IMG/VR virus record: IMGVR_UViG_3300009136_000002
Location: 11,156-75,155 of that record
Direction: 5' to 3' (one strand)
Origin: a virus
DNA: 64,000 nt
Shown: positions 1 through 64,000 of the stretch, one piece after another
How positions within the stretch are numbered: position 1 is the stretch's first letter
How the letters are laid out: the number at the start of each line of letters is the position of its first letter
Translations under genes and position numbers: made by a program
Notes under the pieces: model-generated
What the model was told of the DNA's origin: nothing
The model's database searches: none
The model's input: the letters and a program-made list of their open reading frames with translations, nothing else

Positions 1-1
1 G

Positions 2-172
2 ATTACTATTGCCGCTGGTACAGGGCTCGGCATCCTTGCCATGTTTTATGCGGGTAAAGAGCCGACCTTTGTTAATTATGTGGACTATGCACTCTTTGGA
101 TTTATGTCGGGCGCTGGTGCGGTGGGTCTGTATGAGGGTGTTTACAGAGTCGCAACTAACCCCAGGGTATGA
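2..172 (+). CDS. Holin-like membrane protein, 3' part only
   Basis: Frame 2 is open from the window edge: ITIAAGTGLGILAMFYAGK...ALFGFMSGAGAVGLYEGVYRVATNPRV*. It has two hydrophobic segments and a holin-like G..A.GLYE ending, followed by a terminator. Not in the ORF track. Confidence 0.6.
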   Translation: MTIAAGTGLGILAMFYAGKEPTFVNYVDYALFGFMSGAGAVGLYEGVYRVATNPRV

Positions 173-209
173 AAAGAGGGGCTGGCGATCCGGCCAGCCC
201 CTTTCCTTT
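172..209. terminator. Bidirectional intrinsic terminator between convergent operons
   Basis: 10-bp stem AGGGGCTGGC/GCCAGCCCCT (177-202) with A-rich and T-rich flanks. Confidence 0.75.
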
Positions 210-1086
210 AGAAGTTAGCGGCCTCTGGCAGATTCACAGGTCTTGGGATAGGACGACTTGCATTTGCTGTCTTGTTGAAATCTTTTTCATCGCTCTTGAT
301 GTGCAACGCTAGGCCAATGACATTATCTGTCTCAGGCATCGTGACTCTCTGCTGTGTGTAGACGCACAGATCAACCAGTTTGCCCTTCTCAACCCTCTGC
401 ACCTTACCTGTCTTGTAGATCAGGTAATCATTCTTGTTGCCCTTCACCAAGATCCTGCCTGTCTTAGCGTACATTTCAAGCTGTTCCCCACCGATCAATT
501 CACCCAACAATACCTGGGCGACCTCTTCGGCAGTTTCTTTGCGCTCTTTTTCTTCCGCCGCCTTCTTTAATCGTTCCTGTGCCACTCTTTCGCGTTCCGC
601 AACGGCCTCTGGAAGATCATACTGAGCCCGTTGCTGCTGGTACTGAGCTTCCCGCCGTGCATTCTCGCGCCGGACTTCCTCAAGCCCTGATTCATTGAGA
701 AGGTACGCGGCCTGTTGGTGTTGATCCCGCTCATGCTCCATCCATTGACCCCACACCATCTGTGGGAAATTGTAGGTTTCGGAATCAATCGTTGAAGTCG
801 TGTAGCTGGTGTCGTCGCTATTCATCCAACTTGACCATGTTTGTGGCATATAGATCCTTTGCTGAGGAATTGTCACCCTCAGTTGAGCCTGATACATCAT
901 GCTCTGCTGTTGGGCTTGCGTCCGTAAATCAAACTGCGCCCCCTGGACGTACTGGCCCAATCCTGAATTCGTCCAGCTTGCCGTACCTTGCATACCGTAG
1001 GCTCCACCACCAGCGTAAGAGTTTGCCGTAGTGCTGGTCTGCGTTAAGTAGGAGCCCATTGCTGACGCTGTAAGGGAAGTAGCCAT
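208..1086 (-). CDS. Hypothetical protein: Q/S/T/Y-rich N-terminus, coiled coil, small Cys-containing C-terminal domain; partner of the upstream Ubl-like gene
   Basis: Start moved to ATG 1086 (MATSLTAS) because the longer track ORF overlaps 1103-1330. C-terminus is VDLCVY...MPETDNVIGLALHIKSDEKDFNKTAN. Confidence 0.7.
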   Translation of the reverse strand: MATSLTASAMGSYLTQTSTTANSYAGGGAYGMQGTASWTNSGLGQYVQGAQFDLRTQAQQQSMMYQAQLRVTIPQQRIYMPQTWSSWMNSDDTSYTTSTIDSETYNFPQMVWGQWMEHERDQHQQAAYLLNESGLEEVRRENARREAQYQQQRAQYDLPEAVAERERVAQERLKKAAEEKERKETAEEVAQVLLGELIGGEQLEMYAKTGRILVKGNKNDYLIYKTGKVQRVEKGKLVDLCVYTQQRVTMPETDNVIGLALHIKSDEKDFNKTANASRPIPRPVNLPEAANF

Positions 1087-1102
1087 GCTTTTACCCGCCT
1101 GT

Positions 1103-1330
1103 CTAGCCCCCAGCGATAGCTGGGACGAGAATAACTTTTCCTGCTGACTTATCAAATGTTCCCATTGCCTCGGCTTTATCACCGTGTTTATCCACTCGAA
1201 ATGCCTTGTATCCTTTCTTCTTGAGCGTATTGAATTGATCTTTCGCCGCACTAACCTCCTCACTCTTGTCAGGGTTCCAGATAGTTTTGATGTCACCTTC
1301 TGGCCCAAGCACTCTAAGTTCACCCATCAC
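1103..1330 (-). CDS. Small beta-grasp/ubiquitin-like protein ending in di-glycine
   Basis: 75 aa, AGGAGG SD. Ends KVILVPAIAGG, like ThiS/MoaD/SAMP tails; the strand-helix order is compatible with a beta-grasp fold. Confidence 0.6.
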   Translation of the reverse strand: MMGELRVLGPEGDIKTIWNPDKSEEVSAAKDQFNTLKKKGYKAFRVDKHGDKAEAMGTFDKSAGKVILVPAIAGG

Positions 1331-1343
1331 TCCTCCTTTCTTA

Positions 1344-1532
1344 TTACCATCCTATTTTTTTGGAAAGCTGTGCGTCCCAGCCCCCCAGCCTCTTGAACCT
1401 AGCCTGGAAGTAGTCATACAATGGATCACGAAAACATTTACTACTGGTAGCAAATCTCCACAATCGAGCCATATCCTCGCGGCTCATTGCGTCGATCTCT
1501 GCCTTGCCTTTTGCTATCTCTTCATCCGTCAT
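1344..1532 (-). CDS. Hypothetical protein
   Basis: 62 aa; start overlaps the upstream stop (ATGA). Confidence 0.7.
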   Translation of the reverse strand: MTDEEIAKGKAEIDAMSREDMARLWRFATSSKCFRDPLYDYFQARFKRLGGWDAQLSKKIGW

Positions 1533-1810
1533 TGAAGAGTCTCCGCCTCTTTCTCTTCGTCGTTGACGAACCCTTCAACATTTTCCAAATGTTTGGACAT
1601 GGCCTTTTTAAGCATATCCAGCTTTTCCGATACTGCTCCCATGAAGAGTTTTTGTTCATACAGGTGTTCTATCATCGTATCAAGGTATTCTACTTCTCGC
1701 TCAATAAGGTCTGCTGTCATTTCAACGAGCAACTTCATACTTTCCGATGCTGCTCTCATTATCTCCATATAATCTTCGCTGTATTCATCCGTCATTCGTT
1801 TTTCTCCCAC
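1529..1810 (-). CDS. Hypothetical acidic helical protein
   Basis: 93 aa in the operon; an ATG near 1795 may be the true start. Confidence 0.65.
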   Translation of the reverse strand: MGEKRMTDEYSEDYMEIMRAASESMKLLVEMTADLIEREVEYLDTMIEHLYEQKLFMGAVSEKLDMLKKAMSKHLENVEGFVNDEEKEAETLQ

Positions 1811-1902
1811 ACAAATCTAGACGGTAAAAAAGTACCTGGAGCCGTGGTCTGCCACACCACCGCAGGGTTGCTCTTTGACAAGGAGAGGAGCCACGCAACT
1901 CC

Positions 1903-2295
1903 TCAACTCCGGCCTGATTCGGCCCCAGGCACATCGTCAATCCATTTGCCTTCTACTAGCTCTGTTCTTACTGAATCTCCGTCAAAATGCTGTGTGCTGG
2001 CCTCGATGAATCTGCACCGCCGACCATAGCTCCTGAACCTGTGCTTGCTCCCTGGCAAGATCCTGATCGAGTCACCTTCTCTTAACAGGCGATTCGTTAT
2101 GTTCCCTCTCTCGTCAACTGTGTCTAGCTCCAAGAGCCCTTCAATGACCAGGAAGGTTTCATCCTTGACCCGATGATAGTGAAACTTTCCCTTGCTCGAC
2201 CACAGACGAGCCTCACAGGTCAAGACCTTCATGCAGTACAGGTCATTGTTGGTCACGATGCGCTCGTGGCCCCAAGTTTTTGCCTCTACTCTCAT
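1903..2295 (-). CDS. Cupin-domain protein (sugar isomerase-like)
   Basis: K.WG.E start, cupin motif 1 FHYHRVKDETFLV and motif 2 GDSIRILPGSKHRF. Start placed at MRVEAK. Confidence 0.8.
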   Translation of the reverse strand: MRVEAKTWGHERIVTNNDLYCMKVLTCEARLWSSKGKFHYHRVKDETFLVIEGLLELDTVDERGNITNRLLREGDSIRILPGSKHRFRSYGRRCRFIEASTQHFDGDSVRTELVEGKWIDDVPGAESGRS

Positions 2296-2405
2296 GTGAA
2301 CACCAATTTCAGGACTCGTCCAGCTACGCAGTAGACATAGTAGAGCGCCAGGAAGTAGATAACGCCCTGGAGGAGCCAGATCCCAATGAAACCGCATTTA
2401 TCCAA
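2292..2405 (-). CDS. Small single-pass membrane protein (37 aa)
   Basis: TTG start after GGGAGA; MDKCGFIGIWLLQGVIYFLALYYVYCVAGRVLKLVFT*; stop overlaps the cupin ATG. Below the track size cutoff. Confidence 0.5.
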   Translation of the reverse strand: MDKCGFIGIWLLQGVIYFLALYYVYCVAGRVLKLVFT

Positions 2406-2471
2406 TGTGTTCTCCCGATGGTGAGGTGGGTATCAAGGTGGATTATTCCACAAGGGCAAAGCTAAGTCAAC

Positions 2472-2813
2472 TTAATAGCCAGATGATTCAATATCTGCAG
2501 CCGGATCAACTGCCTCAGATTGGTTGTCTGTCTCCGGTACGGGCTCGAATGCGTCCTGTTCCCTGGCGGAACCCAACCCCCCTCCAGCGACACTCGGCCT
2601 CTCAGGGGCGCATTGTTCATCATAGGCCTTGTGGTGCTTGTTGTATTCTTTCTCAACTGCCTGGGGATCTCGGATATACTCGGTAAGATCCTCGATCAGC
2701 TTATTTTTGGACGTATAGGCGAAGTTGGCACAGCCGACATTGACAATAAATCCCCCGCTCCCTGCGGGTCTGATCTCAATGGTTCTCATGGGTTCCATTT
2801 TGAATTCCATCAT
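2472..2813 (-). CDS. Hypothetical protein
   Basis: 113 aa, GGFIVNVGC motif, acidic tail, coupled to the upstream gene. Confidence 0.7.
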   Translation of the reverse strand: MMEFKMEPMRTIEIRPAGSGGFIVNVGCANFAYTSKNKLIEDLTEYIRDPQAVEKEYNKHHKAYDEQCAPERPSVAGGGLGSAREQDAFEPVPETDNQSEAVDPAADIESSGY

Positions 2814-3007
2814 TTCTCCTTTCTGAATTTGTCTACCTCTGGACAGGTCGCGTGATGCGGCATATAGGATCTTGCCATCACCGCCTGACCCTCGGCGTTC
2901 ATAATGATCCTGGTTTCACTCTTGGCATCGGCAGGAATGTTCTTGCCTCTGACCGTCTTGAACCAAAGGATACTGGCTCCACAACCTTTACAAGTTGACT
3001 CACGCAT
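2810..3007 (-). CDS. Small zinc-finger protein
   Basis: CKGC...PHHATCP ligand set. Confidence 0.75.
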   Translation of the reverse strand: MRESTCKGCGASILWFKTVRGKNIPADAKSETRIIMNAEGQAVMARSYMPHHATCPEVDKFRKEK

Positions 3008-3536
3008 AATACATATTCCTCAGTCTCGGTCTTGTTGGGCTCTCTTCTATATCAGCCAAAAATCTCTTTTCATCAAACTTCCTGAATCCTCGAAACGCTG
3101 GCATTCCCACGATCACAGGCCAGGGCTGTGGCAGCATCTTTAACCCTCCTCGAACCTGGGGCTCTGAGGAGTAGTCTGCCAAGTCCTCTACTTTGGCCGT
3201 AGTAGTTGCGTACAGGCCTCCAGGCTCCAGATTACCGCAACCGCGTTGTTCGGTCTGTATGTCCTGGGGATCGTCGATGTAGTAGATTTTTCCGCGTATC
3301 TCAGGCTTGAGATCCGTGGTGAGGAGTCCATAGATTTGCTCGACAAAAAAATAGGCGAACACAACTGGATCAGGTTCGCCTTTCTCTCTAGTAACGCAGT
3401 AAATCTTGTCTCCCCAATTCATCTTTTTTAGATCGCGCTTGGGAACGCGGCGGGAGACACCCATCTTCTCGGCCTCTTGCATAAAAGACCGTGGGGAATA
3501 GTACACAGCCCCTACCCAATGAAGCCAAACAATCAT
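3000..3536 (-). CDS. Hypothetical protein, possibly PUA/EVE-like N-terminus
   Basis: 178 aa; the LKKMNWGDKIYCV...VFAYFFV pattern resembles EVE/ASCH folds (weak). Confidence 0.65.
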   Translation of the reverse strand: MIVWLHWVGAVYYSPRSFMQEAEKMGVSRRVPKRDLKKMNWGDKIYCVTREKGEPDPVVFAYFFVEQIYGLLTTDLKPEIRGKIYYIDDPQDIQTEQRGCGNLEPGGLYATTTAKVEDLADYSSEPQVRGGLKMLPQPWPVIVGMPAFRGFRKFDEKRFLADIEESPTRPRLRNMYYA

Positions 3537-3537
3537 A

Positions 3538-3807
3538 TTAACCCTCCAAGATTGCTTTCAATTTTTTCTGATCGTGATCCTTCCTGCTCCAATGCTTGAC
3601 CTTTGCTTTTATCCTCAACTGTGCTGCATCCTGGTATTTATTCAAAAGGTCGATGAATTCAGTATAATCTCCCCACCCGCGCTCTTCACCTTGCGGGGGG
3701 TTACGATAGCATGGATCACAAAGAGCATATCGTGTAGTCTCGCGCTGGCAACGCCAACACGGATGGGGAGGATAGTGTGTACGTTTAACTCGCTTTCCAG
3801 CCCCCAT
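3538..3807 (-). CDS. Zinc-finger protein directly downstream of rsr
   Basis: CWRC...LCDPC, basic. Confidence 0.65.
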   Translation of the reverse strand: MGAGKRVKRTHYPPHPCWRCQRETTRYALCDPCYRNPPQGEERGWGDYTEFIDLLNKYQDAAQLRIKAKVKHWSRKDHDQKKLKAILEG

Positions 3808-3810
3808 AGC

Positions 3811-5421
3811 CTACCTGTTTGCTATGAAGTCTCCGATTATGGCTGGGGCGGCAGTATCAAAGCCAACTACGTCCATCATCCCACCATCGGTAGGATCTGC
3901 GATGGAAAACTCGTTGCTTGCCAGCCCAACGACGACTAGCTTGGCCGGAATATCCATCTTCCGGCGGTAGTCCTCAAGCGCCTGAACCGGATGAACCTTC
4001 CCAGCCCAGGTTTCATTATCGGTGTAGATCACGAAGGCATCGGCCTCGACCTTATTCTTCAAGGCCCAAAGCATAGGCAAGGCGCAATCAGTCCCGCCAA
4101 AGGGCATCCCCTGGCAATGCTTAATCACATCGTCAAGCCTCTGATGCCTGGACATATTGATCTTGCGAAGCTCATGGGAGAAAGCCATGACCGCGCATTT
4201 CTCCTCGGTCTTGAATGTGACCATAGCCATCGCGCAAGCTCCGTCACGAGGAGTAAGGTAGGGCATCCCATTGATCCCTTCCCAATCCATAGAGCTAGAA
4301 ACGTCCAGGCCGATCACAATCCGCTTACCTGTGGGCTCAACATTTTCAAATGTCTTGTAGAATCCTGCATCCAGGGCATCCACAATATCCGGCACGGCAT
4401 CCCAATCACCCTTTCCCAGGTAGCCGCGACCTTCGCCATAGATTTTAAGCGCAGCCAGGACGTTAATCGGATGAATGCGGGCCTCTCGCAACTGATTGGG
4501 ACTAACGAGCCTGTCCCGAACCCTCTCAATTACGTCCCAATTCCCTGGAATCAAGAGGCCGACCTTACCCATGTTCCCCAGGTTCCGGATCATGGCGGTC
4601 ATAGGCATCCTCTGGAGCAAGGCCTCCCATACGTCCTTCTCAGTAAGGAAGTCAGTAGGGATTGCCTCTCGCGGCAGATTGTAAAGCTGAATGAAGTTGA
4701 CGATCTCATTCTTGTGCTTTGCTTTCTTGGCGTACTCGAATCCAGCCACGACATTCAGGGGGTGAGCCCCTCTCCATTTATCAGAGTTGGGAAGCTCAAG
4801 CTCCCCGCTCACGATCCATTTATACAGCGCATTCCTGTTTGCATCGTCGGTCTTGGGGTGAGACAGTCGGAGGAGATCCCTGTGGCTCCAGCCATCACGC
4901 TGCTGGTATTTCACGGCCTGATAAGCCAACTTCTCCACATCTTTGTCCTGATACCAATGCTTGACAGCATTGCGGAGTCCTCGACCCCACCCGCGAAAGG
5001 CCTTAACGTACTTGGCGAAATGGAACAGGTGCGTCCCGATCCGCGCTACCTTTGGCAGAGCGGCCAGGGCCATCGCTCGTGTCTCTTCATCACCCAGGCC
5101 AGCGCACATTGCCAGGACGAATAGGGCCGGATCATTCTTAGGGGCTCGTCCCTTAGTAGAAACGTCCACAACAGCACCGACAACTTTAGGGCCAGCCTTC
5201 TCGATCAAACGAGCAACGGCCTTTGCGCTGTCGATGGTTAGCTTGCGCTCTTTGATGTAGTAGGTTCCGCCTTCCGTTCCCAGCATCAGAAAGCGCATAA
5301 GCCGCTCTCCATCACCTACTGGAAACACATACCCACCCGCGCTATCCCTTATCATCTGCTTGCCAGGAATCGGCTCGGTCTGTGGGGTTTCCTTTGTCTG
5401 AAAATGCTTGGTGTAGTCCAT
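3811..5421 (-). CDS. rsr: Ro60 orthologue (Rsr), TROVE plus vWA domains
   Basis: N-terminal DSAGGYVF, LMRFLMLGTEGGTYY, GWGRGLR, KYQQRDGWSHRDLLRLSHPK, MPMTAMIRNL; vWA MIDAS DVSSSM, GGTDC and YTDNETW. Confidence 0.97.
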   Translation of the reverse strand: MDYTKHFQTKETPQTEPIPGKQMIRDSAGGYVFPVGDGERLMRFLMLGTEGGTYYIKERKLTIDSAKAVARLIEKAGPKVVGAVVDVSTKGRAPKNDPALFVLAMCAGLGDEETRAMALAALPKVARIGTHLFHFAKYVKAFRGWGRGLRNAVKHWYQDKDVEKLAYQAVKYQQRDGWSHRDLLRLSHPKTDDANRNALYKWIVSGELELPNSDKWRGAHPLNVVAGFEYAKKAKHKNEIVNFIQLYNLPREAIPTDFLTEKDVWEALLQRMPMTAMIRNLGNMGKVGLLIPGNWDVIERVRDRLVSPNQLREARIHPINVLAALKIYGEGRGYLGKGDWDAVPDIVDALDAGFYKTFENVEPTGKRIVIGLDVSSSMDWEGINGMPYLTPRDGACAMAMVTFKTEEKCAVMAFSHELRKINMSRHQRLDDVIKHCQGMPFGGTDCALPMLWALKNKVEADAFVIYTDNETWAGKVHPVQALEDYRRKMDIPAKLVVVGLASNEFSIADPTDGGMMDVVGFDTAAPAIIGDFIANR

Positions 5422-5445
5422 TTCGACCCTCCTTTCAGGGTAAGC
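5419..5445 (-). promoter_or_regulatory. Ro-binding-site-like hairpin overlapping the rsr SD and start codon
   Basis: RNA GCUUACCCU-GAAAGG-AGGGUCGAA-AUG has the same CUUACCC/GGGUCGA bulged-C helix as the Y-RNA units, and contains the SD. Confidence 0.6.
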
Positions 5446-5513
5446 GGGGCAAGGAGTGAGTAAGGGATCGTTTTCAATTAGCAGTTGAATGATAACCCTA
5501 GCTCTTCGGCCCC
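5446..5513 (-). ncRNA. Mini Y-RNA-like unit E (68 nt) with Ser(GCU) anticodon stem-loop
   Basis: GGGGCCGAAGAGCUAGGGUUAUC-A-UUCAA-CUGCUAA-UUGAA-AACG-AUCCCUUACUCACUCCUUGCCCC; the ends pair into a Ro stem. Confidence 0.8.
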
Positions 5514-5524
5514 TGGTTAAAAGT

Positions 5525-5583
5525 CGGGCAAGTAGCGAACCAGCAGCTTTTCCTGATTAGGGTAACGCTGGCTCTTCGGCCCG
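5525..5583 (-). ncRNA. Mini Y-RNA-like unit D (59 nt)
   Basis: CGGGCCGAAGAGCCAGCGUUACC...UGCUGGUUCGCUACUUGCCCG; the upper stem differs from other units but keeps pairing. Confidence 0.8.
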
Positions 5584-5594
5584 TATAAAACTGA

Positions 5595-5703
5595 GTGGGC
5601 GAGTAGCGTCAAGGGATTGACCCCACCCTCGCGGGTGGCAGACCCTTTGTTGCTTAGGGGGTCTGTTAGGACTCGAACCTGATAACCCTTAACTTCGGCC
5701 CAC
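5595..5703 (-). ncRNA. YrlA-like Y RNA, unit C (109 nt)
   Basis: Ro stem GUGGGCCGAAGUUAAGGGUUAUC / AUCCCUUGACGCUACUCGCCCAC encloses a T-loop hairpin AGG-UUCGAGU-CCU, a closed stem CAGACCC/GGGUCUG and a hairpin CCACCC-GCGA-GGGUGG. Confidence 0.8.
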
Positions 5704-5715
5704 GCATTTTCGAGT

Positions 5716-5845
5716 TGGGGAGAGTGGTGGGACTCGAACCCACGGCCTCGCCATTTGCATTGGATAACCCTTAGCCATCGACCCGCAAGCGGGTAAGGAG
5801 CGGAAAGGGAATTTTCGCGCTCTAACCGACTGAGCTACACTCTCC
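5716..5845 (-). ncRNA. tRNA/Y-RNA chimera, unit B (130 nt): full cloverleaf, GCA anticodon, G-1:C73, encoded CCA, 52-nt Ro hairpin inserted between nt 28 and 29
   Basis: Acceptor GAGAGUG/CACUCUC, D arm GCUC-AGUCGGUUA-GAGC, anticodon arm CG[insert]CCA-AUGCAAA-UGGCG, variable loop AGGCC, T arm GUGGG-UUCGAGU-CCCAC. The insert (5764-5815) contains CCUUACCCGC-UU-GCGGGUCGAUGGCUAAGGGUUAU. Confidence 0.85.
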
Positions 5846-5850
5846 ATAGT

Positions 5851-5917
5851 TGGGCTAGGAATCATAGGACGGATTGGGGCAGGCGCGGCCTGCAGATAAC
5901 CATCCTACTTCGGCCCA
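5851..5917 (-). ncRNA. Mini Y-RNA-like unit A (67 nt)
   Basis: Begins immediately after the recT stop: UGGGCCGAAGUAGGAUGGUUAUC-U-GCAGGC-CGC-GCCUGC...CCGUCCUAUGAUUCCUAGCCCA. Confidence 0.8.
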
Positions 5918-7297
5918 TTACTCTTGTTCTTGTGATACTCCAAAGGTTGTGAATTCCGTGTCAGGATCGGTAGCAAAGCAATGTGAGAAATAGCCTGTGT
6001 ACCGTCCCATATACATTCGCTTAGTTAAAATGGCCCAATCGTGCCATGCTTTGAGCTGTATCCCAGCACCCTTGACAAACTTATCAATCTCCAGGGTGCG
6101 CTCGATGCTTGCCAACTGACCATCTAGTTCTTCCGGCGTTGCTTCTTCCGGCTCTTGCCCTGCGCCAAAGAGCGGCGGCTGTGCTGGTGGTTCAACTGGC
6201 GGCTCAACTGGCGGCTCAACTGGCGGCTCAACTGGCGGCTGCGGCGGTGGATCGACCATACTGAGCGGGCCTGTTGGTTCCGGCGATGCGAATGAAGGCC
6301 TCGGCCACGGTGTTCCCCAAAAGCGTTTGTGCTTGTCGTCCAATTCCTTGAGAACAGGGCTATCCGGCGGTAATAGGCCCAGCCGGACGATGTTCTCTTC
6401 TTTTGCGAGGAACGTGGTGAAGCCACTCGTTCTCAACCCGAAAAATTCTGCTATAAATTTTTCATCATCGGTTTCCGGTACAACTGGCGCTGGCGGTGGG
6501 GGCGGCACTATTGTATCAGCCAGCTTGTCCAGCCCTGTCTTTCCTGGTTCCTCGATAATCTCGCCTGTTTGTAAGTCAACGCCACTAATTACATCTAGTT
6601 GCTGATCTATCCCTGCCTCCGCTCTTTCGTCGAGACTCACGGCCAGGGACAGGGAATTGTCCACGACTGAGGACGGTAGGTACTTGACGCTGTGCCTAAT
6701 TGCTGTCTTTAAGGCCATTGCATCAAAGTCTGTTACCCAGGGGCCGGATCTTCCCGCTGGTGAGCGTTGCTGAACCGCCTTGATGTGGCTCATTGGGAGA
6801 ACCCTGAATTGAAACCCACCTTCCTTGTAAAATGCGATACAGTAAGCTGCTACCTGATCTCCGCGATCATGCTCCTCGTATGCTGGCTTGTGATGAATGT
6901 GGGGGTTAGATCCATGCTCGTAACTGAAACTATCTTTGGCATAGACTATGTGAGCCTCGATGTTCCGAAACTTGCCGGATCTCATAGCCAAGTCGATCAG
7001 ACCCATATACCCTGGGATAAACGTGACCTTCTTGGCAAAGGGAACCAAATGCGCCATATTTCTGACTCCATCCGGCTCCAGCCCCAACTGAGCGCACGTT
7101 AAGACCGCAGACAGTAAGCTCTGAGGCGTACAGTCCAGTAGCCCAGGCGTTAGCTGCACGGAGGTCATAACGATCCGGCTGAACCTGTCCACTCCGATCT
7201 GTTTTGGTAATGCAGCCGTGAGGGATTTTGAATGCTGATGGAGGAGCTGCTTTACCGATTGGATCTTGGTCTGTTGTGTCGTAAGTTGTCCGGTCAT
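5918..7297 (-). CDS. recT: RecT-family single-strand annealing protein with long Pro-rich C-terminal extension
   Basis: LLDCTPQSLLSAVLTCAQLGLEP, FIPGYMGLIDLAMRSG, SGPWVTDFDAMALKTAIR...KYLP. Start MTGQ at 7297 overlaps the yqaJ stop. Confidence 0.93.
   Translation of the reverse strand: MTGQLTTQQTKIQSVKQLLHQHSKSLTAALPKQIGVDRFSRIVMTSVQLTPGLLDCTPQSLLSAVLTCAQLGLEPDGVRNMAHLVPFAKKVTFIPGYMGLIDLAMRSGKFRNIEAHIVYAKDSFSYEHGSNPHIHHKPAYEEHDRGDQVAAYCIAFYKEGGFQFRVLPMSHIKAVQQRSPAGRSGPWVTDFDAMALKTAIRHSVKYLPSSVVDNSLSLAVSLDERAEAGIDQQLDVISGVDLQTGEIIEEPGKTGLDKLADTIVPPPPPAPVVPETDDEKFIAEFFGLRTSGFTTFLAKEENIVRLGLLPPDSPVLKELDDKHKRFWGTPWPRPSFASPEPTGPLSMVDPPPQPPVEPPVEPPVEPPVEPPAQPPLFGAGQEPEEATPEELDGQLASIERTLEIDKFVKGAGIQLKAWHDWAILTKRMYMGRYTGYFSHCFATDPDTEFTTFGVSQEQE
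6192..6239 (-). repeat. Four tandem 12-bp repeats encoding PPVE in RecT
   Basis: (TCAACTGGCGGC)x4 on the + strand. Confidence 0.9.
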
Positions 7298-8181
7298 GCC
7301 TTTCTCCTTAATGTTCTGACAGTTGCGGCATCTACCCAATATGCCTCTCTCTCATGGGCTACCCAGCTATACGTTACTCCGTTTGACAACACGCCGTAGC
7401 TTGCCAACTCTAGCTTGGACTTGATCTTGTTCTCCAGGGCTGTCTTTTCCTTTCTGAGCTGCTTTTCCTTCGCTTTGATCTCTTGTAAGTCCTCATCCCA
7501 CCAAAGAGCCTCCCCAGGTAGCGGAATGGATTCTCCGCTATCTTTGGGGTACTGGAAATGAAGGGCTTCTTTTGATGAATCTGAGTCGTCTACCGGAGGA
7601 GGATCTTGATTCTGAATTCGCTGCCAAAACTTGCCCTCTTCCTCGATAAGAATTTCCACAAAGCGGTCATTGCGTTGAACATCAACGATAAGATCGCTGT
7701 AGTCACCGAAGAATACAGCCAATGATCCCCACTCACTCCCTGTGACCGCCATTTCATGTTGGATCTGAACCTGATAATAAAGCGGTGGCTCCTCAAGCCA
7801 ATTACTCTTCATTCCAGGCCCACCAGTTTTGATCTGCAAGACCCCCTGGCCTCGATCATCAAAGGGCTCGATCAGGCGGTCTATGGTTGCCATCATAAAT
7901 TCATGCTCTGGATGCTGGTATATCGTAAAGTTGTCCGGCTTTATCGTGTCCCTACCAGTTTCCCTCTCGTAGTAGGCTGCAACTGCATCTTCGAGATCCA
8001 GACCCCATTGCATTCGCTGGTTCATTTCCTGCTCTGGCATCATCTTCAACTTGCGAAGATACAGCGATAGAGGGGATACCCAGGGGGAGATCCCCAAGAC
8101 CGCCGCAGCCTCAGACCCGCCGATCCCACCCATCCGAGCCTCAAGCCATTCGTCACGATTTTTATGAGATTTCCATTTCAT
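7294..8181 (-). CDS. YqaJ/lambda-exonuclease-like recombination nuclease
   Basis: WLEAR..GIGGSEAAAVLG.SPW, G..LE, ATIDR, LQIKT (EIK variant), YYQVQIQHEM.VTG. Confidence 0.92.
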   Translation of the reverse strand: MKWKSHKNRDEWLEARMGGIGGSEAAAVLGISPWVSPLSLYLRKLKMMPEQEMNQRMQWGLDLEDAVAAYYERETGRDTIKPDNFTIYQHPEHEFMMATIDRLIEPFDDRGQGVLQIKTGGPGMKSNWLEEPPLYYQVQIQHEMAVTGSEWGSLAVFFGDYSDLIVDVQRNDRFVEILIEEEGKFWQRIQNQDPPPVDDSDSSKEALHFQYPKDSGESIPLPGEALWWDEDLQEIKAKEKQLRKEKTALENKIKSKLELASYGVLSNGVTYSWVAHEREAYWVDAATVRTLRRKA

Positions 8182-8189
8182 GCAGGGGT

Positions 8190-8219
8190 ATCTTTACGAT
8201 TTTTTTTAGGCAAAGTCAA
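8190..8219 (-). promoter_or_regulatory. Candidate leftward promoter, near-leaderless, for the recombination/rsr operon
   Basis: TTGACT-N17-TAAAGAT, about 8 nt before the ATG; no SD. Confidence 0.45.
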
Positions 8220-8231
8220 CGATAAAATGAC

Positions 8232-8359
8232 TGTTGATAACTGCCTCAAAATAGCCCATTTTTAACGCTGGATTCTATGACAATTTGAATACTTACAATC
8301 GTTATTAACACGGTATTTACAGGTAATAAGTTATCCCCAACTGCTTAATTACATTAACA
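8232..8359. promoter_or_regulatory. Cluster of DnaA-box-like nonamers
   Basis: TGTTGATAA 8232 (reverse), TTATTAACA 8302, GTATTTACA 8313, TTATCCCCA 8331, ACATTAACA 8351 in an AT-rich intergenic region. Confidence 0.55.
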
Positions 8360-8537
8360 ATAGTCTTGATGAAACTTTTTTTCCGGCACATCAGCTCTAG
8401 CGTCGCTCATAGTGCGTGACAATTAGGGTGATTCATTTCAAGCTATTTTGTGCATATTTCTTGTTGACTCGAACCTGGGAATCGGTGTAAGCATCCCGAA
8501 GCGATCTGACAACAAACCATAGGAGGGAACCAACGAA

Positions 8538-8798
8538 ATGTCGTCGCTAAGAAATTTTCCAGTACCGAAGGCTATCAAAATCCGCGCCCTACAACACAAC
8601 CTCACACAAAAAGAGATCGCCAACATCATCACAGAGCAAACCGGAAAGTACCTCTCCCCAAGAAGGCTCAATGATATGATCCACGGACTCCGGCGAGGAG
8701 AGTGGGAGAAGTATCATCTGCTGGTTGCAGAGATACTGAATTTCAGACCATCAGAGATAAGAGATCCAGCCTTTAGTCCCAAAAGCCCTCTAACCTAG
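8538..8798 (+). CDS. Cro-like HTH regulator
   Basis: XRE-type HTH LTQKEIA...LSPRRLNDMIHG; AGGAGG SD; first gene of the rightward operon. Confidence 0.8.
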   Translation: MSSLRNFPVPKAIKIRALQHNLTQKEIANIITEQTGKYLSPRRLNDMIHGLRRGEWEKYHLLVAEILNFRPSEIRDPAFSPKSPLT

Positions 8799-8810
8799 AG
8801 AGGCCCACCG

Positions 8811-9650
8811 ATGAAATGGCTCCGTCTATGGATTGAATGGGCTCACGACCCAAAAATTATCGCTATGCCTGAGTCTATGCAGCGCAGACATATTGTTCTC
8901 CTGTGTTTGCGCCGCCAAGTAGATACCTCTACCCTCAGCGATGAAGAGATAGCATCCTATATGCGAATAGGCATGGAGGATCTTCAAGAAACCAAAGAGT
9001 TATTTACACGAAAAAACTTCATAGATAACGGCTGGAACGTACTGGCATGGGATGATCGTCAATATGATAGCGATAGCTCAACACTCCGTACTCGCAAATG
9101 GCGAAAAAGACAGAGGAAAAAAGAACGTGACAAAAAGGAAACGTCACAGGAACGTCACGGTGACGGCGTAGATACAGATACAGAAACAGATAAAGACTAT
9201 ACTTCCTCTAAAGAAGAGGAAGTATTGTCAGAACCTCCGGCTCAGACCCCCCCTTGCCCGCATGGAAAAATAAAAGAGCTTTACAACAAATACTGCAAAT
9301 CTCTTCCAGGCCTCCTTACAATGTCAAAACAACGGAAGGTTAAACTCAAAACTAGATGGGGTGAGCATCCGAATCTTGATTGGTGGCAAGCCCTCTTTGA
9401 AACAGTAGAGCAAATACCATTCTGTTGTGGTGACAATGATCGAGGATGGAAAGCCTCTTTCGATTGGCTAGTAGCAAATGATACAAATGCTCTCAAGGTA
9501 ATGGAGGGAAAGTATTTCAAGCAGGAAGTTTTGAAAAAATCTGATGGTCTTGTTGGTTGTAAAAAATGTACCCTAAGATCGGGAGCATCAACTATGGATC
9601 TCGATGAACACGGAGTTTGCTGGTCATGCAGAGAAAAAAGACGTTTTTGA
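8811..9650 (+). CDS. Phage replication initiator (O/replisome-organiser-like)
   Basis: N-terminal KWLRL...DPKI, W..RQ..SDSST.R.RKWR linker, C-terminal WKASFDWL...KVMEGKY, terminal CxxC...CxxC. Confidence 0.85.
   Translation: MKWLRLWIEWAHDPKIIAMPESMQRRHIVLLCLRRQVDTSTLSDEEIASYMRIGMEDLQETKELFTRKNFIDNGWNVLAWDDRQYDSDSSTLRTRKWRKRQRKKERDKKETSQERHGDGVDTDTETDKDYTSSKEEEVLSEPPAQTPPCPHGKIKELYNKYCKSLPGLLTMSKQRKVKLKTRWGEHPNLDWWQALFETVEQIPFCCGDNDRGWKASFDWLVANDTNALKVMEGKYFKQEVLKKSDGLVGCKKCTLRSGASTMDLDEHGVCWSCREKRRF
9124..9196. repeat. Iteron-like repeats within the initiator gene (candidate origin)
   Basis: AACGTGAC, AACGTCAC x2 and GTGACG, then ACAGAT-like hexamers, located between the two domains as in lambdoid origins. 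Confidence 0.6.
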
Positions 9651-9823
9651 GTGAGGAGGAGATCGAGCGAATCACAACAGATTTACTTGTCCAGGGGTAT
9701 GACCAAGACAGGATAATTGACCACCTGGAACGCATCAATGAACAGCGCGAGAAAAAAGAAGCCAGAGAACCGCAGCACGTTTCATCCGTTATGGATGAAG
9801 TTATGAAGAGGTTGAAACGGTGA
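9617..9823 (+). CDS. Hypothetical protein
   Basis: Coupled to neighbours; the true start may be TTG near 9647. Confidence 0.6.
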   Translation: MLVMQRKKTFLSEEEIERITTDLLVQGYDQDRIIDHLERINEQREKKEAREPQHVSSVMDEVMKRLKR

Positions 9824-10158
9824 AGCCCTATCTCTTAGCCAAAGAACGAATGAACAAGACTGAACGAGCTTACGCGGATAGCCTGTACGGACTCCAACTT
9901 GCTGGCGAGATCCTGCAGTATGAATTCGAGGGGGTGAAGTTAAGGCTGGCCCCAGGCTCATTCTACACGCCGGATTTCTATGTGGTCACGCCGGAAAGAT
10001 TTGAATTGCATGAGGTCAAAGGGTTCTGGCGCGAGGCTGCAATGGTGAGAATAAAAGTAGCGGCGGCTAAGTATCCCCACTTCAAATTCGTGGTTGTGAC
10101 AATGGATAAGCCTAGTCGCCGCTCTATAGTGAGATGGCATTTTAAGGAGATTAACTAG
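9820..10158 (+). CDS. PD-(D/E)xK endonuclease (DUF1064-like)
   Basis: NKTE..Y, YTPDF, HEVKG motifs. Confidence 0.8.
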   Translation: MKPYLLAKERMNKTERAYADSLYGLQLAGEILQYEFEGVKLRLAPGSFYTPDFYVVTPERFELHEVKGFWREAAMVRIKVAAAKYPHFKFVVVTMDKPSRRSIVRWHFKEIN

Positions 10159-11339
10159 CGGAGAAGAAACCGGATATTGACGTTGAGATCGAATTGTCCA
10201 GGTGGTTTATTCTCCAGATCGAAGATGTCTTTAATATCAGAGCTAACACCTGATTTAAATTGCTCAAACTCCCTTCTGATGCCTTGGTGGATTTTATGGA
10301 GGTTTTCAACCTGTTCACCCAATCCGTCTAGCTCCAGGGCTTCCATCCTCCGAATGAGGGCAGCGAAGTTAGCGTGGATTTCTTCTGGATCGAGAGGCAC
10401 AATGGCTGGCTCTGGATCTGCTGGCGGTGTAGGTTGAGGTAGTTTCTCGTTGAAGAATTCCCAGGCCTTTTCCGTGGATTTCTCATACCATTTCTTGTGG
10501 CTCTGAATAAACTCAATCAGATCATCGCCGGATACGTCCCTCAAGCCAGGATGGAGCTTGTAGCTCCGGCTGGATCGGCCTCCAATGAGGTCAATCATGC
10601 CGTGTGGTTCGAGTCGTTTGATAACCATTTGCAGGGTGCTAGAGATATTGGCTGGGGGTTTGCCAACTCCGGCGGCGATTTCCCTGGCGAGAAATTCCTC
10701 TGACATTGAGCGGGAGATCAGGTCGATCACGTTCTTTGATGTTCGTTTGAAGCGTAGGGCTCCGTGCTGGTATGGGCCTGATCGCTGCCCCAGGGTGATG
10801 CTCTCGCTGTTCTTGACAGGGGTTGCCTTCCAATACTTCCGAAACAATGCCTCGAATCCCATGTCCAATGCGTCATTTTTCATGCAATACTGGTAGGCCA
10901 GCCCAACTCTTTTGCGGTAGATCATCCCTGTGTCTTTGAGTTTGTTCCAGATATGAGATAATGCAGAGCTAGTATCAGCCAGGGGTTTCCCTATTTCAAC
11001 TGAGATAGCCCTTGAGTTGATAAGGGCATCCCCAGCATTGAATAGGGCATACAATACATTTTGGTTTAGTGTTGGAAAAGGTAGTTCTTTCACGCCGTAC
11101 TCCTTCCGGATCTCGAAGGGGCTCAAGCGTCTAACACGCTTTGAGACTCTTGCGGGATCATCTTCAAACCTCTCTCTCGGTCTGAATTTCTTTTTGTGTT
11201 TGGTTTTGGTTCCGATCTCTTCCTTCCTGGCTTGATCCAGGTCGTTCTGTTTTTCCTTCCCCTCCTCTCTTTCAAGGTGATCTTCCAGGGGTTCGCCGCC
11301 AACTGTAATCGCCGGAGTGCCTTCCCTCAGTTTGTCCAA
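10155..11339 (-). CDS. Protein with two winged-HTH domains and a C-terminal coiled coil
   Basis: Internal duplication SRAISVEIGKPLADTSSAL / AREIAAGVGKPPANISSTL; TTG start with AAGGAGG SD. Confidence 0.75.
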   Translation of the reverse strand: MDKLREGTPAITVGGEPLEDHLEREEGKEKQNDLDQARKEEIGTKTKHKKKFRPRERFEDDPARVSKRVRRLSPFEIRKEYGVKELPFPTLNQNVLYALFNAGDALINSRAISVEIGKPLADTSSALSHIWNKLKDTGMIYRKRVGLAYQYCMKNDALDMGFEALFRKYWKATPVKNSESITLGQRSGPYQHGALRFKRTSKNVIDLISRSMSEEFLAREIAAGVGKPPANISSTLQMVIKRLEPHGMIDLIGGRSSRSYKLHPGLRDVSGDDLIEFIQSHKKWYEKSTEKAWEFFNEKLPQPTPPADPEPAIVPLDPEEIHANFAALIRRMEALELDGLGEQVENLHKIHQGIRREFEQFKSGVSSDIKDIFDLENKPPGQFDLNVNIRFLLR

Positions 11340-11353
11340 TTCGGCCTCCTTTC

Positions 11354-11623
11354 TTAATCCCTCTCGATGCTGACTAACACGCCACCATCAAACCACAGGT
11401 AAAACGAGTAAGATGCCTGATATTTTCCGATCCGATCAAAGTTGTAGACCCATTGAGATCCGTAAACATTGTCCGGCTGTCCACAAAACATGAGGACTTG
11501 CTGTGCGGAGGCTCCTACTCCGATGATTGTATCCCTGCCACAATACATAGGCATATTATTGGCATTATACTTACCATTGCCCATAAGCGTTAGCAGGGTG
11601 GCGATTAAGAGCAGATGTTTCAT
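11354..11623 (-). CDS. Exported small protein, DUF2845-like
   Basis: Signal-like N-terminus; CG..IIGVG.S..QV...CGQP...WVYNF...F.GG.L..I pattern. Confidence 0.7.
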   Translation of the reverse strand: MKHLLLIATLLTLMGNGKYNANNMPMYCGRDTIIGVGASAQQVLMFCGQPDNVYGSQWVYNFDRIGKYQASYSFYLWFDGGVLVSIERD

Positions 11624-11717
11624 CTATCCCCTCCTTTCGTCTAGTGTGATTCTAAACTCATACACTATCTAGCGGGATAAGTACACCTATTTTTAGCTTG
11701 AAGTCGAGGTTGGTTCC

Positions 11718-12065
11718 TTGGTACAGAGGTCGAACGTGAGGACATTCGACTCAGCACATGAGGCATTGTTTTGGTGGTATGCACTAAAAGAGGTCGGCCT
11801 GGAAGTTAGGTATGTGCGTGGCGATCTCACAGGCGCAGTTGTGCAAATCAGCCGGAGAGTGCCTGTGCCTTCCGATACTTGGTGCGTGTGGATCACGTTG
11901 GATATTTTGATTTCGCGCCTTCCAGGGCGATACCAGCGCATCATAGATGAGTATTACGCGAGGGGTCGGTACATCAAGCCATTTAGACGCTGGCGGTTCT
12001 CAGGTAGGTGGAGGGCTTGTTGCAGATTGTTTTGGTCAATGCTCCCTAGTGAGTTCAAAACATGA
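11718..12065 (+). CDS. Putative transcriptional regulator (sigma region-4/late activator-like)
   Basis: ISRLPGRYQRIIDEYY resembles region-4 helices; position after the replication genes. Confidence 0.5.
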   Translation: MVQRSNVRTFDSAHEALFWWYALKEVGLEVRYVRGDLTGAVVQISRRVPVPSDTWCVWITLDILISRLPGRYQRIIDEYYARGRYIKPFRRWRFSGRWRACCRLFWSMLPSEFKT

Positions 12066-12247
12066 CTGACTCTAAGCCATACTACACAGTACGCGAGTTC
12101 GCGGAGCGGATAGGCTGGCCTCGAAGGACTGTGCGCTATTACCTCAAGAAGCGGCACATTCGAGGGCTCAAGCCACAGAATGATTGGAGGATACCCAGGA
12201 AGGAGTTGGTGCGCTGGGATCTGCTAGAGGAAAACGAAACCAGTTGA
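12062..12247 (+). CDS. Excisionase-like HTH protein
   Basis: YYTVREFAERIG....TVRYY...G....WRIP..EL. Confidence 0.8.
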   Translation: MTDSKPYYTVREFAERIGWPRRTVRYYLKKRHIRGLKPQNDWRIPRKELVRWDLLEENETS

Positions 12248-12271
12248 CATAGATTTTAATTTCATTATATT
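12244..12271 (+). promoter_or_regulatory. Sigma70-like promoter
   Basis: TTGACA-N16-TATATT with an AT-rich spacer. Confidence 0.5.
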
Positions 12272-12276
12272 TGGTC

Positions 12277-12376
12277 ACAGGTAGAGATACCCGCTCCGTT
12301 CACAGGCTTGCGGTGTTCTCAATCCTATCTCTCGGTGGGCGTGGCCCCTGGTTGATCCCCAGGGGCCACTCTTTTT
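12277..12376 (+). ncRNA. Candidate ~100-nt small RNA
   Basis: Lies between the promoter and a strong terminator, has no ORF, and has internal pairing (GAGATACCCGC/GCGGTGTTCTC). Confidence 0.4.
12341..12376 (+). terminator. Intrinsic terminator at the convergence with the early operon
   Basis: 11-bp stem GTGGCCCCTGG/CCAGGGGCCAC followed by TCTTTTT. Confidence 0.8.
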
Positions 12377-12863
12377 AGGCGAGTCCTGGGTTGGTACTCA
12401 AGATTTCATCCTTGATGTTTTCCAGGGCTTCCTCTTCCTCTTCCTCAGTCGTTGCATCCTCGATGCTGATGTCAATGTTCTGCAACTCGTTGATCCAGCC
12501 ATCCAGCCCTTCAATGCGCTCGGTTAGCAACTCCCCGCTTGCGCTGGACTCCTGCAGACTTTCCGGCATGGCCTCTAGGCTCTCCTGGCACTCTTCCATC
12601 AAGGCCTCCAGGTCGGCACTCATGCTCTCGATCAGCTCCGGCAACTCCTCGACTGTATTGATCTCATGCACAGTCCTCTCAAAATCATCCTCCAACTGCC
12701 ATAGCTGGGAGTAGAAGGCTGATTGAGTTAGCTGGTGACGCTCTGGCCGCGTCTTGCTGAATCGCTTGGGGCCATATCGAAATTTCCACCACCAGTAGGA
12801 CTCTCCCTTCAATGCAACTGGATTGTCCTTCTGCGCCTTCGCCACAAAATTAGCTCTCGCCAT
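12375..12863 (-). CDS. Hypothetical phage protein: basic-aromatic N-terminus, very acidic helical C-terminus
   Basis: KGESYWWWKFRYGPKRFSKTRP then E/D-rich helices; SD present. Confidence 0.8.
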   Translation of the reverse strand: MARANFVAKAQKDNPVALKGESYWWWKFRYGPKRFSKTRPERHQLTQSAFYSQLWQLEDDFERTVHEINTVEELPELIESMSADLEALMEECQESLEAMPESLQESSASGELLTERIEGLDGWINELQNIDISIEDATTEEEEEEALENIKDEILSTNPGLA

Positions 12864-13071
12864 CGTCCTCCTCCTTCCCTGGGGTTCTCGGCCAATCCGG
12901 TGTGTCCGGACATCGCATATCGGCCTTGATGCTCCATTTTCCCTCGGCGACCTTCTGAACGTCTAGGATCTGCAGATCGGGATTATACATTCCATCGTAT
13001 AATTCCAGGCCAACAGCTTGTCCCAAGGCCTCCTCAATGTCTGTGCTGTCAAACTCCACAATTACTCTCAT
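12850..13071 (-). CDS. Hypothetical protein
   Basis: 73 aa, coupled to neighbours. Confidence 0.65.
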   Translation of the reverse strand: MRVIVEFDSTDIEEALGQAVGLELYDGMYNPDLQILDVQKVAEGKWSIKADMRCPDTPDWPRTPGKEEDDGES

Positions 13072-13298
13072 GCTTTCCCCTTTCTCCGCGCCTCGCGGCG
13101 GATCTTCTTTCGCTTCTCGTCACAGCCTTTGTATGTCCGGCCCAGCCTCTTCGCAATGTCCTCTAGCTTTTCATCGCTTTCCAAGAGATATGCGATTTCC
13201 CTTGGTTTCCATCGTTTCCACGTTTTCTTTGCAAACTCCTGGCTGCGCTCATTGAGCCCTTGCTTGTACTTGTAATGGGCTACATTCTTGTGTCCCAT
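13068..13298 (-). CDS. Myb/SANT-like HTH protein
   Basis: WKPREIAYL......EDIAKRLGRT. Confidence 0.75.
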   Translation of the reverse strand: MGHKNVAHYKYKQGLNERSQEFAKKTWKRWKPREIAYLLESDEKLEDIAKRLGRTYKGCDEKRKKIRREARRKGKA

Positions 13299-13311
13299 CG
13301 GGTTCCACCTC

Positions 13312-13524
13312 CTATCTATCAGCTTGTTCGAGGAATTTGATTACGGCACTCTTCACAACACGCCCGCCCCAGGCGGCGAGGTAGTCGGCATCAACCTTTT
13401 GGTCAACTCCGGCTACCTTGCCGATCCTGGCCTTTTTAACCCCAGCCTCATTCTCTGTGATAACCATGCCGTAGGTTCCATCCCTGTTTGAAAACCAAAA
13501 GGTGTCGATAACCTTCAATCCCAT
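13312..13524 (-). CDS. Hypothetical protein
   Basis: 70 aa, preceded by the shared start cassette. Confidence 0.75.
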   Translation of the reverse strand: MGLKVIDTFWFSNRDGTYGMVITENEAGVKKARIGKVAGVDQKVDADYLAAWGGRVVKSAVIKFLEQADR

Positions 13525-13538
13525 CGGGTTCTCCCTCC

Positions 13539-13775
13539 TTACTCCCAGCGCAATTTCTTTCTGGCGGTCATTAGATCCAGCCGCAAGATAACTGCGTTCA
13601 GGTAGTCGTCTGATACGTCCATGTTCGTTAGGATCTCGTCCGTGGCCTGGGGCTGATCCCTCCTGGCCTGGACACAGAATTCCAGGGCGATCAGCGTGGC
13701 CTCGTAAGGCGTGGTGTTCATTACTTCCTCGCTCTTGTAGTCACAGTTGACTAGCTTGCCGCATCTAATACACAT
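13539..13775 (-). CDS. Hypothetical protein
   Basis: Start moved to MCIRC with GAGGAGG upstream; a later start is also possible. Confidence 0.55.
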   Translation of the reverse strand: MCIRCGKLVNCDYKSEEVMNTTPYEATLIALEFCVQARRDQPQATDEILTNMDVSDDYLNAVILRLDLMTARKKLRWE

Positions 13776-13779
13776 AGGC

Positions 13780-13926
13780 TTAATCCTCCTCGTAAATGAC
13801 CATGACAGTCCTGCCAAACGGAGTTGCAGCCAGCTTAACGTCATGGACTTGGTTGGATGGTATGTGATTCAAGAAATGATTCGCGTTCTCCTCAGTATCA
13901 TCGCCCCAAAACAGTTTGATTTGCAT
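13780..13926 (-). CDS. Small hypothetical protein (48 aa)
   Basis: MQIKLFWGDDTEENANHFL...TVMVIYEED*, preceded by the shared start cassette; not in the track. Confidence 0.7.
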   Translation of the reverse strand: MQIKLFWGDDTEENANHFLNHIPSNQVHDVKLAATPFGRTVMVIYEED

Positions 13927-13950
13927 CGAGTTCTCCCTCCTATCTCTCGG

Positions 13951-14397
13951 TTAGCGGTCTATGCCATCAATGATCTCGACCATTTTCTCTTCGAGGCAAT
14001 CAATTACCCTCTGGCCTCCGGCGACTGATTCTACAATCGTGTACTTGCTGATCCCTGGGTACTCGTCTGCCAGATCATCAATAGCCAATGCCACGATCTC
14101 ATGTGCCATACTGTCAATAGCCTTGGCAAGTTCATCACCTGGGTCTATTGACTCCACGGTTCCCACGGTGGCAACCACACTCATTTCCTTGGCCCAATAC
14201 CAGTAAATCTCGAAGGGGTCTTTGTGCCTGGGAAAACGAATTCCCCAAAGTTCTTCTGTCATTTCGGGTTTGAAAATCAGCTTCTCTACATGACCTATGG
14301 CATTGTTCCAGGGATCATCCTCCCCAGCTATCGGGTTGTTTACCTGGACTATCATGCCAATGGTTATTAGTACCGGAACATAGGTTTCTTTGCTCAT
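13951..14397 (-). CDS. Hypothetical acidic protein, SH3/KOW-like N-terminus
   Basis: Start MSKETY with GGAGGAG SD; IGMIVQV...GHVEK...WGIRF pattern. Confidence 0.7.
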   Translation of the reverse strand: MSKETYVPVLITIGMIVQVNNPIAGEDDPWNNAIGHVEKLIFKPEMTEELWGIRFPRHKDPFEIYWYWAKEMSVVATVGTVESIDPGDELAKAIDSMAHEIVALAIDDLADEYPGISKYTIVESVAGGQRVIDCLEEKMVEIIDGIDR

Positions 14398-14738
14398 TAG
14401 AATCTCCTCCAATCTCCAATTTGCCTTGCGATTTCCTTGGCTACTGCCTTCTGGCATCGCTCGGTGGTGGTTCCGAATGCCTCATACAATCCCCTGTAAT
14501 CATCGTCCTCCTCTGTCCAGGCGTTGTAAACCTCAACAGCTTGCATCGCTGCATCGACTAGCTCGTCACGCTCGACAAATCCCCAAAACCCACAGGTGTT
14601 GCCATTGGTATCGAGAACCTTCCCAAAGACAACACCGTCCCGCACCTGATCGTGGATCTTGTTAAGACGTTGCGTGATCTCATACTCTGGCGTTTCAAAT
14701 GCCGCGTTATCCATGTTGATCTTGATAATAAATTCCAT
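14397..14738 (-). CDS. Hypothetical phage protein
   Basis: I.MDNAAF...G.VLD.NGN.CG.W motif; shared start cassette. Confidence 0.75.
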   Translation of the reverse strand: MEFIIKINMDNAAFETPEYEITQRLNKIHDQVRDGVVFGKVLDTNGNTCGFWGFVERDELVDAAMQAVEVYNAWTEEDDDYRGLYEAFGTTTERCQKAVAKEIARQIGDWRRF

Positions 14739-14754
14739 CGGGTTCTCCCTCCTC

Positions 14755-14955
14755 TCACATAATGATTTCCATGAATCCTTTTAGTTCGTGTCTGTCGAGC
14801 CATCGCTTGTCACAGGCATTACAGTCCACATACTGAATTGCTCCCTGCTCCTCGGCCTCTAGCGGCCCCCATTCCAGGTCGCCGCTAAGACACCAGGGGC
14901 AAACGGCCCCATTCTCCGCCACATATTCCTCTTCCGTGATCTTTGGCTCTGCCAT
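14755..14955 (-). CDS. Small zinc-ribbon protein
   Basis: CPWC...CNAC; start MAEPK. Confidence 0.75.
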   Translation of the reverse strand: MAEPKITEEEYVAENGAVCPWCLSGDLEWGPLEAEEQGAIQYVDCNACDKRWLDRHELKGFMEIIM

Positions 14956-15335
14956 TACTCTTCCCTCCTGGCCCGCCATTCGTTAAAGCGATTGGTGAAC
15001 CTCTTCCAGGTGAATTGATCACAGTCGCAACTGTTAAACTCACAACGTCCGTGTCCATTGATCCCTGCGTGTTGACTGTTGAGCCCATCCCCCAGGTGTC
15101 CACAGTAACACCAGGATTTCGGCTCCTCAAAGAATTCCTCTTGCTGCATTTCTCTATCCATCGGTATCTCCTCCTTCAATGTCCCACCACAAAGGCATGG
15201 TGAGACTGATCCGTGTAGCCTCCATTGTGGCGGCGTGAAGAGTATTGATACCCTGCATTTCTGGCATCGCGCCTTGACGCTGCATATTTCGGGTGGATTT
15301 ATCGTTTCCGGTGTTTTCATGCGTTTTCCCTCCAT
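14955..15335 (-). CDS. Cys/His-rich protein with an internal in-frame start at 15161
   Basis: CQKC..CLC and CYCGH..H..C..C.C motifs; AAGGAGGAGATACCGATG lies inside the ORF. Confidence 0.6.
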   Translation of the reverse strand: MEGKRMKTPETINPPEICSVKARCQKCRVSILFTPPQWRLHGSVSPCLCGGTLKEEIPMDREMQQEEFFEEPKSWCYCGHLGDGLNSQHAGINGHGRCEFNSCDCDQFTWKRFTNRFNEWRARREE

Positions 15336-15412
15336 ATTAAATTATTTAATAGCTCTAAAATGCCGCTCAAGGCCATAACTCAAGTGGATTGATACCTGGC
15401 TATCCCCTGATT

Positions 15413-15973
15413 TCAGTAAATCAGACCTACTTGCTCCTTCGTGGCGTAGTCGATGTTTTCCATTGCCTCCTTCACCATGTATTTATGCGGATCGCCGTAA
15501 AAGCCCCAGCACGAATCAATGTGTTCTCCGTCCTCGTCCTCGGTAACATACCCATATACTTCGCCGCAAATGTGAAGATCGTACATATAAACCTCGTCCT
15601 GCAGCAACTTGATAGCCTTGTCCTCTATCTTCTGAGTTACCCTCTTCACCTTGAATTCCTCGCGCACCTTCTCCTTCGTTACCCAAATGAATCCAACTTG
15701 TCCTGAATCCCAGGGGCAACTAAATGGGGTTGTCCTCATGGTGATCCCTGAGTGGTCGAAGAGATACAAGGGGAGCGCGATAACATCGGGTCTTTCAACT
15801 ATCTCCTGAATCTCCTCCACGGTGTATTCATGCTCGTCACCCAGGCGGTAACGGCTGTGCAAGCAAGTCATGGTTCCGAGGATACTCCAATCCCTTGGTG
15901 ATCCATGCGGATCATCATCCTGGTAAACTTTAATGGTGTGGTGTCGATACTCTATTGTCTCAATGGGTTCCAT
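15413..15973 (-). CDS. Acidic phage/mobile-element hypothetical protein
   Basis: SPRDW..LG, PLYLFDHSGITM, WDSGQVG, GEVYGY, DSCWGFYG motifs; start MEPIE. Confidence 0.8.
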   Translation of the reverse strand: MEPIETIEYRHHTIKVYQDDDPHGSPRDWSILGTMTCLHSRYRLGDEHEYTVEEIQEIVERPDVIALPLYLFDHSGITMRTTPFSCPWDSGQVGFIWVTKEKVREEFKVKRVTQKIEDKAIKLLQDEVYMYDLHICGEVYGYVTEDEDGEHIDSCWGFYGDPHKYMVKEAMENIDYATKEQVGLIY

Positions 15974-16220
15974 CGGCTTGTTCCTCCTGGCGGGCCTGAT
16001 AAGCCCAGCCTGATAAGCCGCCGCGCAGCTCGTAACACCGTTCGTTGACACAAGCCCTGCAATAGCTGTGAAGCCCATCGCCCTTCTTGTGAAAGAATTC
16101 AAGGTCTGCGGGCCAATACTCCTGGCATCGAGCGCAAAGTATCTCTAGCCCCAATTCGGTGTTACGGCTGCGCCGCGCATTCTTCCGTTTAATACTCAAC
16201 GTCCCAACCCTCGCCGTCAA
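15960..16220 (-). CDS. Zinc-finger protein
   Basis: CARC...FF....DGL.SYCRAC; start uncertain. Confidence 0.65.
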   Translation of the reverse strand: MTARVGTLSIKRKNARRSRNTELGLEILCARCQEYWPADLEFFHKKGDGLHSYCRACVNERCYELRGGLSGWAYQARQEEQADGTH

Positions 16221-16374
16221 AGACTCCCTCGCCTATATCATCCTCAAGGCGTTCCCCTGGCATAAGACCCCAGCCGCAATAACATCGCGCTAGGCCTTTG
16301 TGGTCGCCACACTCGCGGCATACCCTCGCGCCGCAATAGTTCCTGAATTCATAATGATGTTGGCATTCGCTCAT
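16189..16374 (-). CDS. Small Cys-rich protein
   Basis: C.H...C...C..C..H....C.CG. Confidence 0.65.
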   Translation of the reverse strand: MSECQHHYEFRNYCGARVCRECGDHKGLARCYCGWGLMPGERLEDDIGEGVFDGEGWDVEY

Positions 16375-16541
16375 ATCCTTACACCCTCCGATCTGGCCCA
16401 GTTATAAAGCCCCTCGTCATTCAATACCCATAGCCGCCGCTCTTGGTCATTGGGATAGGGGTTGGTGTCCTGGTCTAATGCGCTGGCAATACAACGGTCT
16501 AACTCTTCCCTGTTGTTCTTGATGAATTCTGCTAGTTTCAT
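16371..16541 (-). CDS. Small hypothetical protein (56 aa)
   Basis: MKLAEFIKNNREELD...NDQERRLWVLNDEGLYNWARSEGVRI*; AGGAGG SD; not in the track. Confidence 0.75.
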   Translation of the reverse strand: MKLAEFIKNNREELDRCIASALDQDTNPYPNDQERRLWVLNDEGLYNWARSEGVRI

Positions 16542-16656
16542 CGGCTCCTACCTCCTGGTTTCTATCGGGTTCCTGGTGTTTCCCTGGTCGGCTCCTCGGG
16601 GGCGGAGGCGGCCCGCGCCCTGGTCGCCCTGGTGCTGGCTCGCCTCCTGGTGAATG

Positions 16657-16893
16657 TCAAATAATACCCATTAAAACGAGGGCCGAAACGCAACTTCCCT
16701 TGTCGCATACCTCGCACCATCCCCTGGTGCTGTCCGGCTCATAGTGGGTGGTGTACCCGCAAACCGTACAAATTGCAGGGACTAACGAATCCATGATGTA
16801 AACCTCGGCTAGATCATGCGCGGTCTTGAATCCTTCCGCCGCTACTAGATCAGCCAGCCCATAGCCTTGACGCTGTGCCTCTCTGTTGCTCAT
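16657..16893 (-). CDS. Small zinc-binding protein
   Basis: PAICTVCG...EPD...GWCEVC; start MSNRE after CAGGAGG. Confidence 0.75.
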   Translation of the reverse strand: MSNREAQRQGYGLADLVAAEGFKTAHDLAEVYIMDSLVPAICTVCGYTTHYEPDSTRGWCEVCDKGSCVSALVLMGII

Positions 16894-16941
16894 GTGCGTG
16901 GCCTCCTGGTGGGGGTTGTGGTTAGTCCAGGCCTCAAAATG

Positions 16942-16993
16942 AAAAAGCCCTGGCGGATCGGGGCGGATCGCTCCGCCCTTCACCGTCAAGGCT
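16942..16993 (-). terminator. Long terminator-like hairpin within the early operon
   Basis: AGCCUUGACGG-UGAA-GGGCGGA-GCGA-UCCGCCC-CGAU-CCGCCAGGGCU-UUUU. Confidence 0.6.
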
Positions 16994-17454
16994 CACTCAT
17001 GTACTAACCAGTCGAACAACTCGCAAATGGCCTCAAAGTCGTCCCCTGTGATCTCTCGTTCTGCTCCGTCAAACCAATCCTGAAACAAATAAACGGCCCG
17101 CTCTATCTCTCGCTCGTGGCCCTGGCCGCTGATGTAAATATCAATGTAATCGGCTGGCCCTCCCCAGGAAAAACAGACCCGCACCTTCTCGGATCTATCA
17201 ATGGATAAAATGTCTTGTTCCCAGGTTTCACGCAATACCCGCCGCGCCTCGTCTTGATCTATCTCTGGCTCCTCCTCGTCTTGTGGATCGTGGTCGGGGT
17301 TCAGATACTCGTCAATATCCGCGCCTAACTCCTCCAGGTCGGCGCGGGTGATCTCCTCCCGCCCTGTCAAGCGGCGGATCTCCTCAAACGTCCGGCGGTA
17401 GTAGCCGCCTATCCGCTCCTCGCAGGTCTTTTGCCTATTCTCTTGGTGGGTCAT
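16993..17454 (-). CDS. Highly acidic early protein
   Basis: 153 aa, E/D-rich, SWGGPAD and Y.FQDWFDGA motifs. Confidence 0.8.
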   Translation of the reverse strand: MTHQENRQKTCEERIGGYYRRTFEEIRRLTGREEITRADLEELGADIDEYLNPDHDPQDEEEPEIDQDEARRVLRETWEQDILSIDRSEKVRVCFSWGGPADYIDIYISGQGHEREIERAVYLFQDWFDGAEREITGDDFEAICELFDWLVHE

Positions 17455-17502
17455 GCTCTTAGGCCTCCTTTGTTGGGTCTTTGCCTTACCCCAGCCAAAC
17501 TA

Positions 17503-17643
17503 TCAAGCCCTGGCGGGCTCCTGGGGTTGGCTGCGCTGGCGTTTCTTCGCATATTTACTCAATCCTGGCGGCGGGCCTTCCAGCCTTCGCCGCGCCTTGG
17601 CCTTGGTTCTCCTCCTGGCTCTCTCGGTTCTCCTCTTCGCCAT
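17503..17643 (-). CDS. Arginine-rich peptide (46 aa)
   Basis: MAKRRTERARRRTKAKARRRLEGPPPGLSKYAKKRQRSQPQEPARA*; ATG overlaps the upstream TAA; GGAG SD; not in the track. Confidence 0.55.
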   Translation of the reverse strand: MAKRRTERARRRTKAKARRRLEGPPPGLSKYAKKRQRSQPQEPARA

Positions 17644-17864
17644 TACTCCTGGCCTCCTTTCTCTATTGATCGCAAATAACAAAGTCGATGCACTAGCCCT
17701 TCCTCCGGATCGTTAAAAAATCCGATGTTGTAGCCAATGGCCTCCTGGCAAATGTAACAGCCCGTTTGCGCCATGTTCCTGGTAGCATTGCAATCGCTGT
17801 GCTGGCAATACTCGTAACACGGCCCCGCGTGTTGCCCTGGCCCTGCTAAATATCCTGCCGCCAT
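17643..17864 (-). CDS. Cys/His-rich first early protein
   Basis: GPC...C.H.DC, CYIC, H..C; GAGGAGG SD. Confidence 0.75.
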   Translation of the reverse strand: MAAGYLAGPGQHAGPCYEYCQHSDCNATRNMAQTGCYICQEAIGYNIGFFNDPEEGLVHRLCYLRSIEKGGQE

Positions 17865-17909
17865 GATCCGCGCCTCCTCTCCTGTTAAAGGTTTATTGCG
17901 TGTTCCCTT

Positions 17910-17938
17910 ACCTTAAACTATGGGGCTTTTTTAGTCAA
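17910..17938 (-). promoter_or_regulatory. Leftward early sigma70-like promoter
   Basis: TTGACT-N17-TAAGGT, about 45 nt upstream of the first early gene. Confidence 0.65.
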
Positions 17939-17939
17939 G

Positions 17940-18460
17940 GGGTATTTGTACCAGTCGAGCAGATAGCCAACACCAGCCGCGAATAGGCTCTACTGCTGGG
18001 GTAATACCTCAATCCGGCAATAAAGCCCATAGGCATCAACCTATTTTGTGTTAATTATCGGCTTATCGTCTAAAGATATGGCCTCGTTTCGCAATAAGCC
18101 CCAACACCGAGCCCTGAACCCGCGTGGTTATGGGCTAGTTTACATATTATCCCTTATCGGACTAAACACCTGGGCGTTATATCGGGTTGACCCATCGGTT
18201 AGACTACCATCAGGCATCCCAGCGCGGGGATCGGAGGAGTTGAGCGCGTCCAGGTGAGGGTGAAACCTGGGGCGCAGCACTAATAGATGGTAGCTATGAA
18301 TTGAAGGGGGCATACCTGGGCGACCTTGACCAAACGGCCAATAGCTTGTATATACGACCTACCGTGAAATCTGCATAATTTTTTCAATTCTAGTGTGAGA
18401 TCCGGAATTTTTTCTGAAAATTTTCTTGAATTAGATATTCTCTTCGGCATACTCAGGGGG
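17940..18460. other. Non-coding divergent region; candidate genome terminus/packaging region
   Basis: About 500 bp without a credible ORF; short repeats ACCTGG(G)GCG x3 and GCAATAA(A)GCCC x2; A/T tracts at 18375-18430. Confidence 0.4.
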
Positions 18461-18461
18461 C

Positions 18462-18977
18462 ATGAGGTTAGATACTGAGGATAAGGCTGCGTGGGTACAG
18501 GGGTCTAAGGCTGGTGAGGATCGTTTTCGTGAGATATGCGGTTTATATTGGGATTTAGAGTTAGTTGAGAATTCTGATATTTACGGGCCTGATTTTGTGA
18601 TGGTGTTGAGTGGTGTTGAGGCGGAGTACAAGCATCGAGAGACACCGTTTCATCAGGCTGGTAGGTTATTTGGGATACCGCCGCGTTATGCTTTTACTTA
18701 TAATGTGCGGGATCATGTACGTTATAGGCGGGAGTATCCTGGGGTTCACATATTTGTACGTTGTGTTTGGTTAAAGCAAGATCCGCGTTTCAGGCCTGAG
18801 AGGTTTTTAGATGCCTGTGGGCACGGATCTTTTGCGTATTGGGATAAGTTGGTTCAGGCTGCGCCTATTCATCATTATGGTAGGCGTGAGGATGATCCTG
18901 TGAACAAGAAGCGGAGTTATGTGTTAGATATTCGGGATTTTCCTCATCTATGGTGGACTGATGGGAGGGTTTACTGA
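18462..18977 (+). CDS. PD-(D/E)xK nuclease-like protein
   Basis: G..GE..F, GPDF, EAEYK motifs. Confidence 0.6.
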   Translation: MRLDTEDKAAWVQGSKAGEDRFREICGLYWDLELVENSDIYGPDFVMVLSGVEAEYKHRETPFHQAGRLFGIPPRYAFTYNVRDHVRYRREYPGVHIFVRCVWLKQDPRFRPERFLDACGHGSFAYWDKLVQAAPIHHYGRREDDPVNKKRSYVLDIRDFPHLWWTDGRVY

Positions 18978-19432
18978 TGCCTTTGTTGTTCGATCAGTAT
19001 GTAAGGAAGCTGATGGGTCGGATGAATAAGCCTATGCCGAAGGATTTTATGGCGGCTAGGCCTCATTCTGGACAGGCATTTCAGGAACAGCAGAGGGCGA
19101 AGGCGATGGCGCGGGGAGATCCGCGCATTCAGGCAGCTCAGAAGGGCAGAAGGGGTGAGGGTGTGGCCCCTAGAACATCACAGCCCCAGGTACAGAAGGG
19201 CAGTTCTCCGATGGGTAAGCCTCAGAGTAGGATACAGGCGTTACTGAAAACGGGAAGGGCTCAGAGGCAAGGTAGGGGTGCGGCTGCTACTGGTGGGATC
19301 TCGAACCAGCCGATGCCTACGTTCCATAAGTCGTTGACTATGGCTCGTCCAGGTCAAGATCCTCGAAGGGACGTTTTTGGTGGTAGGCGTTATGGTGGCG
19401 CTAGGTCTAAAACGAGGGGAAGATTGCGATAA
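18977..19432 (+). CDS. Basic low-complexity protein
   Basis: R/K/G/Q-rich, 151 aa, coupled start. Confidence 0.6.
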   Translation: MPLLFDQYVRKLMGRMNKPMPKDFMAARPHSGQAFQEQQRAKAMARGDPRIQAAQKGRRGEGVAPRTSQPQVQKGSSPMGKPQSRIQALLKTGRAQRQGRGAAATGGISNQPMPTFHKSLTMARPGQDPRRDVFGGRRYGGARSKTRGRLR

Positions 19433-19597
19433 TGATCGAATTATGGGCCTTTTTAACACAGCCGTTACAAGTAAAGGCAGTTTACTTCGTCTTTTTTACA
19501 TATTTGGCCTTTAAATTAGGTCGAATGTTGGAATTAAAGGCTATTTGTGACTGTTTTGAGTTAATTCCCAAGGATTATTATGGAGAGGAGTTTTAAA

Positions 19598-20020
19598 ATG
19601 AAGAAACATTGGAAAATCACCCTTTTTATCGTCGCTATCCTGCTTGTGGCCGGACTAGCCCTGGCGCAAACGTGGCATACGGCGAATCAGGCTACCGTGG
19701 CTTGGGATGCGGTGACTGTCCCAGCCGATAGTACCATTGAATACGTTGTCTATCTGGCAAATGCTGTCACAGATCCCAATAAGGATAATCCTGCCGAAGT
19801 TGCCGTAACCACCGATACAGATCAGCTAATTACGCTTAATGTTGAAGGATCTTATTTTGTGGGCGTTAAATCTAGGCGCATTTTAACTGCCGATGGAACA
19901 AATGTGGGGGAAAGCGACATTTCATGGTCGGACGACCCTACGCGAGTGCTGAATGGCGAGACTTTCGGATTGCGTTACTTCGTCCCGCCCGATGCACCAA
20001 GCAATCTCAGACCTGTATAA
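19598..20020 (+). CDS. Exported fibronectin type III-like protein
   Basis: Signal peptide ending ALA-Q; TVAWDAV, YVVY, Y.VGVKS, ES..S, P.APSNL motifs. Confidence 0.75.
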   Translation: MKKHWKITLFIVAILLVAGLALAQTWHTANQATVAWDAVTVPADSTIEYVVYLANAVTDPNKDNPAEVAVTTDTDQLITLNVEGSYFVGVKSRRILTADGTNVGESDISWSDDPTRVLNGETFGLRYFVPPDAPSNLRPV

Positions 20021-20035
20021 GATATTGTAAAGGCA

Positions 20036-20290
20036 ATGGTACAGGATGCCGAAAGCCTCACGCTTGGTGACAGGCTTGCTCGAATCCGCAAGATCGTTGA
20101 GGCTATGCCTGACGGAGATCAGGACAAGGCCGATCTGATCCTGATCTTCGATGAGTATGAAAAAGCCGTTGAATCCAGGCATCAGCTCCAGGGTGCTTTG
20201 AGTGCTGCAAAATGGGCTCTGGAGGTAGCCCTGGAGAAAATATCTAAGCAAAAACAAGCACTAGACGTACTTTCAATAGGCAAAGACTAG
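20036..20290 (+). CDS. Hypothetical coiled-coil protein
   Basis: 84 aa, helical. Confidence 0.6.
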   Translation: MVQDAESLTLGDRLARIRKIVEAMPDGDQDKADLILIFDEYEKAVESRHQLQGALSAAKWALEVALEKISKQKQALDVLSIGKD

Positions 20291-20319
20291 GCCGCTTTCG
20301 ACGAGCGGCCTTTTCTTTT
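20289..20319 (+). terminator. Intrinsic terminator
   Basis: AGGCCGCT/AGCGGCCT stem followed by TTTCTTTT. Confidence 0.7.
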
Positions 20320-20335
20320 ACAGGGGGGTTAGCTC

Positions 20336-20857
20336 GTGACAACAGCACTATACCGAATATCGTCCGGCGAGGTCGTCAAGATCAGCTTATCAGATCAGAT
20401 GTGGGATGATCGAGCCCCTGCTTTTTGGGGAGTTCTGACAACCGCAGCTTATCCCGATGGCACTCAGGTTCGGCACATTGATCGTGAGTTGCGGGAGTTG
20501 GGCTTTGCTAAATTCGCCGATGTAGGCGGCAATATCGTCCGTAACGCCGTTCAAGGCGAAATTGATACCTACGCTCCCGCCCAGGAAGATGATGAGAACC
20601 AGCAGGACGCTCTAGGCGCTGGCGGGCTATTCCTGGTTCATCCACGAAACAGAAAGCTAATGACCGCCTTTGCCGACATTATCAAGGATGAAATGAATAT
20701 CCTGCGTGGTTGGCTCACTCAATTCAAAGCAGATGTGGCTGCAGCAAATAATCTCTCTGATCTCAAAAGCAGCGTTGCAGCACAGCCGGATCTTCCTGAT
20801 CGTACCCTGGCCCAACTGAAAACAGCAATTACAGCTCGAATAGACAAGGACGACTAA
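20336..20857 (+). CDS. Hypothetical protein, first of the operon with the giant Ser-rich gene
   Basis: 173 aa, GTG start after AGGGGG, TAATG coupling to the next gene. Confidence 0.75.
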   Translation: MTTALYRISSGEVVKISLSDQMWDDRAPAFWGVLTTAAYPDGTQVRHIDRELRELGFAKFADVGGNIVRNAVQGEIDTYAPAQEDDENQQDALGAGGLFLVHPRNRKLMTAFADIIKDEMNILRGWLTQFKADVAAANNLSDLKSSVAAQPDLPDRTLAQLKTAITARIDKDD

Positions 20858-21312
20858 TGGGCGTAACTAACCCGAATTACCCGACGATGGAGATCGCCCT
20901 GGCGATGGTTAATGCGCCGGATAACGCCGATGGCACAGAGCGCATGAAAAAAGGCGATATTATTGCCATTCGCAAACCAGCAGATTTCATAGGATCGCAA
21001 GAAGGCAAAATCTTTCTCTGGCTACATATTGATGGGCCAGAAGAAAATGAATTTGCTGCCTTTGCTCAACAGGTCTTTGAACCTACTGATCCTGAAACTG
21101 GCGAAAGATTCGACAAGCGAAGATACGAAGTTCCCCTCGGACGCTTACAGGTTCTATATCCCGCGTTTAATCAATCAAGAGCAACAGATCCAAATGATTT
21201 TTATCAACCATTCTTGCTCATTGACAGCGAAGATTTTGAAATTGTTGCTGCAGATCCACCATACGCAGTTAGCGGCCTAGTCTTTGATAAGGCCATAGGA
21301 GATTATCTCTAA
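20857..21312 (+). CDS. Hypothetical protein coupled to the giant Ser-rich gene
   Basis: 151 aa, TAATG overlaps at both ends. Confidence 0.75.
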   Translation: MGVTNPNYPTMEIALAMVNAPDNADGTERMKKGDIIAIRKPADFIGSQEGKIFLWLHIDGPEENEFAAFAQQVFEPTDPETGERFDKRRYEVPLGRLQVLYPAFNQSRATDPNDFYQPFLLIDSEDFEIVAADPPYAVSGLVFDKAIGDYL

Positions 21313-24300
21313 TGGCTACCTCAAGACGAGCTGCCACAAATGAGAATATCAGTACCTACGATAGCGGGGGTGGACAGGACTACTCAGCCCTTGCTACCTG
21401 GGAAGCTGCAACTGATATTGATCTCGTTACCGCTACTCAGTCTGAGGTCTTAGAGTGCTACGCTGGCTCTCACGATGATGAAGTTGTCATTGATGGCGCG
21501 ACTACGAATACTTCGTATTTCAGGATAATCCGTCCGGCCTCTGGAGAGGGTCACGATGGCTACCCCCACCAGGACGGATCAGCCGCTTATTTTGTCACTA
21601 CAACAAGCAACATAGATATGTTCTCTGTGGTTGAGGCTAACTGCCAACTTCAAGACTTGATAATGAGCCTCGATCAAGATGGTGGTAGTGCCTATTGCGC
21701 TGCCCTAGTAGGTAACAATCAGTATTTAATCGGCTGTCTAGCCATCAATCCGGTCAACATTGGCGGTGATTCTAAGGGTTTTAGAGAGAATGGCGGCAGC
21801 GGCGATACGATGTATTACATCAACAGTATCGCCATAGGCTGTGACGATGCTGCCTTTCAGTTCGATGCAGGAACAAGCTACGTCTATAACTGCCATGCCA
21901 TTGATTCAGGTGAAGGATTCAATGAGAGTGGCGGTACGGTAATCTGTAAAAACTGCCTGGGTAATGGCACTACCGGATCGCAGGACTTTGATGGCTCTTA
22001 TGATGCTGCGAGTGAATATAACTCATCAGGCGATGGCTCGGCCCCAGGTACAAACAGCCGGATCAATCAAACCTTTGCTTTCTCCGATGCTGGCAATGAT
22101 GATTTCCGGTTAGGCTACACCGATGGTGGCGCTAGGAATTTTGGTACTGATCTGAGCGCAGATGGCAATTTCGCTTTCGACGATGATATTGCTGATGGCG
22201 TTATGGGCGCGGGCAAAGCAGGAATAACACGCCCACAAGAATCAGTATGGGATATAGGCTTTCACGAGCGCACGGAAAGCTCTTCCAGCTCAAGTTCTTC
22301 ATCCTGCTCTAGTAGTTTTTCATCCAGTTCCTTCTCATCTTGCTCATCCAGTTTTTCTAGCTCAAGCTCATGCTCCTCGTCGTCCTTTTCTTCGTCCTCT
22401 TCCAGTTTCTCATCGTCCTGCAGTAGTTCATCGAGCAGTTTTTCATCTTCATCTAGCTGTTCTAGTTCGTCTTTTTCGAGTTCGAGTTCGAGTTCGTCAA
22501 GCAGCTTTTCCTCTAGTTCAAGTTCCTGTTCTAGCTCGTTTTCTTCAAGCTCTTCCTGTTCATCAAGCAGCTTTTCGTCCTCTTGTTCGTCGAGTTCTTC
22601 ATTTTCTAGCTCATCCTCTTCTTCACCTTCATGCGTTCCACCGGATTGGCGCTGGGTTGATGGTTCTCAGCTAATTGTCGGCACGATAAATACTGGCGTT
22701 TTCTGTGATACCCATGCCTGTGATCTTACTGAGTATGTAATCAATGAGCTTTCAGGTGTGGGTATTCCAGCTTTCGATCAAAGATTCACCTTTGAAAATG
22801 TACCAAAATCAACCCTTGATGTATCCATAACTGGCTACTACAGCGGCAATCCCGCTCATATCGTCAAAATAGCGATCTTTAATTACCAAACGCTCTTGTG
22901 GGATGATATGACAGGCGCAGCCCAGGACTTTCCATCACAGGCTACGCCTTCTAACTATGTATTTCCGCTCACAGGCGCGGGAACACCGTCTGATTATGTG
23001 AGTGTTGGCAATCAGCTATCAATTAAGATCGACCATCGCTCTAACGGATCAGCCGGACACACATTCCACATGGATTGTGTGCATCTGACCGATACCAGCT
23101 CTTCTAGCTCAAGTTCGTCAAGCTGCTCATCTTCCTTCTCCAGCTCATCGAGTTCATTTAGCTCTTCTTGCTCGTCAAGTTGCAGTTCGTCATTTTCATC
23201 TTCGTCAAGCTGCTCGTCCTCTTGTTCTTCAAGTTTTTCAAGTTCTAGCAGCTCTTTTTCATCGTCCTGTTCGTCGTCGAGTTTTAGCAGCTCATCGAGC
23301 TGCAGTAGCTCGTTTTCGTCCTCGTCGTCGAGCTGCAGTAGCTCATCTTTTTCGAGTTCATCATGCTCAAGCAGCTTTTCCAGTTCGAGTTCGTGCAGCT
23401 CGTCATTTTCGTCGTCCTCGTCCTCATCCTTCTCCAGCAGTTCGAGCTGTTCTTCGAGTTTTTCTTCTTCTAGCTCATGCTCGTCGAGCTTTTCATCAAG
23501 CTCATCATGCTCGTCGTCGAGCTTTTCATCTAGTTGTTCGTCCTGTTCTTCGAGCTTTTCATCATGCTCTAGCTCTTCTTCATCTTCATTAGAATGTGGA
23601 CAATGGATTGCTTACTTTGACGATTCAAGGTGGAACCCTGGGGGCATTGTTGCCCCACCATTTGCCTGTACCTGGGATTCAGTAAATTGGGAATGGGATT
23701 CTGATCTATATAGCTCACAGCAATGGGCCTATTTAGAAACACAAGGCGCATGGCGGAGTGGATACAGGCCAAGCAAGTTTCGGATTACATTCACAGGCGG
23801 CTCTCCACTATATGCCTGTAATCTGAAAGATACTGCCGGAAATGTCATTGGCGGTACGAATTTCCCGACCAATTATTTCTCCGGTCAAGTTGAAGCAATT
23901 ACTTTTTCGACATTCGATCTTAGATTTTTGGAATTACAGCATAACGGCACAACTCAATTCCAAGTTACAAATATCGAATTCTTTACGGTATGTTCCTCTT
24001 CTAGCTCTTCGTCGAGTTCATTTAGCTCTTGTTCTTCATCATTTAGCTCTTCAAGTTCGAGTTTTTCATCATCGTCGTCTTGTTCATCGAGCTTTTCAAG
24101 TAGTAGCAGCTCATTTTCATCGAGTTCATCATGCTCATCGAGCTTTTCGAGTTCATCATCTTCGTTTTCGTCCTCGTCCTCTTCATTCTCATCGTCGAGT
24201 TCCAGCTACTCAAGTTCCTCATCCTCTTCTTTATCGTCCTCCTCTTCCTCTTCGTTTTCGAGCAGTTGCTCTTCATCCTGTTCGAGTTTTTCGAGTTCTA

Positions 24301-27300
24301 GCTTTTCATCATCGTCGTCCAGCTCCTCTTTTAGCTCAAGTAGCTCTTTTTCCAGTAGTTCTTCATCATCCAGCTCTTGTTCTTCCTCAAGCTCTTCTTT
24401 TAGCTCTTCTTGCTCAAGTAGCTCTTTTTCTTCATCTTCTAGCTCATCGAGCTTTAGTAGCTCGTCGTCCTGTTCGTCGTCGTCCTTTTCGAGTTCAAGC
24501 TCTTCGAGTTTTTCGTCAAGCAGTAGCTCACGGAGTTCGTCATGCTCATCGAGCTGTTCAAGCTCTTTTTCATCGTCCTCGTTCTCGTCCTCGTCCTCGT
24601 GTTCATCAAGCAGCCCATCATCCAGCTCTTCCTCCTTCTCGTCGTCTTGCTCATCGTCCTCTTTCTCTTCGAGTAGCTTCTCGTCGTCCTCTTCGAGCTT
24701 TTCTTCTTCTTCCTGTAGCTCCTCGTTCTCATCGAGTTCGTCATGCAGCTCAAGCTCATTTTCTTCTTCTTCGAGCTGTAGTTCGTCGTCTTTTAGCTCG
24801 TCAAGTTCGGTTTCATCTAGCTCGTCATTTTCTTCTTCATCTTCTTGCTCCAGTAGCTCATTTTCGTCGTCAAGTTCATCATTTAGCTCGTCGAGTTCCT
24901 TTTCATCTTCCTGTTCATCTTCGTCGTCATTTTCCAGCTCAAGCTCTTCGAGTTTCAGCTCTTCGAGTTCGAGCTTTAGCTCTTCAAGCTCAAGTTTTTC
25001 AAGCTCTTGCTCCTCAAGCTCCTTCTCGTCCAGTAGTAGCTGTTCTTCGTCGTTTTCATCCAGTTCTAGCTGTTCTTCGTCATTCTCGTCCAGTTGTAGC
25101 TCTTCGTTCTCTTTTTCAAGCTCCTCTTCGAGTAGTTCGTTTTCAAGCTCTTCATCCTGCTCAAGCTCCTCGTTTTCGAGTTCTAGCTCCTGCAGTAGCT
25201 CCTCTTTCTCGTCGTCCAGCTCATCCTTTTCAAGCTCTTCATCAGAGAGCCTATCGTCGTCCTGCTCGTCCAGTAGCTCTCTCTCTGGCTCGGTTTCATC
25301 TTCGTGTTCGTCCTCTTCGTCCAGCCAATCTAGCTCAAGCTCAGTTTCATCTTCCTCTTCATGCTGTAGCTCCGTATCCTCTTCAAGCTCCTCTTTCTCG
25401 TCCTCATCCAGCTCCTTCTCGTCCTCAAGCTCGGTAAGTTCTTCGAGTTCGTGTGACTCGGCCTTCTCGTCCAGCTCATGCTCATCTAGCTGCAGTAGCT
25501 CATCGGAAAGCAGCTCTTGTCTGTCGTCCTCTTGCTCGTCGTCCTCTAGTTGCAGCTCTTCCTCATCGGCTGACTGTGACTCTATACCTGTCTATGGGAA
25601 CAATGTCTTAGCTGTGTATCCTGATTGGATTTGGTACGACTTTGGTAGGGTAAAGGTCAATGAGGACAGCATTGAGCAAGTACACACGGATGCTAGAAGG
25701 TATGCTGGATTTGAATCACGCAAATTCGTTGCTGAATTCAGGGCTGGGGATCAAGATCCGCAAGGCATCGAACAGCGATTTCCGATAGGGAATCCGGCCT
25801 CTCTAGGCGTAACGAGAGTCTATCAACTCTCATTTTGGATCTATCCAGTTGATCGGACTAAGATCAGAGTAACCATCAAGCATGATGATGGGACTTTGAA
25901 TGTTCATAACTATCCTGGTCTTACTCCGAATACCTGGAATCTGGTAAGCGATCTGGTCAACATTCAGAATAACACCAATACCGTGATCGCGTGGCACTCC
26001 GGCGCTACGGAATCCGGTACTTGGTATCTCGATGAGTTGGCATTGCGCTGGCTGGTCTGCCCTGGATCTTCATCGTCCTCGGAATCATCCTGTTCGAGTT
26101 CGTCTTGCTCCTCTTCCAGCGAATCCTCATCCTCACTCAGCTCCTCATCCTCTTGTAGTAGCTGTAGCTCGTGTGATTCGCTCTTCTCGTCCTCTAGCTC
26201 ATCGTCGTCGTTCTCCAGCTCATCGTCGTCCTGTAGCTCTTCAAGTACCTGTTCCTCTTCATCTTTCTCCAGTTGCAGCTCCTCTTTCTCGTCCTGCAGC
26301 TCTTCGTTCTCTTCGTCGTCGTCGTCATTTAGCTCATCTTCGAGCTGCAGCTCTAGCTGTTCGTCCAGTTTCTCATCTTCGAGTTCATCTTTTAGCTCTA
26401 GCTCTTCATCTTTCAGTAGTTCTTGCTCCTCAAGCTCATCCAGTTTGAGCTTTAGCTCAAGTTGCTCGTCCTGTGATTCTGGCTTTTCTTCAAGCTCTTC
26501 TAGCTCTTCATTCTCAAGCTCGTCGAGCTGTTCATCGTCTTTTAGCAGTTGCTCCTCTTCCTACTCGTTCTCCAGTTCGAGTTCTTCATCCTGTGATTCA
26601 GCTTTCTCTTCCAGCTCTTCGTGTAGTAGCTCATCTTCATCGTCCAGCGAGAGTTTCCAGGTCTTACAGGGACAATACTTCTATCCTCAGAGCGATGAGG
26701 GTGGATATACGGTTACTCCTGTGGGATCTGGCTCTAGCATCGCAGATCGAGTGAATAATGGCATCTTCGGGCCTGGATTCTCACCTGGGCCGGATGATAC
26801 TAACGGATTCCAGGGCAGTAACGGTGCTTACGTTAGACTTAGACTTTCAAATCCAGTTTTCCAGGGAGAAGCGATAGAAGTTAGATGTACTGTAAGGGCG
26901 TTTACTTTCTTTGCTCCACCTGGACGAGTTGATGTAAGATTCGAGTCTAGCTTTGGTGTGTCACATGGCACACGCACAATATACACGATTACTACAGGTG
27001 TTCCGGCTGATTACACGGTAAGCTGGAGTCTTAATAAGACAGCCGCAGAGCTTACAGATGCACGGTTGAGGGTTGAGTGCCAAGATCCAAGCTGGAATGA
27101 TCGAGTTACTGAGCTTGAATTACAGGTCATTATTGAAGGCTCATCTTCCAGTTCATGCTCTTCGAGTTCATCTTGTGATTCGGCATTCTCATCCTCCAGC
27201 TCTTCATCTTCGCTGAGTTCGGTGTCGGTAAGCAGTTGCTCATCTTCCTGTGATTCAGCTTTCTCATCGTCAAGCTCGTCGTCCTCACAAAGCTCTGTAT

Positions 27301-30300
27301 CTATCTCATCTTCTTCATCCAGTTACTCTAGCTCTTGCAGTTCCTCTAGCTCTTGCGATTCGGCATTCTCATCTTCATCTAGCAGCTCATCGTTCTCCAG
27401 CTCTTCATCCTCGTTCTCAAGCTCGTCGTCCTGTAGCTCGTCGTCGAGCTGCAGTTCTTGTGATTCAGCCTTCTCCTCTAGTTGCTCGTCGTCGTCATTC
27501 AGCTCGTCGAGTTCCAGCTCCTCTAGCTGTTCATCGAGCTTTAGCTCTTGCTCTTCATCGTCCTGCAGTAGCTCGTTCTCTTCATCTTCGTGTTCGAGCT
27601 GTGATTCAGCCTTCTCAAGCTCATGTTCGAGTTCAAGCTCCTCGTTCTCATCGAGCTGTTCATCGAGCTTTAGCAGTTCTAGCCCATCATTATCGTTCTC
27701 ATCCTGTAGCTCTTGCAGCTCATGTGATTCGGCTTTCTCATCGTCCAGCTCGTCGAGCTTTTCATCTTCGTCCAGCTCCTTCTCCTCCTCGTGTTCTAGC
27801 TCTTTTAGCTCAAGCTCATCTTCAAGCTGTTCATCGTCAAGTTTTTCATCGAGTTCTTGTAGCTCGTCATTTTCGTCAAGCTCAAGCTGCTCATCGTCAA
27901 GCAGCTCTTTTTCCTCGTCGAGTTCGTCTTTCTCAAGCTCGTCGTCGAGCTTTAGTTCAAGCTGTAGCAGCTCTTTCAGCTCTTCGAGTTCTTCATTCTC
28001 GTCGAGTTCAAGCTCTTTCAGCTCAAGCTGTAGCAGTAGCTCTTTCTCATCGTCGTCGTCCTTCTCAAGCAGCTCATCGTCGTTCTCGTCGAGTTCGAGT
28101 TCGTCGAGCTTTAGCTCCAGTAGCAGTTTCTCATCGTCCAGCTCTTCGTTCTCGTCAAGCTCCTCGTGTTCAAGCTCTTCGTTCTCAAGTAGCTGTTCCT
28201 CTTCAAGCTCGTCCTTCTCGTCGTCGAGTAGCTGTTCGAGTTCCTTCTCGTCGTCCTCAAGCTCTTTCTCAAGCTCAAGCTCAAATTGCTCATCTTCGAG
28301 CTGTTCATCTTCATTCAGCTCGTCGTCTTTCAGCTCGTCGTCATCGCGCTCTTCCAGCTCAAGCTCATTCTCTTCGAGTTCTTCCTCTTTCAGTAGCTCG
28401 TCAAGCTGTTCGAGTTCTTTCAGCTCTTGCAGCTCCTCGTTCTCTTCGAGTTCTGAGAGTTTTAGCAGCTCTTCTTCCTCGCAGAGTTCAAGCTCATCTT
28501 GCTCTGCCGGACAATGGATCTCCCAATTCGGTGCGCCATCTACCTTTGGCTGTGGTTTAGGTTTTGGTACAACCAAATGGTCAACAACTGGCGGCAATAC
28601 TAGGCACGTTAATAGTTCACCTGATTACTTCGATGCTTGTGGCCCTGGCGGTTTTGGGCTGGCTGCTACTGGCGCATGGAAAACTGGCTACAGACCAACA
28701 AAAATCAGGGTCACGATTACAGGTGGTACTCTCTCTTGGACGCTATCAGACGGTAGTGGAGTGATTGCCTCTGCCAGTAATCAGATAGGTTCGCCAGCGG
28801 CAGAAGTTAATATCGGCGGTCAAGTTAGCGATATTGTTAGTTTCGGGCCAGCCGATGAGTTTACTGGATGGCACATAGAGGATATTGAATTCTTCGTCTG
28901 CTCAAGCTCAAGCAGCTCTTTCTCATCCTGTTCCTCTAGCGAATCGTCGAGTTCAAGCTCTTCATCCTTCTCTTCAAGCTCTAGCTCATTTTCGTCCAGT
29001 TCGAGTTCTTTCAGCAGCTCATCCTCATGCTCATCTTCCAGCGAATCATCTTCATCGTCGCCAGTTCCGTTCTTTACAGGCATAAATCCAGACGAAGATG
29101 TTGATATTACTGGCTGGACGCTTTCAGGTCAGGCTACAGCTTGGGAATGTACGGAGGATTTTAGTGCTGGAGATCCGGCGAGGAATGATGATTATGTCTA
29201 TGCTTTAGCAGCCAATACCATAAAGCTCGGTTTTGAGAATCCTTCGTATGCTGGCAATTCCTATTATGTGAGAGTGAAATTTAGTGCGGCCTCCGGCGGG
29301 TCACAGGGTAGCCTGGGAATGTCGCTCTATGACGGTGCTAGTCAAATAGGCAGCGAACAGATATTTGCTCCGCAGTTGCTACCTGGGACTTGGAGTGAAT
29401 TTGAATACAGTTTCGCAACGACTAAGACCGCTGCAGAGCTGAGTGATATGCGAGTATGGTTCCGGTGGATTAGTGGACTCTCGATCCTTGTCAGCTCGGT
29501 ACAGATAGACATTTCCCTGGCATCTTCTTCTTCGTCCTCATTGTCGGAAAGCTCAAGCTCAGAGTCGGTAAGCTCATGCTCAAGTTCACACTCATTAAGC
29601 TCCAGTTCGTCGTGTGAATCTGGAGCATGGGTAGATGTTTTCACTCCTGAGTGGGTTTGCTCCGCTAACTGCTCATATAATGCTACCTTGGATCAGTTTG
29701 AGGAAGCTGGCCCTGGTATGAGCATACGGGAAAGCGGTACTTGGAATGTGGGTTATCGCCCGATTAAAATCAGGGCTTACGGTCATACTCCTGGCGGTTG
29801 GGGCGAGTTGAATCTGAGAGATAATGTTGGCGGTGGAAACGTCATTGCGAATGATGATGGCGGTGGTAGTGGCTATGTCGCTGGTACTCCGGTTGATATT
29901 GATTGGTCATACGGCATTGATATGGCTAGGATTGATTCACCGTGGGATACCCTAACCAATGTCCAATTCTTCATTTGTGGTTCGAGTTCAAGTAGCTCAT
30001 TCTCATCCTGTAGCTCTAGCTTTAGCAGTTCCAGCTCTTCGTTCTCCAGTTCCAGCTCTAGCTCTTCATTCTCATCTTCCAGCTCTTCGTTCTCAAGCTC
30101 ATCTTCCTTCTCGTCTAGCTCATCTTTCTCATCAAGCAGCTCTTCATTCAGTTCCTCTTCGAGTGAAAGTCAGATTTTACAAAGCCAATTCATCCGGCCT
30201 GATGAAGATGTGAGTGCCAGCAACATTACTTTTGGCTCCGGTAGTTCTAGGTGGGATCGACTGAATGATGGAATTATTACCGGAACGCCTGACGACACAA

Positions 30301-31826
30301 ATGGCGTTGGGGGTATGTTCTCCGATGATTTTCAGCGGAGCGGATTTACGAATCCTTCTTTCCAGGGAACAAGCCTAGAGATTAAAGTTCATGTTCGCTG
30401 TAAAAACGCCGACAATGAACAGTTCGATATAAAATTGTACTCAGATGGAAGCAGCCTTGATGGATCTAGCGGCCTAATTGCTGCAACGACGAGCTATGCC
30501 AATTACAGCCATAGTTTTTCAGTTCAAAAAACAGCGGCACAGCTCACGAATTTGGAAGTAAGATTTAGTAGTTTCGCCAGCGTAGAGAGCCATGAATTAT
30601 CAGAAATGGAAGTTGAAATTGTTAAGCCTTCATCTTCCAGTTCTTCTTCCTGTTCCAGTAGCTTTTCTTCATGCTCAAGCTCATTCTCAAGCTCTTCATC
30701 CTGCTTTTCTAGCAGCTCCTTTAGCTCAAGCTCATCATCTTTCAGTTCAAGCTCATCCAGTTCAAGCTCATCGCAAAGTTTCTCGACGTTTCAGACGCGA
30801 ATATGGATGTATCCATCAATACCGGATGATTTAGTTGATGGATTTACTTTCGGTGCTGGTAGTAACCCTGGCAACATCAATAACGGTATCTTTGGCCCTG
30901 GAGCATCACCGGATGATACGGCGGGAATAGGCAGCTCGTCGGACGGTTACTACGAAGCGGATCTATGGCCTAATGTCTTTTACTCAGGCCAAACAATAAA
31001 TATCAAATCCCATTGGCGACTAAAAAATGATGGCCCTGGTACTGGCGATGTGAACGTGCAACTGCGTGACGGTGGTTCACCATACACTAATACAAATATC
31101 AATCCGACTACGAGTTGGGTGACTTACACCGTAGATCACAACCTACAGTTGAATTGGATGGAAATTCAAAATATGCTCATGTGGATTGGCTTTGATGATA
31201 CGGTCAACGCTGATCGACTTTCTGAGGTGGAAGTTGAGCTTATTTTTGGTAGTTCTTCAAGCTCCAGTTCATCCTCAGAATCTTGTAGCTCATCTTCATT
31301 CTCATCGTCCTCAAGCTCATCTTCATCAGCAGCTCCATTAACGATATTGAATCCTAATGGTGACTTCGATCATACATGGAGTGGTGCTACCGGATGGGAT
31401 CAAATAAATGATTGGGATGATGGAGATCCAGCAAGGCAAAGCAGTACGATTTTTGCCAGTACAGGCGTGACTGAAAAGACAGATTTTGAGAATCCTTCAT
31501 TTTCTGGAAATTGCGAATCCATAGACGTAAAAATTGATGCCAGATGGACTAATGGGCCAACATCGGTAGGAATCTCTCTGTACGATGGTGCAAGCATCAT
31601 TGGTAGCGAACAAGTACAAGCTCTAACTCCAGCTTGGGCCGAATACTCATGGAAATTTACAACTTCCAAAACGATGGAAGAGCTTAGTGATCTGAGAGTT
31701 TGGTTCCGATTCGCTCTTGGTGGACTCAATTTTGCTTTTATAGCTGCTTGTCAGGTGGAGATACATTTGCCAACTTCAAGCTCAAGCTCAAGCTGTAGTT
31801 CATCTTCCAGTTCAACATCGACTTAG
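21312..31826 (+). CDS. Giant serine-rich multidomain protein (3504 aa), probable virion surface glycoprotein
   Basis: 10.5-kb uninterrupted ORF. N-terminal beta-helix-like domain ending WDIGFHE, then ten further globular domains, with 11 poly-Ser tracts punctuated by F and C. No signal peptide. Confidence 0.85.
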   Translation: MATSRRAATNENISTYDSGGGQDYSALATWEAATDIDLVTATQSEVLECYAGSHDDEVVIDGATTNTSYFRIIRPASGEGHDGYPHQDGSAAYFVTTTSNIDMFSVVEANCQLQDLIMSLDQDGGSAYCAALVGNNQYLIGCLAINPVNIGGDSKGFRENGGSGDTMYYINSIAIGCDDAAFQFDAGTSYVYNCHAIDSGEGFNESGGTVICKNCLGNGTTGSQDFDGSYDAASEYNSSGDGSAPGTNSRINQTFAFSDAGNDDFRLGYTDGGARNFGTDLSADGNFAFDDDIADGVMGAGKAGITRPQESVWDIGFHERTESSSSSSSSSCSSSFSSSSFSSCSSSFSSSSSCSSSSFSSSSSSFSSSCSSSSSSFSSSSSCSSSSFSSSSSSSSSSFSSSSSSCSSSFSSSSSCSSSSFSSSCSSSSSFSSSSSSSPSCVPPDWRWVDGSQLIVGTINTGVFCDTHACDLTEYVINELSGVGIPAFDQRFTFENVPKSTLDVSITGYYSGNPAHIVKIAIFNYQTLLWDDMTGAAQDFPSQATPSNYVFPLTGAGTPSDYVSVGNQLSIKIDHRSNGSAGHTFHMDCVHLTDTSSSSSSSSSCSSSFSSSSSSFSSSCSSSCSSSFSSSSSCSSSCSSSFSSSSSSFSSSCSSSSFSSSSSCSSSFSSSSSSCSSSSFSSSSCSSSFSSSSSCSSSFSSSSSSSFSSSSSCSSSFSSSSSCSSSFSSSSSCSSSSFSSSCSSCSSSFSSCSSSSSSSLECGQWIAYFDDSRWNPGGIVAPPFACTWDSVNWEWDSDLYSSQQWAYLETQGAWRSGYRPSKFRITFTGGSPLYACNLKDTAGNVIGGTNFPTNYFSGQVEAITFSTFDLRFLELQHNGTTQFQVTNIEFFTVCSSSSSSSSSFSSCSSSFSSSSSSFSSSSSCSSSFSSSSSSFSSSSSCSSSFSSSSSSFSSSSSSFSSSSSSYSSSSSSSLSSSSSSSFSSSCSSSCSSFSSSSFSSSSSSSSFSSSSSFSSSSSSSSSCSSSSSSFSSSCSSSSFSSSSSSSSFSSSSSCSSSSFSSSSSSSFSSSSSSRSSSCSSSCSSSFSSSSFSSSSSCSSSSPSSSSSSFSSSCSSSSFSSSSFSSSSSSFSSSSCSSSFSSSSSCSSSSFSSSSSCSSSSFSSSSSVSSSSSFSSSSSCSSSSFSSSSSSFSSSSSFSSSCSSSSSFSSSSSSSFSSSSSSFSSSSSSFSSSCSSSSFSSSSSCSSSFSSSSSCSSSFSSSCSSSFSFSSSSSSSSFSSSSSCSSSSFSSSSSCSSSSFSSSSSSFSSSSSESLSSSCSSSSSLSGSVSSSCSSSSSSQSSSSSVSSSSSCCSSVSSSSSSFSSSSSSFSSSSSVSSSSSCDSAFSSSSCSSSCSSSSESSSCLSSSCSSSSSCSSSSSADCDSIPVYGNNVLAVYPDWIWYDFGRVKVNEDSIEQVHTDARRYAGFESRKFVAEFRAGDQDPQGIEQRFPIGNPASLGVTRVYQLSFWIYPVDRTKIRVTIKHDDGTLNVHNYPGLTPNTWNLVSDLVNIQNNTNTVIAWHSGATESGTWYLDELALRWLVCPGSSSSSESSCSSSSCSSSSESSSSLSSSSSCSSCSSCDSLFSSSSSSSSFSSSSSSCSSSSTCSSSSFSSCSSSFSSCSSSFSSSSSSFSSSSSCSSSCSSSFSSSSSSFSSSSSSFSSSCSSSSSSLSFSSSCSSCDSGFSSSSSSSSFSSSSSCSSSFSSCSSSYSFSSSSSSSCDSAFSSSSSCSSSSSSSSESFQVLQGQYFYPQSDEGGYTVTPVGSGSSIADRVNNGIFGPGFSPGPDDTNGFQGSNGAYVRLRLSNPVFQGEAIEVRCTVRAFTFFAPPGRVDVRFESSFGVSHGTRTIYTITTGVPADYTVSWSLNKTAAELTDARLRVECQDPSWNDRVTELELQVIIEGSSSSSCSSSSSCDSAFSSSSSSSSLSSVSVSSCSSSCDSAFSSSSSSSSQSSVSISSSSSSYSSSCSSSSSCDSAFSSSSSSSSFSSSSSSFSSSSSCSSSSSCSSCDSAFSSSCSSSSFSSSSSSSSSCSSSFSSCSSSSCSSSFSSSSCSSCDSAFSSSCSSSSSSFSSSCSSSFSSSSPSLSFSSCSSCSSCDSAFSSSSSSSFSSSSSSFSSSCSSSFSSSSSSSCSSSSFSSSSCSSSFSSSSSCSSSSSSFSSSSSSFSSSSSSFSSSCSSSFSSSSSSFSSSSSSFSSSCSSSSFSSSSSFSSSSSSFSSSSSSSSFSSSSSFSSSSSSFSSSSSCSSSSFSSSCSSSSSSFSSSSSCSSSFSSSSSSFSSSSSNCSSSSCSSSFSSSSFSSSSSRSSSSSSFSSSSSSFSSSSSCSSSFSSCSSSFSSSSESFSSSSSSQSSSSSCSAGQWISQFGAPSTFGCGLGFGTTKWSTTGGNTRHVNSSPDYFDACGPGGFGLAATGAWKTGYRPTKIRVTITGGTLSWTLSDGSGVIASASNQIGSPAAEVNIGGQVSDIVSFGPADEFTGWHIEDIEFFVCSSSSSSFSSCSSSESSSSSSSSFSSSSSSFSSSSSSFSSSSSCSSSSESSSSSPVPFFTGINPDEDVDITGWTLSGQATAWECTEDFSAGDPARNDDYVYALAANTIKLGFENPSYAGNSYYVRVKFSAASGGSQGSLGMSLYDGASQIGSEQIFAPQLLPGTWSEFEYSFATTKTAAELSDMRVWFRWISGLSILVSSVQIDISLASSSSSSLSESSSSESVSSCSSSHSLSSSSSCESGAWVDVFTPEWVCSANCSYNATLDQFEEAGPGMSIRESGTWNVGYRPIKIRAYGHTPGGWGELNLRDNVGGGNVIANDDGGGSGYVAGTPVDIDWSYGIDMARIDSPWDTLTNVQFFICGSSSSSSFSSCSSSFSSSSSSFSSSSSSSSFSSSSSSFSSSSSFSSSSSFSSSSSSFSSSSSESQILQSQFIRPDEDVSASNITFGSGSSRWDRLNDGIITGTPDDTNGVGGMFSDDFQRSGFTNPSFQGTSLEIKVHVRCKNADNEQFDIKLYSDGSSLDGSSGLIAATTSYANYSHSFSVQKTAAQLTNLEVRFSSFASVESHELSEMEVEIVKPSSSSSSSCSSSFSSCSSSFSSSSSCFSSSSFSSSSSSFSSSSSSSSSSQSFSTFQTRIWMYPSIPDDLVDGFTFGAGSNPGNINNGIFGPGASPDDTAGIGSSSDGYYEADLWPNVFYSGQTINIKSHWRLKNDGPGTGDVNVQLRDGGSPYTNTNINPTTSWVTYTVDHNLQLNWMEIQNMLMWIGFDDTVNADRLSEVEVELIFGSSSSSSSSSESCSSSSFSSSSSSSSSAAPLTILNPNGDFDHTWSGATGWDQINDWDDGDPARQSSTIFASTGVTEKTDFENPSFSGNCESIDVKIDARWTNGPTSVGISLYDGASIIGSEQVQALTPAWAEYSWKFTTSKTMEELSDLRVWFRFALGGLNFAFIAACQVEIHLPTSSSSSSCSSSSSSTST

Positions 31827-31863
31827 GGCTTGCATTAGAATTTGGGCTGGTTAAAATCGGGCT

Positions 31864-32409
31864 ATGTACGATCTCAACTACTACGAAAATTTACTGAGGA
31901 TTCACAGCGCCACGGCAGAGCGGATCAGCGACATTCGCTGGCATTTTATAGAGCAAGGTGTTTACTTGCCAGCCGGACGAGGATGGCGCTCAAAGTTGAA
32001 GGTGCTGGACTATGGTTCCGGTGTCGGCTGGTTTCGAGCATGGCGACCCCCCTGGGCTGACGTATGGAGCTATGATTTGGGCCTGTATCCACAAACAGGC
32101 ATCGACATGGTTCCCTATGACGTAACGTGCTTTTGGGACGTTCTGGAGCATATTAGGGACTTTCAGGACATAGAGCCGATCCTGATGCTCTCCAAGAAAG
32201 TTGCTTGCACGGTTCCGATCATACCGGAGGAAGGCCTGAGTGAATGGAAGCATTTTAAACCAGGGGAACATTTACATTATTTCACTAAGGACTCCCTGAT
32301 CGCGCTCTTTGATAAGTTTGGATTCAGCCCTATGGTTGAAAATGATTGTGAATGTCCTCCACGCAAAGATGTAACAACCTTTTTGTTTGCTAATCGCTGG
32401 AGGCCATAA
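31864..32409 (+). CDS. Class I SAM-dependent methyltransferase
   Basis: VLDYGSGVG, YDVTCFWDVLEH, EHLHYFT. Confidence 0.9.
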   Translation: MYDLNYYENLLRIHSATAERISDIRWHFIEQGVYLPAGRGWRSKLKVLDYGSGVGWFRAWRPPWADVWSYDLGLYPQTGIDMVPYDVTCFWDVLEHIRDFQDIEPILMLSKKVACTVPIIPEEGLSEWKHFKPGEHLHYFTKDSLIALFDKFGFSPMVENDCECPPRKDVTTFLFANRWRP

Positions 32410-32636
32410 TGCTAGATTTTATCGAAATGAGGAAACAGCTCCAAAAAGCCCTGGCAAGCGGTAAATTGTTTGTGAGGATCAGCTACATGGACGAAGAGGA
32501 AACGATCCAGCATTACTACTTAACTCACAACTTTCCCAGGGAAGATATAATGCTCAGTATCGAGCATATCGCTAAAGAAATTCTTCCCGAATCCCTAGAA
32601 ACAGAAACCGAAACAGATGAGGAAGATAATCCTTAG
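32409..32636 (+). CDS. Hypothetical protein
   Basis: 75 aa, coupled to neighbours. Confidence 0.65.
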   Translation: MLDFIEMRKQLQKALASGKLFVRISYMDEEETIQHYYLTHNFPREDIMLSIEHIAKEILPESLETETETDEEDNP

Positions 32637-33543
32637 AAACGGACAGAGCCCTGGTGACGTATTGACCATGACTAGGGCTGTCGCCGACTTTGCTAACTCA
32701 TATCCTGATTTCCTGATCGACGTAAGAAGTCCCTGTGCCGAAATTTGGGAGAATAATCCCTGGCTGCATCCACTCGATGAAAACGACGAAGAGGTGGAAC
32801 AGTTCGACATCGGCTATGATGCCATTCACAACAGCGGCGTTACAGGGATACATTTCGCTGACGGATTCAGGCTGGATATTGAGAAGAAGCTCGATGTCAA
32901 GATCCTACCAACAGGGATCTTGCCGGAGCTTTGGGTTAGCGATGAAGAGAAAAGCTGGATAAATCAGGCTGAGGTTGAGTTCGGCTGGAAAGACAAATTC
33001 TGGCTCCTTAATGCCGGATCTAAGCCGGACAATGCACTCAAGCAATATCATCGCTGGCAAGAAGTTGTAGACATTCTCACACGGTTCTTTGACAACAGAA
33101 TAAAGATAGTCCAGATAGGCCATGAGGCCCATCATCATCCAGACCTTACGGGTGTCCTTTCCCTGGTAGGCAAGACGGATCTCCGGCAACTCATACGATT
33201 ATGCCATTGGTCTGAGGGAACAATAGGCCCGATCAGCTTTCAATTCGTCCTGGCCGCAGCCCTGCAGAAACCTTATGTGTGCGTGGCAGCGGGCAAAGAA
33301 GGTGTGCGCTGGCATCTATATCCTCATGGACGCTATCTTTACACAAATGGCTGTCTTGAATGCTGTGAATGGGATGGGTGCTGGCGCGGTGGGGGTCACA
33401 CTAAATGCCTGACGATGGAGAATGGATCTCCCAAATGTTTCACGATGATTAAGCCCTACATGATCGCAGATGCCGTGAAGATGTACTACGAAGGGGGCAA
33501 GCTAAACTTTGATTGGCGAGTACCACGAGAAGAAACTGGTTGA
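32617..33543 (+). CDS. GT9-like glycosyltransferase with C-terminal Cys cluster
   Basis: PGDVL, ENNP, IVQIG, LVGKTDLRQL, ISF...LAAALQKP; CCEWDGCW...C...CF.MI. Confidence 0.85.
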   Translation: MRKIILRNGQSPGDVLTMTRAVADFANSYPDFLIDVRSPCAEIWENNPWLHPLDENDEEVEQFDIGYDAIHNSGVTGIHFADGFRLDIEKKLDVKILPTGILPELWVSDEEKSWINQAEVEFGWKDKFWLLNAGSKPDNALKQYHRWQEVVDILTRFFDNRIKIVQIGHEAHHHPDLTGVLSLVGKTDLRQLIRLCHWSEGTIGPISFQFVLAAALQKPYVCVAAGKEGVRWHLYPHGRYLYTNGCLECCEWDGCWRGGGHTKCLTMENGSPKCFTMIKPYMIADAVKMYYEGGKLNFDWRVPREETG

Positions 33544-34273
33544 GTACCTTGAGCCAGGGCAGCGTGTCCTGATTCGATTCGGTCATGGCTGGGGCGATAC
33601 CCTGATGTTCATGCCGATCTTCGAGCGGCTGCAGGATCTCTACGCTGATGTGCATTTCGATCTGTATCTCGAATGTGGTCAGGAATGTATTTTCGAGTCA
33701 TTTCCGGATAAAGAGGGGCCGGATCACGATTACGTTTTCCACCTTGATTTTCCTATGTCGGAGGGATCTGGACTCACTAAAGCGCAGAAATGCTGCGTGG
33801 ATGAGCTTGGAATTGATCCTTTATCTGAAATTGCGGCTTTGCCGAAGAAACCATCGCCGATTGTTTCAGTCCATTTTCAAGGTACGGCCTTACCGAATTC
33901 GGTCAACTGTCCAGAGGAGGTAGCGCGAAAAGTATGGCAGGAGGTTTTGGATGCTGGAAAAATTCCCGTTGAAGCCCATTTTAGGCATTTGTTTCACAAT
34001 CCTGCTAATACTCGCTATGGGTTTATTGATCGTCATGTACGGTATTGTAATGCTAATTTGTCTAATCTCATCGGTCTTATACAAGTATCTTTCGCCTTTG
34101 TCGGAATTGCTTCTGGCCCTCTTGTTACTGCTCTATCAGTCATGCCGACAAGGACGTTTTACCTGGAGAGGAATCACAAGATTACGGATTATGTAAAGCA
34201 CCTGGACGTTAAGGCAGTTCATGTAGATCACTACGAGGATGGGATGGTGAGTGAATGGCTGACTACGCTATGA
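33509..34273 (+). CDS. Second GT9-like glycosyltransferase
   Basis: HGWGDTLMF.P, VSVHFQG, FVGIASGPL..A. Confidence 0.75.
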   Translation: MIGEYHEKKLVEYLEPGQRVLIRFGHGWGDTLMFMPIFERLQDLYADVHFDLYLECGQECIFESFPDKEGPDHDYVFHLDFPMSEGSGLTKAQKCCVDELGIDPLSEIAALPKKPSPIVSVHFQGTALPNSVNCPEEVARKVWQEVLDAGKIPVEAHFRHLFHNPANTRYGFIDRHVRYCNANLSNLIGLIQVSFAFVGIASGPLVTALSVMPTRTFYLERNHKITDYVKHLDVKAVHVDHYEDGMVSEWLTTL

Positions 34274-35145
34274 TTTTCAGTACCACTAGAGGCTATATGC
34301 CAGGAACGAATGGCATTTTAAATGCAATGGAATACTACGGCATGACTCACATTGATGTCTATGTGATCCAGGTAAATTTCGAGCTAGATCAGGAATACAA
34401 AGATCAATGGCCTAATGTGAATTTCGAGGTCATTGACCCTACCATGTGGCACGAGCCAAAGAATGCCGGATGGTATTGCCGATTCGCACCACCCTGGAGA
34501 GCCATTCAGCTACTCGATCAGTACAAGGTCGTCAACATTCACGGAGCCGATGTCTGCCCGCTTAAAGATGTCACCATGTACTACGACTTGTCGGCAAAGA
34601 CAGGCCAGATCATTGTCGGCACAAATGAGCAAGGCTGCGCTGATTATTCACGAATGACTGAGAAGGGGAAACACCCTTACGTCCATACCTGGATGATCCC
34701 TTACGCTGATATACCGTGCTTTGTTACTCGACATCAAAAGGCGGTTTTGGAGCTGGTTCTTGATCTTCACCGGAGGCCTGATTGCACCTTGAGTTGGATG
34801 GATGCACTCAACTATGCCTTGCGGGATCTCGAACAAGAGCCCATTGCGCTCCCTGGCAACCTGTGGGTTTTCAATCTTAGCTCCCAGGGCAAGGTGAGGA
34901 GAGAGGGAGACAAGATTTTCTATCTCGACCAGCAAATGAACCAGTTTCACAGGAAATACTGGATTGCTAACTTTTGCAGAAAGTACCTGGCTCCGAATAG
35001 TCCTAACTGCGGCCACAACCACCTGATCTTTAATCAGATGTGGAATTTTTTCAATAGAGAATGTCGAGTACAATGGCTAGAGGGCTTGGAAGTATGGGAC
35101 GGAGTACATCAGTCACAATCATTGGAACACGGCCCCAATTCATAA
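34255..35145 (+). CDS. GT-A (GT8-like) glycosyltransferase
   Basis: Y..G...ILNA, YCRF, HGAD (DxD variant), MDALNY, LPG..W, FH.KYW; paralogous to 36124-37038. Confidence 0.7.
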   Translation: MADYAMIFSTTRGYMPGTNGILNAMEYYGMTHIDVYVIQVNFELDQEYKDQWPNVNFEVIDPTMWHEPKNAGWYCRFAPPWRAIQLLDQYKVVNIHGADVCPLKDVTMYYDLSAKTGQIIVGTNEQGCADYSRMTEKGKHPYVHTWMIPYADIPCFVTRHQKAVLELVLDLHRRPDCTLSWMDALNYALRDLEQEPIALPGNLWVFNLSSQGKVRREGDKIFYLDQQMNQFHRKYWIANFCRKYLAPNSPNCGHNHLIFNQMWNFFNRECRVQWLEGLEVWDGVHQSQSLEHGPNS

Positions 35146-36134
35146 AAGCAGCCTCAATCAACTTCGATGAAGATAAGGTCGATAACTTCCTGGTTCACAC
35201 AGGCCAGCATTACGATTATGGTCTGTCCAGGCAGTTTTGGAAACTGAGAAAGAAAGAGCCGGATCAGGTACTCAACTGTGCCAGCCATGATCCGACGATC
35301 CAGATGAAGTTGATGCTGGATCAAATCGCGCCGATCCTGATCCATAGGAAACCCGACTATGTGATCGTGGTCGGCGATTGTAATTCTACCCTGGGTGGTG
35401 CTTTAACTGCGGAGCTACTGAAAATTCCGGTCATTCACATAGAGGCTGGATTAAGGTCGTTCGATTGGACTATGCCGGAGGAAAGAAACCGTTACCTGAC
35501 GGATCACCTAGCCCAGGTGAATTTCTGTGTGACAGCCGAAAACAAGAGGCAGATCGAGAGGGAAACACATTTCCCCAGGCCCATGATGCAGCAATGGTAT
35601 GGCTCACCGCCGAATCATAACTATGTGGTCGGTGACACGCTTTATGATTCGATGATGTCCTTCATAGATGAAACCGTACCGATGCTGGGTGACTATTTCC
35701 TGGCAACAGTACACAGGGAAGCGAACGCAAATGAGCATATTGAGGAAATTCTGGATGCCCTGAATTCACTCGAACAGAGGGTCATTTTCCCCAAGCATCC
35801 ACGCATTAAGCTGGAGAAAGAATATAAGAATATCGAAGTATTGAAACCAGTTGATTATGTCACGATGTTAAGCCTACAGCTTGGCGCTGATATGATCTTT
35901 ACCGACTCCGGCGGTGTTGGCCGTGAAGCTGTGTGGCTCGGCAAGCGATGTGTGATGCTGAGGGGAAATACTGAATTCCCTGAATTTGTTCATTCAGGCC
36001 ATGTGGTACTGGCTGGTCACAGCAAGGAAGCTATAGTCGATGCTCAATTCGCGCATTGGCCCTCTGAGCCCTGCGATCACGGACAGGATGGCAACGCTGG
36101 AGCGAGGATAGCGGAGGTTATCTATGGGCTCTAA
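35094..36134 (+). CDS. wecB: UDP-N-acetylglucosamine 2-epimerase (non-hydrolysing)
   Basis: GTRPQFIK, HTGQHYD, VGD.NSTL, HIEAGLRSFD..MPEE.NR, TVHRE, HPR, TDSGG. Start at 35061 is also possible. Confidence 0.93.
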   Translation: MGRSTSVTIIGTRPQFIKAASINFDEDKVDNFLVHTGQHYDYGLSRQFWKLRKKEPDQVLNCASHDPTIQMKLMLDQIAPILIHRKPDYVIVVGDCNSTLGGALTAELLKIPVIHIEAGLRSFDWTMPEERNRYLTDHLAQVNFCVTAENKRQIERETHFPRPMMQQWYGSPPNHNYVVGDTLYDSMMSFIDETVPMLGDYFLATVHREANANEHIEEILDALNSLEQRVIFPKHPRIKLEKEYKNIEVLKPVDYVTMLSLQLGADMIFTDSGGVGREAVWLGKRCVMLRGNTEFPEFVHSGHVVLAGHSKEAIVDAQFAHWPSEPCDHGQDGNAGARIAEVIYGL

Positions 36135-37038
36135 CTACGCTTACATTGTAGCCGCCAGCGAGAATTACATTCCTGGCCTGATGGCAATGTTCAACAGCAT
36201 GGAGCGGATCGGCAGTACGCACGATGTCATTCTAATTTCGTTCCGATTGCCGGATTGGTTCTTTGAGGATCTGGAACAAAGAGCTTATCCATTTCACATA
36301 AAGCTGGTTGATTCTGAGGGTGAAAATCAGATCCATCAGACAGCCATTGAGCGTTTCCGCGTGGCCTGTGAGGTCGGCACTACCTATGATGCCATTTGCT
36401 TGCTGGACGCGGATATGTGGGTCGAGGCTAATGTAGATGTGTTCTTCCTGGCTGCGAGTAAGGGACTGATCGTTACTGGCAGTAACGGCATGATTATCAA
36501 CTTCAACAAAGCCTACCAGGAACAATACCAATGCTTTCTTGAGGCTGATGAGTGGCCGTATCCGCAGATCCATACGACTGTGCCGATCTTCATAGATACT
36601 CGCAACTTCGATTGGTTCGATGAGCTTTATAAGTCCAGGCGGGTAGATGCCTGGGATGATTTCCTGTACCTGAATCTCCTGGGGATCAAGCTCCGCAAGT
36701 ACGAGAAGATGATCTGTATGCCGCCATACGCCTTCACCGGAATTCATCATTGGCAGATGAAGCCGGAAACGGGAGTGATTGAGAAGGGTGATCTACTACT
36801 CTCCGGCACAGAAGAACAAGTCTACATGGTGCATGGTAAATGGTGGGATGAGGGCTGGCTGCAGGATCTCTTGCCAACAATGGCAGGATATTGGCTCGAT
36901 GAAGGGATTAGTGAAAGAGGACAAGGAAGAACACATAATGCAATTAACTCCCTACTAAACCGTTTTCGCAGCTTGGTACAAGAAGGAGATCAATCATGGC
37001 AAACATTATTACAAGAGGGGGCGCTTTTCTTACCCTAA
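36124..37038 (+). CDS. GT-A (GT8-like) glycosyltransferase
   Basis: ASENY.PG...MFNS, ERF, LLDADM (DxD), LN.L, VHGKWW. Confidence 0.75.
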   Translation: MGSNYAYIVAASENYIPGLMAMFNSMERIGSTHDVILISFRLPDWFFEDLEQRAYPFHIKLVDSEGENQIHQTAIERFRVACEVGTTYDAICLLDADMWVEANVDVFFLAASKGLIVTGSNGMIINFNKAYQEQYQCFLEADEWPYPQIHTTVPIFIDTRNFDWFDELYKSRRVDAWDDFLYLNLLGIKLRKYEKMICMPPYAFTGIHHWQMKPETGVIEKGDLLLSGTEEQVYMVHGKWWDEGWLQDLLPTMAGYWLDEGISERGQGRTHNAINSLLNRFRSLVQEGDQSWQTLLQEGALFLP

Positions 37039-37316
37039 CCTCGATAGATACTGATGTTACGGCCTTTGATCTGTGGCCGGAACAATCCGTGGCTGGCATT
37101 CCAATTATCAGCATTGATTTCACAATTTCAGCCGGAACGGATAAATGTGTTATCAGGGAAGGATCGCTGACAGGCCCGATAATCTTCTCGAACATAGCGG
37201 GTGAACACGTTATCAAACCATTTGGCGGAAAACCTGTGCGGCCATGCCTGGACGTTTCAGAGGGCAGCTATGGTGCTACAGCCGCGCTAATCATTCACAT
37301 CGGCGATACCGGATAA
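36996..37316 (+). CDS. Hypothetical small beta-rich protein
   Basis: 106 aa, AAGGAG SD. Confidence 0.65.
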   Translation: MANIITRGGAFLTLTSIDTDVTAFDLWPEQSVAGIPIISIDFTISAGTDKCVIREGSLTGPIIFSNIAGEHVIKPFGGKPVRPCLDVSEGSYGATAALIIHIGDTG

Positions 37317-37795
37317 TGGCTAAACCTAGAGACAGCGCAGGGAAAAAGAATTCCCATGCACGGCAACACCTGTTCCTTCAAGATCACGTTGTAGACGAGA
37401 TCAGGATTAAGGAAATCGCTGAGAAAAGCGGTGTTGACTATGATCGCGTTGCCAAGTTACTGCGGGAATTGACAGGCCAGGACATTTCCAAGGAGCTACT
37501 GAAAAGCTCCTGGGATCTCATTAGGGTGCTACTTGCCGAAGCTGTAGAGTTGCGTGATCGAGTGATGATGATGCACATTATCAACGAGATCATAAAGCGC
37601 AAGGAGCCCAAACAGAGCCAGATCAAGACTGAGGGTGTAGTCGATCACAAGGTCATGGTACTGGTGCAACAATTCGAGGATAAAACCCTTGAGGATCTCA
37701 TCGCAAGAAGAGAATCTATTACCGTGGGAGAAGGAAAAGCTCGACCAGCTAGAGCTATCCCTGATCGACGCGGTACTGGAAAAGAGAAATCCTGA
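37316..37795 (+). CDS. Probable terminase small subunit
   Basis: HTH (IKEIAEKSGVDYDRVAKLL), helical core, position directly before TerL; start MAKPR. Confidence 0.6.
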   Translation: MAKPRDSAGKKNSHARQHLFLQDHVVDEIRIKEIAEKSGVDYDRVAKLLRELTGQDISKELLKSSWDLIRVLLAEAVELRDRVMMMHIINEIIKRKEPKQSQIKTEGVVDHKVMVLVQQFEDKTLEDLIARRESITVGEGKARPARAIPDRRGTGKEKS

Positions 37796-39329
37796 TCTTC
37801 TCTACGAGCTAAAGATCGAGCCATACAAGGCCGATCCGCTGGGGTTCGCCAGGGAAGTAATCGGCATGGAGCCGACTGAGGAGCAAGTCAAATTGCTCAC
37901 GGCGATCCAGGCTGGCGATCATGTATCTGCGCGATCAGGCCGTGGAATCGGCAAGACTACAGGCCTTGCAATGGTGATTTGGTGGTACATGGTTACTAAG
38001 CCTCATTGTCGTATTCCCTGTACCGCACCAACTGAGAACCAACTGCGTGACGTTCTATGGGCGGAGCTGACGAAACAGCACCGACAGATGGACGAATACT
38101 TTGCTGACTTTTTTGAACTTACTACCGACAGGATCTTTCATAAAGAGCATAAAGCAACGTGGTTCGCCGTTGCTAGAACCGCACGGAAAGAGGCTTCCGA
38201 ATCTTTTCAGGGTTTTCACGAAGAGAACATGATGTTTGTTGTCGATGAGGCCAGCGGTGTGCCGGATGAAATCTTCGAGATCCTAGAGGGCGCAATGACC
38301 GATCTCGGTAACAAGGCGCTCCTGGTCGGCAACCCGACTAGGACTTTCGGTTTCTTTCATTCTACCCACCATGAATATGCAGATAAGCCCTGGAAGGTGT
38401 TCCATTTCAGTAGCGAAGATTCAGAATTGGTTAAGAGGAATCCGCAATGGCTGGAAAACATGGCTGATCGCCCAGGCGGTAAAACTTCTAATTTTTATCG
38501 TGTTCATGTACTCGGTGAGTTTCCCATTGAAGATGATTCGACTGTCATTCCATTGCCCTGGATAGTCGCGGCTGTTGACCGCGAGATCGAATACATCAAG
38601 CCGCTATCAAACAGGCCAGTTGATTCAGTCGGTGTCGATATAGCTGCTGGGGGAGACAACGATACGGTTTTCTGTTTCATAAAAGGTGTTCGAGTTATCG
38701 GCCTTGTTGCTTATGAGAAGGAAGAAAGTATGAAGGCGGCTGGCCGGATCGCTGGTCTGACACGCAGAGGGCCGGAGACTCGGAAGTATAAAGGCAGACG
38801 CAGACCGATTGAGCCGGAGCTTATCCGAATTGATGTCTGTGGTGTTGGCATCGGAGTCTATGAAAGGCTCTTGGAGCAAGGCCTTGATGTGATGGGAATT
38901 GATGTGCGTGAAGCTACGAGCGATCCCACATTGTACGTCAACAAACGATCTGAGCTTTATTGGAAGTTAAGAGAGCATTTTGAGAGCGGGATGATAAGCA
39001 TTCCCAATGACAAGGTTCTTATCCGTGAGCTGGCATCAATCAAGTATGAGCTGGACTCGCGGGGAAGAATCTTGATCTGGAGTAAGCAGAGGATGAAGAA
39101 AGAAGGCATCAAGTCGCCGGACAGGGCGGAGGCTCTGATGCTGGCTTTCGCTGATTACTATCCAGACATAGAGAAGAATAAGCCGAAGTCATGGCAGCAG
39201 AAATGGATCGACCATACAGAGAAGAAGCCCGAAACAGATCCCTGGGAGAAGTACGCTCAGAAAGCAATGAAAGAAGATATAGGCGACATGATGTATTTCA
39301 ATGATGAGATTGCGGAGTCTATATGGTGA
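37689..39329 (+). CDS. terL: Terminase large subunit
   Basis: Walker A SGRGIGKT, TAPT..Q, Walker B VVDEASG, GNP, nuclease GVDIA..G.D and SPDRAEA. Confidence 0.95.
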   Translation: MRISSQEENLLPWEKEKLDQLELSLIDAVLEKRNPDLLYELKIEPYKADPLGFAREVIGMEPTEEQVKLLTAIQAGDHVSARSGRGIGKTTGLAMVIWWYMVTKPHCRIPCTAPTENQLRDVLWAELTKQHRQMDEYFADFFELTTDRIFHKEHKATWFAVARTARKEASESFQGFHEENMMFVVDEASGVPDEIFEILEGAMTDLGNKALLVGNPTRTFGFFHSTHHEYADKPWKVFHFSSEDSELVKRNPQWLENMADRPGGKTSNFYRVHVLGEFPIEDDSTVIPLPWIVAAVDREIEYIKPLSNRPVDSVGVDIAAGGDNDTVFCFIKGVRVIGLVAYEKEESMKAAGRIAGLTRRGPETRKYKGRRRPIEPELIRIDVCGVGIGVYERLLEQGLDVMGIDVREATSDPTLYVNKRSELYWKLREHFESGMISIPNDKVLIRELASIKYELDSRGRILIWSKQRMKKEGIKSPDRAEALMLAFADYYPDIEKNKPKSWQQKWIDHTEKKPETDPWEKYAQKAMKEDIGDMMYFNDEIAESIW

Positions 39330-39589
39330 ATCCTGTAATTGTTCAAGCCTTAATCCTTGTTGGCATGGGGATAATCGTAGCGATTGTCCTCATTTTTTTT
39401 GGCTTTCTCCTGGGTAGAAGAACCCAGGGTGAAGAAACACTCCCTATGACAGGTTTGTTCGGCCTCGACGATAAACCGCTAGAGGAAGATGTCTTTGAAA
39501 AGGCTCTTCGTTCACCGGAAGAGGGCGGTTACACGGACGAGGAATTGGATGAAATGGCTAGGGCTAGACCTTATGAGGGGATGCAATGA
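39323..39589 (+). CDS. Small protein with N-terminal transmembrane helix
   Basis: LILVGMGIIVAIVLIFFGFLLGRR, then an acidic tail. Confidence 0.7.
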   Translation: MVNPVIVQALILVGMGIIVAIVLIFFGFLLGRRTQGEETLPMTGLFGLDDKPLEEDVFEKALRSPEEGGYTDEELDEMARARPYEGMQ

Positions 39590-40053
39590 GTTTAGTAGCG
39601 GAAGTCCAAGAGTTTCAAGAAACTAAGCGGGAATTCAAGGTTGCGTGTGCGAAATGTAGGCTGTGGATAGCCAATGCCAAGGCAGAAAATCTGGATCTGC
39701 CTCTCAGGGGCTCGATGTTCGAGCGGAGAGTTGGCTGTGAGCATTGGCAGATGCCAGAACCAGATGCAACGGGAATGGGTCTGATCTGTCCACAATCCGT
39801 TAGCGAGGATCAGTACGACCAGCACCTCTTCATCCCCCACATCGCTGGCAGAGAATTAGAAGCCAACGAGCTGTATGTCTATCAGTCGAGTGAGATATTT
39901 ATCGTTGAAGAGAAAGAGGAGCCAGAACTGGAAGTAGACCTTGAACTTTGTGCCTGTGGTTGCGAAATGGAAGCTGTTAGAGATCACAAGAATGGAAATA
40001 GGTATGCAACCGTGGGCTGTCATACACGATGGGTCTATCAACAAGAGGAATAG
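39586..40053 (+). CDS. Cys-rich hypothetical protein
   Basis: CAKC, ICP, CACGC motifs. Confidence 0.7.
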   Translation: MSLVAEVQEFQETKREFKVACAKCRLWIANAKAENLDLPLRGSMFERRVGCEHWQMPEPDATGMGLICPQSVSEDQYDQHLFIPHIAGRELEANELYVYQSSEIFIVEEKEEPELEVDLELCACGCEMEAVRDHKNGNRYATVGCHTRWVYQQEE

Positions 40054-40065
40054 GAGTTGACAAAA

Positions 40066-42066
40066 ATGGCAACTGTAGAGAGTAAATTGGCAAGGTTGGC
40101 AGCGCCCGATCTCGATGAAAAGGAGCGTCAACAGATCAATAGCCTTTTGCCGCCGGATGGCGACAAGAGTGTCGGCCACGTTGCCTTTGCAATCCTTGAA
40201 CGGATTATCAAGGACAAGGACAGGAAGCGCCTACCTCAGAAATGGCATCGGAATTACGAAATGTATAGGAATCATCATTGGCGCTCCGGTGCGTCTGCTC
40301 CCATCCCCCTGGCCTCTATCAGCCTTGTGAATTCCCACATAGAGCGCACGGTCAACTTGCTCACGGATAACAATCCGACCTTCGATGTTATTGGTGAGAA
40401 TGATGATATGGCTGACAGCCTTCACAAGATGGCTCGGTACTGGTGGAACGAGACTGAGCAGCAAGACATCTATGGTGACTCCGTGAAGATGGCAGAGGTT
40501 CATGGATGCACCATCGAGAAGGTGATATTCAATCCGGCACTCAACAATGGCCTGGGTGAAGTCGAGACTATCGTAGTCGATCCACACAACTTCGGCTTTT
40601 GGCCGTTAAATGAGAAGAGAGCTGAGAAATGGGAAGTAGCGGCACACTACTACACCATGCCGATAAATCAGGTTCGTCGTAAATGGCCGGAAATGAAGGA
40701 AGTAGTCAAGCCTGATACCAAATGGAAAGAGCAACTTGGAGACAAGAGGCGCGAGGTAGTGGGCGGGAGTGTAAGGCCATTGCCAACTGGAGTTGGCGGT
40801 GACTTCGCCCAGGATCACGCCATCATGCACGGCAACCCTGCAGTAATGAAAATCATGGGTCGTGGTGATGAGGTTTTGATTTTAGAGCTATGGGTCAAGG
40901 ATTACAGTCTAATCGAAGTCGAGCAACAGGGAGCGACCATTGAGCTGGATCTAAGTACAGGGATCGTGGGAACGACAGAGCCAGCAATAGTGGAGAAAGT
41001 CCCTAAGTACCCAGGCTTTGTTCGTGTCGTTACCTCTTGTAACGGTGGTGACGTTATTCTTAACGATAGAAAGAATCCCAGCATCAATCCGACTTTGCCA
41101 GAAGAAAAAGTAGCAATGACCTTCTTATTCAATAGATTTCCTTTTACTTTAACTCCTTCGACGAAAGATCCTGTAACACCCTGGGGCTATGCAGCTATCG
41201 AGCAACTAGAACAAATCAACATAGAGATCGACAAGTCCATGAGCCAGCTAAACTACATGAAGGATCGCATGGCTCGATCACCGCTTATCAACCCGAAAGA
41301 CACCATGATCCCCAACTCTGATTTCAGCAACGCAGCCCGTATTGTGAGGCCGAAGAATAGCGTTGTTGCCAAGGCGATTAGATACATGGAGAGCCCCCCC
41401 GTTCAAAACGATATTCAGATCATCCTCAATACCTATCGTGAGCTTTTTGACAAGATCGCCGGAACCTTTGACCTTACCGATCCTTCTGTAATGAAGGGTC
41501 GTCTAGCCTTTAAGACTGTCGCGGCAATCCTAGAGAATATGCACACTCTCATCAGGGGTAAGATCAGAACCTATGGCCGGATGCTGCGTGATCGAGGCAG
41601 AATGTATATCTCGCACGTTCAAAACTGGTACACAGAGGAAAGATACTTCTTCCTGCAAGAGGATGGGATGCCAACGCAGGGTAGCTTGGTCGGGCCTGAC
41701 TCAATCACTCCTCTGCATTTCCAGGTTGTTAGCGGTTCAACTATGCCAACTTCCAGGCTGCAACAGAGAGAAGAAGCGTTGCAGCTCTTCGAGGCCGGAG
41801 CCATAGGGATCAGGGATCTCCTTGAGTCTCTGGAATGGCCGGATCGCGCTGAGATTGCCAATAGGATGGAAGCGGGAGTTATGGGGCCGCTGATCGAAAA
41901 GATGCAAGCTCTTGGCGTAGATCCACAAGCCATAGAGGTTGTTCAAGAGATAGCCAACATGGATGAAAGCACCTACAACGCTTACGTCCAGCAAGTCAAA
42001 GAGCTGCAGGGTGAACAGGCTCAAGGCGCAGCACCCGCCCTACCAGCGCCAGGAGGAGGAGCGTAA
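40066..42066 (+). CDS. Portal protein (P22-like)
   Basis: Position after TerL, ~666 aa; W.RNYEMY...HW, L.DNNP, VVDP.NF, PWG..AIEQL..I..EI.K, V.SGST.P motifs. Confidence 0.85.
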   Translation: MATVESKLARLAAPDLDEKERQQINSLLPPDGDKSVGHVAFAILERIIKDKDRKRLPQKWHRNYEMYRNHHWRSGASAPIPLASISLVNSHIERTVNLLTDNNPTFDVIGENDDMADSLHKMARYWWNETEQQDIYGDSVKMAEVHGCTIEKVIFNPALNNGLGEVETIVVDPHNFGFWPLNEKRAEKWEVAAHYYTMPINQVRRKWPEMKEVVKPDTKWKEQLGDKRREVVGGSVRPLPTGVGGDFAQDHAIMHGNPAVMKIMGRGDEVLILELWVKDYSLIEVEQQGATIELDLSTGIVGTTEPAIVEKVPKYPGFVRVVTSCNGGDVILNDRKNPSINPTLPEEKVAMTFLFNRFPFTLTPSTKDPVTPWGYAAIEQLEQINIEIDKSMSQLNYMKDRMARSPLINPKDTMIPNSDFSNAARIVRPKNSVVAKAIRYMESPPVQNDIQIILNTYRELFDKIAGTFDLTDPSVMKGRLAFKTVAAILENMHTLIRGKIRTYGRMLRDRGRMYISHVQNWYTEERYFFLQEDGMPTQGSLVGPDSITPLHFQVVSGSTMPTSRLQQREEALQLFEAGAIGIRDLLESLEWPDRAEIANRMEAGVMGPLIEKMQALGVDPQAIEVVQEIANMDESTYNAYVQQVKELQGEQAQGAAPALPAPGGGA

Positions 42067-42386
42067 TGCCGTTGTATGACTATGAGTGTACTAATTGTAA
42101 GACGGAAATAGAGCTGCACACAGGCATGGAAGAGATCCCGCGCTGCAAAACCTGTCTCGGTGATATGAGAAGGTTAATCAGCATGGGTCATGGCGCACAC
42201 AAGCGTAGTGATGCGCCTTGGATTCGCTCTGTGAACGGCTATCTGAATGATAAGGAATTTGTTGAAAAGGGTAGAGTCCCATTTATCGAAACCAGGGAGC
42301 AAGCCCGCGCTCAGATCGAGCGAGAGTATTCAGATCCACACCCAAGGGTACAGGAACTCAAGAGAGAGTACCTGGATAGATTTTAG
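42066..42386 (+). CDS. FmdB-like zinc-ribbon protein
   Basis: MPLYDYECTNC...CKTC...MRRLIS. Confidence 0.85.
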   Translation: MPLYDYECTNCKTEIELHTGMEEIPRCKTCLGDMRRLISMGHGAHKRSDAPWIRSVNGYLNDKEFVEKGRVPFIETREQARAQIEREYSDPHPRVQELKREYLDRF

Positions 42387-42395
42387 GGGGTCAGT

Positions 42396-42656
42396 ATGCC
42401 AACTATACTAGAAGGCGTTTCAAAGCCAGATGTCGGCACAAGGCCACGGAGAATCAAGGCCGCTCCAAGCGTAAAACGTGCGGTGGAATTGAGAAAAAAG
42501 AAAGAGGCTGGGAGCTTGCGCCATCAAATTGATGTGATGAAGGCTGCGGGTGTTCCAGATCCAGAGATCGAGGAGTACATTAGAAAAGAATTTGCCAAGC
42601 GCGATGAGGACAGAGTAAGGCGCGAAGCTGCGGAAAGACTTGGCACACCACCATAG
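42396..42656 (+). CDS. Small basic protein ending GTPP
   Basis: 86 aa; C-terminal half similar to 43560-44114. Confidence 0.7.
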   Translation: MPTILEGVSKPDVGTRPRRIKAAPSVKRAVELRKKKEAGSLRHQIDVMKAAGVPDPEIEEYIRKEFAKRDEDRVRREAAERLGTPP

Positions 42657-42665
42657 GAGTCCACG

Positions 42666-42827
42666 ATGCCTAGTCCAAGCAAGGGAGAGAAGCGAGAGGA
42701 TTTTGTTGGTCGCTGCATCAGCACCTTGCGCCATGAAGGTGACGAGCGCGACAACCGAATACTAGCTGGTAAATGCTATGGCATTTACGATAATTGGAAA
42801 AAGAAGGGGGGGAAGAAAAATGGCTGA
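42666..42827 (+). CDS. Small hypothetical protein (53 aa)
   Basis: MPSPSKGEKREDFVGRCI...AGKCYGIY; AGGAG SD; not in the track. Confidence 0.7.
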   Translation: MPSPSKGEKREDFVGRCISTLRHEGDERDNRILAGKCYGIYDNWKKKGGKKNG

Positions 42828-43557
42828 AAAGAAAACCATCGGCGGTTTAGGGCAGAAAACTCCAGGGCAAATGTCGAGGCAAAGCGTCGATGTAAAAACT
42901 GGAAAACCCAAAGCTGGCCCATCGTACTGGCAGAGGCTCAAGAAATATGCCACTCGTCACGAAAGACCGGAGAGAGAGCCACGAACCATGAGTGAGCGCC
43001 TGGGGCAAGTAAGCAGAACGGCTCAACGCACCTTTCCCCGCGAACCAGAAACTAGGCCAGAAGGGATTATCGACATTCGTGAACAAGCTGCGAGGGGAAA
43101 AGGCCCAGCGTTGAAAGCACAGAAAGGAACCGCAGCCGCAGCCGTGAGAAGAAGGAGGCTGTCCCTCGAAGAGAAGCAAAGAAAGGGTATGCGTGTAACT
43201 GGAGCTGATGTTCCCTCGGCTGTACCAAAAGCGCAAAGGGAAGTCTCCACTAAGGTAGGCGAAATCAAACGAACAGAAGGCGCTACTGAGGGACATCTTG
43301 GAAAGTTTGTGGGCCGTGGATATAAGCCGCCGCCACCCAAGCCAAAAGCCAAACCCAGGCCAAGGGCAAAGCCCAAGCCAACCCCGAAGAAATCCTGGCT
43401 GGATAAGTTGATAGAAGGAACACAAAAGTTGAGTGCGGAAGCGACAGCCGATGCACGAAAATACGAAGAAAGAAAGGCTGGCAAGAAGAAAGACGTAAGG
43501 AAAGTTCAAAAGAAACTTGAGAAGTTACCGCCCAAGCCGCCCAAGAGAAGGAGATAG
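42820..43557 (+). CDS. Very basic, K/R/P-rich disordered protein
   Basis: Start MAEKK; KPKAKPRPRAKPKP tract. Confidence 0.7.
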   Translation: MAEKKTIGGLGQKTPGQMSRQSVDVKTGKPKAGPSYWQRLKKYATRHERPEREPRTMSERLGQVSRTAQRTFPREPETRPEGIIDIREQAARGKGPALKAQKGTAAAAVRRRRLSLEEKQRKGMRVTGADVPSAVPKAQREVSTKVGEIKRTEGATEGHLGKFVGRGYKPPPPKPKAKPRPRAKPKPTPKKSWLDKLIEGTQKLSAEATADARKYEERKAGKKKDVRKVQKKLEKLPPKPPKRRR

Positions 43558-43559
43558 TC

Positions 43560-44114
43560 ATGCCAGAAGGATTCGGATACGGTGGTGATGAAGTAAAAGC
43601 AACCACCCACAATAAGACGTTAAAGAAGAAAGCCACATCGCAGAATCCGCCACAATCTACCCTTGCTACTCGCGCCCAGGGTGAAACACCGCAGCAAAAG
43701 CAATTCAGGAAACAGGTTAAGTCTCAAGTTGGCGATACCTCGACGCAGAAAGATGTACTCAAAGCTGCTGGCCTGAAACAGTTGCCTGGAGCTGGTATCT
43801 CTTCCACTACAAGAGCCCCTGGGATTGGTCAGAAGGATACGCGGAAGTACGATGAAGTTGATCGCGCAATTATGCGTAACACCCCTCCCCCCGCTGGAAA
43901 AGAGCCAAAAGTTTCTCGCGCTGTGCAACAAAGGAAACACCCTGGCTTGCAAAGGATGGTTGATTCGATGAGAGCTGCAGGGCTTTCAGAACAGAAAATA
44001 AATCAATATCTCTCCGTACAATACTCTGCTGGCCCAGGAACGGAGAGAAGGGCAGAAAGGAGAGAGAAGTTTTTACGGCGGCAAGCCGCAGAGAAATACG
44101 GCACTCCGCCCTAA
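43560..44114 (+). CDS. Basic disordered protein ending GTPP
   Basis: 184 aa, AAGGAG SD. Confidence 0.7.
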   Translation: MPEGFGYGGDEVKATTHNKTLKKKATSQNPPQSTLATRAQGETPQQKQFRKQVKSQVGDTSTQKDVLKAAGLKQLPGAGISSTTRAPGIGQKDTRKYDEVDRAIMRNTPPPAGKEPKVSRAVQQRKHPGLQRMVDSMRAAGLSEQKINQYLSVQYSAGPGTERRAERREKFLRRQAAEKYGTPP

Positions 44115-44135
44115 CAGTAACCTTAATCTTGGATG

Positions 44136-44167
44136 AACCGCCATCTGCAAGGATGAGCGGTTTTTTT
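44136..44167 (+). terminator. Intrinsic terminator
   Basis: AACCGCCATC/GATGAGCGGTT stem followed by a T run. Confidence 0.65.
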
Positions 44168-44189
44168 GTGTCCAAAGGAGGAACGGACA

Positions 44190-45149
44190 ATGGAACATAA
44201 CGATGAACGTGACGCTAACGACCAGCGTGAACATGATGCCGATGCTGGTGTCGGAACGTCTGCCGACGATGCCGCAACCCACGATCTCGATCTGGATGAT
44301 TTTCACGACCTCGACAAAGATCCGACTGACGAGTCGCTAAAAACGGACGACGAGGGTGTGCTGACGACAGACGAGCCGGACGCTGCTGCAGAGGAGGTTC
44401 CACCCTTCCATGAGCATCCCCGCTGGCAACAAATGTTGGCCGAAAGGGATGAACTCAAGGGACAGGTTGAGACACAGGGCGGAACCCTTGAGGAACAGGC
44501 AAGACGGATTGATGAGTACGATAGACACCTTCGGATGATGGATACCCTGTCTCGGCAACAGCCGATGCAACAGGTCACGCCGGAGCAACCCGCAACGCCA
44601 GATCCCTTCGACGAGATCCTGTCGATGCCGGAAGAGGAGATAATCGACGAATTCCAGAAATCGCCCAGGCAATTTCTACAATCATTCGGAGAGAACATCA
44701 CTCAGAAGGCATTGGCAAACGCCGAAAGCGTGGCGTATGCGAGGGCTCAGGACGATGCCATCACCAAAGGCATAGATCAGTTTGCTGACGATAATCCAGA
44801 TTTCATGGACATGGTTATCGCTGGAGACATCGCTCGGTTCATTGATCGCAATCCTATTCATAATGCCATTTCTGCCTACCACACCCTCAAGTCCCAAGGC
44901 AGCGACGAGGAGTACGACACGGAAATGGCTAATTACGAAAAACAAGTACGCGAGGACGAGCGCGAAAAAACCCTTGCATCCGTTCGCGCCAAGCAGGGAG
45001 CCCAGGTCTTAGATGGTTCCGCTGGCGCTGGAGGGCCAACTGCAGGGGCTAATACTGCCATTGATCCTGACTTGCAAGACACAGCGAAACATGGTGGTAA
45101 GCGGGCTGTCCTCACTCAACGCCTCAAAGCGTTTCGTGAGAGGTTTTAG
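44190..45149 (+). CDS. Capsid scaffolding protein
   Basis: Acidic disordered N-terminus, PFHEHPRWQ motif, coiled coil, position before the capsid gene. Confidence 0.75.
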   Translation: MEHNDERDANDQREHDADAGVGTSADDAATHDLDLDDFHDLDKDPTDESLKTDDEGVLTTDEPDAAAEEVPPFHEHPRWQQMLAERDELKGQVETQGGTLEEQARRIDEYDRHLRMMDTLSRQQPMQQVTPEQPATPDPFDEILSMPEEEIIDEFQKSPRQFLQSFGENITQKALANAESVAYARAQDDAITKGIDQFADDNPDFMDMVIAGDIARFIDRNPIHNAISAYHTLKSQGSDEEYDTEMANYEKQVREDEREKTLASVRAKQGAQVLDGSAGAGGPTAGANTAIDPDLQDTAKHGGKRAVLTQRLKAFRERF

Positions 45150-45160
45150 GAGGAACGAGC

Positions 45161-46108
45161 ATGGCTCTAACTAGGAGTGAGCTAGAGTCTACTACCCGAT
45201 ACCATTTCATCACCGATGGTGGGAAGGCCTTCGACCAGTATTTCCTGTCGAATTGGCTCATCTATCGGACGTTGAAAAGCCCGAAGTATCGTCCGGCGGG
45301 TGGTAGGCAGATCAAGGTTCCTCTGACTTATGATCGTCTGACAGGTGGGTCGTTTGACGGTGCGGATCAGTTTGATATTGCCCGAAAGGACATCATCAAC
45401 TCCGCCCTGTTCGATTGGCGACACTACTACGTCAACGTGACAATCATCTGGACGGAGGAATTGGAGAATGCAGGGCCGGAAGAAGAAGTCGATATGGTGA
45501 TTACCAAGTTGGAGAACGCCCAGGAAACTATCCGTTGGGATCTCGGCGATGGTCTGTACTCTGATGGGTCAGGCAATCTCGATAAGGATCTCGATGGCCT
45601 GGAGGCGCTTTTCGACACCACCACATCGGACGAGTATGGCGGGATCGCGGAGGATGATATGAGTCGATGGAGTGCTGGTGTGACCACTACCGCCGAACCC
45701 ATCACATCTGCTGTCCTTCGTACCATGCGAACCGATGCCAAAATCGGCGATGCGGTCATGGACAAGCCAAGTCTGATCGTGACCACGGATGCGCTTCTCG
45801 ATAGCTGGCTGAATCAGCTCCAGACACAGCAACGCTTTGTGTCGTCCAGGGCTGCGAAGGCTGGCTTTGATTCAGTCTATATGCTGGATCAGGCTGAGAT
45901 ATTCTCCGATGGGAAATGCCCTGATGGATTCGCCTATGCGATGAACGATAGGTATTGGGGTTTCGCCGTGCATAAGAGCGGTATGTTCGTCAGGACAGCC
46001 TGGAAGGTTCCGACCAATCAGGCTACCAAGTCCATGCAGATCCTCTGGAAAGGCAACATGATCTGCACAAGGCGAAATGCTCATCGGAAGCACAGTAACT
46101 TGACCTAA
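45161..46108 (+). CDS. Major capsid protein (HK97 fold)
   Basis: 315 aa after the scaffold, strong SD; GG..I..PL.Y, LY.DG.G....L.GL, P.LI.T and GF motifs; followed by a hairpin. Confidence 0.85.
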   Translation: MALTRSELESTTRYHFITDGGKAFDQYFLSNWLIYRTLKSPKYRPAGGRQIKVPLTYDRLTGGSFDGADQFDIARKDIINSALFDWRHYYVNVTIIWTEELENAGPEEEVDMVITKLENAQETIRWDLGDGLYSDGSGNLDKDLDGLEALFDTTTSDEYGGIAEDDMSRWSAGVTTTAEPITSAVLRTMRTDAKIGDAVMDKPSLIVTTDALLDSWLNQLQTQQRFVSSRAAKAGFDSVYMLDQAEIFSDGKCPDGFAYAMNDRYWGFAVHKSGMFVRTAWKVPTNQATKSMQILWKGNMICTRRNAHRKHSNLT

Positions 46109-46164
46109 ACCCCTATCTGGCGGAGAGGGGCGGCGCGAATCGCCCCTACGCTAAGGAGAGTCTA

Positions 46165-46911
46165 ATGGCTCAAGACACAACTGGAAGTAAGTATGGTTTT
46201 GAAACCACAACTGGCTTGACAATCCAACAGGGTTTCTTTGAGGAATCCGAAGAGCCGAAGCACAATATCGGAACGTGCGTGGCGATTGCTGACGGTAGGT
46301 GTTTCCACTACTCGAAGGCGGGCGCTGTTGCGCTGAGTGCTGGGAAGCTCAACATGAGTGCGCTTGCAATCGCGGGCCATGAGGATTGTGATGTCGCCGC
46401 TGTCGTGGCTGCATTCAACAAGCAAGTCACGTTGACTCCGGCAACTGCCGCTGTGACCGTGGATCAGTACGCTGAGGGCTATGTCCAGACTCGATCCGCT
46501 ACTGGTCTTGGTCAAATGCGGAAGATCCGGAGCCATCCGGCTGCGGGGATCGCGGCCAATGTGGTTGTAACCTGTTACGATCCATTCACCATTGCGCTTG
46601 ATGCAACCACCCAGGCCAATCTCATCAAGAGTCCCTATGATGAGGTTATCGAGTCTGCGGTTGAGGAGAATATCCCATCAGGCGTACCGCTGATTGATGT
46701 GCAAGCTGGTTATTTCTTCTGGAATCAGACGATGGGGCCAGCCGCCGTGCTGTCCGATGGAGCAATCGCCGCTGGCTCGGAGGTTGTTGCTGGTACTGTC
46801 GCTGGATCTGTGGCTGTCCAATCAGCTTTTCTGTTTCCGATAGTCGGCACGATGATGCTACTCAGCGTCGATGCCGAAAGCGCAGCGGTCTTTCTGCGGC
46901 TCGGAAAGTAG
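46165..46911 (+). CDS. Capsid decoration/cement-like protein
   Basis: A/V/G-rich; DGR.F.Y.KAG and YFFW.QT.GPA motifs; follows the capsid gene. Confidence 0.65.
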   Translation: MAQDTTGSKYGFETTTGLTIQQGFFEESEEPKHNIGTCVAIADGRCFHYSKAGAVALSAGKLNMSALAIAGHEDCDVAAVVAAFNKQVTLTPATAAVTVDQYAEGYVQTRSATGLGQMRKIRSHPAAGIAANVVVTCYDPFTIALDATTQANLIKSPYDEVIESAVEENIPSGVPLIDVQAGYFFWNQTMGPAAVLSDGAIAAGSEVVAGTVAGSVAVQSAFLFPIVGTMMLLSVDAESAAVFLRLGK

Positions 46912-46931
46912 GGACAATGCAGTAAACAGGT

Positions 46932-46957
46932 GGGGGAGTTTCGGCTCCCCCTTTTTT
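46932..46957 (+). terminator. Intrinsic terminator
   Basis: GGGGGAGT-TTCG-GCTCCCCC-TTTTTT. Confidence 0.85.
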
Positions 46958-47030
46958 CTCAGACATGGAAATATCCACCCACCTTGCCTGGGGTGTGTTT
47001 GGCGCTAGACAAAGCGTAAAAGGAGAAATC

Positions 47031-47288
47031 ATGGCTAATGTTTATGACATTCAGAAGATTACCAACATCGGTGATATGCGTATGACGATCACGGAGATCA
47101 CGAGTGATGGCTCTACCGTTGCCATTACCAATACCGATGTCGGTATGCACAGATTCACTCACGCTTGGCTGCAGGACATTGATGATGGCGCAGCTCTCGG
47201 TCTGGAGGTAACTGACTCCACCACTCTGACGCTAACCGCAGCCATTGGCAATACGCAGAAACAAATGCTGTTTGCCCTGGGTTACTAA
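47031..47288 (+). CDS. Small virion protein
   Basis: Start MANVY after AAGGAG; T-rich, beta-like. Confidence 0.65.
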   Translation: MANVYDIQKITNIGDMRMTITEITSDGSTVAITNTDVGMHRFTHAWLQDIDDGAALGLEVTDSTTLTLTAAIGNTQKQMLFALGY

Positions 47289-47295
47289 ATAGCAT

Positions 47296-47320
47296 GGGCG
47301 GGGTTACTCCCGCCCTTTTT
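47296..47320 (+). terminator. Intrinsic terminator
   Basis: GGGCGGGG-TTAC-TCCCGCCC-TTTTT. Confidence 0.8.
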
Positions 47321-47331
47321 GGAGGAAGTCA

Positions 47332-48567
47332 ATGACCGCGAACCTCAGTACCATTAGAAAATTCGTCCGGCAAGAGGTTGACGATCCGGCTCCCTTGCGA
47401 AAGCCCGATCCGACTGTGAGCTTTCAGCACGATGGCGGTTTCAACCAAACAACTGCCTTTGAGGATTCGTCTGAAAACTTTGAGACTTTGGGTATCGTGG
47501 TCGGTGATGTGATCTTCAATCTTACGGATGGTGGATCTCTTGCCACTATCAGGGCTATCGTCGATGGGAATGCCACGATGGACAGACTAGAGGTGGATTC
47601 GATTGATGGTGGCAATCAGAATGAATACAACCCCAACGACATAGTTTACATCTATGATCGTCATGCTCAGAAGGGGCTTGATGGGACTCGGTTTACCAAT
47701 TCAGAAGTCCTAGACGCAATCAATCAGGCACAGCTACAGGTAGCCAGGAAGTTTGGTGGTGTTCAAAAGACTGACGTTACCCAGGACATCAAGGTTCAAA
47801 CCAAGTTTCCCCTTGATAACATTTCGGGAACCTTCGTTGTGGGGGAAACCCTTACGGGTGCGAACAATGGCTACACCGCTGTCGTTGAAGTCCAGGCCTC
47901 TGACTTCTTCGTTGTAGAAGATTTCAGGGATGCCTCTGGCAACCTGGATACCACAGCCCTCTTCGAGGATAATGAAGTCCTCACAGGGAATACGAGTGCT
48001 GCTACTTGTCAGGTGAACTCACCGGACACAAGCGGTGCTGTTCCCCCAGCTCTCCAGGGATACTCCGTCAACAACTTCAACGTGGGACAGAACTTACCCA
48101 CCGATCTAAAGTCACTCGAAGCTGCCTATTATTGGGACGGTTCAACTCGCCGTGGCCTCGGAAAGCAATACATTCAAGAACTCTTTCTTCACGCTACTCC
48201 TACCAGTAGCGGTCAACCATTCATTGAGGCTGGCTGGGATGATAGCGATAGGATCTGGCTCTGGCCTCATCAGGGATACGACGATCTTAACTCTCTCCAC
48301 CTGATCTATTGGGGCTGGCCCTCAGACCTCTCCGCCGATACAGACACCACGGACTTAGACATTAAGTATGAGCGGCTGTTGATTCTTTTAGCTGCCAGGA
48401 TCTTGTCGGGACAAATGAGAGACAGCGAAATGCACGAACGACTACGGAATGATCTCATGGAGGAAACAGCCGATATTATGACAACTAGGGACGATGAGCC
48501 AAGGAGTTTCCGTCAAGAACTAAGGTGGAACCTCTACGACGAAACTGCCTTTTATGATTGGTACTAA
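47332..48567 (+). CDS. Head-tail adaptor-like protein with inserted beta domains
   Basis: L..IR..VR...DD, FT.SE..DAIN.AQ, LP.D, IWLWP, P.DL..D.D motifs; two GE.LTG repeats. Confidence 0.65.
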   Translation: MTANLSTIRKFVRQEVDDPAPLRKPDPTVSFQHDGGFNQTTAFEDSSENFETLGIVVGDVIFNLTDGGSLATIRAIVDGNATMDRLEVDSIDGGNQNEYNPNDIVYIYDRHAQKGLDGTRFTNSEVLDAINQAQLQVARKFGGVQKTDVTQDIKVQTKFPLDNISGTFVVGETLTGANNGYTAVVEVQASDFFVVEDFRDASGNLDTTALFEDNEVLTGNTSAATCQVNSPDTSGAVPPALQGYSVNNFNVGQNLPTDLKSLEAAYYWDGSTRRGLGKQYIQELFLHATPTSSGQPFIEAGWDDSDRIWLWPHQGYDDLNSLHLIYWGWPSDLSADTDTTDLDIKYERLLILLAARILSGQMRDSEMHERLRNDLMEETADIMTTRDDEPRSFRQELRWNLYDETAFYDWY

Positions 48568-48581
48568 GGAGTATTCCCAAG

Positions 48582-50999
48582 ATGATAAAACGCACATCAG
48601 GTCAATTTAGAAATAAGTTTGGCAAGCTCGTCAAGGGGATCTCTTCCTTCCTGCTAGAAAAAGATGAGCTGTCTGATGTTCAAAATATGCTGCCTGGATA
48701 CGAGTGGCGACAGCGTAAGGGCCAGAGTGAGTTGACCATCGTTCCGATAGCAGCCAATCTCGAATTCAAAAGTATGTTTCAGTTTACTCAGCTCAATCAA
48801 GCTGGAGATTATCTCCTGGCCCATGTGTACGATCCTGTGAACGGTGATCGAATCGTGAGAGCATCAGCTCTCCCGCCCGCTACTGGAATAACCTGGGTGG
48901 ATGAATACACCCTTACTGCAGGGGGAGTGCCAGCGCAGTTTGCTCAGATCCTCGATGCCGTTATCGTGGCAAACGATAAGGAGTTTCTGATCTGGCGCGG
49001 CGAATCTCATTGGCCCACAGGTGTTTGGGTGTATGACGCTTCGGAGACTGTTTACATTGACTATTGGGACGAAATGACGGATGGCCGTGACACGACCATT
49101 CTGAATCTGAGTAGCTTTCCCACGGCGGATCGCGTTCACATAATGTCCGATATGCCATTCGACAGAATTGGCGTGACCGTTGGAAACCCGAATAGTGCTG
49201 CGGCTGTTCTTTCAGTCTTTACCTATCAAGCTGGTGTCTACACGGCGGTAGCAGGGCTTGTCGATGGCACGAGCGTTACCGGACGTTCCATTTCTGTTTC
49301 GGGAGATATTACTTGGAACCTTACCGGAAATGAATCACAGACCGTCATTGACGGACAGGGCGGCTTTGTCGCCTATCTCACCTGGAATAATGTGCTGGAT
49401 GCAAGCTGTGATCTTACAGCTATGGATATGGAAACTGAGTGGGGTGAAGTCCAAGACGTATGGGACGGAGATCGTACAGATCCCTCCGGTGCTTATGTAA
49501 CTGTCGATGATGTGACCTTTGAGGACTATCTAGTCAAGGTTTTAAATACGGCTGTTTCAGATTACCTGGATGCTGGCGGTCTGCCAACGGCGGGGTACGT
49601 CTATGTTGGTTTCAACAGACAGGTAAATGCTATTGACTTCTGGCCCGATGTCGATAACGCACAGACAAACAATTCAAGCGTTGCCTCGTTAGAGTATTGG
49701 TCGAATACTGGAGCCTGGACAGCGGTAACAGGCTTAACAGATACCACGGAAGCGGGCAATTCTTCATGGACACAGAAAGGAAGTATCGGCTGGAAAGCTG
49801 TAGATCAAGATGTAGAGAAGGCCAGGATTGTAGCTGGCGATATTAACCCCTGGTACTGGTATCGAATCAAATGGGATGCAGCTTTCTCTGCAGAGGCAAG
49901 AATCTACAGGATCACAGGTATTCCCACGCCAAGAAGAATTGATTGGAGCTATGGCTGTACTGCTTGGAAGAGAAGGGCTTGGCAGATTGGCCCGAACAGA
50001 CAAGCTAATACGCTGCGCTTTTCGGCTGATGGTTTGCCTAACACATTCAACGGTGCTGACTCTGGCTACATTCAGTTTGGTGAAAGACCTGTGCTGGCTG
50101 CGATCCCCTTCTTCAATGAGCTTGTGATATGGGCTGACAAGGAAATGTGGATGCTCCAGGGCGATTCTCCAGCCAGTTTTGGCCGGATGAGGTTAAGCGC
50201 CAGGGTCGGCATTGATGCTCCGCACTCCGCAATCTCTGTAGAGAGCGGTGTAATTGATTCGAGAAATATCAGACGCATTACCCTGGCATGGTTCTTCCAG
50301 GGGATTTGGTTCTTTGATGGGATCAGGTGGTGGATAGTCTCCTCTCCAGATATAGATTCATTCTTTGATGCAGAGCATGAAGATTACATCAATCCGGACT
50401 TCGCTGACAGAACCTATGGTGACTACGATCTCGAAACCGAATGCGCTTACTGGATAGTTTACAGCGGTGTTAATCAGACCACGCCCAACAAAGTCTTAGT
50501 GATGCACATTCCAACTCTTACTTATGGAATTTTCAAATACGAAACAGAAATCTCTAGCATCCTCTCAGCCTTTAACAAGCGTTTCTATTTGGTCGGCGGA
50601 GCCTGGGATACTGGCAAACATTACTTACTCAATGACACCGACCAGGACGTTGATGCTACCGGAGTCGCAGTAGCCATTGATGCCTTTATGATTACTAAGG
50701 ATATGTGGGCTCAGTACGATCATGGCTTGAAGCAGAGAGTTTTCAGTCTTGTTATGGAGTCCCAGGATCAAGGCATGGTTGAGCTGGATGAGTATCCCGA
50801 TGGATCTAAAACACCACAAGCTACTGGCTCGAAGAAACAGACCGCGCTCGGCAAGACATTGGTTGATGTTCAATGGCAGCTTAAAGAGCATCCAGGCCAG
50901 CTTACTACTAAATTCAGAATTCGCCATAGGAGCCTGGGCGACCATTTCATACCCTATGGCTACAGCACGACCTGGGATCAGGATAGGAGCGAAGAGTAG
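48582..50999 (+). CDS. Tail tubular/hub protein (gp10-like)
   Basis: ~805 aa, beta-rich; N-terminal .QN.LP...RQR.G, LRFS, position after the adaptor. Confidence 0.65.
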   Translation: MIKRTSGQFRNKFGKLVKGISSFLLEKDELSDVQNMLPGYEWRQRKGQSELTIVPIAANLEFKSMFQFTQLNQAGDYLLAHVYDPVNGDRIVRASALPPATGITWVDEYTLTAGGVPAQFAQILDAVIVANDKEFLIWRGESHWPTGVWVYDASETVYIDYWDEMTDGRDTTILNLSSFPTADRVHIMSDMPFDRIGVTVGNPNSAAAVLSVFTYQAGVYTAVAGLVDGTSVTGRSISVSGDITWNLTGNESQTVIDGQGGFVAYLTWNNVLDASCDLTAMDMETEWGEVQDVWDGDRTDPSGAYVTVDDVTFEDYLVKVLNTAVSDYLDAGGLPTAGYVYVGFNRQVNAIDFWPDVDNAQTNNSSVASLEYWSNTGAWTAVTGLTDTTEAGNSSWTQKGSIGWKAVDQDVEKARIVAGDINPWYWYRIKWDAAFSAEARIYRITGIPTPRRIDWSYGCTAWKRRAWQIGPNRQANTLRFSADGLPNTFNGADSGYIQFGERPVLAAIPFFNELVIWADKEMWMLQGDSPASFGRMRLSARVGIDAPHSAISVESGVIDSRNIRRITLAWFFQGIWFFDGIRWWIVSSPDIDSFFDAEHEDYINPDFADRTYGDYDLETECAYWIVYSGVNQTTPNKVLVMHIPTLTYGIFKYETEISSILSAFNKRFYLVGGAWDTGKHYLLNDTDQDVDATGVAVAIDAFMITKDMWAQYDHGLKQRVFSLVMESQDQGMVELDEYPDGSKTPQATGSKKQTALGKTLVDVQWQLKEHPGQLTTKFRIRHRSLGDHFIPYGYSTTWDQDRSEE

Positions 51000-52117
51000 T
51001 GAGCAAACGGCGACCCTATATTTATCAGGATAGGGAGTGGGCTGAGATCGCCAACATACAAGAGAAAGTTGATGTCCAGGGCGATGAAGTCCCACTCAGC
51101 GAATTGGATCAGCCCTATCTTTATGGCAACGATGAGGATGATAACTATCAGCCCTATGAATATGACCACAAGAAGCCTCCCCCTGGCATTGGCCCCTGGC
51201 CCCCCGATCCCACTCCGATCCCAGGGCCGTGCAATCAAGAGGGCGGCTGTGGCTTTGTAACGCTAGTGAGCGTCCCTGAGACTGTAGAATGTGATGATTC
51301 ATACCATTTTCAAACTATTCATGTAGTTTACGGCTGCGAATCAGCAACATTTGAGGATGCCTTTCTCGTTTGGTCGTTACATGGCCCAGGCACTCTTACC
51401 CCTACGGGTGTGGGGGCAGTATATCAAGCTCCTAGTTGCTGTGATGGCGATGAAGTCACAGTATGCGTTTCCTCTATTGATGGCTCCTGTGCGGATTGCA
51501 GAACATTCCACCTAGACTGTGCTGCCTGTTGTGAAGAAATGGTTCTTGTTGGAGCGGATACCGCAAATCCTAGCACGATTTATTCTGCTGCTATAGACCC
51601 TCCGTGTCCAGGTGCGGAATGTACCGTTACCAATAATTCCGGTTGCCCGATGGAGTGCGAAGTCAATTCAGATGGCACAACGGTAAGTACGGTTGTAGCT
51701 CCGAAGAATTGCGGATCTTTTACGATCACAGTAACGGAGAACACATCAACACCGCAAAAACAAGAGGATAACTGCCCTGGTGAATCGGCATCAAAAGGTG
51801 TGCGGATCAATGGCAATGGTGGTTTTTGGAAAACTTGTTGGTCAACGGGCAGCATATTCTGTAATGGCCCCTTCTGTGGTTGTAGTTGGGAGGATGGTGA
51901 ACGAAGGTGGGGTGTGTCGGTAGGCGCAGGGATATTGTGTGGCCCTGATGCTCATACGCGCCATTGCTTTGAGGATTGGCCCCTAACAACAGGGAATATA
52001 ATTTTCTCACAATATATTGATGTAAAAGCCTGTGATACCAATGGCCCTTGTGCTGGTGGTCGTAAATGGGGTGATGGTATGTCCTATTGGGTAAATCCAG
52101 ACTGTGAATGTATATGA
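50999..52117 (+). CDS. Cysteine-rich tail-region protein
   Basis: 28 Cys counted in 372 aa; Ig-like W...G.G.L....Y.AP segment. Confidence 0.7.
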   Translation: MSKRRPYIYQDREWAEIANIQEKVDVQGDEVPLSELDQPYLYGNDEDDNYQPYEYDHKKPPPGIGPWPPDPTPIPGPCNQEGGCGFVTLVSVPETVECDDSYHFQTIHVVYGCESATFEDAFLVWSLHGPGTLTPTGVGAVYQAPSCCDGDEVTVCVSSIDGSCADCRTFHLDCAACCEEMVLVGADTANPSTIYSAAIDPPCPGAECTVTNNSGCPMECEVNSDGTTVSTVVAPKNCGSFTITVTENTSTPQKQEDNCPGESASKGVRINGNGGFWKTCWSTGSIFCNGPFCGCSWEDGERRWGVSVGAGILCGPDAHTRHCFEDWPLTTGNIIFSQYIDVKACDTNGPCAGGRKWGDGMSYWVNPDCECI

Positions 52118-52617
52118 GCCGCAAAGAAAACATAGCCGGATACTGCGAATCATTTAATCCGCAACACCTCTACTCAGTCATGCAGTTTTTGGAGTGGTTT
52201 GGTTGCTGTGAAGATTTGATAGCTCCCATACAGGCATTCTTAGATTCAAAAACCAAGGAACTCGCAACATTAAAAAGGAAAGCAAGGCAAGAGTTTGAAA
52301 AGGCTGGTATGCCCCAGGTGACTGATGAGGAAAAGCAAGTTTATAAGGATGCTGCTCCTTGCATTGAGAAGGTCGATCCATTAGATCCACTAGATGATTT
52401 TTGGCGCAGCGAACCTCAATTCGCTGAACCACCTAGACTTCGAGTGGTGGTGGGCTTCTGCCCCAAATGCACTAGCACGATGGTAGGTGATGTTTTGCCG
52501 AATTGCGAAACAGAAGAAACTGGCAGACATTTCTATAGCGAATGTACTACCTGTCGATATTACACAGAAATCTTTAAAGGCCGTAAAGGTAGATTCATAG
52601 AAATAAAGGGGGAATAA
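52108..52617 (+). CDS. Zinc-ribbon-containing protein
   Basis: CPKC...CTTC.Y. Confidence 0.7.
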   Translation: MYMSRKENIAGYCESFNPQHLYSVMQFLEWFGCCEDLIAPIQAFLDSKTKELATLKRKARQEFEKAGMPQVTDEEKQVYKDAAPCIEKVDPLDPLDDFWRSEPQFAEPPRLRVVVGFCPKCTSTMVGDVLPNCETEETGRHFYSECTTCRYYTEIFKGRKGRFIEIKGE

Positions 52618-52618
52618 A

Positions 52619-53293
52619 ATGTCAAATGGAACTACAGATTATTCGACAAGAGGAATTGTTGACAGGATGCAAGCCGCGATAGCTCCAACTTTTCGCCAGG
52701 GTACTCAAGCTGTTCGTCAAGCAGCATCAGGGGCCGCTAGGCGAAAGGGTCAGTTTGGTGCTTTCGACATCGCAAGCCAAGCAACTGAACCCTTTGGGGC
52801 TCAGATGGGTAAGGCTGCGGCTGCGGCTGGGGTAGCTGGCGAGAGCTTGGGCGCTCAGATGGAAAGGCAGTTGAGAGACTTGACTTTCCAGCGCGAACAA
52901 CTCGCAGAGTCAAAAAGGGCAGAGCAAGCTCGGATAGCTGAAATGATGGCGAGTAGGCAACAGACAGGTCAGCTCTCCATGTTTCCGCAAACTGGTTTCA
53001 CCCAAGAAATGTTGCAGAGCTTGGGCTACCCAGGCACTCCAAGGGAACCGTTCGGGCCTCAGATTGGTTTGAACCAATTCCAGAGGAGCCTTGAGGGTAT
53101 GCAACGCCGTGACCAGCTCCCAGGCGTACCATTTGATCGAGGCCCGCTTGCTGGTCGCGGTGGCATGAACGCTCAAACGCAACTAATGTTATCAAGAATG
53201 TATCCTGGCATGAGTCGGTCTATGAGAATGATGCAAGCACAGAACTTGGGTCTGATGAGTGGCCCAATCCAGCCAGGGCAATTTAGAACATAG
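52619..53293 (+). CDS. Putative DNA ejection (pilot) protein
   Basis: A/G/Q/M-rich with coiled coil; podovirus ejection-gene position. Confidence 0.55.
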   Translation: MSNGTTDYSTRGIVDRMQAAIAPTFRQGTQAVRQAASGAARRKGQFGAFDIASQATEPFGAQMGKAAAAAGVAGESLGAQMERQLRDLTFQREQLAESKRAEQARIAEMMASRQQTGQLSMFPQTGFTQEMLQSLGYPGTPREPFGPQIGLNQFQRSLEGMQRRDQLPGVPFDRGPLAGRGGMNAQTQLMLSRMYPGMSRSMRMMQAQNLGLMSGPIQPGQFRT

Positions 53294-53307
53294 AGGGGGG
53301 TGATCTC

Positions 53308-54420
53308 ATGGCTATCGAAAGAGTAGTCAGTCCCTTCGCCGCTCAGAAAAGGTCGATAAAACGACTAGAGCAAAAGGAGCGGAGGGCCAAACAAGAAGAG
53401 GGCAGAAGGCAAGCAAGGGCAAGAAGGGAAACCGAAAGGTTTGCCATGCTGAAAAGGAGAGAATCAAGGGAACGTGCTGAGGCCGCTGAGAAGCGCCATC
53501 GCCAGGACAAAATGGATAGGTTCAAGGCCGATCTCCTTGAGAGCATCAGGCTGAACAAGCCTAGTGGTATGTTTGCCAGGAAAAGGCCAAGCATAAATAA
53601 AGTCGTTGTTCACACCGGAAAAGAAGGCGTGGATTACGAGCCTTCGATCAATGAAGGACATCTAAGGGATCTGGCAGCTAGAAGTAACGCCTTGAATATG
53701 CTCGTCACAGGCCAAGCCCAGGCAGATGAAGAGGCTAAGGCTGCTCTAGCTCCAGATTACTATCCAGCGGATTACTTTAAAGGCGCGGGCGCGGAGCCTC
53801 AACAGTTTGGTCAGGCGACTATGCCCGATCAGATTACTCCGCCGATGTTCGATCCAGCTCAAGGCATTGCGAGTGGTGAGACTCAGGTTCCACCTATGCA
53901 GGGTCAACTGCCACAGGATCTCGACCTGACCAATCTTTTCCAGGGCCAGGAATACGTTGGCGAAGAGGAGCCGCCAGCACAGATGCAGCATTTGTTTAAG
54001 ATGATTGATATGTTCCAAGCCTTCGAGGGTAAGAGCGCACCAAAGCCAAGCACCACGGAGGAGAAGGTCGCAAACATACGGGCTGCGGGTGGTGGGAACA
54101 CGGAGGTACTGAGAGCCCTTGGCGCTCTGGAGAAACCTGGGGCGGGTGGTGCTGGTGATGAATCGACCAAGCTGATAAATGACATCTTGGCGAAAGCCAA
54201 TCTGCCTCAGCGATCTCAGGAAATCTTGCAGAGTACGAAACAAGGCAGAGCTGGAGGTACTGCTCCCGCTAAACCAAAAGCGACAGACGAAGAGGCCAAC
54301 ATCAAAAGGATCAGAGCCGACTTTGTTGAAAATACAGGTCTTGAGCCCTCGAATATAGAGGTTGAGAACGGCACGATAGTCGTGTATGTCGGCAATCGAA
54401 AATTTGTCGTTAGCCAATAA
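53308..54420 (+). CDS. Putative DNA ejection protein
   Basis: Charged coiled-coil N-terminus, P/Q-rich middle, position. Confidence 0.55.
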   Translation: MAIERVVSPFAAQKRSIKRLEQKERRAKQEEGRRQARARRETERFAMLKRRESRERAEAAEKRHRQDKMDRFKADLLESIRLNKPSGMFARKRPSINKVVVHTGKEGVDYEPSINEGHLRDLAARSNALNMLVTGQAQADEEAKAALAPDYYPADYFKGAGAEPQQFGQATMPDQITPPMFDPAQGIASGETQVPPMQGQLPQDLDLTNLFQGQEYVGEEEPPAQMQHLFKMIDMFQAFEGKSAPKPSTTEEKVANIRAAGGGNTEVLRALGALEKPGAGGAGDESTKLINDILAKANLPQRSQEILQSTKQGRAGGTAPAKPKATDEEANIKRIRADFVENTGLEPSNIEVENGTIVVYVGNRKFVVSQ

Positions 54421-54429
54421 GGAAACAAT

Positions 54430-57400
54430 ATGGCGAGACTAACATTCAGGGAAATAAAGCCGCTCAAATTCAAGGAGCTACCGCCCGAAACAGGTGCGGT
54501 AGATGATCTTGGAGTTGCAGACTTGCCTGGACTCGATTTTGCTCCGGCTGCTCCGGCTGCTCCCCCCCCTCAACCGTCATTCGGAGCAACGGCTGTCCAG
54601 AGAGCTGGTAGGCTGGATGAAATATCTCCCCCTGTTCAACCACCTACACCTATGTCATTCGGAGCAACGGCCATTCAGAGAGCTGCAAGAATAGATGAGC
54701 TAACGAGGGCTGAGGAGCAACCCGCCGCGAGACAAAAGGGTCGTGGCTACCTGGGGCCACTAAAGCGTCCTGATGGTCGTATCTCTACTGAGCTATCTAT
54801 TGGTGTCAATATGGATGGCGAGGAGACTGAGATCCCCACACTCGTCCCTGGATTAACCCAGGAAGAAATAGATCTACTCCTCAATATCAACGAAGGAGAA
54901 GCAAAAAAGATTCCTCAGTCGATTATAGATAAAGCAATCGACCACGCACGGAAAAGAAAGTCTGCCGGAAAGAATTTCTTCGCTCAAAGGGAAGATTTTA
55001 AACCCCCTGACATTGAAGAACTCATGGGCGTTAAGCCGAACTTCGATGTCACCCGTACCCTTTCAGACATTCCAGCCATGCCTGATATTTATGACGAGCC
55101 CGAAGGCTTGGCTGATCTAGCTCATACCGTTCAAGGCGTGGGTCAATTCGGAGCGACATTTGGAAAGGACGTTCTTAAAGAGTTTAAAGATGTAGGCAAC
55201 CTTAGCGGAGCTGCAGTTAATCAAGGGTTGGCACATTTCTCGCGCAACATGGATTCCATTGTTGAAATGTTCACGCAAGCCTACAACATGATTGTGGAAC
55301 CAATGGGCCTAGATCCCATAGAGAGGAATGAAGTATTCAAAACCGCTGCAGAGACTTACGAAAAGGGTGCGAAATGGTGGAAAGATAGAGTCAAAGATCC
55401 GTCCCTTCTTGCAGAAATACAGGGAACTTTACTCGGTGGCTCGATCCCTGCCATTGGTGAATTCATACTTGATGTACCCTACTTCATTCTCCTGGGACTG
55501 TCTAAGGGCGGTGTGAAAGAAGGCCTCAAGATGGGCCTTGAGCGTTTCATCTTAGGCCAGATTTTGCACGGCGCAGGATTTCTAACAATGGGGCCAAGAG
55601 TCGCCGCAACGGGTAGCATTGGCGCTCTCCAGGCTGCTGCTGCTGGTGGAACGAAAGAAGATATAGTTAAGGGCGCAGCGGTCATGGGCGCTCTCGGCGC
55701 AACTATGGGGCCAGGGCGTGTCGGCCTAAGAGAGGCATTGAGGGAAGTACCTTTCGGAGTGATGGAGGATGCCACAGCACTACACGATTTCGTTTACGAG
55801 AGAGTCCGTCCCATCATAGAAAACACAACAGAACTAGGGCGTGTAGACGCAGACGCAATATCGGAATGGTATTCCACCAAGCTGTCTCGGCTGGACGCTA
55901 TCCTAAGAGATCCCAATGGCCGACCTGTAGGAGAGTTGCGGGCTGCAGCCGATAATTTTAAGGCAATAACCGGAACACAACACCCGCTCGATCCCGATCT
56001 AACCGGACACGATCCGCTTAGGCAGATCCCCGAAGAAGCGGGAAGATTTCCGCAACAGCCACGCATTTTCTCTAAGCCATTTAAGTTTATGGAAGTTGGT
56101 CAGACCACGCCTGTAGAGCCAGCGCCAGAAGGCGCACCGCCTCCTGGCGAAGGCTTTGTCATGGTCGAGCCGGAGCCTACCCCACTACCCAAAGTAGGTG
56201 AGCGGCCTACCGAAGTTTCACAGCCAGAAAGTCCTGTTGTGGCTAAGGCGGGTGAACCCTTTAAGACTGAGCGTGGCGCTGAGGCAAATATACCCAAGGC
56301 TCGAAAGGGTTATCCACCGATCAAGGATTGGGAAGTTGTTCCAGTTGAGGGTGGTTTTGGTTTACTGCCGCGCCATGCCGTACCGTGGAAAATGACCGTT
56401 GAGGAGTACACAGAAAGATTTTATCTCCAGGGCAGACGCTTTGAAGATATAGCTGATGAAGAGTTTGAAGGCATCCTCAATGAGAGTCCAGGGATGAGCG
56501 ATTTCTTTGATCCCAAGACCACTAACTACAAGCTGGCAGTACGTCGATACCTTGATGATCGAATCGAGCTGCAACGAGAATTTGGTGGGATACTCCGCAA
56601 GGAACACCCTTTCGAGAAGAGGAAAGATGGTACGCCAAGAATGCAAACCATCACGATGAAGCACTACAGAGAGGTAGCCAAGGCGATCAAGGCTGGTCTG
56701 CCTGTTCCGCCCGAAGTCACAGATCCCTATCCAGCCTTGCAGGGCAAGCTCGTTCCCGAAGGTGTAATTGCGCCTGATGCTGAGGAGCTAGACGTAGGTG
56801 AAATAGCTGAAATCATCCCTGGATTACTTGCAGATGGTAACGCAACAGCACTAGGCGACATTATCGACCTACCCCCACGCTATCCGGAGCCGATCATAGT
56901 AGATCCAACTACCATCCGTACCGGATCTATGAATATCGCCAACTCTTTACTCGTGCAGGACTTTTATGAAGATGCCGGATTTGTAAAAGAAAAAGAGGAT
57001 ATGAATGCAGTTGGAGATATTGATATTACATATAAATGGCCTACTGAGCCAGAGGCAGCACCATTCCCATTCAAGGCGGGTGACACCGTGCAAACGCCTA
57101 GTGGTGAAGGCAAAATCCTTAGTGTTGGTGAGGAGAAAGCTAGGGTTGAACTCATTGACGGAACGACGGAGGCTGTTACGCTTGAGGATATATCCACGCC
57201 TATTGCACGAGAGGAGCCCAAATTCGCCGCTGAGGAGCCCGAACTTGAAATAGAGCCCGTGGCTCCTGTCGATGAAGAAGCTCCTGTAGAGGAAGCTCCT
57301 TTGGCTGCTCCCGTTGGGTTTGACAGCAAGGGTAAAGCTCTTAGGCCTGGGGATGCTGTCAGGATGGAGGGAAGGTATCCTGGTGAGCGCCTGGAGGTTG

Positions 57401-60400
57401 TGGGTAGGCATCCTTCTCGTAAGGACATAATGTATGTCAGAAAGGAAGGCCAGAAGCGAAAGTATAACGCCCATTCTAAAGAGCTTGTCAAGATTATACC
57501 CAAGATGGTGAAGCCCGCTCGTGGGCCGCAAAAAACATGGAAAACTTTAGTCGGATGGTTCCGGCTGAATCCGATTTGGGATAAGACGCTCCCAGGCGAA
57601 ACGCGTAGATTTCACGTTAAAGAATCCGGAATACCAGGACTTGTGAGCGAAAAACATGGATTGCCGTGGGATGAGCTGGAGTTGAAGGCGAAAGAAGATG
57701 GGATCTTGACCAAAGGACAGGATTGGCAGGATCTCTATCAAATGTTGGTGGATGAAGTAGGCAGATTGAATGCAGGGGAGAAAGGCCGCCCAATCGGTAC
57801 TGTAAACATAACTTCCCAAGAAAAGCAGATGGAATTGGAGTTAGAGGCAGATGAAGCGGAATGGATAGCGGAGCAAGCAACTAAGGTTGAAACCGTTTCT
57901 ACTAATACCTTGGATCTGGAGGTAGGTGACAGGGTTAATATGCCAACGCCCGAAGGCGATAGCGAGTGGTGGGGCGTAACGGACAGACTTGAGGATGGCA
58001 GTAAATGGATCTTGAAAAATAATGATGGCAAAGAGAAAACATTGCTGCTCTTTGATTGGATAGAAGTAGTAGGCGGTGAGGGCTATGGAGTAGATAGGCA
58101 AGCCCTTCGCCCGCGTCCAGGCCGGAAATCATTGACCATCGACGACGATCAAATAATCCCCTCGCTAAACAGCCTGGAAGCAAAGCTCATCAAAATTATG
58201 AGTGACGATAAGGAGCTGAACCATGCCATAGTCAAGGTCGATGGAGATCAGTCCAAAATCCTAGACAAAGAACTGTGGCTCAGTAAGGAATCGCAGCTAA
58301 GATACGGACTAGGCAGTAAGTACGACAAGATCAAATGGTCTATCGCATTGGTGAAAGGGGATTCTACCGGAAACCGTGTGTACGACATTCAAAGACCATA
58401 CGGGTATCTCAGTTTCGATCAAGAGAACAACACACTCAGCCTTTTCCCCACCTATGAGGAGCTTATAGACCCAAGCGTGGTGATACAGGTAATGCAAGAT
58501 GTGGACAAAGAACGAATAACCAAAACCACAATAATGAAGGACGTTCTCAACCAACAACCCAACAGGACAATTCCAAACGAGCTTTTACAAAATGCTTTTG
58601 ATGCCATGCCCGACGATAGGCCTTGGGATCAAAAGGTTGTTAAATACAGGGTGGATGGTCGTTACATTGATGGTCAGCAAGCAACGGTTGTGAACTTTGA
58701 AGATAACGGCTGGGGTATGTCGGGCGATATTTTCGCCTACAAATACTTAAAAATTGGAGCCAAGGGCAAGGAGAGTGATGTAGCAATGGGCGGTTTCGGG
58801 AAGGCAAACGCTGTCCTTCTCAATTATCCGAACAGTATAAAAGTAGTTACAACTGCCTGGGTGCGTGAGAATACCAAATTACCAAAAGATGATCCTGCAC
58901 GTTACAGGCGAGGGCAGACAAAGAAGGGTAAGGTACACAAAGATGCCATTAAAATGCAAGTTTCGTTAGATGTGACCCAACAACAGTTGTACGATAGCCT
59001 AGCCGAAAAAGCGTCAATGCCTATGAGGATAGATGAGGTAGATCGTGATACACCTACAGGCACAAAATATGAGGCGATCTATACCGACACGGATGAGAAT
59101 GGCTATCTTAAAGTCAGGGCCGATGAACTGGAAGAGGGATTCGGCAAGTATATCCAAACTCTTCGCACCCAATCAGTAGTCGTACAAGAGGGAACGGCTG
59201 GAGATCCCGACAACATCGTCCATACTAAAGACTTCAACGATCTATTGCCAGAGGAGCTGAAAGCCCCTAAGAAAACCATCAAGGTTCTTGGCTCAGACGT
59301 AGAGATATATTTTGTAAACACGGGGGATTACCCCAATTATCCCGTTTTTGGCAAATACCGAATCGAACAACATTTCTACAACAAAGGATTGCCACTCCAG
59401 ATCCCTACTGATAATATCGGAGGCGTATCCAGAGTGCCATTCAAGCCTGACTTCAAGCTCTATGTGAATTGGAAAAAAACACCGAAAGTAGAGCATGACG
59501 ATTATCCATTTATCAAGAATAGAACGGAGGTACTAAATCAGGCTGGGAACAAGATTGCTGTAGAAACAAACAAGCAAATTAAAATATGGGTTGATGAATA
59601 CATGGCGGGTCAGCAAGAGGACTTCGACCAAGCCATGCAGCAATCAGTCGAGTTGGAGGGAGTTACTGTATTCCTGCCGTATAGAGATCCGGCAGATGTG
59701 AAAACTGCTAGAAACGAAGTTATGAAGCACAAGAAAATGTTTAATGACTTCGCTAAAGTTGCTAACTCCTTCAATAAGTTTTTAGAGGAAGTCGGACTTC
59801 CGACGGTAAACTTTGTAATCACAATAGATCCCAGGCTGCACGGTTTTAAGACTAATCCAGACGTTACGGAACAGGAGATATATGCGATAAATTGGTTCTC
59901 CATGACCAAAGAATATACGCAGAAGGAGAGGTACAGAAATGCTGTGGCAGCAGGGGAAGATCCACTCTCCCTCAAGGGCAGAAATGTTGCCACCACTAAA
60001 CTCCATGAATACACTCACAAATTTGAGAAGGGTCACGATAAAGATTATGCCGGAACATTTGATGAACTCTTAACAATCTTTGATCCTTATAGGTTATCAT
60101 TAGTAGCGGAGGAAGCGCATGACATCTATAAGCAGTACGACAAAAGAATTGAGAGCCTTGAAGAAACTTTCCAAGAACTTGGAAAGGGGGGGCTTCTCAT
60201 TGACACAGGCTCTAGCCGGAATCTCGACGCGGAACATGAATCCGGAACAATTAAGGGCTCATCAGCGACGAGTCCGGTTGTGGGATCATTCGCAGCGTCA
60301 AGAATCCAATACGACCTCTTCGGAGAACACCAAAAAATTGAGGCTGGTGAAGAAGAAGTCCCGATAAATCCAGAGGACTTTCTCAAGAGATCATTCCCCG

Positions 60401-63400
60401 ATGCAAGCCCAGCCCAAATCAAGGCGATGCTGGCAGATCCTAAGCTGCGTAAGCAAGTAGCCAAGGGAAATATCAGCACCGAACTAGCCGATCAAACCGC
60501 CAAGAAATACAACCTAGCGAGACAATTTACACAGCGAGAAATGTTCCCAGGTGAGGCCAAGGGCCAGGGGGATCTCTTTGATCTCAGTCGCAAGGAGGTA
60601 GGCGAGGATCTGGACGACTATGCCGAAGGGCTCGGCCCTGAAGGTGGATCTTTAGTATTTAGAGGAGAACCAGGGAAGGCAGAAGGAAAGCCCTTTGAGT
60701 CTGCAGAGGAAGATGTTCAAGAAAGAGTAGAAACTTCACGCGGGAAAAAAATCGAAACACTAGCGGAGGCCTTCGAGAGGAAAAAGACGGACTTGCTAAA
60801 CAAGGCTTTCCGTGAGTTTCAACACCTACCAAAGAACAAGGAATTCGCGGAGCTAAGGAATGCCTTGCTCAAGTTGCAGAAACAAAAGGGTATTACCTCT
60901 TTGAAAATGTCGCAGAGACTCAAAGAGGTAACAAAGGATCTGAACAAAACTGATGAAACAGATTTCGCATGGAAAGTAATCCTCGACGATCTCATGGAAG
61001 AGGTTGCCCTGCAAAGGGAGCGTGGCACTCCAGAGGATGAGATAGGCTTGCCCTATGGCTACACGCCGGAAACCTTAGAAGTCGATCACATCGCTCTCAA
61101 TAGGCACATAGATGGCAATGCTGAGATCAGCGCAGCTCTCCAGCGACGAAAGGATCTATGGAACAATCTCCGCTCAGATTATACCAGGGCAATGAAGATT
61201 ATAGGGTTTGATGTCAGCAAACACCTTACTCGTGATTTCTATTTCCGGCATCAAGTCCTGCATTATGTCAACGTCATGGGCCTCTTCGGATCAGGTGAGA
61301 GGCTAAGAACTCCCAGCTATCGGAGTCATTTAAGGCCGCGAACAGGCGCTTCTCCAGACATCAATGCAGACTATCTCCAGGCTGAGAGTGAAGTCGTCGC
61401 GCAGATGCTCTATGACATCGAGATCGCCAGGACAATCGACTCTGTTAATAGGCACTACAACATTCAGGATGAACTCAAAGGACGAGCATTAGACATCAAC
61501 GACACGAAGATGCTCCAATTCTTTCAGGAGTTGGTTAGTACGCTGGAAGTCCCGCCCGACAAGGAGCCTCCGACAGCCGAAGATTTATACAAGCAAGTCC
61601 TCAATAAGAAGATGGCTATTGGTTTCGACAGGCTCGGCCAACACGCTGCGCTGGGCGAATTGCCAGTAGGTAAAGAGTATCAATGGGAGTGGTTGACCAT
61701 TGAGCTGGCTGATAACTGGCTCGAAAACAAGGCAATTAAGAAAGAACTCGGCAAGGATTGGACTAACGCAGATCGAGTGGTGCTAGGCAACAAGGCTGCA
61801 GATGCGCTAATAAAGTACGCAGCATGGGTACTCAAGGAGCATGGTGGTGAGCCTGGATCTGGCGCAGCCGCTACGATTTTCAAGGGTATGAATGAGAAGC
61901 GAAAGACCATTCAGGAAACCCTTGGGAAAGAGTATCTTGAGTGGCGCGATATGATTCCAGAAGGCTACACAACATGGCAACCGTGGGAAGGGACGACCTT
62001 CTTCATGGCCCATTCGGTTCCTGAAACCATAGCCAAACAGTTGCTTGAAGGTGAGCTAGAAAAGATAGGCATTACCAAGGATGATTTACGCAAGGCACTC
62101 ACTCGCGGAGGCCGGAGGCGAGAGTATGTTGTGAAGCAAGAGGTAGCCGACACCCTGAATGAACTCTCGACTCCCAGGATGAGGGGTTCGCTCGGAAATG
62201 TCCACGCCTATGCGATCAAGCGATGGAAAATATGGCAGCTTGTTTCACCTAGACGATTTGGCAAGTATAACTTCCGGAACCTCACAGGTGATGCCGAAGC
62301 TGCGTACCTCGGAAGTCCAGCCATATTTAAACACCTAAAGATTTCGTTCAATGAACTGTATCAGGTCTTTGTTGAAGGCAAAGATCCCGCAGAGGTGAGT
62401 GCGGAACTGAATGATTGGCTGGAACGTGGTGGGTGGGGCGCAACCCTGCAAGCTCAAGAAATGGGTGAGTTTGACTTTACTAAATCATTCCTCAAAAGAC
62501 ATGAGAAAACAGGGGTCATGGGTATCCCAGCTAAGGCGTGGGATGCCTATTGGAAAACTGCCAGGATCTCAACCGACTTCCGCGAGGCACTACTGCGCTA
62601 TGCTGCATACAGAGAAGCCATGCGTATGATGGAGGCCTCGCCGGACGGTATGCCTACGGAGTATTGGGCCTCGATACGGGACGAGATCCAGGGGCTCTCA
62701 GATATGAGGGATCGTGCTTACTTCATGTCTAATGACTTGCTTGGAGCCTATGATCGAGTGTCGGCATTGGGCCAAGAGCTACGCGAAAGATGGTTCCCCT
62801 TCTGGTCTTGGAAAGCTGTCAACTTTGTGAGATACGTCCGGCTCTTCCAAAATGCTGCACATGATGGTGAGTTTACCAAGAAACTTGGCTACAAAGCTGC
62901 TGGCACAGCCGCGAAATCACCTTTTATTGCCATGAGGATCGGCAAGATGATTCTCAAGATGCTTGCCCTGCAAGCCGCTACGTTTGCCATTGCCAATACT
63001 TTCTTTCCAAGAGAAGAGGATGATCTTCCGGAATCCATAAAGGGCAGACCTCATCTAACCTTTGGTAGGGACTCTGAGGGTAACGTCCAATACTTCCCAC
63101 GGATCGGCGCTACCTCTGACAACCTTGAGTGGCTGGGGCTGGATGCCGCTCCCTACTACATCAATCAATTTATGAGAGGCAGAATGACGCTACCGGAGAT
63201 CGCCAAAGACATGGCTAAGTCTCCATTCAATGTAGTTATCCAGGGCGGCATTCCTTTTATAAAATTAGGGGCTGAACTCCTTACTAGGCGGGCTCTTTTC
63301 CCTGATGCCTTTAAGCCAAGGACAGTCAGGGATCGCGGCTTGCATTTATTCCGCGCCTTCGGTCTGGAAAATGAATACCTGGCTATTACTGGTAAACCCT

Positions 63401-63834
63401 CCAGGCCATACTATAAGTCCGTGAAAGGAACATTGATTTACACAATAGATCCATTCCAGGCTGGCTACCGTGACACTATGGATCAAAAGACTCGGTTTAT
63501 GAGCAAGATCGGAAAGTTGAGCGAGGGCTTTCATCTAACAGATCGCGGCAATGCTCTTTACCATGCAAGGCTGGCGATGCGCTACAATGACTACGATGCG
63601 ACCATAAAATACATGGCCGAATATCTCAATTTCGGTGGGACTCTGAGAGGATTGAAGCAATCTCTGAATAATATGCACCCGCTGTCCGGTTTGAATGCTG
63701 CAGAGAAGGTGGAATTCGTTGCTAGTCTTGATGCTGAGGGGTTGGCTAAGTTTGTTCGCGCTGTGAGATATTGGGAAGAGTTAGTTACAGTAGCGCCGCC
63801 GGAGGAGAAAAGAGCATTGCGACTTCTCAAGTAG
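54430..63834 (+). CDS. Large polyvalent/ejection protein (3134 aa) with GHKL ATPase and zincin-like HExxH
   Basis: ELLQNAFDA (~58580), EDNGWGM (~58700), GGFGKA (~58790), TGT (~59056); HEYTH (60004-60018); helical C-terminal third with WFPFWSW. Confidence 0.85.
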   Translation: MARLTFREIKPLKFKELPPETGAVDDLGVADLPGLDFAPAAPAAPPPQPSFGATAVQRAGRLDEISPPVQPPTPMSFGATAIQRAARIDELTRAEEQPAARQKGRGYLGPLKRPDGRISTELSIGVNMDGEETEIPTLVPGLTQEEIDLLLNINEGEAKKIPQSIIDKAIDHARKRKSAGKNFFAQREDFKPPDIEELMGVKPNFDVTRTLSDIPAMPDIYDEPEGLADLAHTVQGVGQFGATFGKDVLKEFKDVGNLSGAAVNQGLAHFSRNMDSIVEMFTQAYNMIVEPMGLDPIERNEVFKTAAETYEKGAKWWKDRVKDPSLLAEIQGTLLGGSIPAIGEFILDVPYFILLGLSKGGVKEGLKMGLERFILGQILHGAGFLTMGPRVAATGSIGALQAAAAGGTKEDIVKGAAVMGALGATMGPGRVGLREALREVPFGVMEDATALHDFVYERVRPIIENTTELGRVDADAISEWYSTKLSRLDAILRDPNGRPVGELRAAADNFKAITGTQHPLDPDLTGHDPLRQIPEEAGRFPQQPRIFSKPFKFMEVGQTTPVEPAPEGAPPPGEGFVMVEPEPTPLPKVGERPTEVSQPESPVVAKAGEPFKTERGAEANIPKARKGYPPIKDWEVVPVEGGFGLLPRHAVPWKMTVEEYTERFYLQGRRFEDIADEEFEGILNESPGMSDFFDPKTTNYKLAVRRYLDDRIELQREFGGILRKEHPFEKRKDGTPRMQTITMKHYREVAKAIKAGLPVPPEVTDPYPALQGKLVPEGVIAPDAEELDVGEIAEIIPGLLADGNATALGDIIDLPPRYPEPIIVDPTTIRTGSMNIANSLLVQDFYEDAGFVKEKEDMNAVGDIDITYKWPTEPEAAPFPFKAGDTVQTPSGEGKILSVGEEKARVELIDGTTEAVTLEDISTPIAREEPKFAAEEPELEIEPVAPVDEEAPVEEAPLAAPVGFDSKGKALRPGDAVRMEGRYPGERLEVVGRHPSRKDIMYVRKEGQKRKYNAHSKELVKIIPKMVKPARGPQKTWKTLVGWFRLNPIWDKTLPGETRRFHVKESGIPGLVSEKHGLPWDELELKAKEDGILTKGQDWQDLYQMLVDEVGRLNAGEKGRPIGTVNITSQEKQMELELEADEAEWIAEQATKVETVSTNTLDLEVGDRVNMPTPEGDSEWWGVTDRLEDGSKWILKNNDGKEKTLLLFDWIEVVGGEGYGVDRQALRPRPGRKSLTIDDDQIIPSLNSLEAKLIKIMSDDKELNHAIVKVDGDQSKILDKELWLSKESQLRYGLGSKYDKIKWSIALVKGDSTGNRVYDIQRPYGYLSFDQENNTLSLFPTYEELIDPSVVIQVMQDVDKERITKTTIMKDVLNQQPNRTIPNELLQNAFDAMPDDRPWDQKVVKYRVDGRYIDGQQATVVNFEDNGWGMSGDIFAYKYLKIGAKGKESDVAMGGFGKANAVLLNYPNSIKVVTTAWVRENTKLPKDDPARYRRGQTKKGKVHKDAIKMQVSLDVTQQQLYDSLAEKASMPMRIDEVDRDTPTGTKYEAIYTDTDENGYLKVRADELEEGFGKYIQTLRTQSVVVQEGTAGDPDNIVHTKDFNDLLPEELKAPKKTIKVLGSDVEIYFVNTGDYPNYPVFGKYRIEQHFYNKGLPLQIPTDNIGGVSRVPFKPDFKLYVNWKKTPKVEHDDYPFIKNRTEVLNQAGNKIAVETNKQIKIWVDEYMAGQQEDFDQAMQQSVELEGVTVFLPYRDPADVKTARNEVMKHKKMFNDFAKVANSFNKFLEEVGLPTVNFVITIDPRLHGFKTNPDVTEQEIYAINWFSMTKEYTQKERYRNAVAAGEDPLSLKGRNVATTKLHEYTHKFEKGHDKDYAGTFDELLTIFDPYRLSLVAEEAHDIYKQYDKRIESLEETFQELGKGGLLIDTGSSRNLDAEHESGTIKGSSATSPVVGSFAASRIQYDLFGEHQKIEAGEEEVPINPEDFLKRSFPDASPAQIKAMLADPKLRKQVAKGNISTELADQTAKKYNLARQFTQREMFPGEAKGQGDLFDLSRKEVGEDLDDYAEGLGPEGGSLVFRGEPGKAEGKPFESAEEDVQERVETSRGKKIETLAEAFERKKTDLLNKAFREFQHLPKNKEFAELRNALLKLQKQKGITSLKMSQRLKEVTKDLNKTDETDFAWKVILDDLMEEVALQRERGTPEDEIGLPYGYTPETLEVDHIALNRHIDGNAEISAALQRRKDLWNNLRSDYTRAMKIIGFDVSKHLTRDFYFRHQVLHYVNVMGLFGSGERLRTPSYRSHLRPRTGASPDINADYLQAESEVVAQMLYDIEIARTIDSVNRHYNIQDELKGRALDINDTKMLQFFQELVSTLEVPPDKEPPTAEDLYKQVLNKKMAIGFDRLGQHAALGELPVGKEYQWEWLTIELADNWLENKAIKKELGKDWTNADRVVLGNKAADALIKYAAWVLKEHGGEPGSGAAATIFKGMNEKRKTIQETLGKEYLEWRDMIPEGYTTWQPWEGTTFFMAHSVPETIAKQLLEGELEKIGITKDDLRKALTRGGRRREYVVKQEVADTLNELSTPRMRGSLGNVHAYAIKRWKIWQLVSPRRFGKYNFRNLTGDAEAAYLGSPAIFKHLKISFNELYQVFVEGKDPAEVSAELNDWLERGGWGATLQAQEMGEFDFTKSFLKRHEKTGVMGIPAKAWDAYWKTARISTDFREALLRYAAYREAMRMMEASPDGMPTEYWASIRDEIQGLSDMRDRAYFMSNDLLGAYDRVSALGQELRERWFPFWSWKAVNFVRYVRLFQNAAHDGEFTKKLGYKAAGTAAKSPFIAMRIGKMILKMLALQAATFAIANTFFPREEDDLPESIKGRPHLTFGRDSEGNVQYFPRIGATSDNLEWLGLDAAPYYINQFMRGRMTLPEIAKDMAKSPFNVVIQGGIPFIKLGAELLTRRALFPDAFKPRTVRDRGLHLFRAFGLENEYLAITGKPSRPYYKSVKGTLIYTIDPFQAGYRDTMDQKTRFMSKIGKLSEGFHLTDRGNALYHARLAMRYNDYDATIKYMAEYLNFGGTLRGLKQSLNNMHPLSGLNAAEKVEFVASLDAEGLAKFVRAVRYWEELVTVAPPEEKRALRLLK

Positions 63835-63842
63835 GAGAGCGA

Positions 63843-64000
63843 ATGACTGATACCTGTCCACCGGAATGCAGGGTTAAAATAAATGGCATTAACGAAAACA
63901 TAAGCGAGTTGAAGGAGACAGACAAGAAACAATGGGAAGTATTTGACCAAAAAATACATGATGTGGAGGCGCTAGTGTTTGATAGGGTCAAATCCAAAAC
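63843..64000 (+). CDS. Small coiled-coil late protein, truncated by the window end
   Basis: AGGAG SD; MTDTCPPECRVKINGINENISELKETDKKQWEVFD...; the position suggests the start of the lysis module. Confidence 0.5.
   Translation, partial: MTDTCPPECRVKINGINENISELKETDKKQWEVFDQKIHDVEALVFDRVKSK

What the first reader, a model, noticed from the sequence alone, without database searches (positions are those of the whole stretch)
5716..5845. Complete tRNA with a Ro-binding hairpin grafted into the anticodon stem; His-type acceptor with Cys anticodon
Seen: removing 5764-5815 leaves a canonical cloverleaf with a 7-bp acceptor, U8A9, D arm, 5-bp anticodon stem CGCCA/UGGCG, loop AU-GCA-AA, AGGCC variable loop, T arm and encoded CCA. 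The 52-nt insert is the Ro stem in permuted order (3' strand first, closed by GC-UU-GC). Known: typical YrlA has the opposite topology, with the Ro stem at the free ends, the acceptor closed and no anticodon arm. G-1:C73 is the main bacterial HisRS identity element, whereas CysRS needs U73 and GCA. Inference: this RNA could be matured by RNase P, possibly charged, and held by Ro. It could be a tRNA decoy, an aminoacyl carrier on Ro, or the processing signal that releases the flanking units. A32 is atypical, so the anticodon arm may be a relic.
Basis: partly seen in the sequence, partly recalled or inferred. Interest (0 to 1): 0.88.

Follow-up and report, generated by a model that had tools for sequence, protein, structure and literature searches.

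The report
tRNA-shaped Y RNA beside phage Ro60
Next to its Ro60 gene, this phage encodes a small RNA built like a complete tRNA with the Ro60-docking hairpin of Y RNAs as a side arm on its anticodon stem; it belongs to a large family I could not find in print and is most likely a Ro60 partner RNA, not a working tRNA.

Summary
Rfam's tRNA model scores it at 46.9 bits with a 65-nt gap. ARAGORN calls nothing in the intact element and tRNA-Cys(GCA) once 5815-5764 is removed in silico. The insert carries the same two Ro-handle strands as the four neighbouring Y-RNA modules, in swapped order and closed by a tetraloop.

My covariance models found 64 such elements in 40 of 90 Ro60 sources, spanning phages and many bacterial phyla, all on the rsr strand. 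In five whole genomes they occur only at the rsr locus. Every helix covaries, including the 3-bp mini anticodon stem.

Two readings change. G-1:C73 is a family-wide covarying eighth acceptor pair, not specifically a His mark. The 7-nt loop keeps the tRNA frame (U33, R37, A38) while its triplet varies widely, with 24 different triplets in 32 loops, so "Cys" is not an identity.

Best reading: this is a non-permuted form of YrlA-type Y RNA that displays an anticodon loop. Binding, processing and charging remain untested.

This scan has already reported the same design on other DNA (about 50 notes). I found no published description or Rfam family.

The parts
5716..5845 (-). Whole tRNA-shaped Y RNA (130 nt, from G-1 to the encoded CCA).
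   Evidence: Rfam tRNA 46.9 bits. My models R1 and R2 score it 162 and 132 bits. Coordinates checked.
5838..5845 (-). G-1 plus the 5' strand of the acceptor stem. It pairs with 5719-5726 to give an 8-bp stem.
   Evidence: All 8 pairs covary in 25 homologues. The -1:73 pair was not part of model R1. The -2:74 position pairs in only 12 of 51.
5819..5837 (-). U8A9 and the D arm, with G18G19.
   Evidence: UA at positions 8-9 occurs in 54 of 64 family members, and the D arm is nearly invariant.
5816..5817 (-). C27G28, the proximal 2 bp of the anticodon stem, pairing with 5749-5750.
   Evidence: Both pairs covary (CG/GC/UA).
5810..5815 (-). A-rich 5' junction (AAAAUU).
   Evidence: This junction starts with AA in 12 of the 32 members that have a mini anticodon arm.
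5791..5809 (-). Ro-handle strand of the kind that lies 3' in ordinary Y RNAs (the ..CCUUACCC type).
   Evidence: The same strand type occurs in the four neighbouring modules. Helices 4 and 5 covary.
5785..5790 (-). Cap: a CUUG tetraloop with its closing G-C pair.
   Evidence: L071 has a GCAA tetraloop here instead. The length of the cap varies across the family.
5768..5784 (-). Ro-handle strand of the kind that lies 5' in ordinary Y RNAs (GGGUCGAU..AAGGG), including the bulged C at 5780.
   Evidence: It matches the GNCGAA motif of Chen 2014 (PMC4201824) with one mismatch. G.CG is conserved across alignment A4.
5764..5767 (-). UUAU 3' junction, part of the conserved GGGUUAU motif.
   Evidence: UUAU occurs in 39 of 64 family members. 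The motif is also present in modules M1, M3 and M5.
5751..5763 (-). Mini anticodon stem-loop: 3 bp plus the 7-nt loop AUGCAAA.
   Evidence: All 3 pairs covary. Family loop frame: U33 in 29/32, R37 in 29/32, A38 in 25/32. The 3' strand 39-43 is unbroken in 31 of 32.
5716..5750 (-). Positions 42-43, variable loop AGGCC, T arm, 3' strand of the acceptor, C73 and CCA.
5851..5917 (-). Context: Y module M1, a simple Ro-handle hairpin that starts 1 nt after the recT stop codon.
   Evidence: Folds as a hairpin with z = -4.7. Coordinates.
5596..5702 (-). Context: module M3, a permuted YrlA-like RNA with a closed acceptor-like stem.
   Evidence: Read. The L071 copy shows compensatory changes. It is not detected by Rfam YrlA.
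5446..5583 (-). Context: simple Y modules M4 and M5. M5 displays a 5-bp stem with a 7-nt anticodon-like loop.
   Evidence: The L071 copy of M5 keeps the loop and has two compensatory stem changes.
3811..5421 (-). Ro60/Rsr gene (536 aa), directly downstream of the array.
   Evidence: Pfam vWA_Ro60 at 1.6e-67 and TROVE at 2.7e-41.

Best explanation
Shown: this is a Y RNA, meaning a partner RNA of Ro60, in a wiring not described in the papers I could search. It has a complete, non-permuted tRNA body. A loop-closed copy of the Ro60-docking helix branches from the 5' strand of the anticodon stem between positions 28 and 29. The remaining 3 bp and a 7-nt loop complete a normal-length anticodon arm. 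It is one of five Ro-handle modules that fill the recT-rsr gap of a roughly 75-kb phage.

Inferred mechanism:
1. The array is transcribed together with recT and rsr.
2. The tRNA part is recognised by the host tRNA end-processing enzymes. RNase P probably cuts one position upstream because -1 pairs with 73. This defines the RNA's ends and helps to release its neighbours.
3. Ro60 docks on the side hairpin.
4. The particle then presents a tRNA look-alike, anticodon loop included, to tRNA-binding proteins.

The scaffold is generic while the triplet varies widely. The most likely partners are therefore proteins that read anticodon loops. My leading guess is tRNA-cutting nucleases of bacterial defence or toxin systems, with the RNA acting as decoy, competitor or sensor. 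This extends the competitive-inhibitor idea already voiced for YrlA in PMC7790460. I do not think it decodes on the ribosome.
For: 1. tRNA body. Rfam tRNA scores 46.9 bits. The full tertiary set is present: U8-A14, G18G19, G15:C48 and the UUCGAGU T loop. ARAGORN calls a tRNA only after the insert is removed.

2. Ro handle. The two strands of the insert match those of the four adjacent modules, but in swapped order. They carry the G.CGA motif of bacterial Y RNAs (PMC4201824). The Rfam model of nematode Y-RNA homologues (RF01656) reaches its gathering score on simple sister modules in 6 rsr loci.

3. Family. Model R2 finds 64 elements of 105-330 nt in 40 of 90 Ro60 sources, all on the rsr strand. 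In five whole genomes of 4.5-12.6 Mb, every long hit lies in the rsr locus.

4. Structure. In 25 homologues, 98.3% of cells are paired and 29 of 33 pairs show changes on both sides. None of 500 shuffles reaches this, and sliding the partners drops pairing to 37-49%.

5. The anticodon arm is under constraint. The mini stem covaries. The loop frame is conserved while positions 34-36 are nearly uniform. The 3' strand is unbroken in 31 of 32.

6. It is not an isoacceptor. Triplets include A34 forms. 4 of 7 triplets duplicate a regular tRNA of the same array. The bodies are not closest to the same-anticodon tRNA. Position 73 is C where CysRS needs U73 (textbook knowledge).

7. Co-transcription. There is no promoter-like or terminator-like site between recT, the array and rsr. 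The array starts 1 nt after the recT stop codon.
Against:
- The single-sequence MFE fold differs from the proposed structure (-48.6 against -33.4 kcal/mol).
- The handle reads GUCGAU, one mismatch from GNCGAA.
- Whether Ro60 accepts a helix whose outer end is closed by a loop has not been shown.
- The alignments were fitted to my own models, which favours the modelled pairs. The -1:73 pair in A4 is the exception.
- About a third of family members lack the mini anticodon arm (22 of 64), so it is not essential to the core function.
- No conserved protein partner other than Ro60 appeared in the flanks I sampled.
- The phage has no RtcB, RNA ligase or CCA-adding enzyme.
- The decoy function is pure inference.
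Confidence: 0.7

Rival explanations
1. It is a genuine decoding tRNA-Cys(GCA) of the phage. The 52-nt hairpin is either an intron-like insert removed before use or an expansion the ribosome tolerates.
For: ARAGORN calls tRNA-Cys(gca) after in-silico removal of the insert. The tertiary nucleotides are complete and CCA is encoded. The phage has no other tRNA.
Against: - Position 73 is C, whereas CysRS needs U73. The Levitt pair is G15:C48, not G15:G48 (established identity rules, read).
- The insert is the same Ro handle as in the four neighbouring non-tRNA modules.
- By inspection there is no bulge-helix-bulge junction. Rfam gives no group I intron hit. No bacterial enzyme is known to cut at such a junction.
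- Family triplets include A34 forms, some loops have 6, 8 or 9 nt, and a third of members have no loop.
- The elements occur only beside rsr.
- The bodies are not those of the matching isoacceptor.
- The phage has no RNA ligase.
Confidence: 0.06
2. It is a histidine-accepting RNA held on Ro60. G-1:C73 plus CCA would make it a HisRS substrate, so the particle would carry an aminoacyl group.
For: G-1:C73 and CCA are present in the window, in L071 and in L018:5194. In E. coli, G-1:C73 is the main His identity element (textbook knowledge). G:C is the commonest -1:73 pair among the long elements (16 of 51), against 2 of 42 ordinary tRNAs from the same loci.
Against: - Across the family this position covaries to U:A, A:U and C:G, so pairing is what is conserved, not G-1.
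- CCA is encoded in only 10 of 64 members.
- No triplet is GUG.
- No charging data exist.
Confidence: 0.1
3. Its main job is punctuation. The tRNA shape serves only as an RNase P / RNase Z signal that cuts the five-module transcript into single Y RNAs, and the Ro hairpin and anticodon loop are passengers.
For: The array sits between recT and rsr with no promoter or terminator. Spacers between modules are 5-13 nt. M. smegmatis YrlA is cut by RNase P (PMC4201824).
Against: - Modules M3, M4 and M5 follow one another with no tRNA between them.
- Many loci have a single element.
- The Ro hairpin and the mini anticodon arm inside the element are themselves conserved by covariation.
- This role is compatible with the best explanation as a secondary function.
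Confidence: 0.1
4. It is a decayed tRNA gene, an attachment-site remnant or a chance cloverleaf with no function.
For: ARAGORN does not call it. The MFE fold differs from the proposed structure.
Against: There are 64 homologues with compensatory changes in every helix. The L071 copy, whose Rsr is 76% identical, has double changes in the acceptor, T and Ro helices.
Confidence: 0.02

Closest known systems
YrlA (Y RNA-like A; Rfam RF02553; Chen et al. 2014, PMC4201824; structure in Wang et al. 2018, 10.1101/312249)
   Same: Both are encoded beside rsr. Both combine a Ro-docking helix carrying the G.CGA motif with a tRNA-like D arm, T arm and acceptor stem and the tertiary nucleotides that give an L shape. 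In both, the Ro helix extends from the anticodon-stem side.
   Different: YrlA is circularly permuted. Its Ro helix is formed by the 5' and 3' ends, the T arm precedes the D arm, the acceptor is closed by a loop, there is no free CCA and there is no anticodon loop. Here the order is that of a normal tRNA. The acceptor is open with 8 bp and an encoded CCA, the Ro helix is loop-closed, and a 7-nt anticodon-like loop is kept. The Rfam YrlA model scores only 12.5 bits against a cut-off of 69.
[quoted passage not shown]
   Same: The end product has an open acceptor with CCA and a Ro stem at the other end of the L, which is the same overall shape as this RNA.
   Different: That product is two pieces made by cutting a permuted precursor, and it has no anticodon loop. 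Here a single chain has this shape as encoded.
D. radiodurans Yrn1 (PMC4201824)
   Same: It is a Y RNA that can be drawn with a T arm and a possible anticodon arm with a 5-bp stem.
   Different: In Yrn1 the Ro stem takes the place of the acceptor stem, the D arm is doubtful and the loop has 6 nt.
Metazoan Y RNAs and nematode stem-bulge RNAs (RF00019, RF01656)
   Same: Both have a bulged Ro-docking helix. From memory, human Y RNAs share the ..CCGA.. and GGGUUAU motifs on the 5' strand. RF01656 reaches its gathering score on simple sister modules in 6 rsr loci.
   Different: They have no tRNA body, and the helix is formed by the RNA ends.
Bacterial tRNA-His
   Same: It has an eighth acceptor pair, G-1:C73, followed by CCA.
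   Different: There is no GUG anticodon. In this family the pair covaries to U:A and others, and the element carries the Ro hairpin.
Archaeal tRNAs with non-canonical introns, and permuted or split tRNA genes
   Same: Extra sequence interrupts the tRNA body outside position 37/38.
   Different: By inspection there is no bulge-helix-bulge junction, and no splicing endonuclease is known in bacteria. The insert is a conserved protein-docking helix shared with non-tRNA modules.
b7a-tRNA of Burroughs and Aravind 2016, as cited in 10.1101/312249. The paper itself is not held, so I could not read it.
   Same: It is a tRNA-like RNA proposed to work in RNA-repair or conflict systems, occasionally beside Rsr.
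   Different: It is described as closely resembling an authentic tRNA. I could not check whether any of its members carries a Ro hairpin.

Membership tests
YrlA (Rfam RF02553) | Scores at or above the family's covariance-model cut-off (69 bits). | tested here: not met
   The best match in the phage genome scores 12.5 bits, E 0.6, and it spans M1 plus the 5' half of this element. No YrlA match at gathering score in the 39 other rsr loci scanned.
YrlA (Rfam RF02553) | Circularly permuted order: the Ro stem formed by the RNA ends, the T arm before the D arm, and the acceptor closed by a loop. | tested here: not met
   The order is acceptor, D arm, Ro hairpin, mini anticodon arm, T arm, acceptor, with open ends.
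YrlA (Rfam RF02553) | tRNA-like D and T arms with the elbow nucleotides, encoded beside rsr. | tested here: met
   G18G19 and a UUCGAGU T loop are present. rsr starts 295 nt downstream on the same strand.
Y RNA in the broad sense (Ro60 partner RNA) | A bulged helix with a conserved 5'-strand motif (GNCGAA) and a matching 3' strand. | tested here: met
   GUCGAU has one mismatch to the motif, with a bulged C. Both strands match the four neighbouring modules. The helices covary.
Y RNA in the broad sense (Ro60 partner RNA) | Physically bound by Ro60. | not testable with these tools
   This needs co-immunoprecipitation or a gel shift.
Canonical tRNA (RF00005) | A cloverleaf reaching the Rfam cut-off of 29 bits. 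| tested here: met
   46.9 bits, with all 71 model positions matched.
Canonical tRNA (RF00005) | A continuous 5-bp anticodon stem, so that the gene is recognised by a tRNA finder. | tested here: not met
   ARAGORN makes no call in the window or the genome. The stem is split 2+3 by a 52-nt branch.
tRNA-Cys | GCA anticodon together with U73 and the G15:G48 pair. | tested here: not met
   GCA is present, but position 73 is C and the pair is G15:C48. The identity rules come from established knowledge.
tRNA-His | G-1:C73 together with a GUG anticodon. | tested here: inconclusive
   G-1:C73 is present and GUG is absent. The pair covaries across the family, so it need not signal His.
tRNA with an intron (group I or bulge-helix-bulge) | A recognisable intron fold or splice junction. 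| tested here: not met
   No group I hit appears in Rfam at E up to 10. The junctions AAAAUU and UUAU do not form a bulge-helix-bulge (by inspection).
Non-permuted tRNA-shaped Y RNAs (family defined here and in earlier notes of this scan) | tRNA order, a loop-closed Ro helix branching from the anticodon stem, beside rsr and on its strand. | tested here: met
   This element is the top hit of R1 and R2, alongside 63 other members. Such elements lie only at the rsr locus in 5 whole genomes.

The most novel reading that the evidence does not exclude
Ro60 particles of phages and bacteria display anticodon stem-loops, either on a generic tRNA scaffold or on simple Y hairpins. These would act as decoys or tripwires for nucleases and other factors that read anticodon loops, and the wide variety of triplets would reflect an arms race with such factors. 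In addition, the non-permuted form would be the evolutionary source of YrlA. A tandem duplicate of it contains a permuted YrlA between the two Ro hairpins.
Probability: 0.2. Interest if true: 0.85.

Novelty: new variant of a known kind. Interest (0 to 1): 0.7.

Why it matters
Ro60 and Y RNAs are conserved from bacteria to humans, yet what the variable part of a Y RNA binds is still largely unknown.

- A widespread Y-RNA form with free tRNA ends and a displayed anticodon loop gives a concrete hypothesis to test: the partners are proteins that read tRNA anticodon loops.
- The form fills lineages where published searches found few YrlA RNAs. PMC4201824 reports this for delta-proteobacteria.
- It offers a simple route for the origin of permuted YrlA.
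- It explains a class of 'tRNA with a huge insertion' hits that genome annotators would otherwise miscall or miss.
- In this phage it is the only tRNA-shaped gene. It lies in an operon with recombination genes, which points to a role early in infection.

Tried and rejected
- blastn of the array against 50,697 phage records gave no match.
- Thermodynamic folding of the element alone does not give the cloverleaf. I relied on covariation instead.
- Search for a conserved protein partner. Pfam on 10 flanking ORFs from 9 bacterial loci gave unrelated families or nothing. The two small ORFs downstream of the phage rsr have no Pfam hit.
- The phage genome has no RtcB, RNA ligase (PF09414) or CCA-adding enzyme.
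- Do the chimeras supply anticodons missing from the neighbouring tRNA arrays? No: 4 of 7 duplicate a regular tRNA.
- Is each chimera derived from the local tRNA with the same anticodon? No. The first apparent matches were ARAGORN calls inside the chimeras themselves. After removing these, the nearest tRNAs have other anticodons.
- Does the acceptor helix continue beyond -1:73? No: -2:74 pairs in only 12 of 51.
- Papers not held: the Annual Review 2020, the Microbiology Spectrum 2018 review, and Burroughs and Aravind 2016. 'Not in print' therefore means not found in what I could search.

Full report
WHERE AND WHAT. The flagged stretch is transcribed from the minus strand. The minus-strand order is a YqaJ-type exonuclease gene (7294-8181), recT (5918-7339), a 490-nt non-coding gap, and then a 536-aa Ro60/Rsr gene (3811-5421; Pfam vWA_Ro60 1.6e-67, TROVE 2.7e-41). 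The record is a single 75-kb virus contig rated complete. Five modules fill the gap, and each carries the same pair of handle strands. The first module starts one base after the recT stop codon. The simple scan found no promoter-like or terminator-like site between recT, the array and rsr, so co-transcription is likely, though this is inferred.

Reading 5845 to 5716 gives the following, all checked:
- G-1, a 7-bp acceptor stem, U8A9 and a standard D arm with G18G19
- two base pairs of anticodon stem, then a 52-nt insert (5815-5764)
- three more base pairs closed by the 7-nt loop AUGCAAA
- a 5-nt variable loop, a standard T arm, C73 and an encoded CCA

Rfam's tRNA model scores the element at 46.9 bits (cut-off 29), treating the anticodon region as a 65-nt insertion. 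ARAGORN finds no tRNA in the window or anywhere in the phage. Once the insert is removed in silico it calls tRNA-Cys(gca).

THE INSERT IS A RO HANDLE IN SWAPPED ORDER. Ordinary Y modules in this array run 5' strand (GGGCCGAAG...GGGUUAUC), variable loop, 3' strand (...CUUGCCC). The insert has the 3'-type strand first (5809-5791), then a CUUG tetraloop, then the 5'-type strand (5784-5768) with the bulged C and the G.CGA core of the GNCGAA motif described for bacterial Y RNAs (PMC4201824). The motif here is GUCGAU, one mismatch. In six other rsr loci, the simple sister modules reach the gathering score of the Rfam model for nematode stem-bulge RNAs, which are Y-RNA homologues.

IT IS A LARGE FAMILY TIED TO RO60. 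Long tRNA hits upstream of rsr appeared first in four viral loci. The closest, L071 (Rsr 76% identical), has an identical mini anticodon arm. It also has compensatory double changes in the acceptor, T and Ro helices, and a GCAA tetraloop in place of CUUG.

I built a covariance model from these two sequences using my hand-drawn structure (R1). A second model was built from 25 hits (R2). At E below 1e-7, R2 finds 64 elements of 105-330 nt in 40 of 90 Ro60 sources. All lie on the rsr strand. By record title they come from Polyangiaceae, Haliangiales, Gemmatimonadaceae, Deinococcales, Chloroflexi, Brocadia, Chthonomonas, Planctomycetes, Verrucomicrobia, an Enterobacterales MAG and phages. Scanning five whole genomes of 4.5-12.6 Mb with R1 placed every long hit inside the rsr locus; all other hits were ordinary 77-nt tRNAs.

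STRUCTURE BY COVARIATION. On the 25-sequence alignment, 98.3% of cells are paired and 29 of 33 pairs change on both sides. None of 500 shuffles reaches the observed values, and sliding the partners by 1-3 columns drops pairing to 37-49%. Every helix covaries. This includes the two proximal anticodon-stem pairs, both parts of the Ro helix and the 3-bp mini stem. The caveat is that the alignment was fitted to my model. The single-sequence MFE is a different fold (-48.6 against -33.4 kcal/mol), which is common for tRNAs and for protein-bound internal loops.

First, the '-1:73 His mark'. This pair was left unpaired in model R1, yet it is complementary in 22 of 25 sequences (GC 11, UA 8, AU 1, CG 1, UG 1). 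In the larger set it pairs in 43 of 51 elements, against 20 of 42 ordinary tRNAs from the same loci (Fisher p = 3e-4). Position -2:74 pairs in only 12 of 51. The family therefore has an 8-bp acceptor stem. What is conserved is the pairing, not G-1. From what is known of tRNA-His processing, such a pair should shift RNase P cleavage by one position. That is an inference to be tested.

Second, the 'Cys anticodon'. Thirty-two members have the 3-bp stem and a 7-nt loop. In these, position 33 is U in 29, position 32 is a pyrimidine in 27, position 37 is a purine in 29 and position 38 is A in 25. Positions 34-36 are close to uniform, with 24 different triplets including A34 forms that bacteria hardly use. 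The 3' strand 39-43 is unbroken in 31 of 32. The 2+3 pairs can therefore stack into a normal 5-bp anticodon stem, with the Ro hairpin emerging sideways. The arm is thus under constraint and is not a relic, but the triplet does not define an isoacceptor:
- Position 73 is C where CysRS needs U73, and the 15:48 pair is G:C.
- Chimera triplets duplicate a regular tRNA of the same array in 4 of 7 cases.
- The bodies are not closest to the tRNA with the same anticodon (after discarding the self-hits).
- Twenty-two of 64 members have no mini arm at all.

COMPARISON WITH WHAT IS KNOWN. Published YrlA RNAs are circularly permuted tRNA mimics. The Ro helix is formed by the RNA ends, the T arm comes before the D arm, the acceptor is closed, and there is no free CCA and no anticodon loop (10.1101/312249; PMC4201824). 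[quoted passage not shown] D. radiodurans Yrn1 has the Ro stem in the acceptor position.

The Rfam YrlA model gives only 12.5 bits here against a cut-off of 69. Even that match is the 'permuted reading' across M1 and the 5' half of this element. It gives no hit at threshold in 39 other rsr loci. I found no description of the non-permuted form in the searchable literature. Three key reviews and papers are not held. This scan has already reported the same design on other DNA, with about 50 notes in 47 or more genomes. I reached the same reading independently before looking those up.

HOW IT MOST LIKELY WORKS.
- Shown: the anatomy, the conservation and the exclusive linkage to rsr.
- Inferred: the RNA is cut from the recT-rsr transcript by the host tRNA end-processing enzymes and is docked on Ro60 through the side hairpin. 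It then presents a tRNA look-alike, with an exposed elbow, an acceptor end and an anticodon loop.

The scaffold is generic and the triplet varies. Simple Y modules also place a 7-nt, anticodon-like loop directly after GGGUUAUC. Module M5 shows this with two compensatory changes in L071, and so do L045, L040 and L022. I therefore favour partners that read anticodon loops. PMC7790460 suggested that YrlA might competitively inhibit an anticodon nuclease, and a displayed anticodon loop fits that idea better than YrlA itself does. This step is speculative; I put it at about 0.2-0.3.

A punctuation role for RNase P and RNase Z in releasing the neighbouring modules is compatible, but it cannot be the whole story. 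Decoding on the ribosome, histidylation and chance are ranked lower, for the reasons given under the rivals.

EVOLUTIONARY NOTE (inference). Take two tandem copies of a non-permuted element. The stretch from the Ro 5'-type strand of the first copy to the Ro 3'-type strand of the second is exactly a permuted YrlA, with the acceptor closed by the spacer. Tandem copies with near-identical acceptor stems do exist, for example L018:4984 with L018:5422 and L002:1913 with L002:2067. This gives the dimeric-tRNA origin model of Sim and Wolin (quoted) a concrete intermediate.

VERDICT. This is a new variant of a known kind (Y RNA / YrlA-type tRNA mimic). It is strongly supported as a structure and as a Ro60-linked family, and untested as to binding, processing and function.

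Noticed in passing
window 5446-5513 (-); L071 2585-2655: Simple Y module M5 places a 5-bp stem with the 7-nt loop CUGCUAA (a tRNA-like C32-U33-NNN-A37-A38 frame) directly after GGGUUAUC. L071 keeps the loop and has two compensatory stem changes. Similar 7-nt loops follow GGGUUAUC in simple modules of L045, L040 and L022.
   Followed up: partly
L018, L022, L049, L024, L021, L040, L007 (whole loci): In many bacterial MAGs rsr sits inside a dense tRNA array, for example 31 ARAGORN tRNAs in the 7.6 kb of L018. Ordinary tRNAs and tRNA-shaped Y RNAs are interleaved on one strand.
   Followed up: partly
L059:4690-4755, L045:2426-2494, L042:86-154, L020:1094-1163, L040:2865-2937, L022:2869-2938: The Rfam model for nematode stem-bulge sRNAs (RF01656, Y-RNA homologues) reaches its gathering score on bacterial simple Y modules beside rsr.
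   Followed up: no
window 5596-5702 (-): Module M3 is a permuted YrlA-like RNA. The D-arm position holds a GC-rich hairpin with a GCGA tetraloop and no G18G19. It is conserved with compensatory changes in L071, and Rfam YrlA does not detect it.
   Followed up: partly
L029:2058-2194, L037:2648-2801, L022:2061-2241, L038:2273-2477, L065:2390-2516: These Verrucomicrobial variants have a second T-arm-like hairpin (GCAGGUUCGACUCCUGC) in the D-arm position. The mini loop is usually CUCAUAA or CUUGUAA and the 3' end is ACCA or UCCA.
   Followed up: no
L059:2418-2749; L027:2621-2850; L012:2624-2854: In these family members the branch between the two halves of the tRNA is 140-240 nt long, possibly holding several modules.
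   Followed up: no
window 6188-6245 (-), inside recT: A 12-nt tandem repeat occurs about four times, giving PPVEP repeats in a proline-rich C-terminal extension of RecT.
   Followed up: no
whole phage genome (G000): ARAGORN finds no canonical tRNA or tmRNA, and there is no RtcB, PF09414 RNA ligase or CCA-adding enzyme. The chimera is the only tRNA-shaped gene.
   Followed up: yes
window 3000-3807 (-): Two ORFs of 89 and 178 aa lie directly downstream of rsr on the same strand and have no Pfam family. They could be part of the Ro60 module.
   Followed up: no

Follow-up and report, generated by a model that had tools for sequence, protein, structure and literature searches.

Upstream of the terminase gene, with which the head and tail module begins, the analysed window (the whole stretch of DNA under study, 64,000 nt from an uncultured short-tailed phage) carries a block of genes around an ORF for a giant polyserine protein (Table 1). 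The giant gene is preceded by two small genes, u173 and u151, and is followed by genes for a methyltransferase, a 75-aa ORF, g308, g254, g296, WecB and g304, and then by the terminase. The terminator-like hairpin in front of u173 plausibly marks a possible transcription unit start at position 20336. TAATG overlaps chain u173 to u151 and u151 to the giant gene, and overlaps were also found between most of the later genes. An earlier sequence-only reading of this DNA had described genes overlapping start-to-stop in a block of about a quarter of the window, and both descriptions hold, the first for most of the genes. In its gene list the methyltransferase, WecB and terminase were recovered with Pfam and PHROG and the GT9 assignment of g308 was firm, whereas g254 was found to be GT9-like only weakly, g304 to be GT8-like moderately with g296 as its paralog, and the 75-aa gene had been overlooked.

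Neither u173 nor u151 had a match in Pfam, PHROG or NCBIfam. The u151 protein is 87-92% identical in two related phages, in which its gene lies immediately 5' of their giants, and an ORF of the size of u173 is found at the corresponding place in L178 and L179, two relatives, as judged by size and position. Given the TAATG coupling and the position kept in close relatives, u151 is a candidate chaperone or adaptor and u173 a candidate adaptor.

Table 1. Positions of the features of the locus within the 64,000-nt window.
Feature	Position	Strand	Remarks
Terminator-like hairpin	20289..20311	+	9-bp stem, 6 GC pairs, T-rich tail; consensus scan only
Putative glycosylation block	20336-37038	+	16.7 kb, 26% of the 64,000-nt window
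u173, 173 aa	20336..20857	+	TAATG overlap with u151
u151, 151 aa	20857..21312	+	TAATG overlap with giant poly-Ser gene
Giant poly-Ser protein, 3,504 aa	21312..31826	+	D0 beta-helix, 10 small modules, 11 Ser/Phe/Cys tracts
D0 (aa 1-323)	21312..22280	+	N-terminal right-handed beta-helix, tailspike-like
Longest Ser tract, 523 aa	23997..25565	+	Residues 896-1418, 81% Ser
Second-longest Ser tract, 450 aa	27147..28496	+	Residues 1946-2395, 78% Ser
D5	28497..28910	+	Family-A module representative
D8	30165..30635	+	Family-B module representative; predicted CBM-type beta-jelly-roll
SAM-dependent methyltransferase, 181 aa	31864..32409	+	Pfam Methyltransf_23, 4.4e-10; PHROG methyltransferase
75-aa ORF	32409..32636	+	TAATG-coupled to methyltransferase gene
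g308, GT9-fold glycosyltransferase, 308 aa	32617..33543	+	C-terminal Cys cluster
g254, putative GT9-like protein	33509..34273	+	Divergent, shorter, without Cys cluster
g296, GT8-like GT-A paralog	34255..35145	+	GAD replaces DxD
WecB-type non-hydrolysing UDP-GlcNAc 2-epimerase	35061..36134	+	Pfam Epimerase_2, 9.2e-71, profile positions 7-346 of 347
g304, GT8-like GT-A glycosyltransferase	36124..37038	+	DAD motif
Terminase large subunit	37689..39329	+	PHROG 2, E 2.1e-45; tblastn vs phage records

Serine accounts for 43% of the giant protein (1,522 of 3,504 residues). Sliding-window segmentation gave 11 Ser tracts (1,651 residues in all, with five of the tracts 114-523 aa long), alternating with 11 globular segments of 128-323 aa each; these values agree well with the 11 tracts, approximately 1,700 residues and longest tracts of roughly 525 and 455 aa of the earlier reading. 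The tracts consist of 73-90% Ser, about 9% Phe and about 7% Cys, and Thr and Pro are nearly missing from them. Given the roughly even use of all six Ser codons (TCA 272, TCG 264, AGC 248, TCT 232, TCC 168 and AGT 138) and the detection of only short, low-copy arrays by Tandem Repeats Finder, serine is selected at the protein level. Full-length relatives of the giant have 3,687-3,706 codons from stop to stop and include 1,580-1,597 residues in tracts, and three related phages have retained 1,580-1,652 tract residues with variation in the individual tracts and in module order. As the tracts can also be read without stops in other frames and on the opposite strand, the long ORF might be taken for an artefact caused by low-complexity DNA, by misassembly or by slippage at a repeat. 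However, a codon set of TCN/AGY/TTY/TGY produces the additional open frames automatically, the DNA is non-repetitive, a single frame stays open for 10.5 kb across 11 non-repetitive globular segments that have paralogs and homologs (one of them predicted to fold at a pLDDT of 91), and giants of similar size occur in three independent metagenomic relatives, which makes an artefact extremely improbable.

The N-terminal segment D0 has 193 stand-alone homologs, mostly of about 300-350 aa. The D0 family profile matched the Klebsiella phage K1 lyase 7W1C (E = 8.1e-5), 2/28 family members matched a PHROG tail-fibre family, and a beta-helix lead came from the ESM Atlas. Among the ten small modules are two sets of paralogs, family A (D2, D5 and D7, about 135 aa) and family B (D4, D6, D8, D9 and D10). 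The AlphaFold model of D8 (pLDDT 91) resembled CBM6, CBM4 and CBM35 in Foldseek (E about 1e-4) and CBM32, CBM4 and CBM27 by VIA-align (Z 10-11), and on this modelling the family-B modules are predicted to be CBM-type jelly rolls that are sugar-binding-like. No CAZy catalytic domain was found in the giant with Pfam, and a stand-alone B-module protein without a Ser tract is present in a cassette-less relative. Neither a signal peptide nor an N-terminal hydrophobic segment was detected in the giant (maximum 19-residue hydropathy 1.44), and its C-terminus, a short Ser run followed by TST, contains no LPXTG anchor, so that the hydropathy scan and the C-terminal sequence both agree with the absence of signal peptide and anchor noted previously.

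The tailspike or tail-fibre affinities of the D0 family favour attachment of the giant to the virion. If the giant, glycosylated or not, were instead a non-virion protein, it would be released at lysis or remain intracellular and might act as a polysaccharide-binding matrix, decoy or adhesive, for example in debris avoidance or biofilm conditioning. This would fit with the location of its gene 5' of the terminase gene and at a distance from the 47-54 kb region that holds the adaptor and tail genes, with the finding of no recognisable particle-binding extension or domain at its N-terminus, and with an unrolled length of hundreds of nanometres, which would be awkward on a particle. We regard this as quite unlikely given that the D0 family has matches to a tail-fibre PHROG and to the tailspike lyase of a phage, that Ser tracts extend recognisable tail proteins in other cassette-bearing phages (in L018 the Ser tail is carried on a PHROG minor tail protein), that the gene is co-oriented and continuous with the late operon, and that export of a protein without a signal peptide would need lysis.

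Among the enzymes encoded downstream, g308 itself had no Pfam match, and 31/42 of its homologs (34-66% identity) matched Glyco_transf_9 (PF01075, best E = 1.7e-21). The g308 family profile matched WaaF (1PSW, E = 3.5e-6) and did not reach TibC at E <= 1. The g308 model (pLDDT 94, Foldseek E = 7e-13) gave Z scores of 24.1 with 3TOV, 21.5 with WaaF 1PSW, 20.8 with TibC and 19.5 with WaaC, compared with Z 12 for the next unrelated fold; g308 is structurally as near to TibC, a protein-serine heptosyltransferase, as to the LPS heptosyltransferases, and TibC was ranked no higher than these by the fold search. Residues 1-297 of the model superposed on residues 96-391 of the TibC chain with an rmsd of 2.8 over 259 aligned residues. 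A GT9 fold for g308 is firmly supported by the Pfam matches of its homologs, the family profile and the model comparison. Its Cys cluster consists of the invariant C255, C264 and C274 and a nearly invariant C249, in the C-terminal region equivalent to that of the four-Cys finger in TibC. Since no heptose pathway genes were seen in the 64-kb window, an ADP-heptose donor, if used by g308, would have to come from the host.

The g254 protein gave marginal matches to the g308 family (HHalign probability 51%, E = 1.5e-4, 178 columns) and to g308 (BLASTP E = 0.005), which weakly suggest a GT9-like protein, and it is kept in distant cassettes. For g304, a weak match between its family profile and glycogenin-1 (E = 0.0066, spanning the DxD half) and an ESM Atlas GT8 cluster score of 0.97 point with moderate strength to a GT8-like enzyme; 0 of its 142 homologs carry a Pfam assignment, and g304, g296 and g254 had no direct Pfam match, including none to PF01501. 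The g296 protein matched the g304 family at an HHalign E of 2e-40, and its GAD subtype, in which the first Asp of DxD is missing, is kept in L002, L005, L017, L021 and L022. The methyltransferase is kept in distant cassettes, and the 75-aa ORF, directly 5' of the GT9 gene, is shared with close relatives and has weakly conserved counterparts in L027, L039 and L075. WecB, which scored 198 bits against TIGR00236 and thereby fell just under the NCBIfam cutoff of 210, is limited to the closest relatives, with a 197-aa ORF in its place in L003. WecB is accessory to the cassette, and the earlier idea that ManNAc-derived sugars are a feature of the system is accordingly weak. No hydrophobic segment or signal peptide was found in the cassette enzymes, which together with the lack of such segments in the giant fits modification in the cytoplasm before assembly.

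A survey of phage contigs for poly-Ser proteins beside GT9/GT8 genes had been suggested from the sequence, together with the claim that the Ser tracts and the transferases belong together, and the survey upheld this claim. A Ser-tract ORF was found within 10 kb at 45/80 GT9-anchored viral loci compared with 2/72 TerL-anchored loci without the cassette, an enrichment of about twenty-fold (56% vs 3%; Fisher p = 3e-14, with loci that share cassette descent and counts that are hence not independent). The association was retained after de-replication, in 34/64 clusters at 90% identity, 25/48 at 70% and 8/13 at 50%, and in many surveyed loci the Ser-tract gene lies immediately 5' of the GT9 gene. 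A core cassette of five genes (methyltransferase, GT9a, GT9b and two GT8-like genes) is kept beside Ser-tract ORFs across divergent phages, the terminases of which have either undetectable similarity or about 24% identity to the terminase described here. Homologs of the GT9 gene in cellular genomes also had a Ser-tract ORF as neighbour, at 21/46 loci, and in a cultured Paraburkholderia phymatum strain the homolog adjoins the gene for a Ser-tract protein. For 35/80 cassette loci the 10-kb neighbourhood held no Ser tract; truncation affects some of them, and others may have different acceptors.

The loci without a Ser tract would also be expected if the tracts were unmodified flexible spacers and the cassette acted on host LPS or capsule (superinfection block or release) or on other virion proteins. 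GT9 enzymes classically act on LPS cores, which lends some weight to this explanation. Further support comes from the polyserine linkers of Cellvibrionaceae enzymes, reportedly described by Howard et al. 2004. These linkers average 80-83% Ser, have a mean length of 39-44 residues and join CBMs in secreted carbohydrate-active enzymes with catalytic domains, and no transferases were reported beside them (PMC2699552). The tracts found here, with 73-90% Ser and CBM-type family-B modules between them, are similar in this respect, but they run to 523 residues, include regular Phe and Cys, have no signal peptide and are encoded in a phage late operon with an adjoining conserved transferase cassette. 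Tracts of 450-523 aa are more than ten times the mean linker length, and the near-absence of Thr and Pro argues for a specific constraint and not for flexibility alone. In addition, the roughly twenty-fold excess of Ser tracts beside the cassette extends across divergent phages and cellular genomes, and the soluble enzymes are encoded between a virion-type protein and the terminase, and neither a flippase nor a polymerase nor a membrane transferase was found near the cassette. Unmodified spacers are therefore unlikely, though this explanation deserves some weight.

The parallel with Gram-positive SRRP adhesins drawn in the sequence-only reading did not extend beyond function. SRRP adhesins (Fap1, GspB and PsrP) have a signal peptide, LPXTG, accessory Sec, GtfA/GtfB (GT4) and alternating S-X dipeptides. 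As in this locus, a gene for a very long Ser-rich protein lies beside several glycosyltransferases including GT8-type enzymes, and SRRPs form adhesin fibrils. However, the signal peptide, LPXTG, accessory Sec, GtfA/GtfB pair and alternating S-X repeat are all absent here, no Pfam or NCBIfam match to SecA2/SecY2 or GT4 was obtained near the giant, and the candidate initiating enzyme has a GT9 fold instead of GT4. Because no SRRP-defining feature is present, the resemblance is functional only, and a Gram-positive SRRP system was ruled out by the missing signal peptide, LPXTG, accessory Sec and GtfA/GtfB. T4 Hoc, which belongs to the bacteriophage adherence to mucus model, and Ig-like capsid decorations are comparable as accessory phage-surface modules proposed to bind glycans and aid host encounter, but Hoc-type proteins sit on the capsid lattice as small Ig-like folds, without a low-complexity tether or dedicated glycosylation genes.

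A closer enzymatic parallel is seen in the autotransporter heptosyltransferases TibC/TibA and Aah/AIDA-I (PDB 4RAP, 4RB4), among which TibC forms a dodecameric ring, has an N-terminal beta-barrel (residues 1-97), attaches sugars to serines in the product of the adjacent gene and depends on an iron finger of four Cys (Cys339/342/358/370; PMC4358343). Like TibC, g308 combines a GT9-related GT-B catalytic domain with a Cys cluster near the C-terminus, and its gene adjoins that of a serine-rich, beta-helix-bearing protein, the TibC substrate being hyperglycosylated on Ser in the cytoplasm. In contrast to TibC, g308 has no counterpart of the N-terminal beta-barrel (residues 1-97), its Cys cluster, a candidate metal-binding site, has the spacing C-x5-C-x8-C-x9-C vs C-x2-C-x15-C-x11-C, and the acceptor would be disordered poly-Ser instead of beta-helix repeats. 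According to the account of Freeman et al. 2023 (Cell Host Microbe 31:1216) given in PMC11256854, mycobacteriophages (Che8 and relatives) carry glycans on the major capsid protein, and their phage-encoded glycosyltransferases presumably modify virion structural proteins while these are still in the cytoplasm, leading to a glycan coat. The putative acceptor here would be a dedicated 3,504-aa protein with 1,651 tract residues instead of the major capsid protein, and the enzymes are those of a GT9-Cys, GT8-like and methyltransferase cassette.

Taken together, the genomic association points to tracts that are O-glycosylated in the cytoplasm and form a mucin-like appendage of the virion; this is the likeliest reading, and one that we consider reasonably probable. 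What the analysis shows is the architecture of the giant, the folds of the enzymes, the conservation of the cassette and its statistical association with Ser tracts; glycosylation, the sugars, the sequence in which the enzymes act, attachment to the virion and an adhesive function are inferred. The block would then be a phage-encoded protein O-glycosylation system with its own substrate, a tail-appendage protein that D0 probably anchors on the particle, the other 3,180 residues making up a flexible tether of very great length in which Ser/Phe/Cys tracts carry ten modules, at least five of them CBM-type. Late in infection g308, perhaps with g254, would transfer the first sugar onto tract serines in the cytoplasm, as TibC does on the substrate of its adjacent gene; glycan extension would then fall to the GT8-like enzymes and capping or decoration to the methyltransferase, and WecB would provide one more sugar, limited to this sub-lineage. 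The product would be a stiffened, protease-resistant, mucin-like bottle-brush holding lectin-like modules far from the capsid, possibly for the initial encounter with polysaccharide surfaces, for example those of capsules, the biofilm matrix or particles. No published description of such a phage poly-Ser and transferase system was found in the literature. A broader proposal, which we put forward only tentatively, is that the GT9-Cys enzyme, the GT8-like enzymes and the methyltransferase constitute an undescribed and widespread O-glycosylation system for homopolymeric Ser/Phe/Cys tracts, used by many uncultured phages for mucin-like tentacles or coats on the virion and by Planctomycetota, Verrucomicrobiota, Acidobacteriota and Paraburkholderia for their own Ser-tract surface proteins, with the regular Phe and Cys as part of a recognition or cross-linking code.

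Cassette homologs were found in none of 50,697 GenBank phage records, compared with 169 places in IMG/VR and 46 cellular loci for relatives of the GT9 gene, which points to a considerable gap in what culture-based phage biology has covered; the Paraburkholderia phymatum homolog offers a route to experimental work in a cultured bacterium. Glycosylated tracts, if confirmed, would mean that phages produce genuine mucin-like glycoproteins with lengths of hundreds of nanometres, going well past the capsid-attached glycans of the mycobacteriophages. This would also enlarge the set of known glycosyltransferases by a family that is soluble, cytoplasmic and directed at serine, with an acceptor of unusual simplicity that could make it useful for glyco-engineering, and it would change models of the phage surface with respect to adsorption range, stickiness towards biofilms and particles, and protection against proteases and antibodies.

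The poly-Ser protein (the giant) is encoded by 3,504 open codons, of which 1,522 specify serine. Segmentation gave 11 Ser tracts with a summed length of 1,651-1,652 aa (the longest being 523 and 450 aa) and 11 globular segments (D0 to D10) of 128-323 aa each, in good agreement with the 11 tracts, about 1,700 residues and longest tracts of roughly 525 and 455 aa claimed in the sequence-only reading. Ser makes up about 80% of the tracts, Phe 9% and Cys 7%. Almost no Thr (one residue), Pro (two) or Asn (one) is present, all of which a Ser codon could equally yield by a single mutation. All six Ser codons were used at nearly equal frequencies and only short, low-copy arrays were found with Tandem Repeats Finder, and this combination of complex DNA and simple protein is a signature of selection for serine, not of replication slippage. 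Phe and Cys were spaced quasi-regularly (positions 22281-31811; 37 occurrences of C-S3-F, 32 of F-S6-F and 30 of F-S5-C), and the motif CDSAF was repeatedly seen at the start of blocks. Further long ORFs that overlap the tracts, in alternative reading frames or on the opposite strand (e.g. 23842-25437 and 27323-28597), were rejected as genes: a run of TCN, AGY, TTY and TGY codons is automatically free of stops when read in the +1 frame and in one of the antisense frames. The phage carries no tRNA-Ser that could aid translation. The giants of this phage and two related phages (L178 and L179) comprise 3,504-3,706 codons, with single-tract lengths and module order varying among them and the summed tract length being almost constant (1,652, 1,597 and 1,580 aa, respectively). 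All three end in a short Ser run followed by TST.

The downstream genes for a methyltransferase (MT), g308 (GT9a), g254 (GT9b), g296 and g304 (both GT8-like) are referred to as the cassette. The gene order in close relatives, in which the terminase large subunit (TerL) is 82-95% identical, was giant, MT, GT9a, GT9b, GT8-like, WecB or a 197-aa ORF, GT8-like and TerL. Loci with more distant homologs of the GT8-like gene (44-61% identity) kept the core of MT, GT9a, GT9b and GT8-like genes, and at least one Ser-tract ORF, upstream or downstream, was located within 10 kb in 8/8 distinct distant loci, whose terminases are unrelated to that of this phage or about 24% identical. Among these ORFs is one assigned by PHROG to minor tail proteins, with the Ser tail at its C-terminus. 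The tracts in distant phages were made up of S+C, S+F or S+C/F/Y.

The survey for poly-Ser ORFs beside transferase genes that had been suggested earlier was performed by counting ORFs in which Ser made up at least 70% of some window of 20 aa or more, and which were the longest ORF at their place and had at least 60 non-tract residues. The GT9 gene gave 169 matches in IMG/VR. With this gene as the anchor (30-98% identity), 45 (56%) of 80 IMG/VR loci had such an ORF within 10 kb, as compared to 2 of 72 cassette-free control loci anchored on TerL (883 kb in total), the two being one phage sampled twice (Fisher's test, p = 3e-14, uncorrected for shared ancestry). When the GT9-anchored loci were clustered at 90%, 70% and 50% identity, 34/64, 25/48 and 8/13 clusters contained a Ser-tract ORF. 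In the main rival explanation, which is less likely, the tracts would be nothing more than polyserine linkers such as those of Cellvibrionaceae enzymes, which are 80-83% Ser and 39-44 aa long (PMC2699552), and the transferases would act elsewhere. This would leave unexplained the twenty-fold enrichment of Ser-tract ORFs beside the cassette, the extreme tract lengths and the near-exclusion of Thr and Pro. The evidence best supports the tracts as acceptors, which the cassette enzymes would modify.

Among 46 loci in cellular genome assemblies (Planctomycetota, Verrucomicrobiota, Acidobacteriota and one cultured Paraburkholderia phymatum strain), 21 had a Ser-tract ORF within 10 kb. In P. phymatum EG181B, a g308 homolog (38% identical) directly follows a protein of 1,074 aa that has Ser/Phe tracts and, towards its C-terminus, a beta-helix-like part, and this locus could be a possible laboratory model. 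Two GT9 homolog copies (loci L218 and L207) were present on one Promethearchaeota MAG contig, close to one Ser-tract ORF of 477 aa, 182 of them in tracts, and another of 763 aa, 448 of them in tracts; binning assigned the contig to an Asgard archaeon, but a viral origin or mis-binning is possible. No homologs of g308 or g304 were found among 50,697 GenBank phage records.

The methyltransferase and WecB had clear family assignments, as had been proposed, and PHROGs and NCBIfam gave no useful match for g254, g296, g304 or the two genes directly upstream of the giant, u173 and u151. By itself g308 had no direct Pfam match and only noise in the PDB search. Its family is large (1,482 representatives), 31/42 of its homologs matched Glyco_transf_9, and the family profile matched WaaF (3.5e-6) and did not reach TibC at E <= 1. 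The predicted structure (pLDDT 94) resembled GT9 structures much more closely than any other (Z = 24.1 for 3TOV, 21.5 for WaaF, 20.8 for TibC and 19.5 for WaaC; next best 12). Of the two GT9-like transferases claimed, g308 was thus supported by profile and model and the shorter g254 only as a weak g308 relative (HHalign probability 51%, E = 1.5e-4). The g304 family (at least 142 proteins) has no Pfam assignment; its profile aligned weakly with glycogenin-1 over the DxD half (E = 0.0066) and the nearest named language-model cluster of g304 was GT8 (0.97). In g296, a clear g304 paralog (HHalign E = 2e-40), GAD replaces DxD; its relatives have DAD or DSD. Given that the GAD subtype is kept in distant phages (L021 and L022), g296 is probably a functional variant or a non-catalytic partner. 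The earlier gene list had overlooked a conserved 75-aa gene, which could also be detected immediately ahead of the GT9 gene at the loci L027, L039 and L075. The sugars transferred and the order of the steps remain putative, and the suggestion of ManNAc-derived sugars is weakened because WecB is accessory, its position being taken by the 197-aa ORF in some close relatives.

TibC is a heptosyltransferase that hyperglycosylates serines of an adhesin encoded beside it and has a four-Cys iron finger and an N-terminal barrel (PMC4358343). In the g308 family C255, C264 and C274 near the C-terminus are absolutely conserved and C249 nearly so, and this cluster lies in the region corresponding to that of the iron finger. 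The N-terminal barrel is lacking in g308. In membership tests the cassette and giant fell outside the TibC/TibA family, although they would work like it. Similarly, the claimed likeness to Gram-positive serine-rich repeat adhesins would hold for the way of working but did not extend to family membership.

All-against-all comparison divided the globular segments into D0 (aa 1-323), family A (D2, D5 and D7), family B (D4, D6, D8, D9 and D10), D1 and D3. Pfam searches with the entire giant and each segment gave nothing above threshold (CBM_4_9, E = 0.072, and CARDB were sub-threshold), and PDB profile searches with D0 and family B, using one or five sequences, gave only noise. The family-B model (pLDDT 91, from an alignment of 21 paralogous/orthologous copies) is a predicted CBM-type beta jelly roll, with Foldseek matches to CBM6, CBM4 and CBM35 at about 1e-4 and VIA-align Z of 10-11 against CBM32, CBM4 and CBM27. 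A cassette-less phage (L105; terminase 45% identical) has a stand-alone 187-aa family-B protein without a Ser tract, after a fibre-like ORF and just upstream of the terminase genes, which is the position of the giant. At least 193 proteins from phage-sized contigs make up the D0 family; the majority stand alone, and most have a length of about 300-350 aa. The profile of this family matched the beta-helix of the Klebsiella phage K1 capsule lyase (E = 8.1e-5), 2/28 members matched a PHROG tail-fibre family, and a protein-language-model search with D0 led to NosD and Beta_helix families. By this homology the giant looks like a tailspike-type protein with an acquired 3,180-residue C-terminal extension.

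Coordinates of features in the window and in related loci
Feature	Position	Strand	Remarks
Ro60/TROVE protein, phage-encoded	3811-5421	-	Pfam vWA_Ro60 1.6e-67, TROVE 2.7e-41
tRNA-like Rfam match, 126 nt	5719-5844	-	46.9 bits; beside Ro60 gene
RecT + YqaJ exonuclease recombination pair	5918-8181	-	8.3e-43 and 1.4e-28
Strong terminator-like hairpin	20289-20311		ahead of giant/cassette block
Giant	21312-31826	+
75-aa ORF, acidic C-terminus	32409-32636	+	between methyltransferase and GT9 genes; TAATG-coupled to methyltransferase gene
SU10 adaptor domain protein	47332-48567	+	5.6e-08
Further giant ORF	54430-63834	+	3,134 aa; ordinary composition; no Pfam match
Another giant ORF	genome bases 232-9429 (outside window)		about 3,066 codons stop to stop; ordinary composition
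Relatives' giants	L178:3250-14367; L179:2366-13426		shuffled module order
Stand-alone family-B protein	L105:840-1403
P. phymatum EG181B locus	L186:6753-10948		NZ_JBFRCH010000024.1
Promethearchaeota MAG locus	L218:16927-20665		WJMJ01000101.1

The 75,155-bp source record, of which the window covers bases 11156-75155, was graded complete by CheckV. The left arm of the window, with RecT, YqaJ and the Ro60 homolog, is mainly on the minus strand, and the giant/cassette block starts the plus-strand late block. TAATG overlaps connect u173, u151 and the giant; an ORF pair at 18462-19432 (171 and 151 aa) was rejected as a u173/u151 duplicate as similarity was absent. The products of the genes downstream of the giant, from the methyltransferase to g304, have no membrane segments. 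Genes for head and tail (terminase large subunit, portal and major head protein) lie right of 37.2 kb and, with the SU10 adaptor domain protein among them, indicated that the phage is probably short-tailed (podovirus-type). The tRNA-like match, in which ARAGORN found no tRNA, is probably a YrlA-type Y RNA partner of Ro60. The two giants of ordinary composition may be virion proteins that a short-tailed phage carries inside its particle or ejects. With a circularly permuted genome their genes would lie side by side, and the three giant genes would then fill about 29 of 75 kb. DNA as the target of glycosylation is unlikely, given that no base-hypermodification enzyme was among the early genes in a partial sampling (Ro60, RecT and YqaJ).

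Literature searches turned up no account of phage proteins, poly-Ser or otherwise rich in serine, that are accompanied by a transferase cassette. With the tracts as acceptors, the product would be a mucin-like appendage, probably virion-borne, in which a very long tether holds lectin-like modules that may serve in adhesion. Virion glycosylation is known in mycobacteriophages (cited in PMC11256854), and the cassette and giant would extend this idea.
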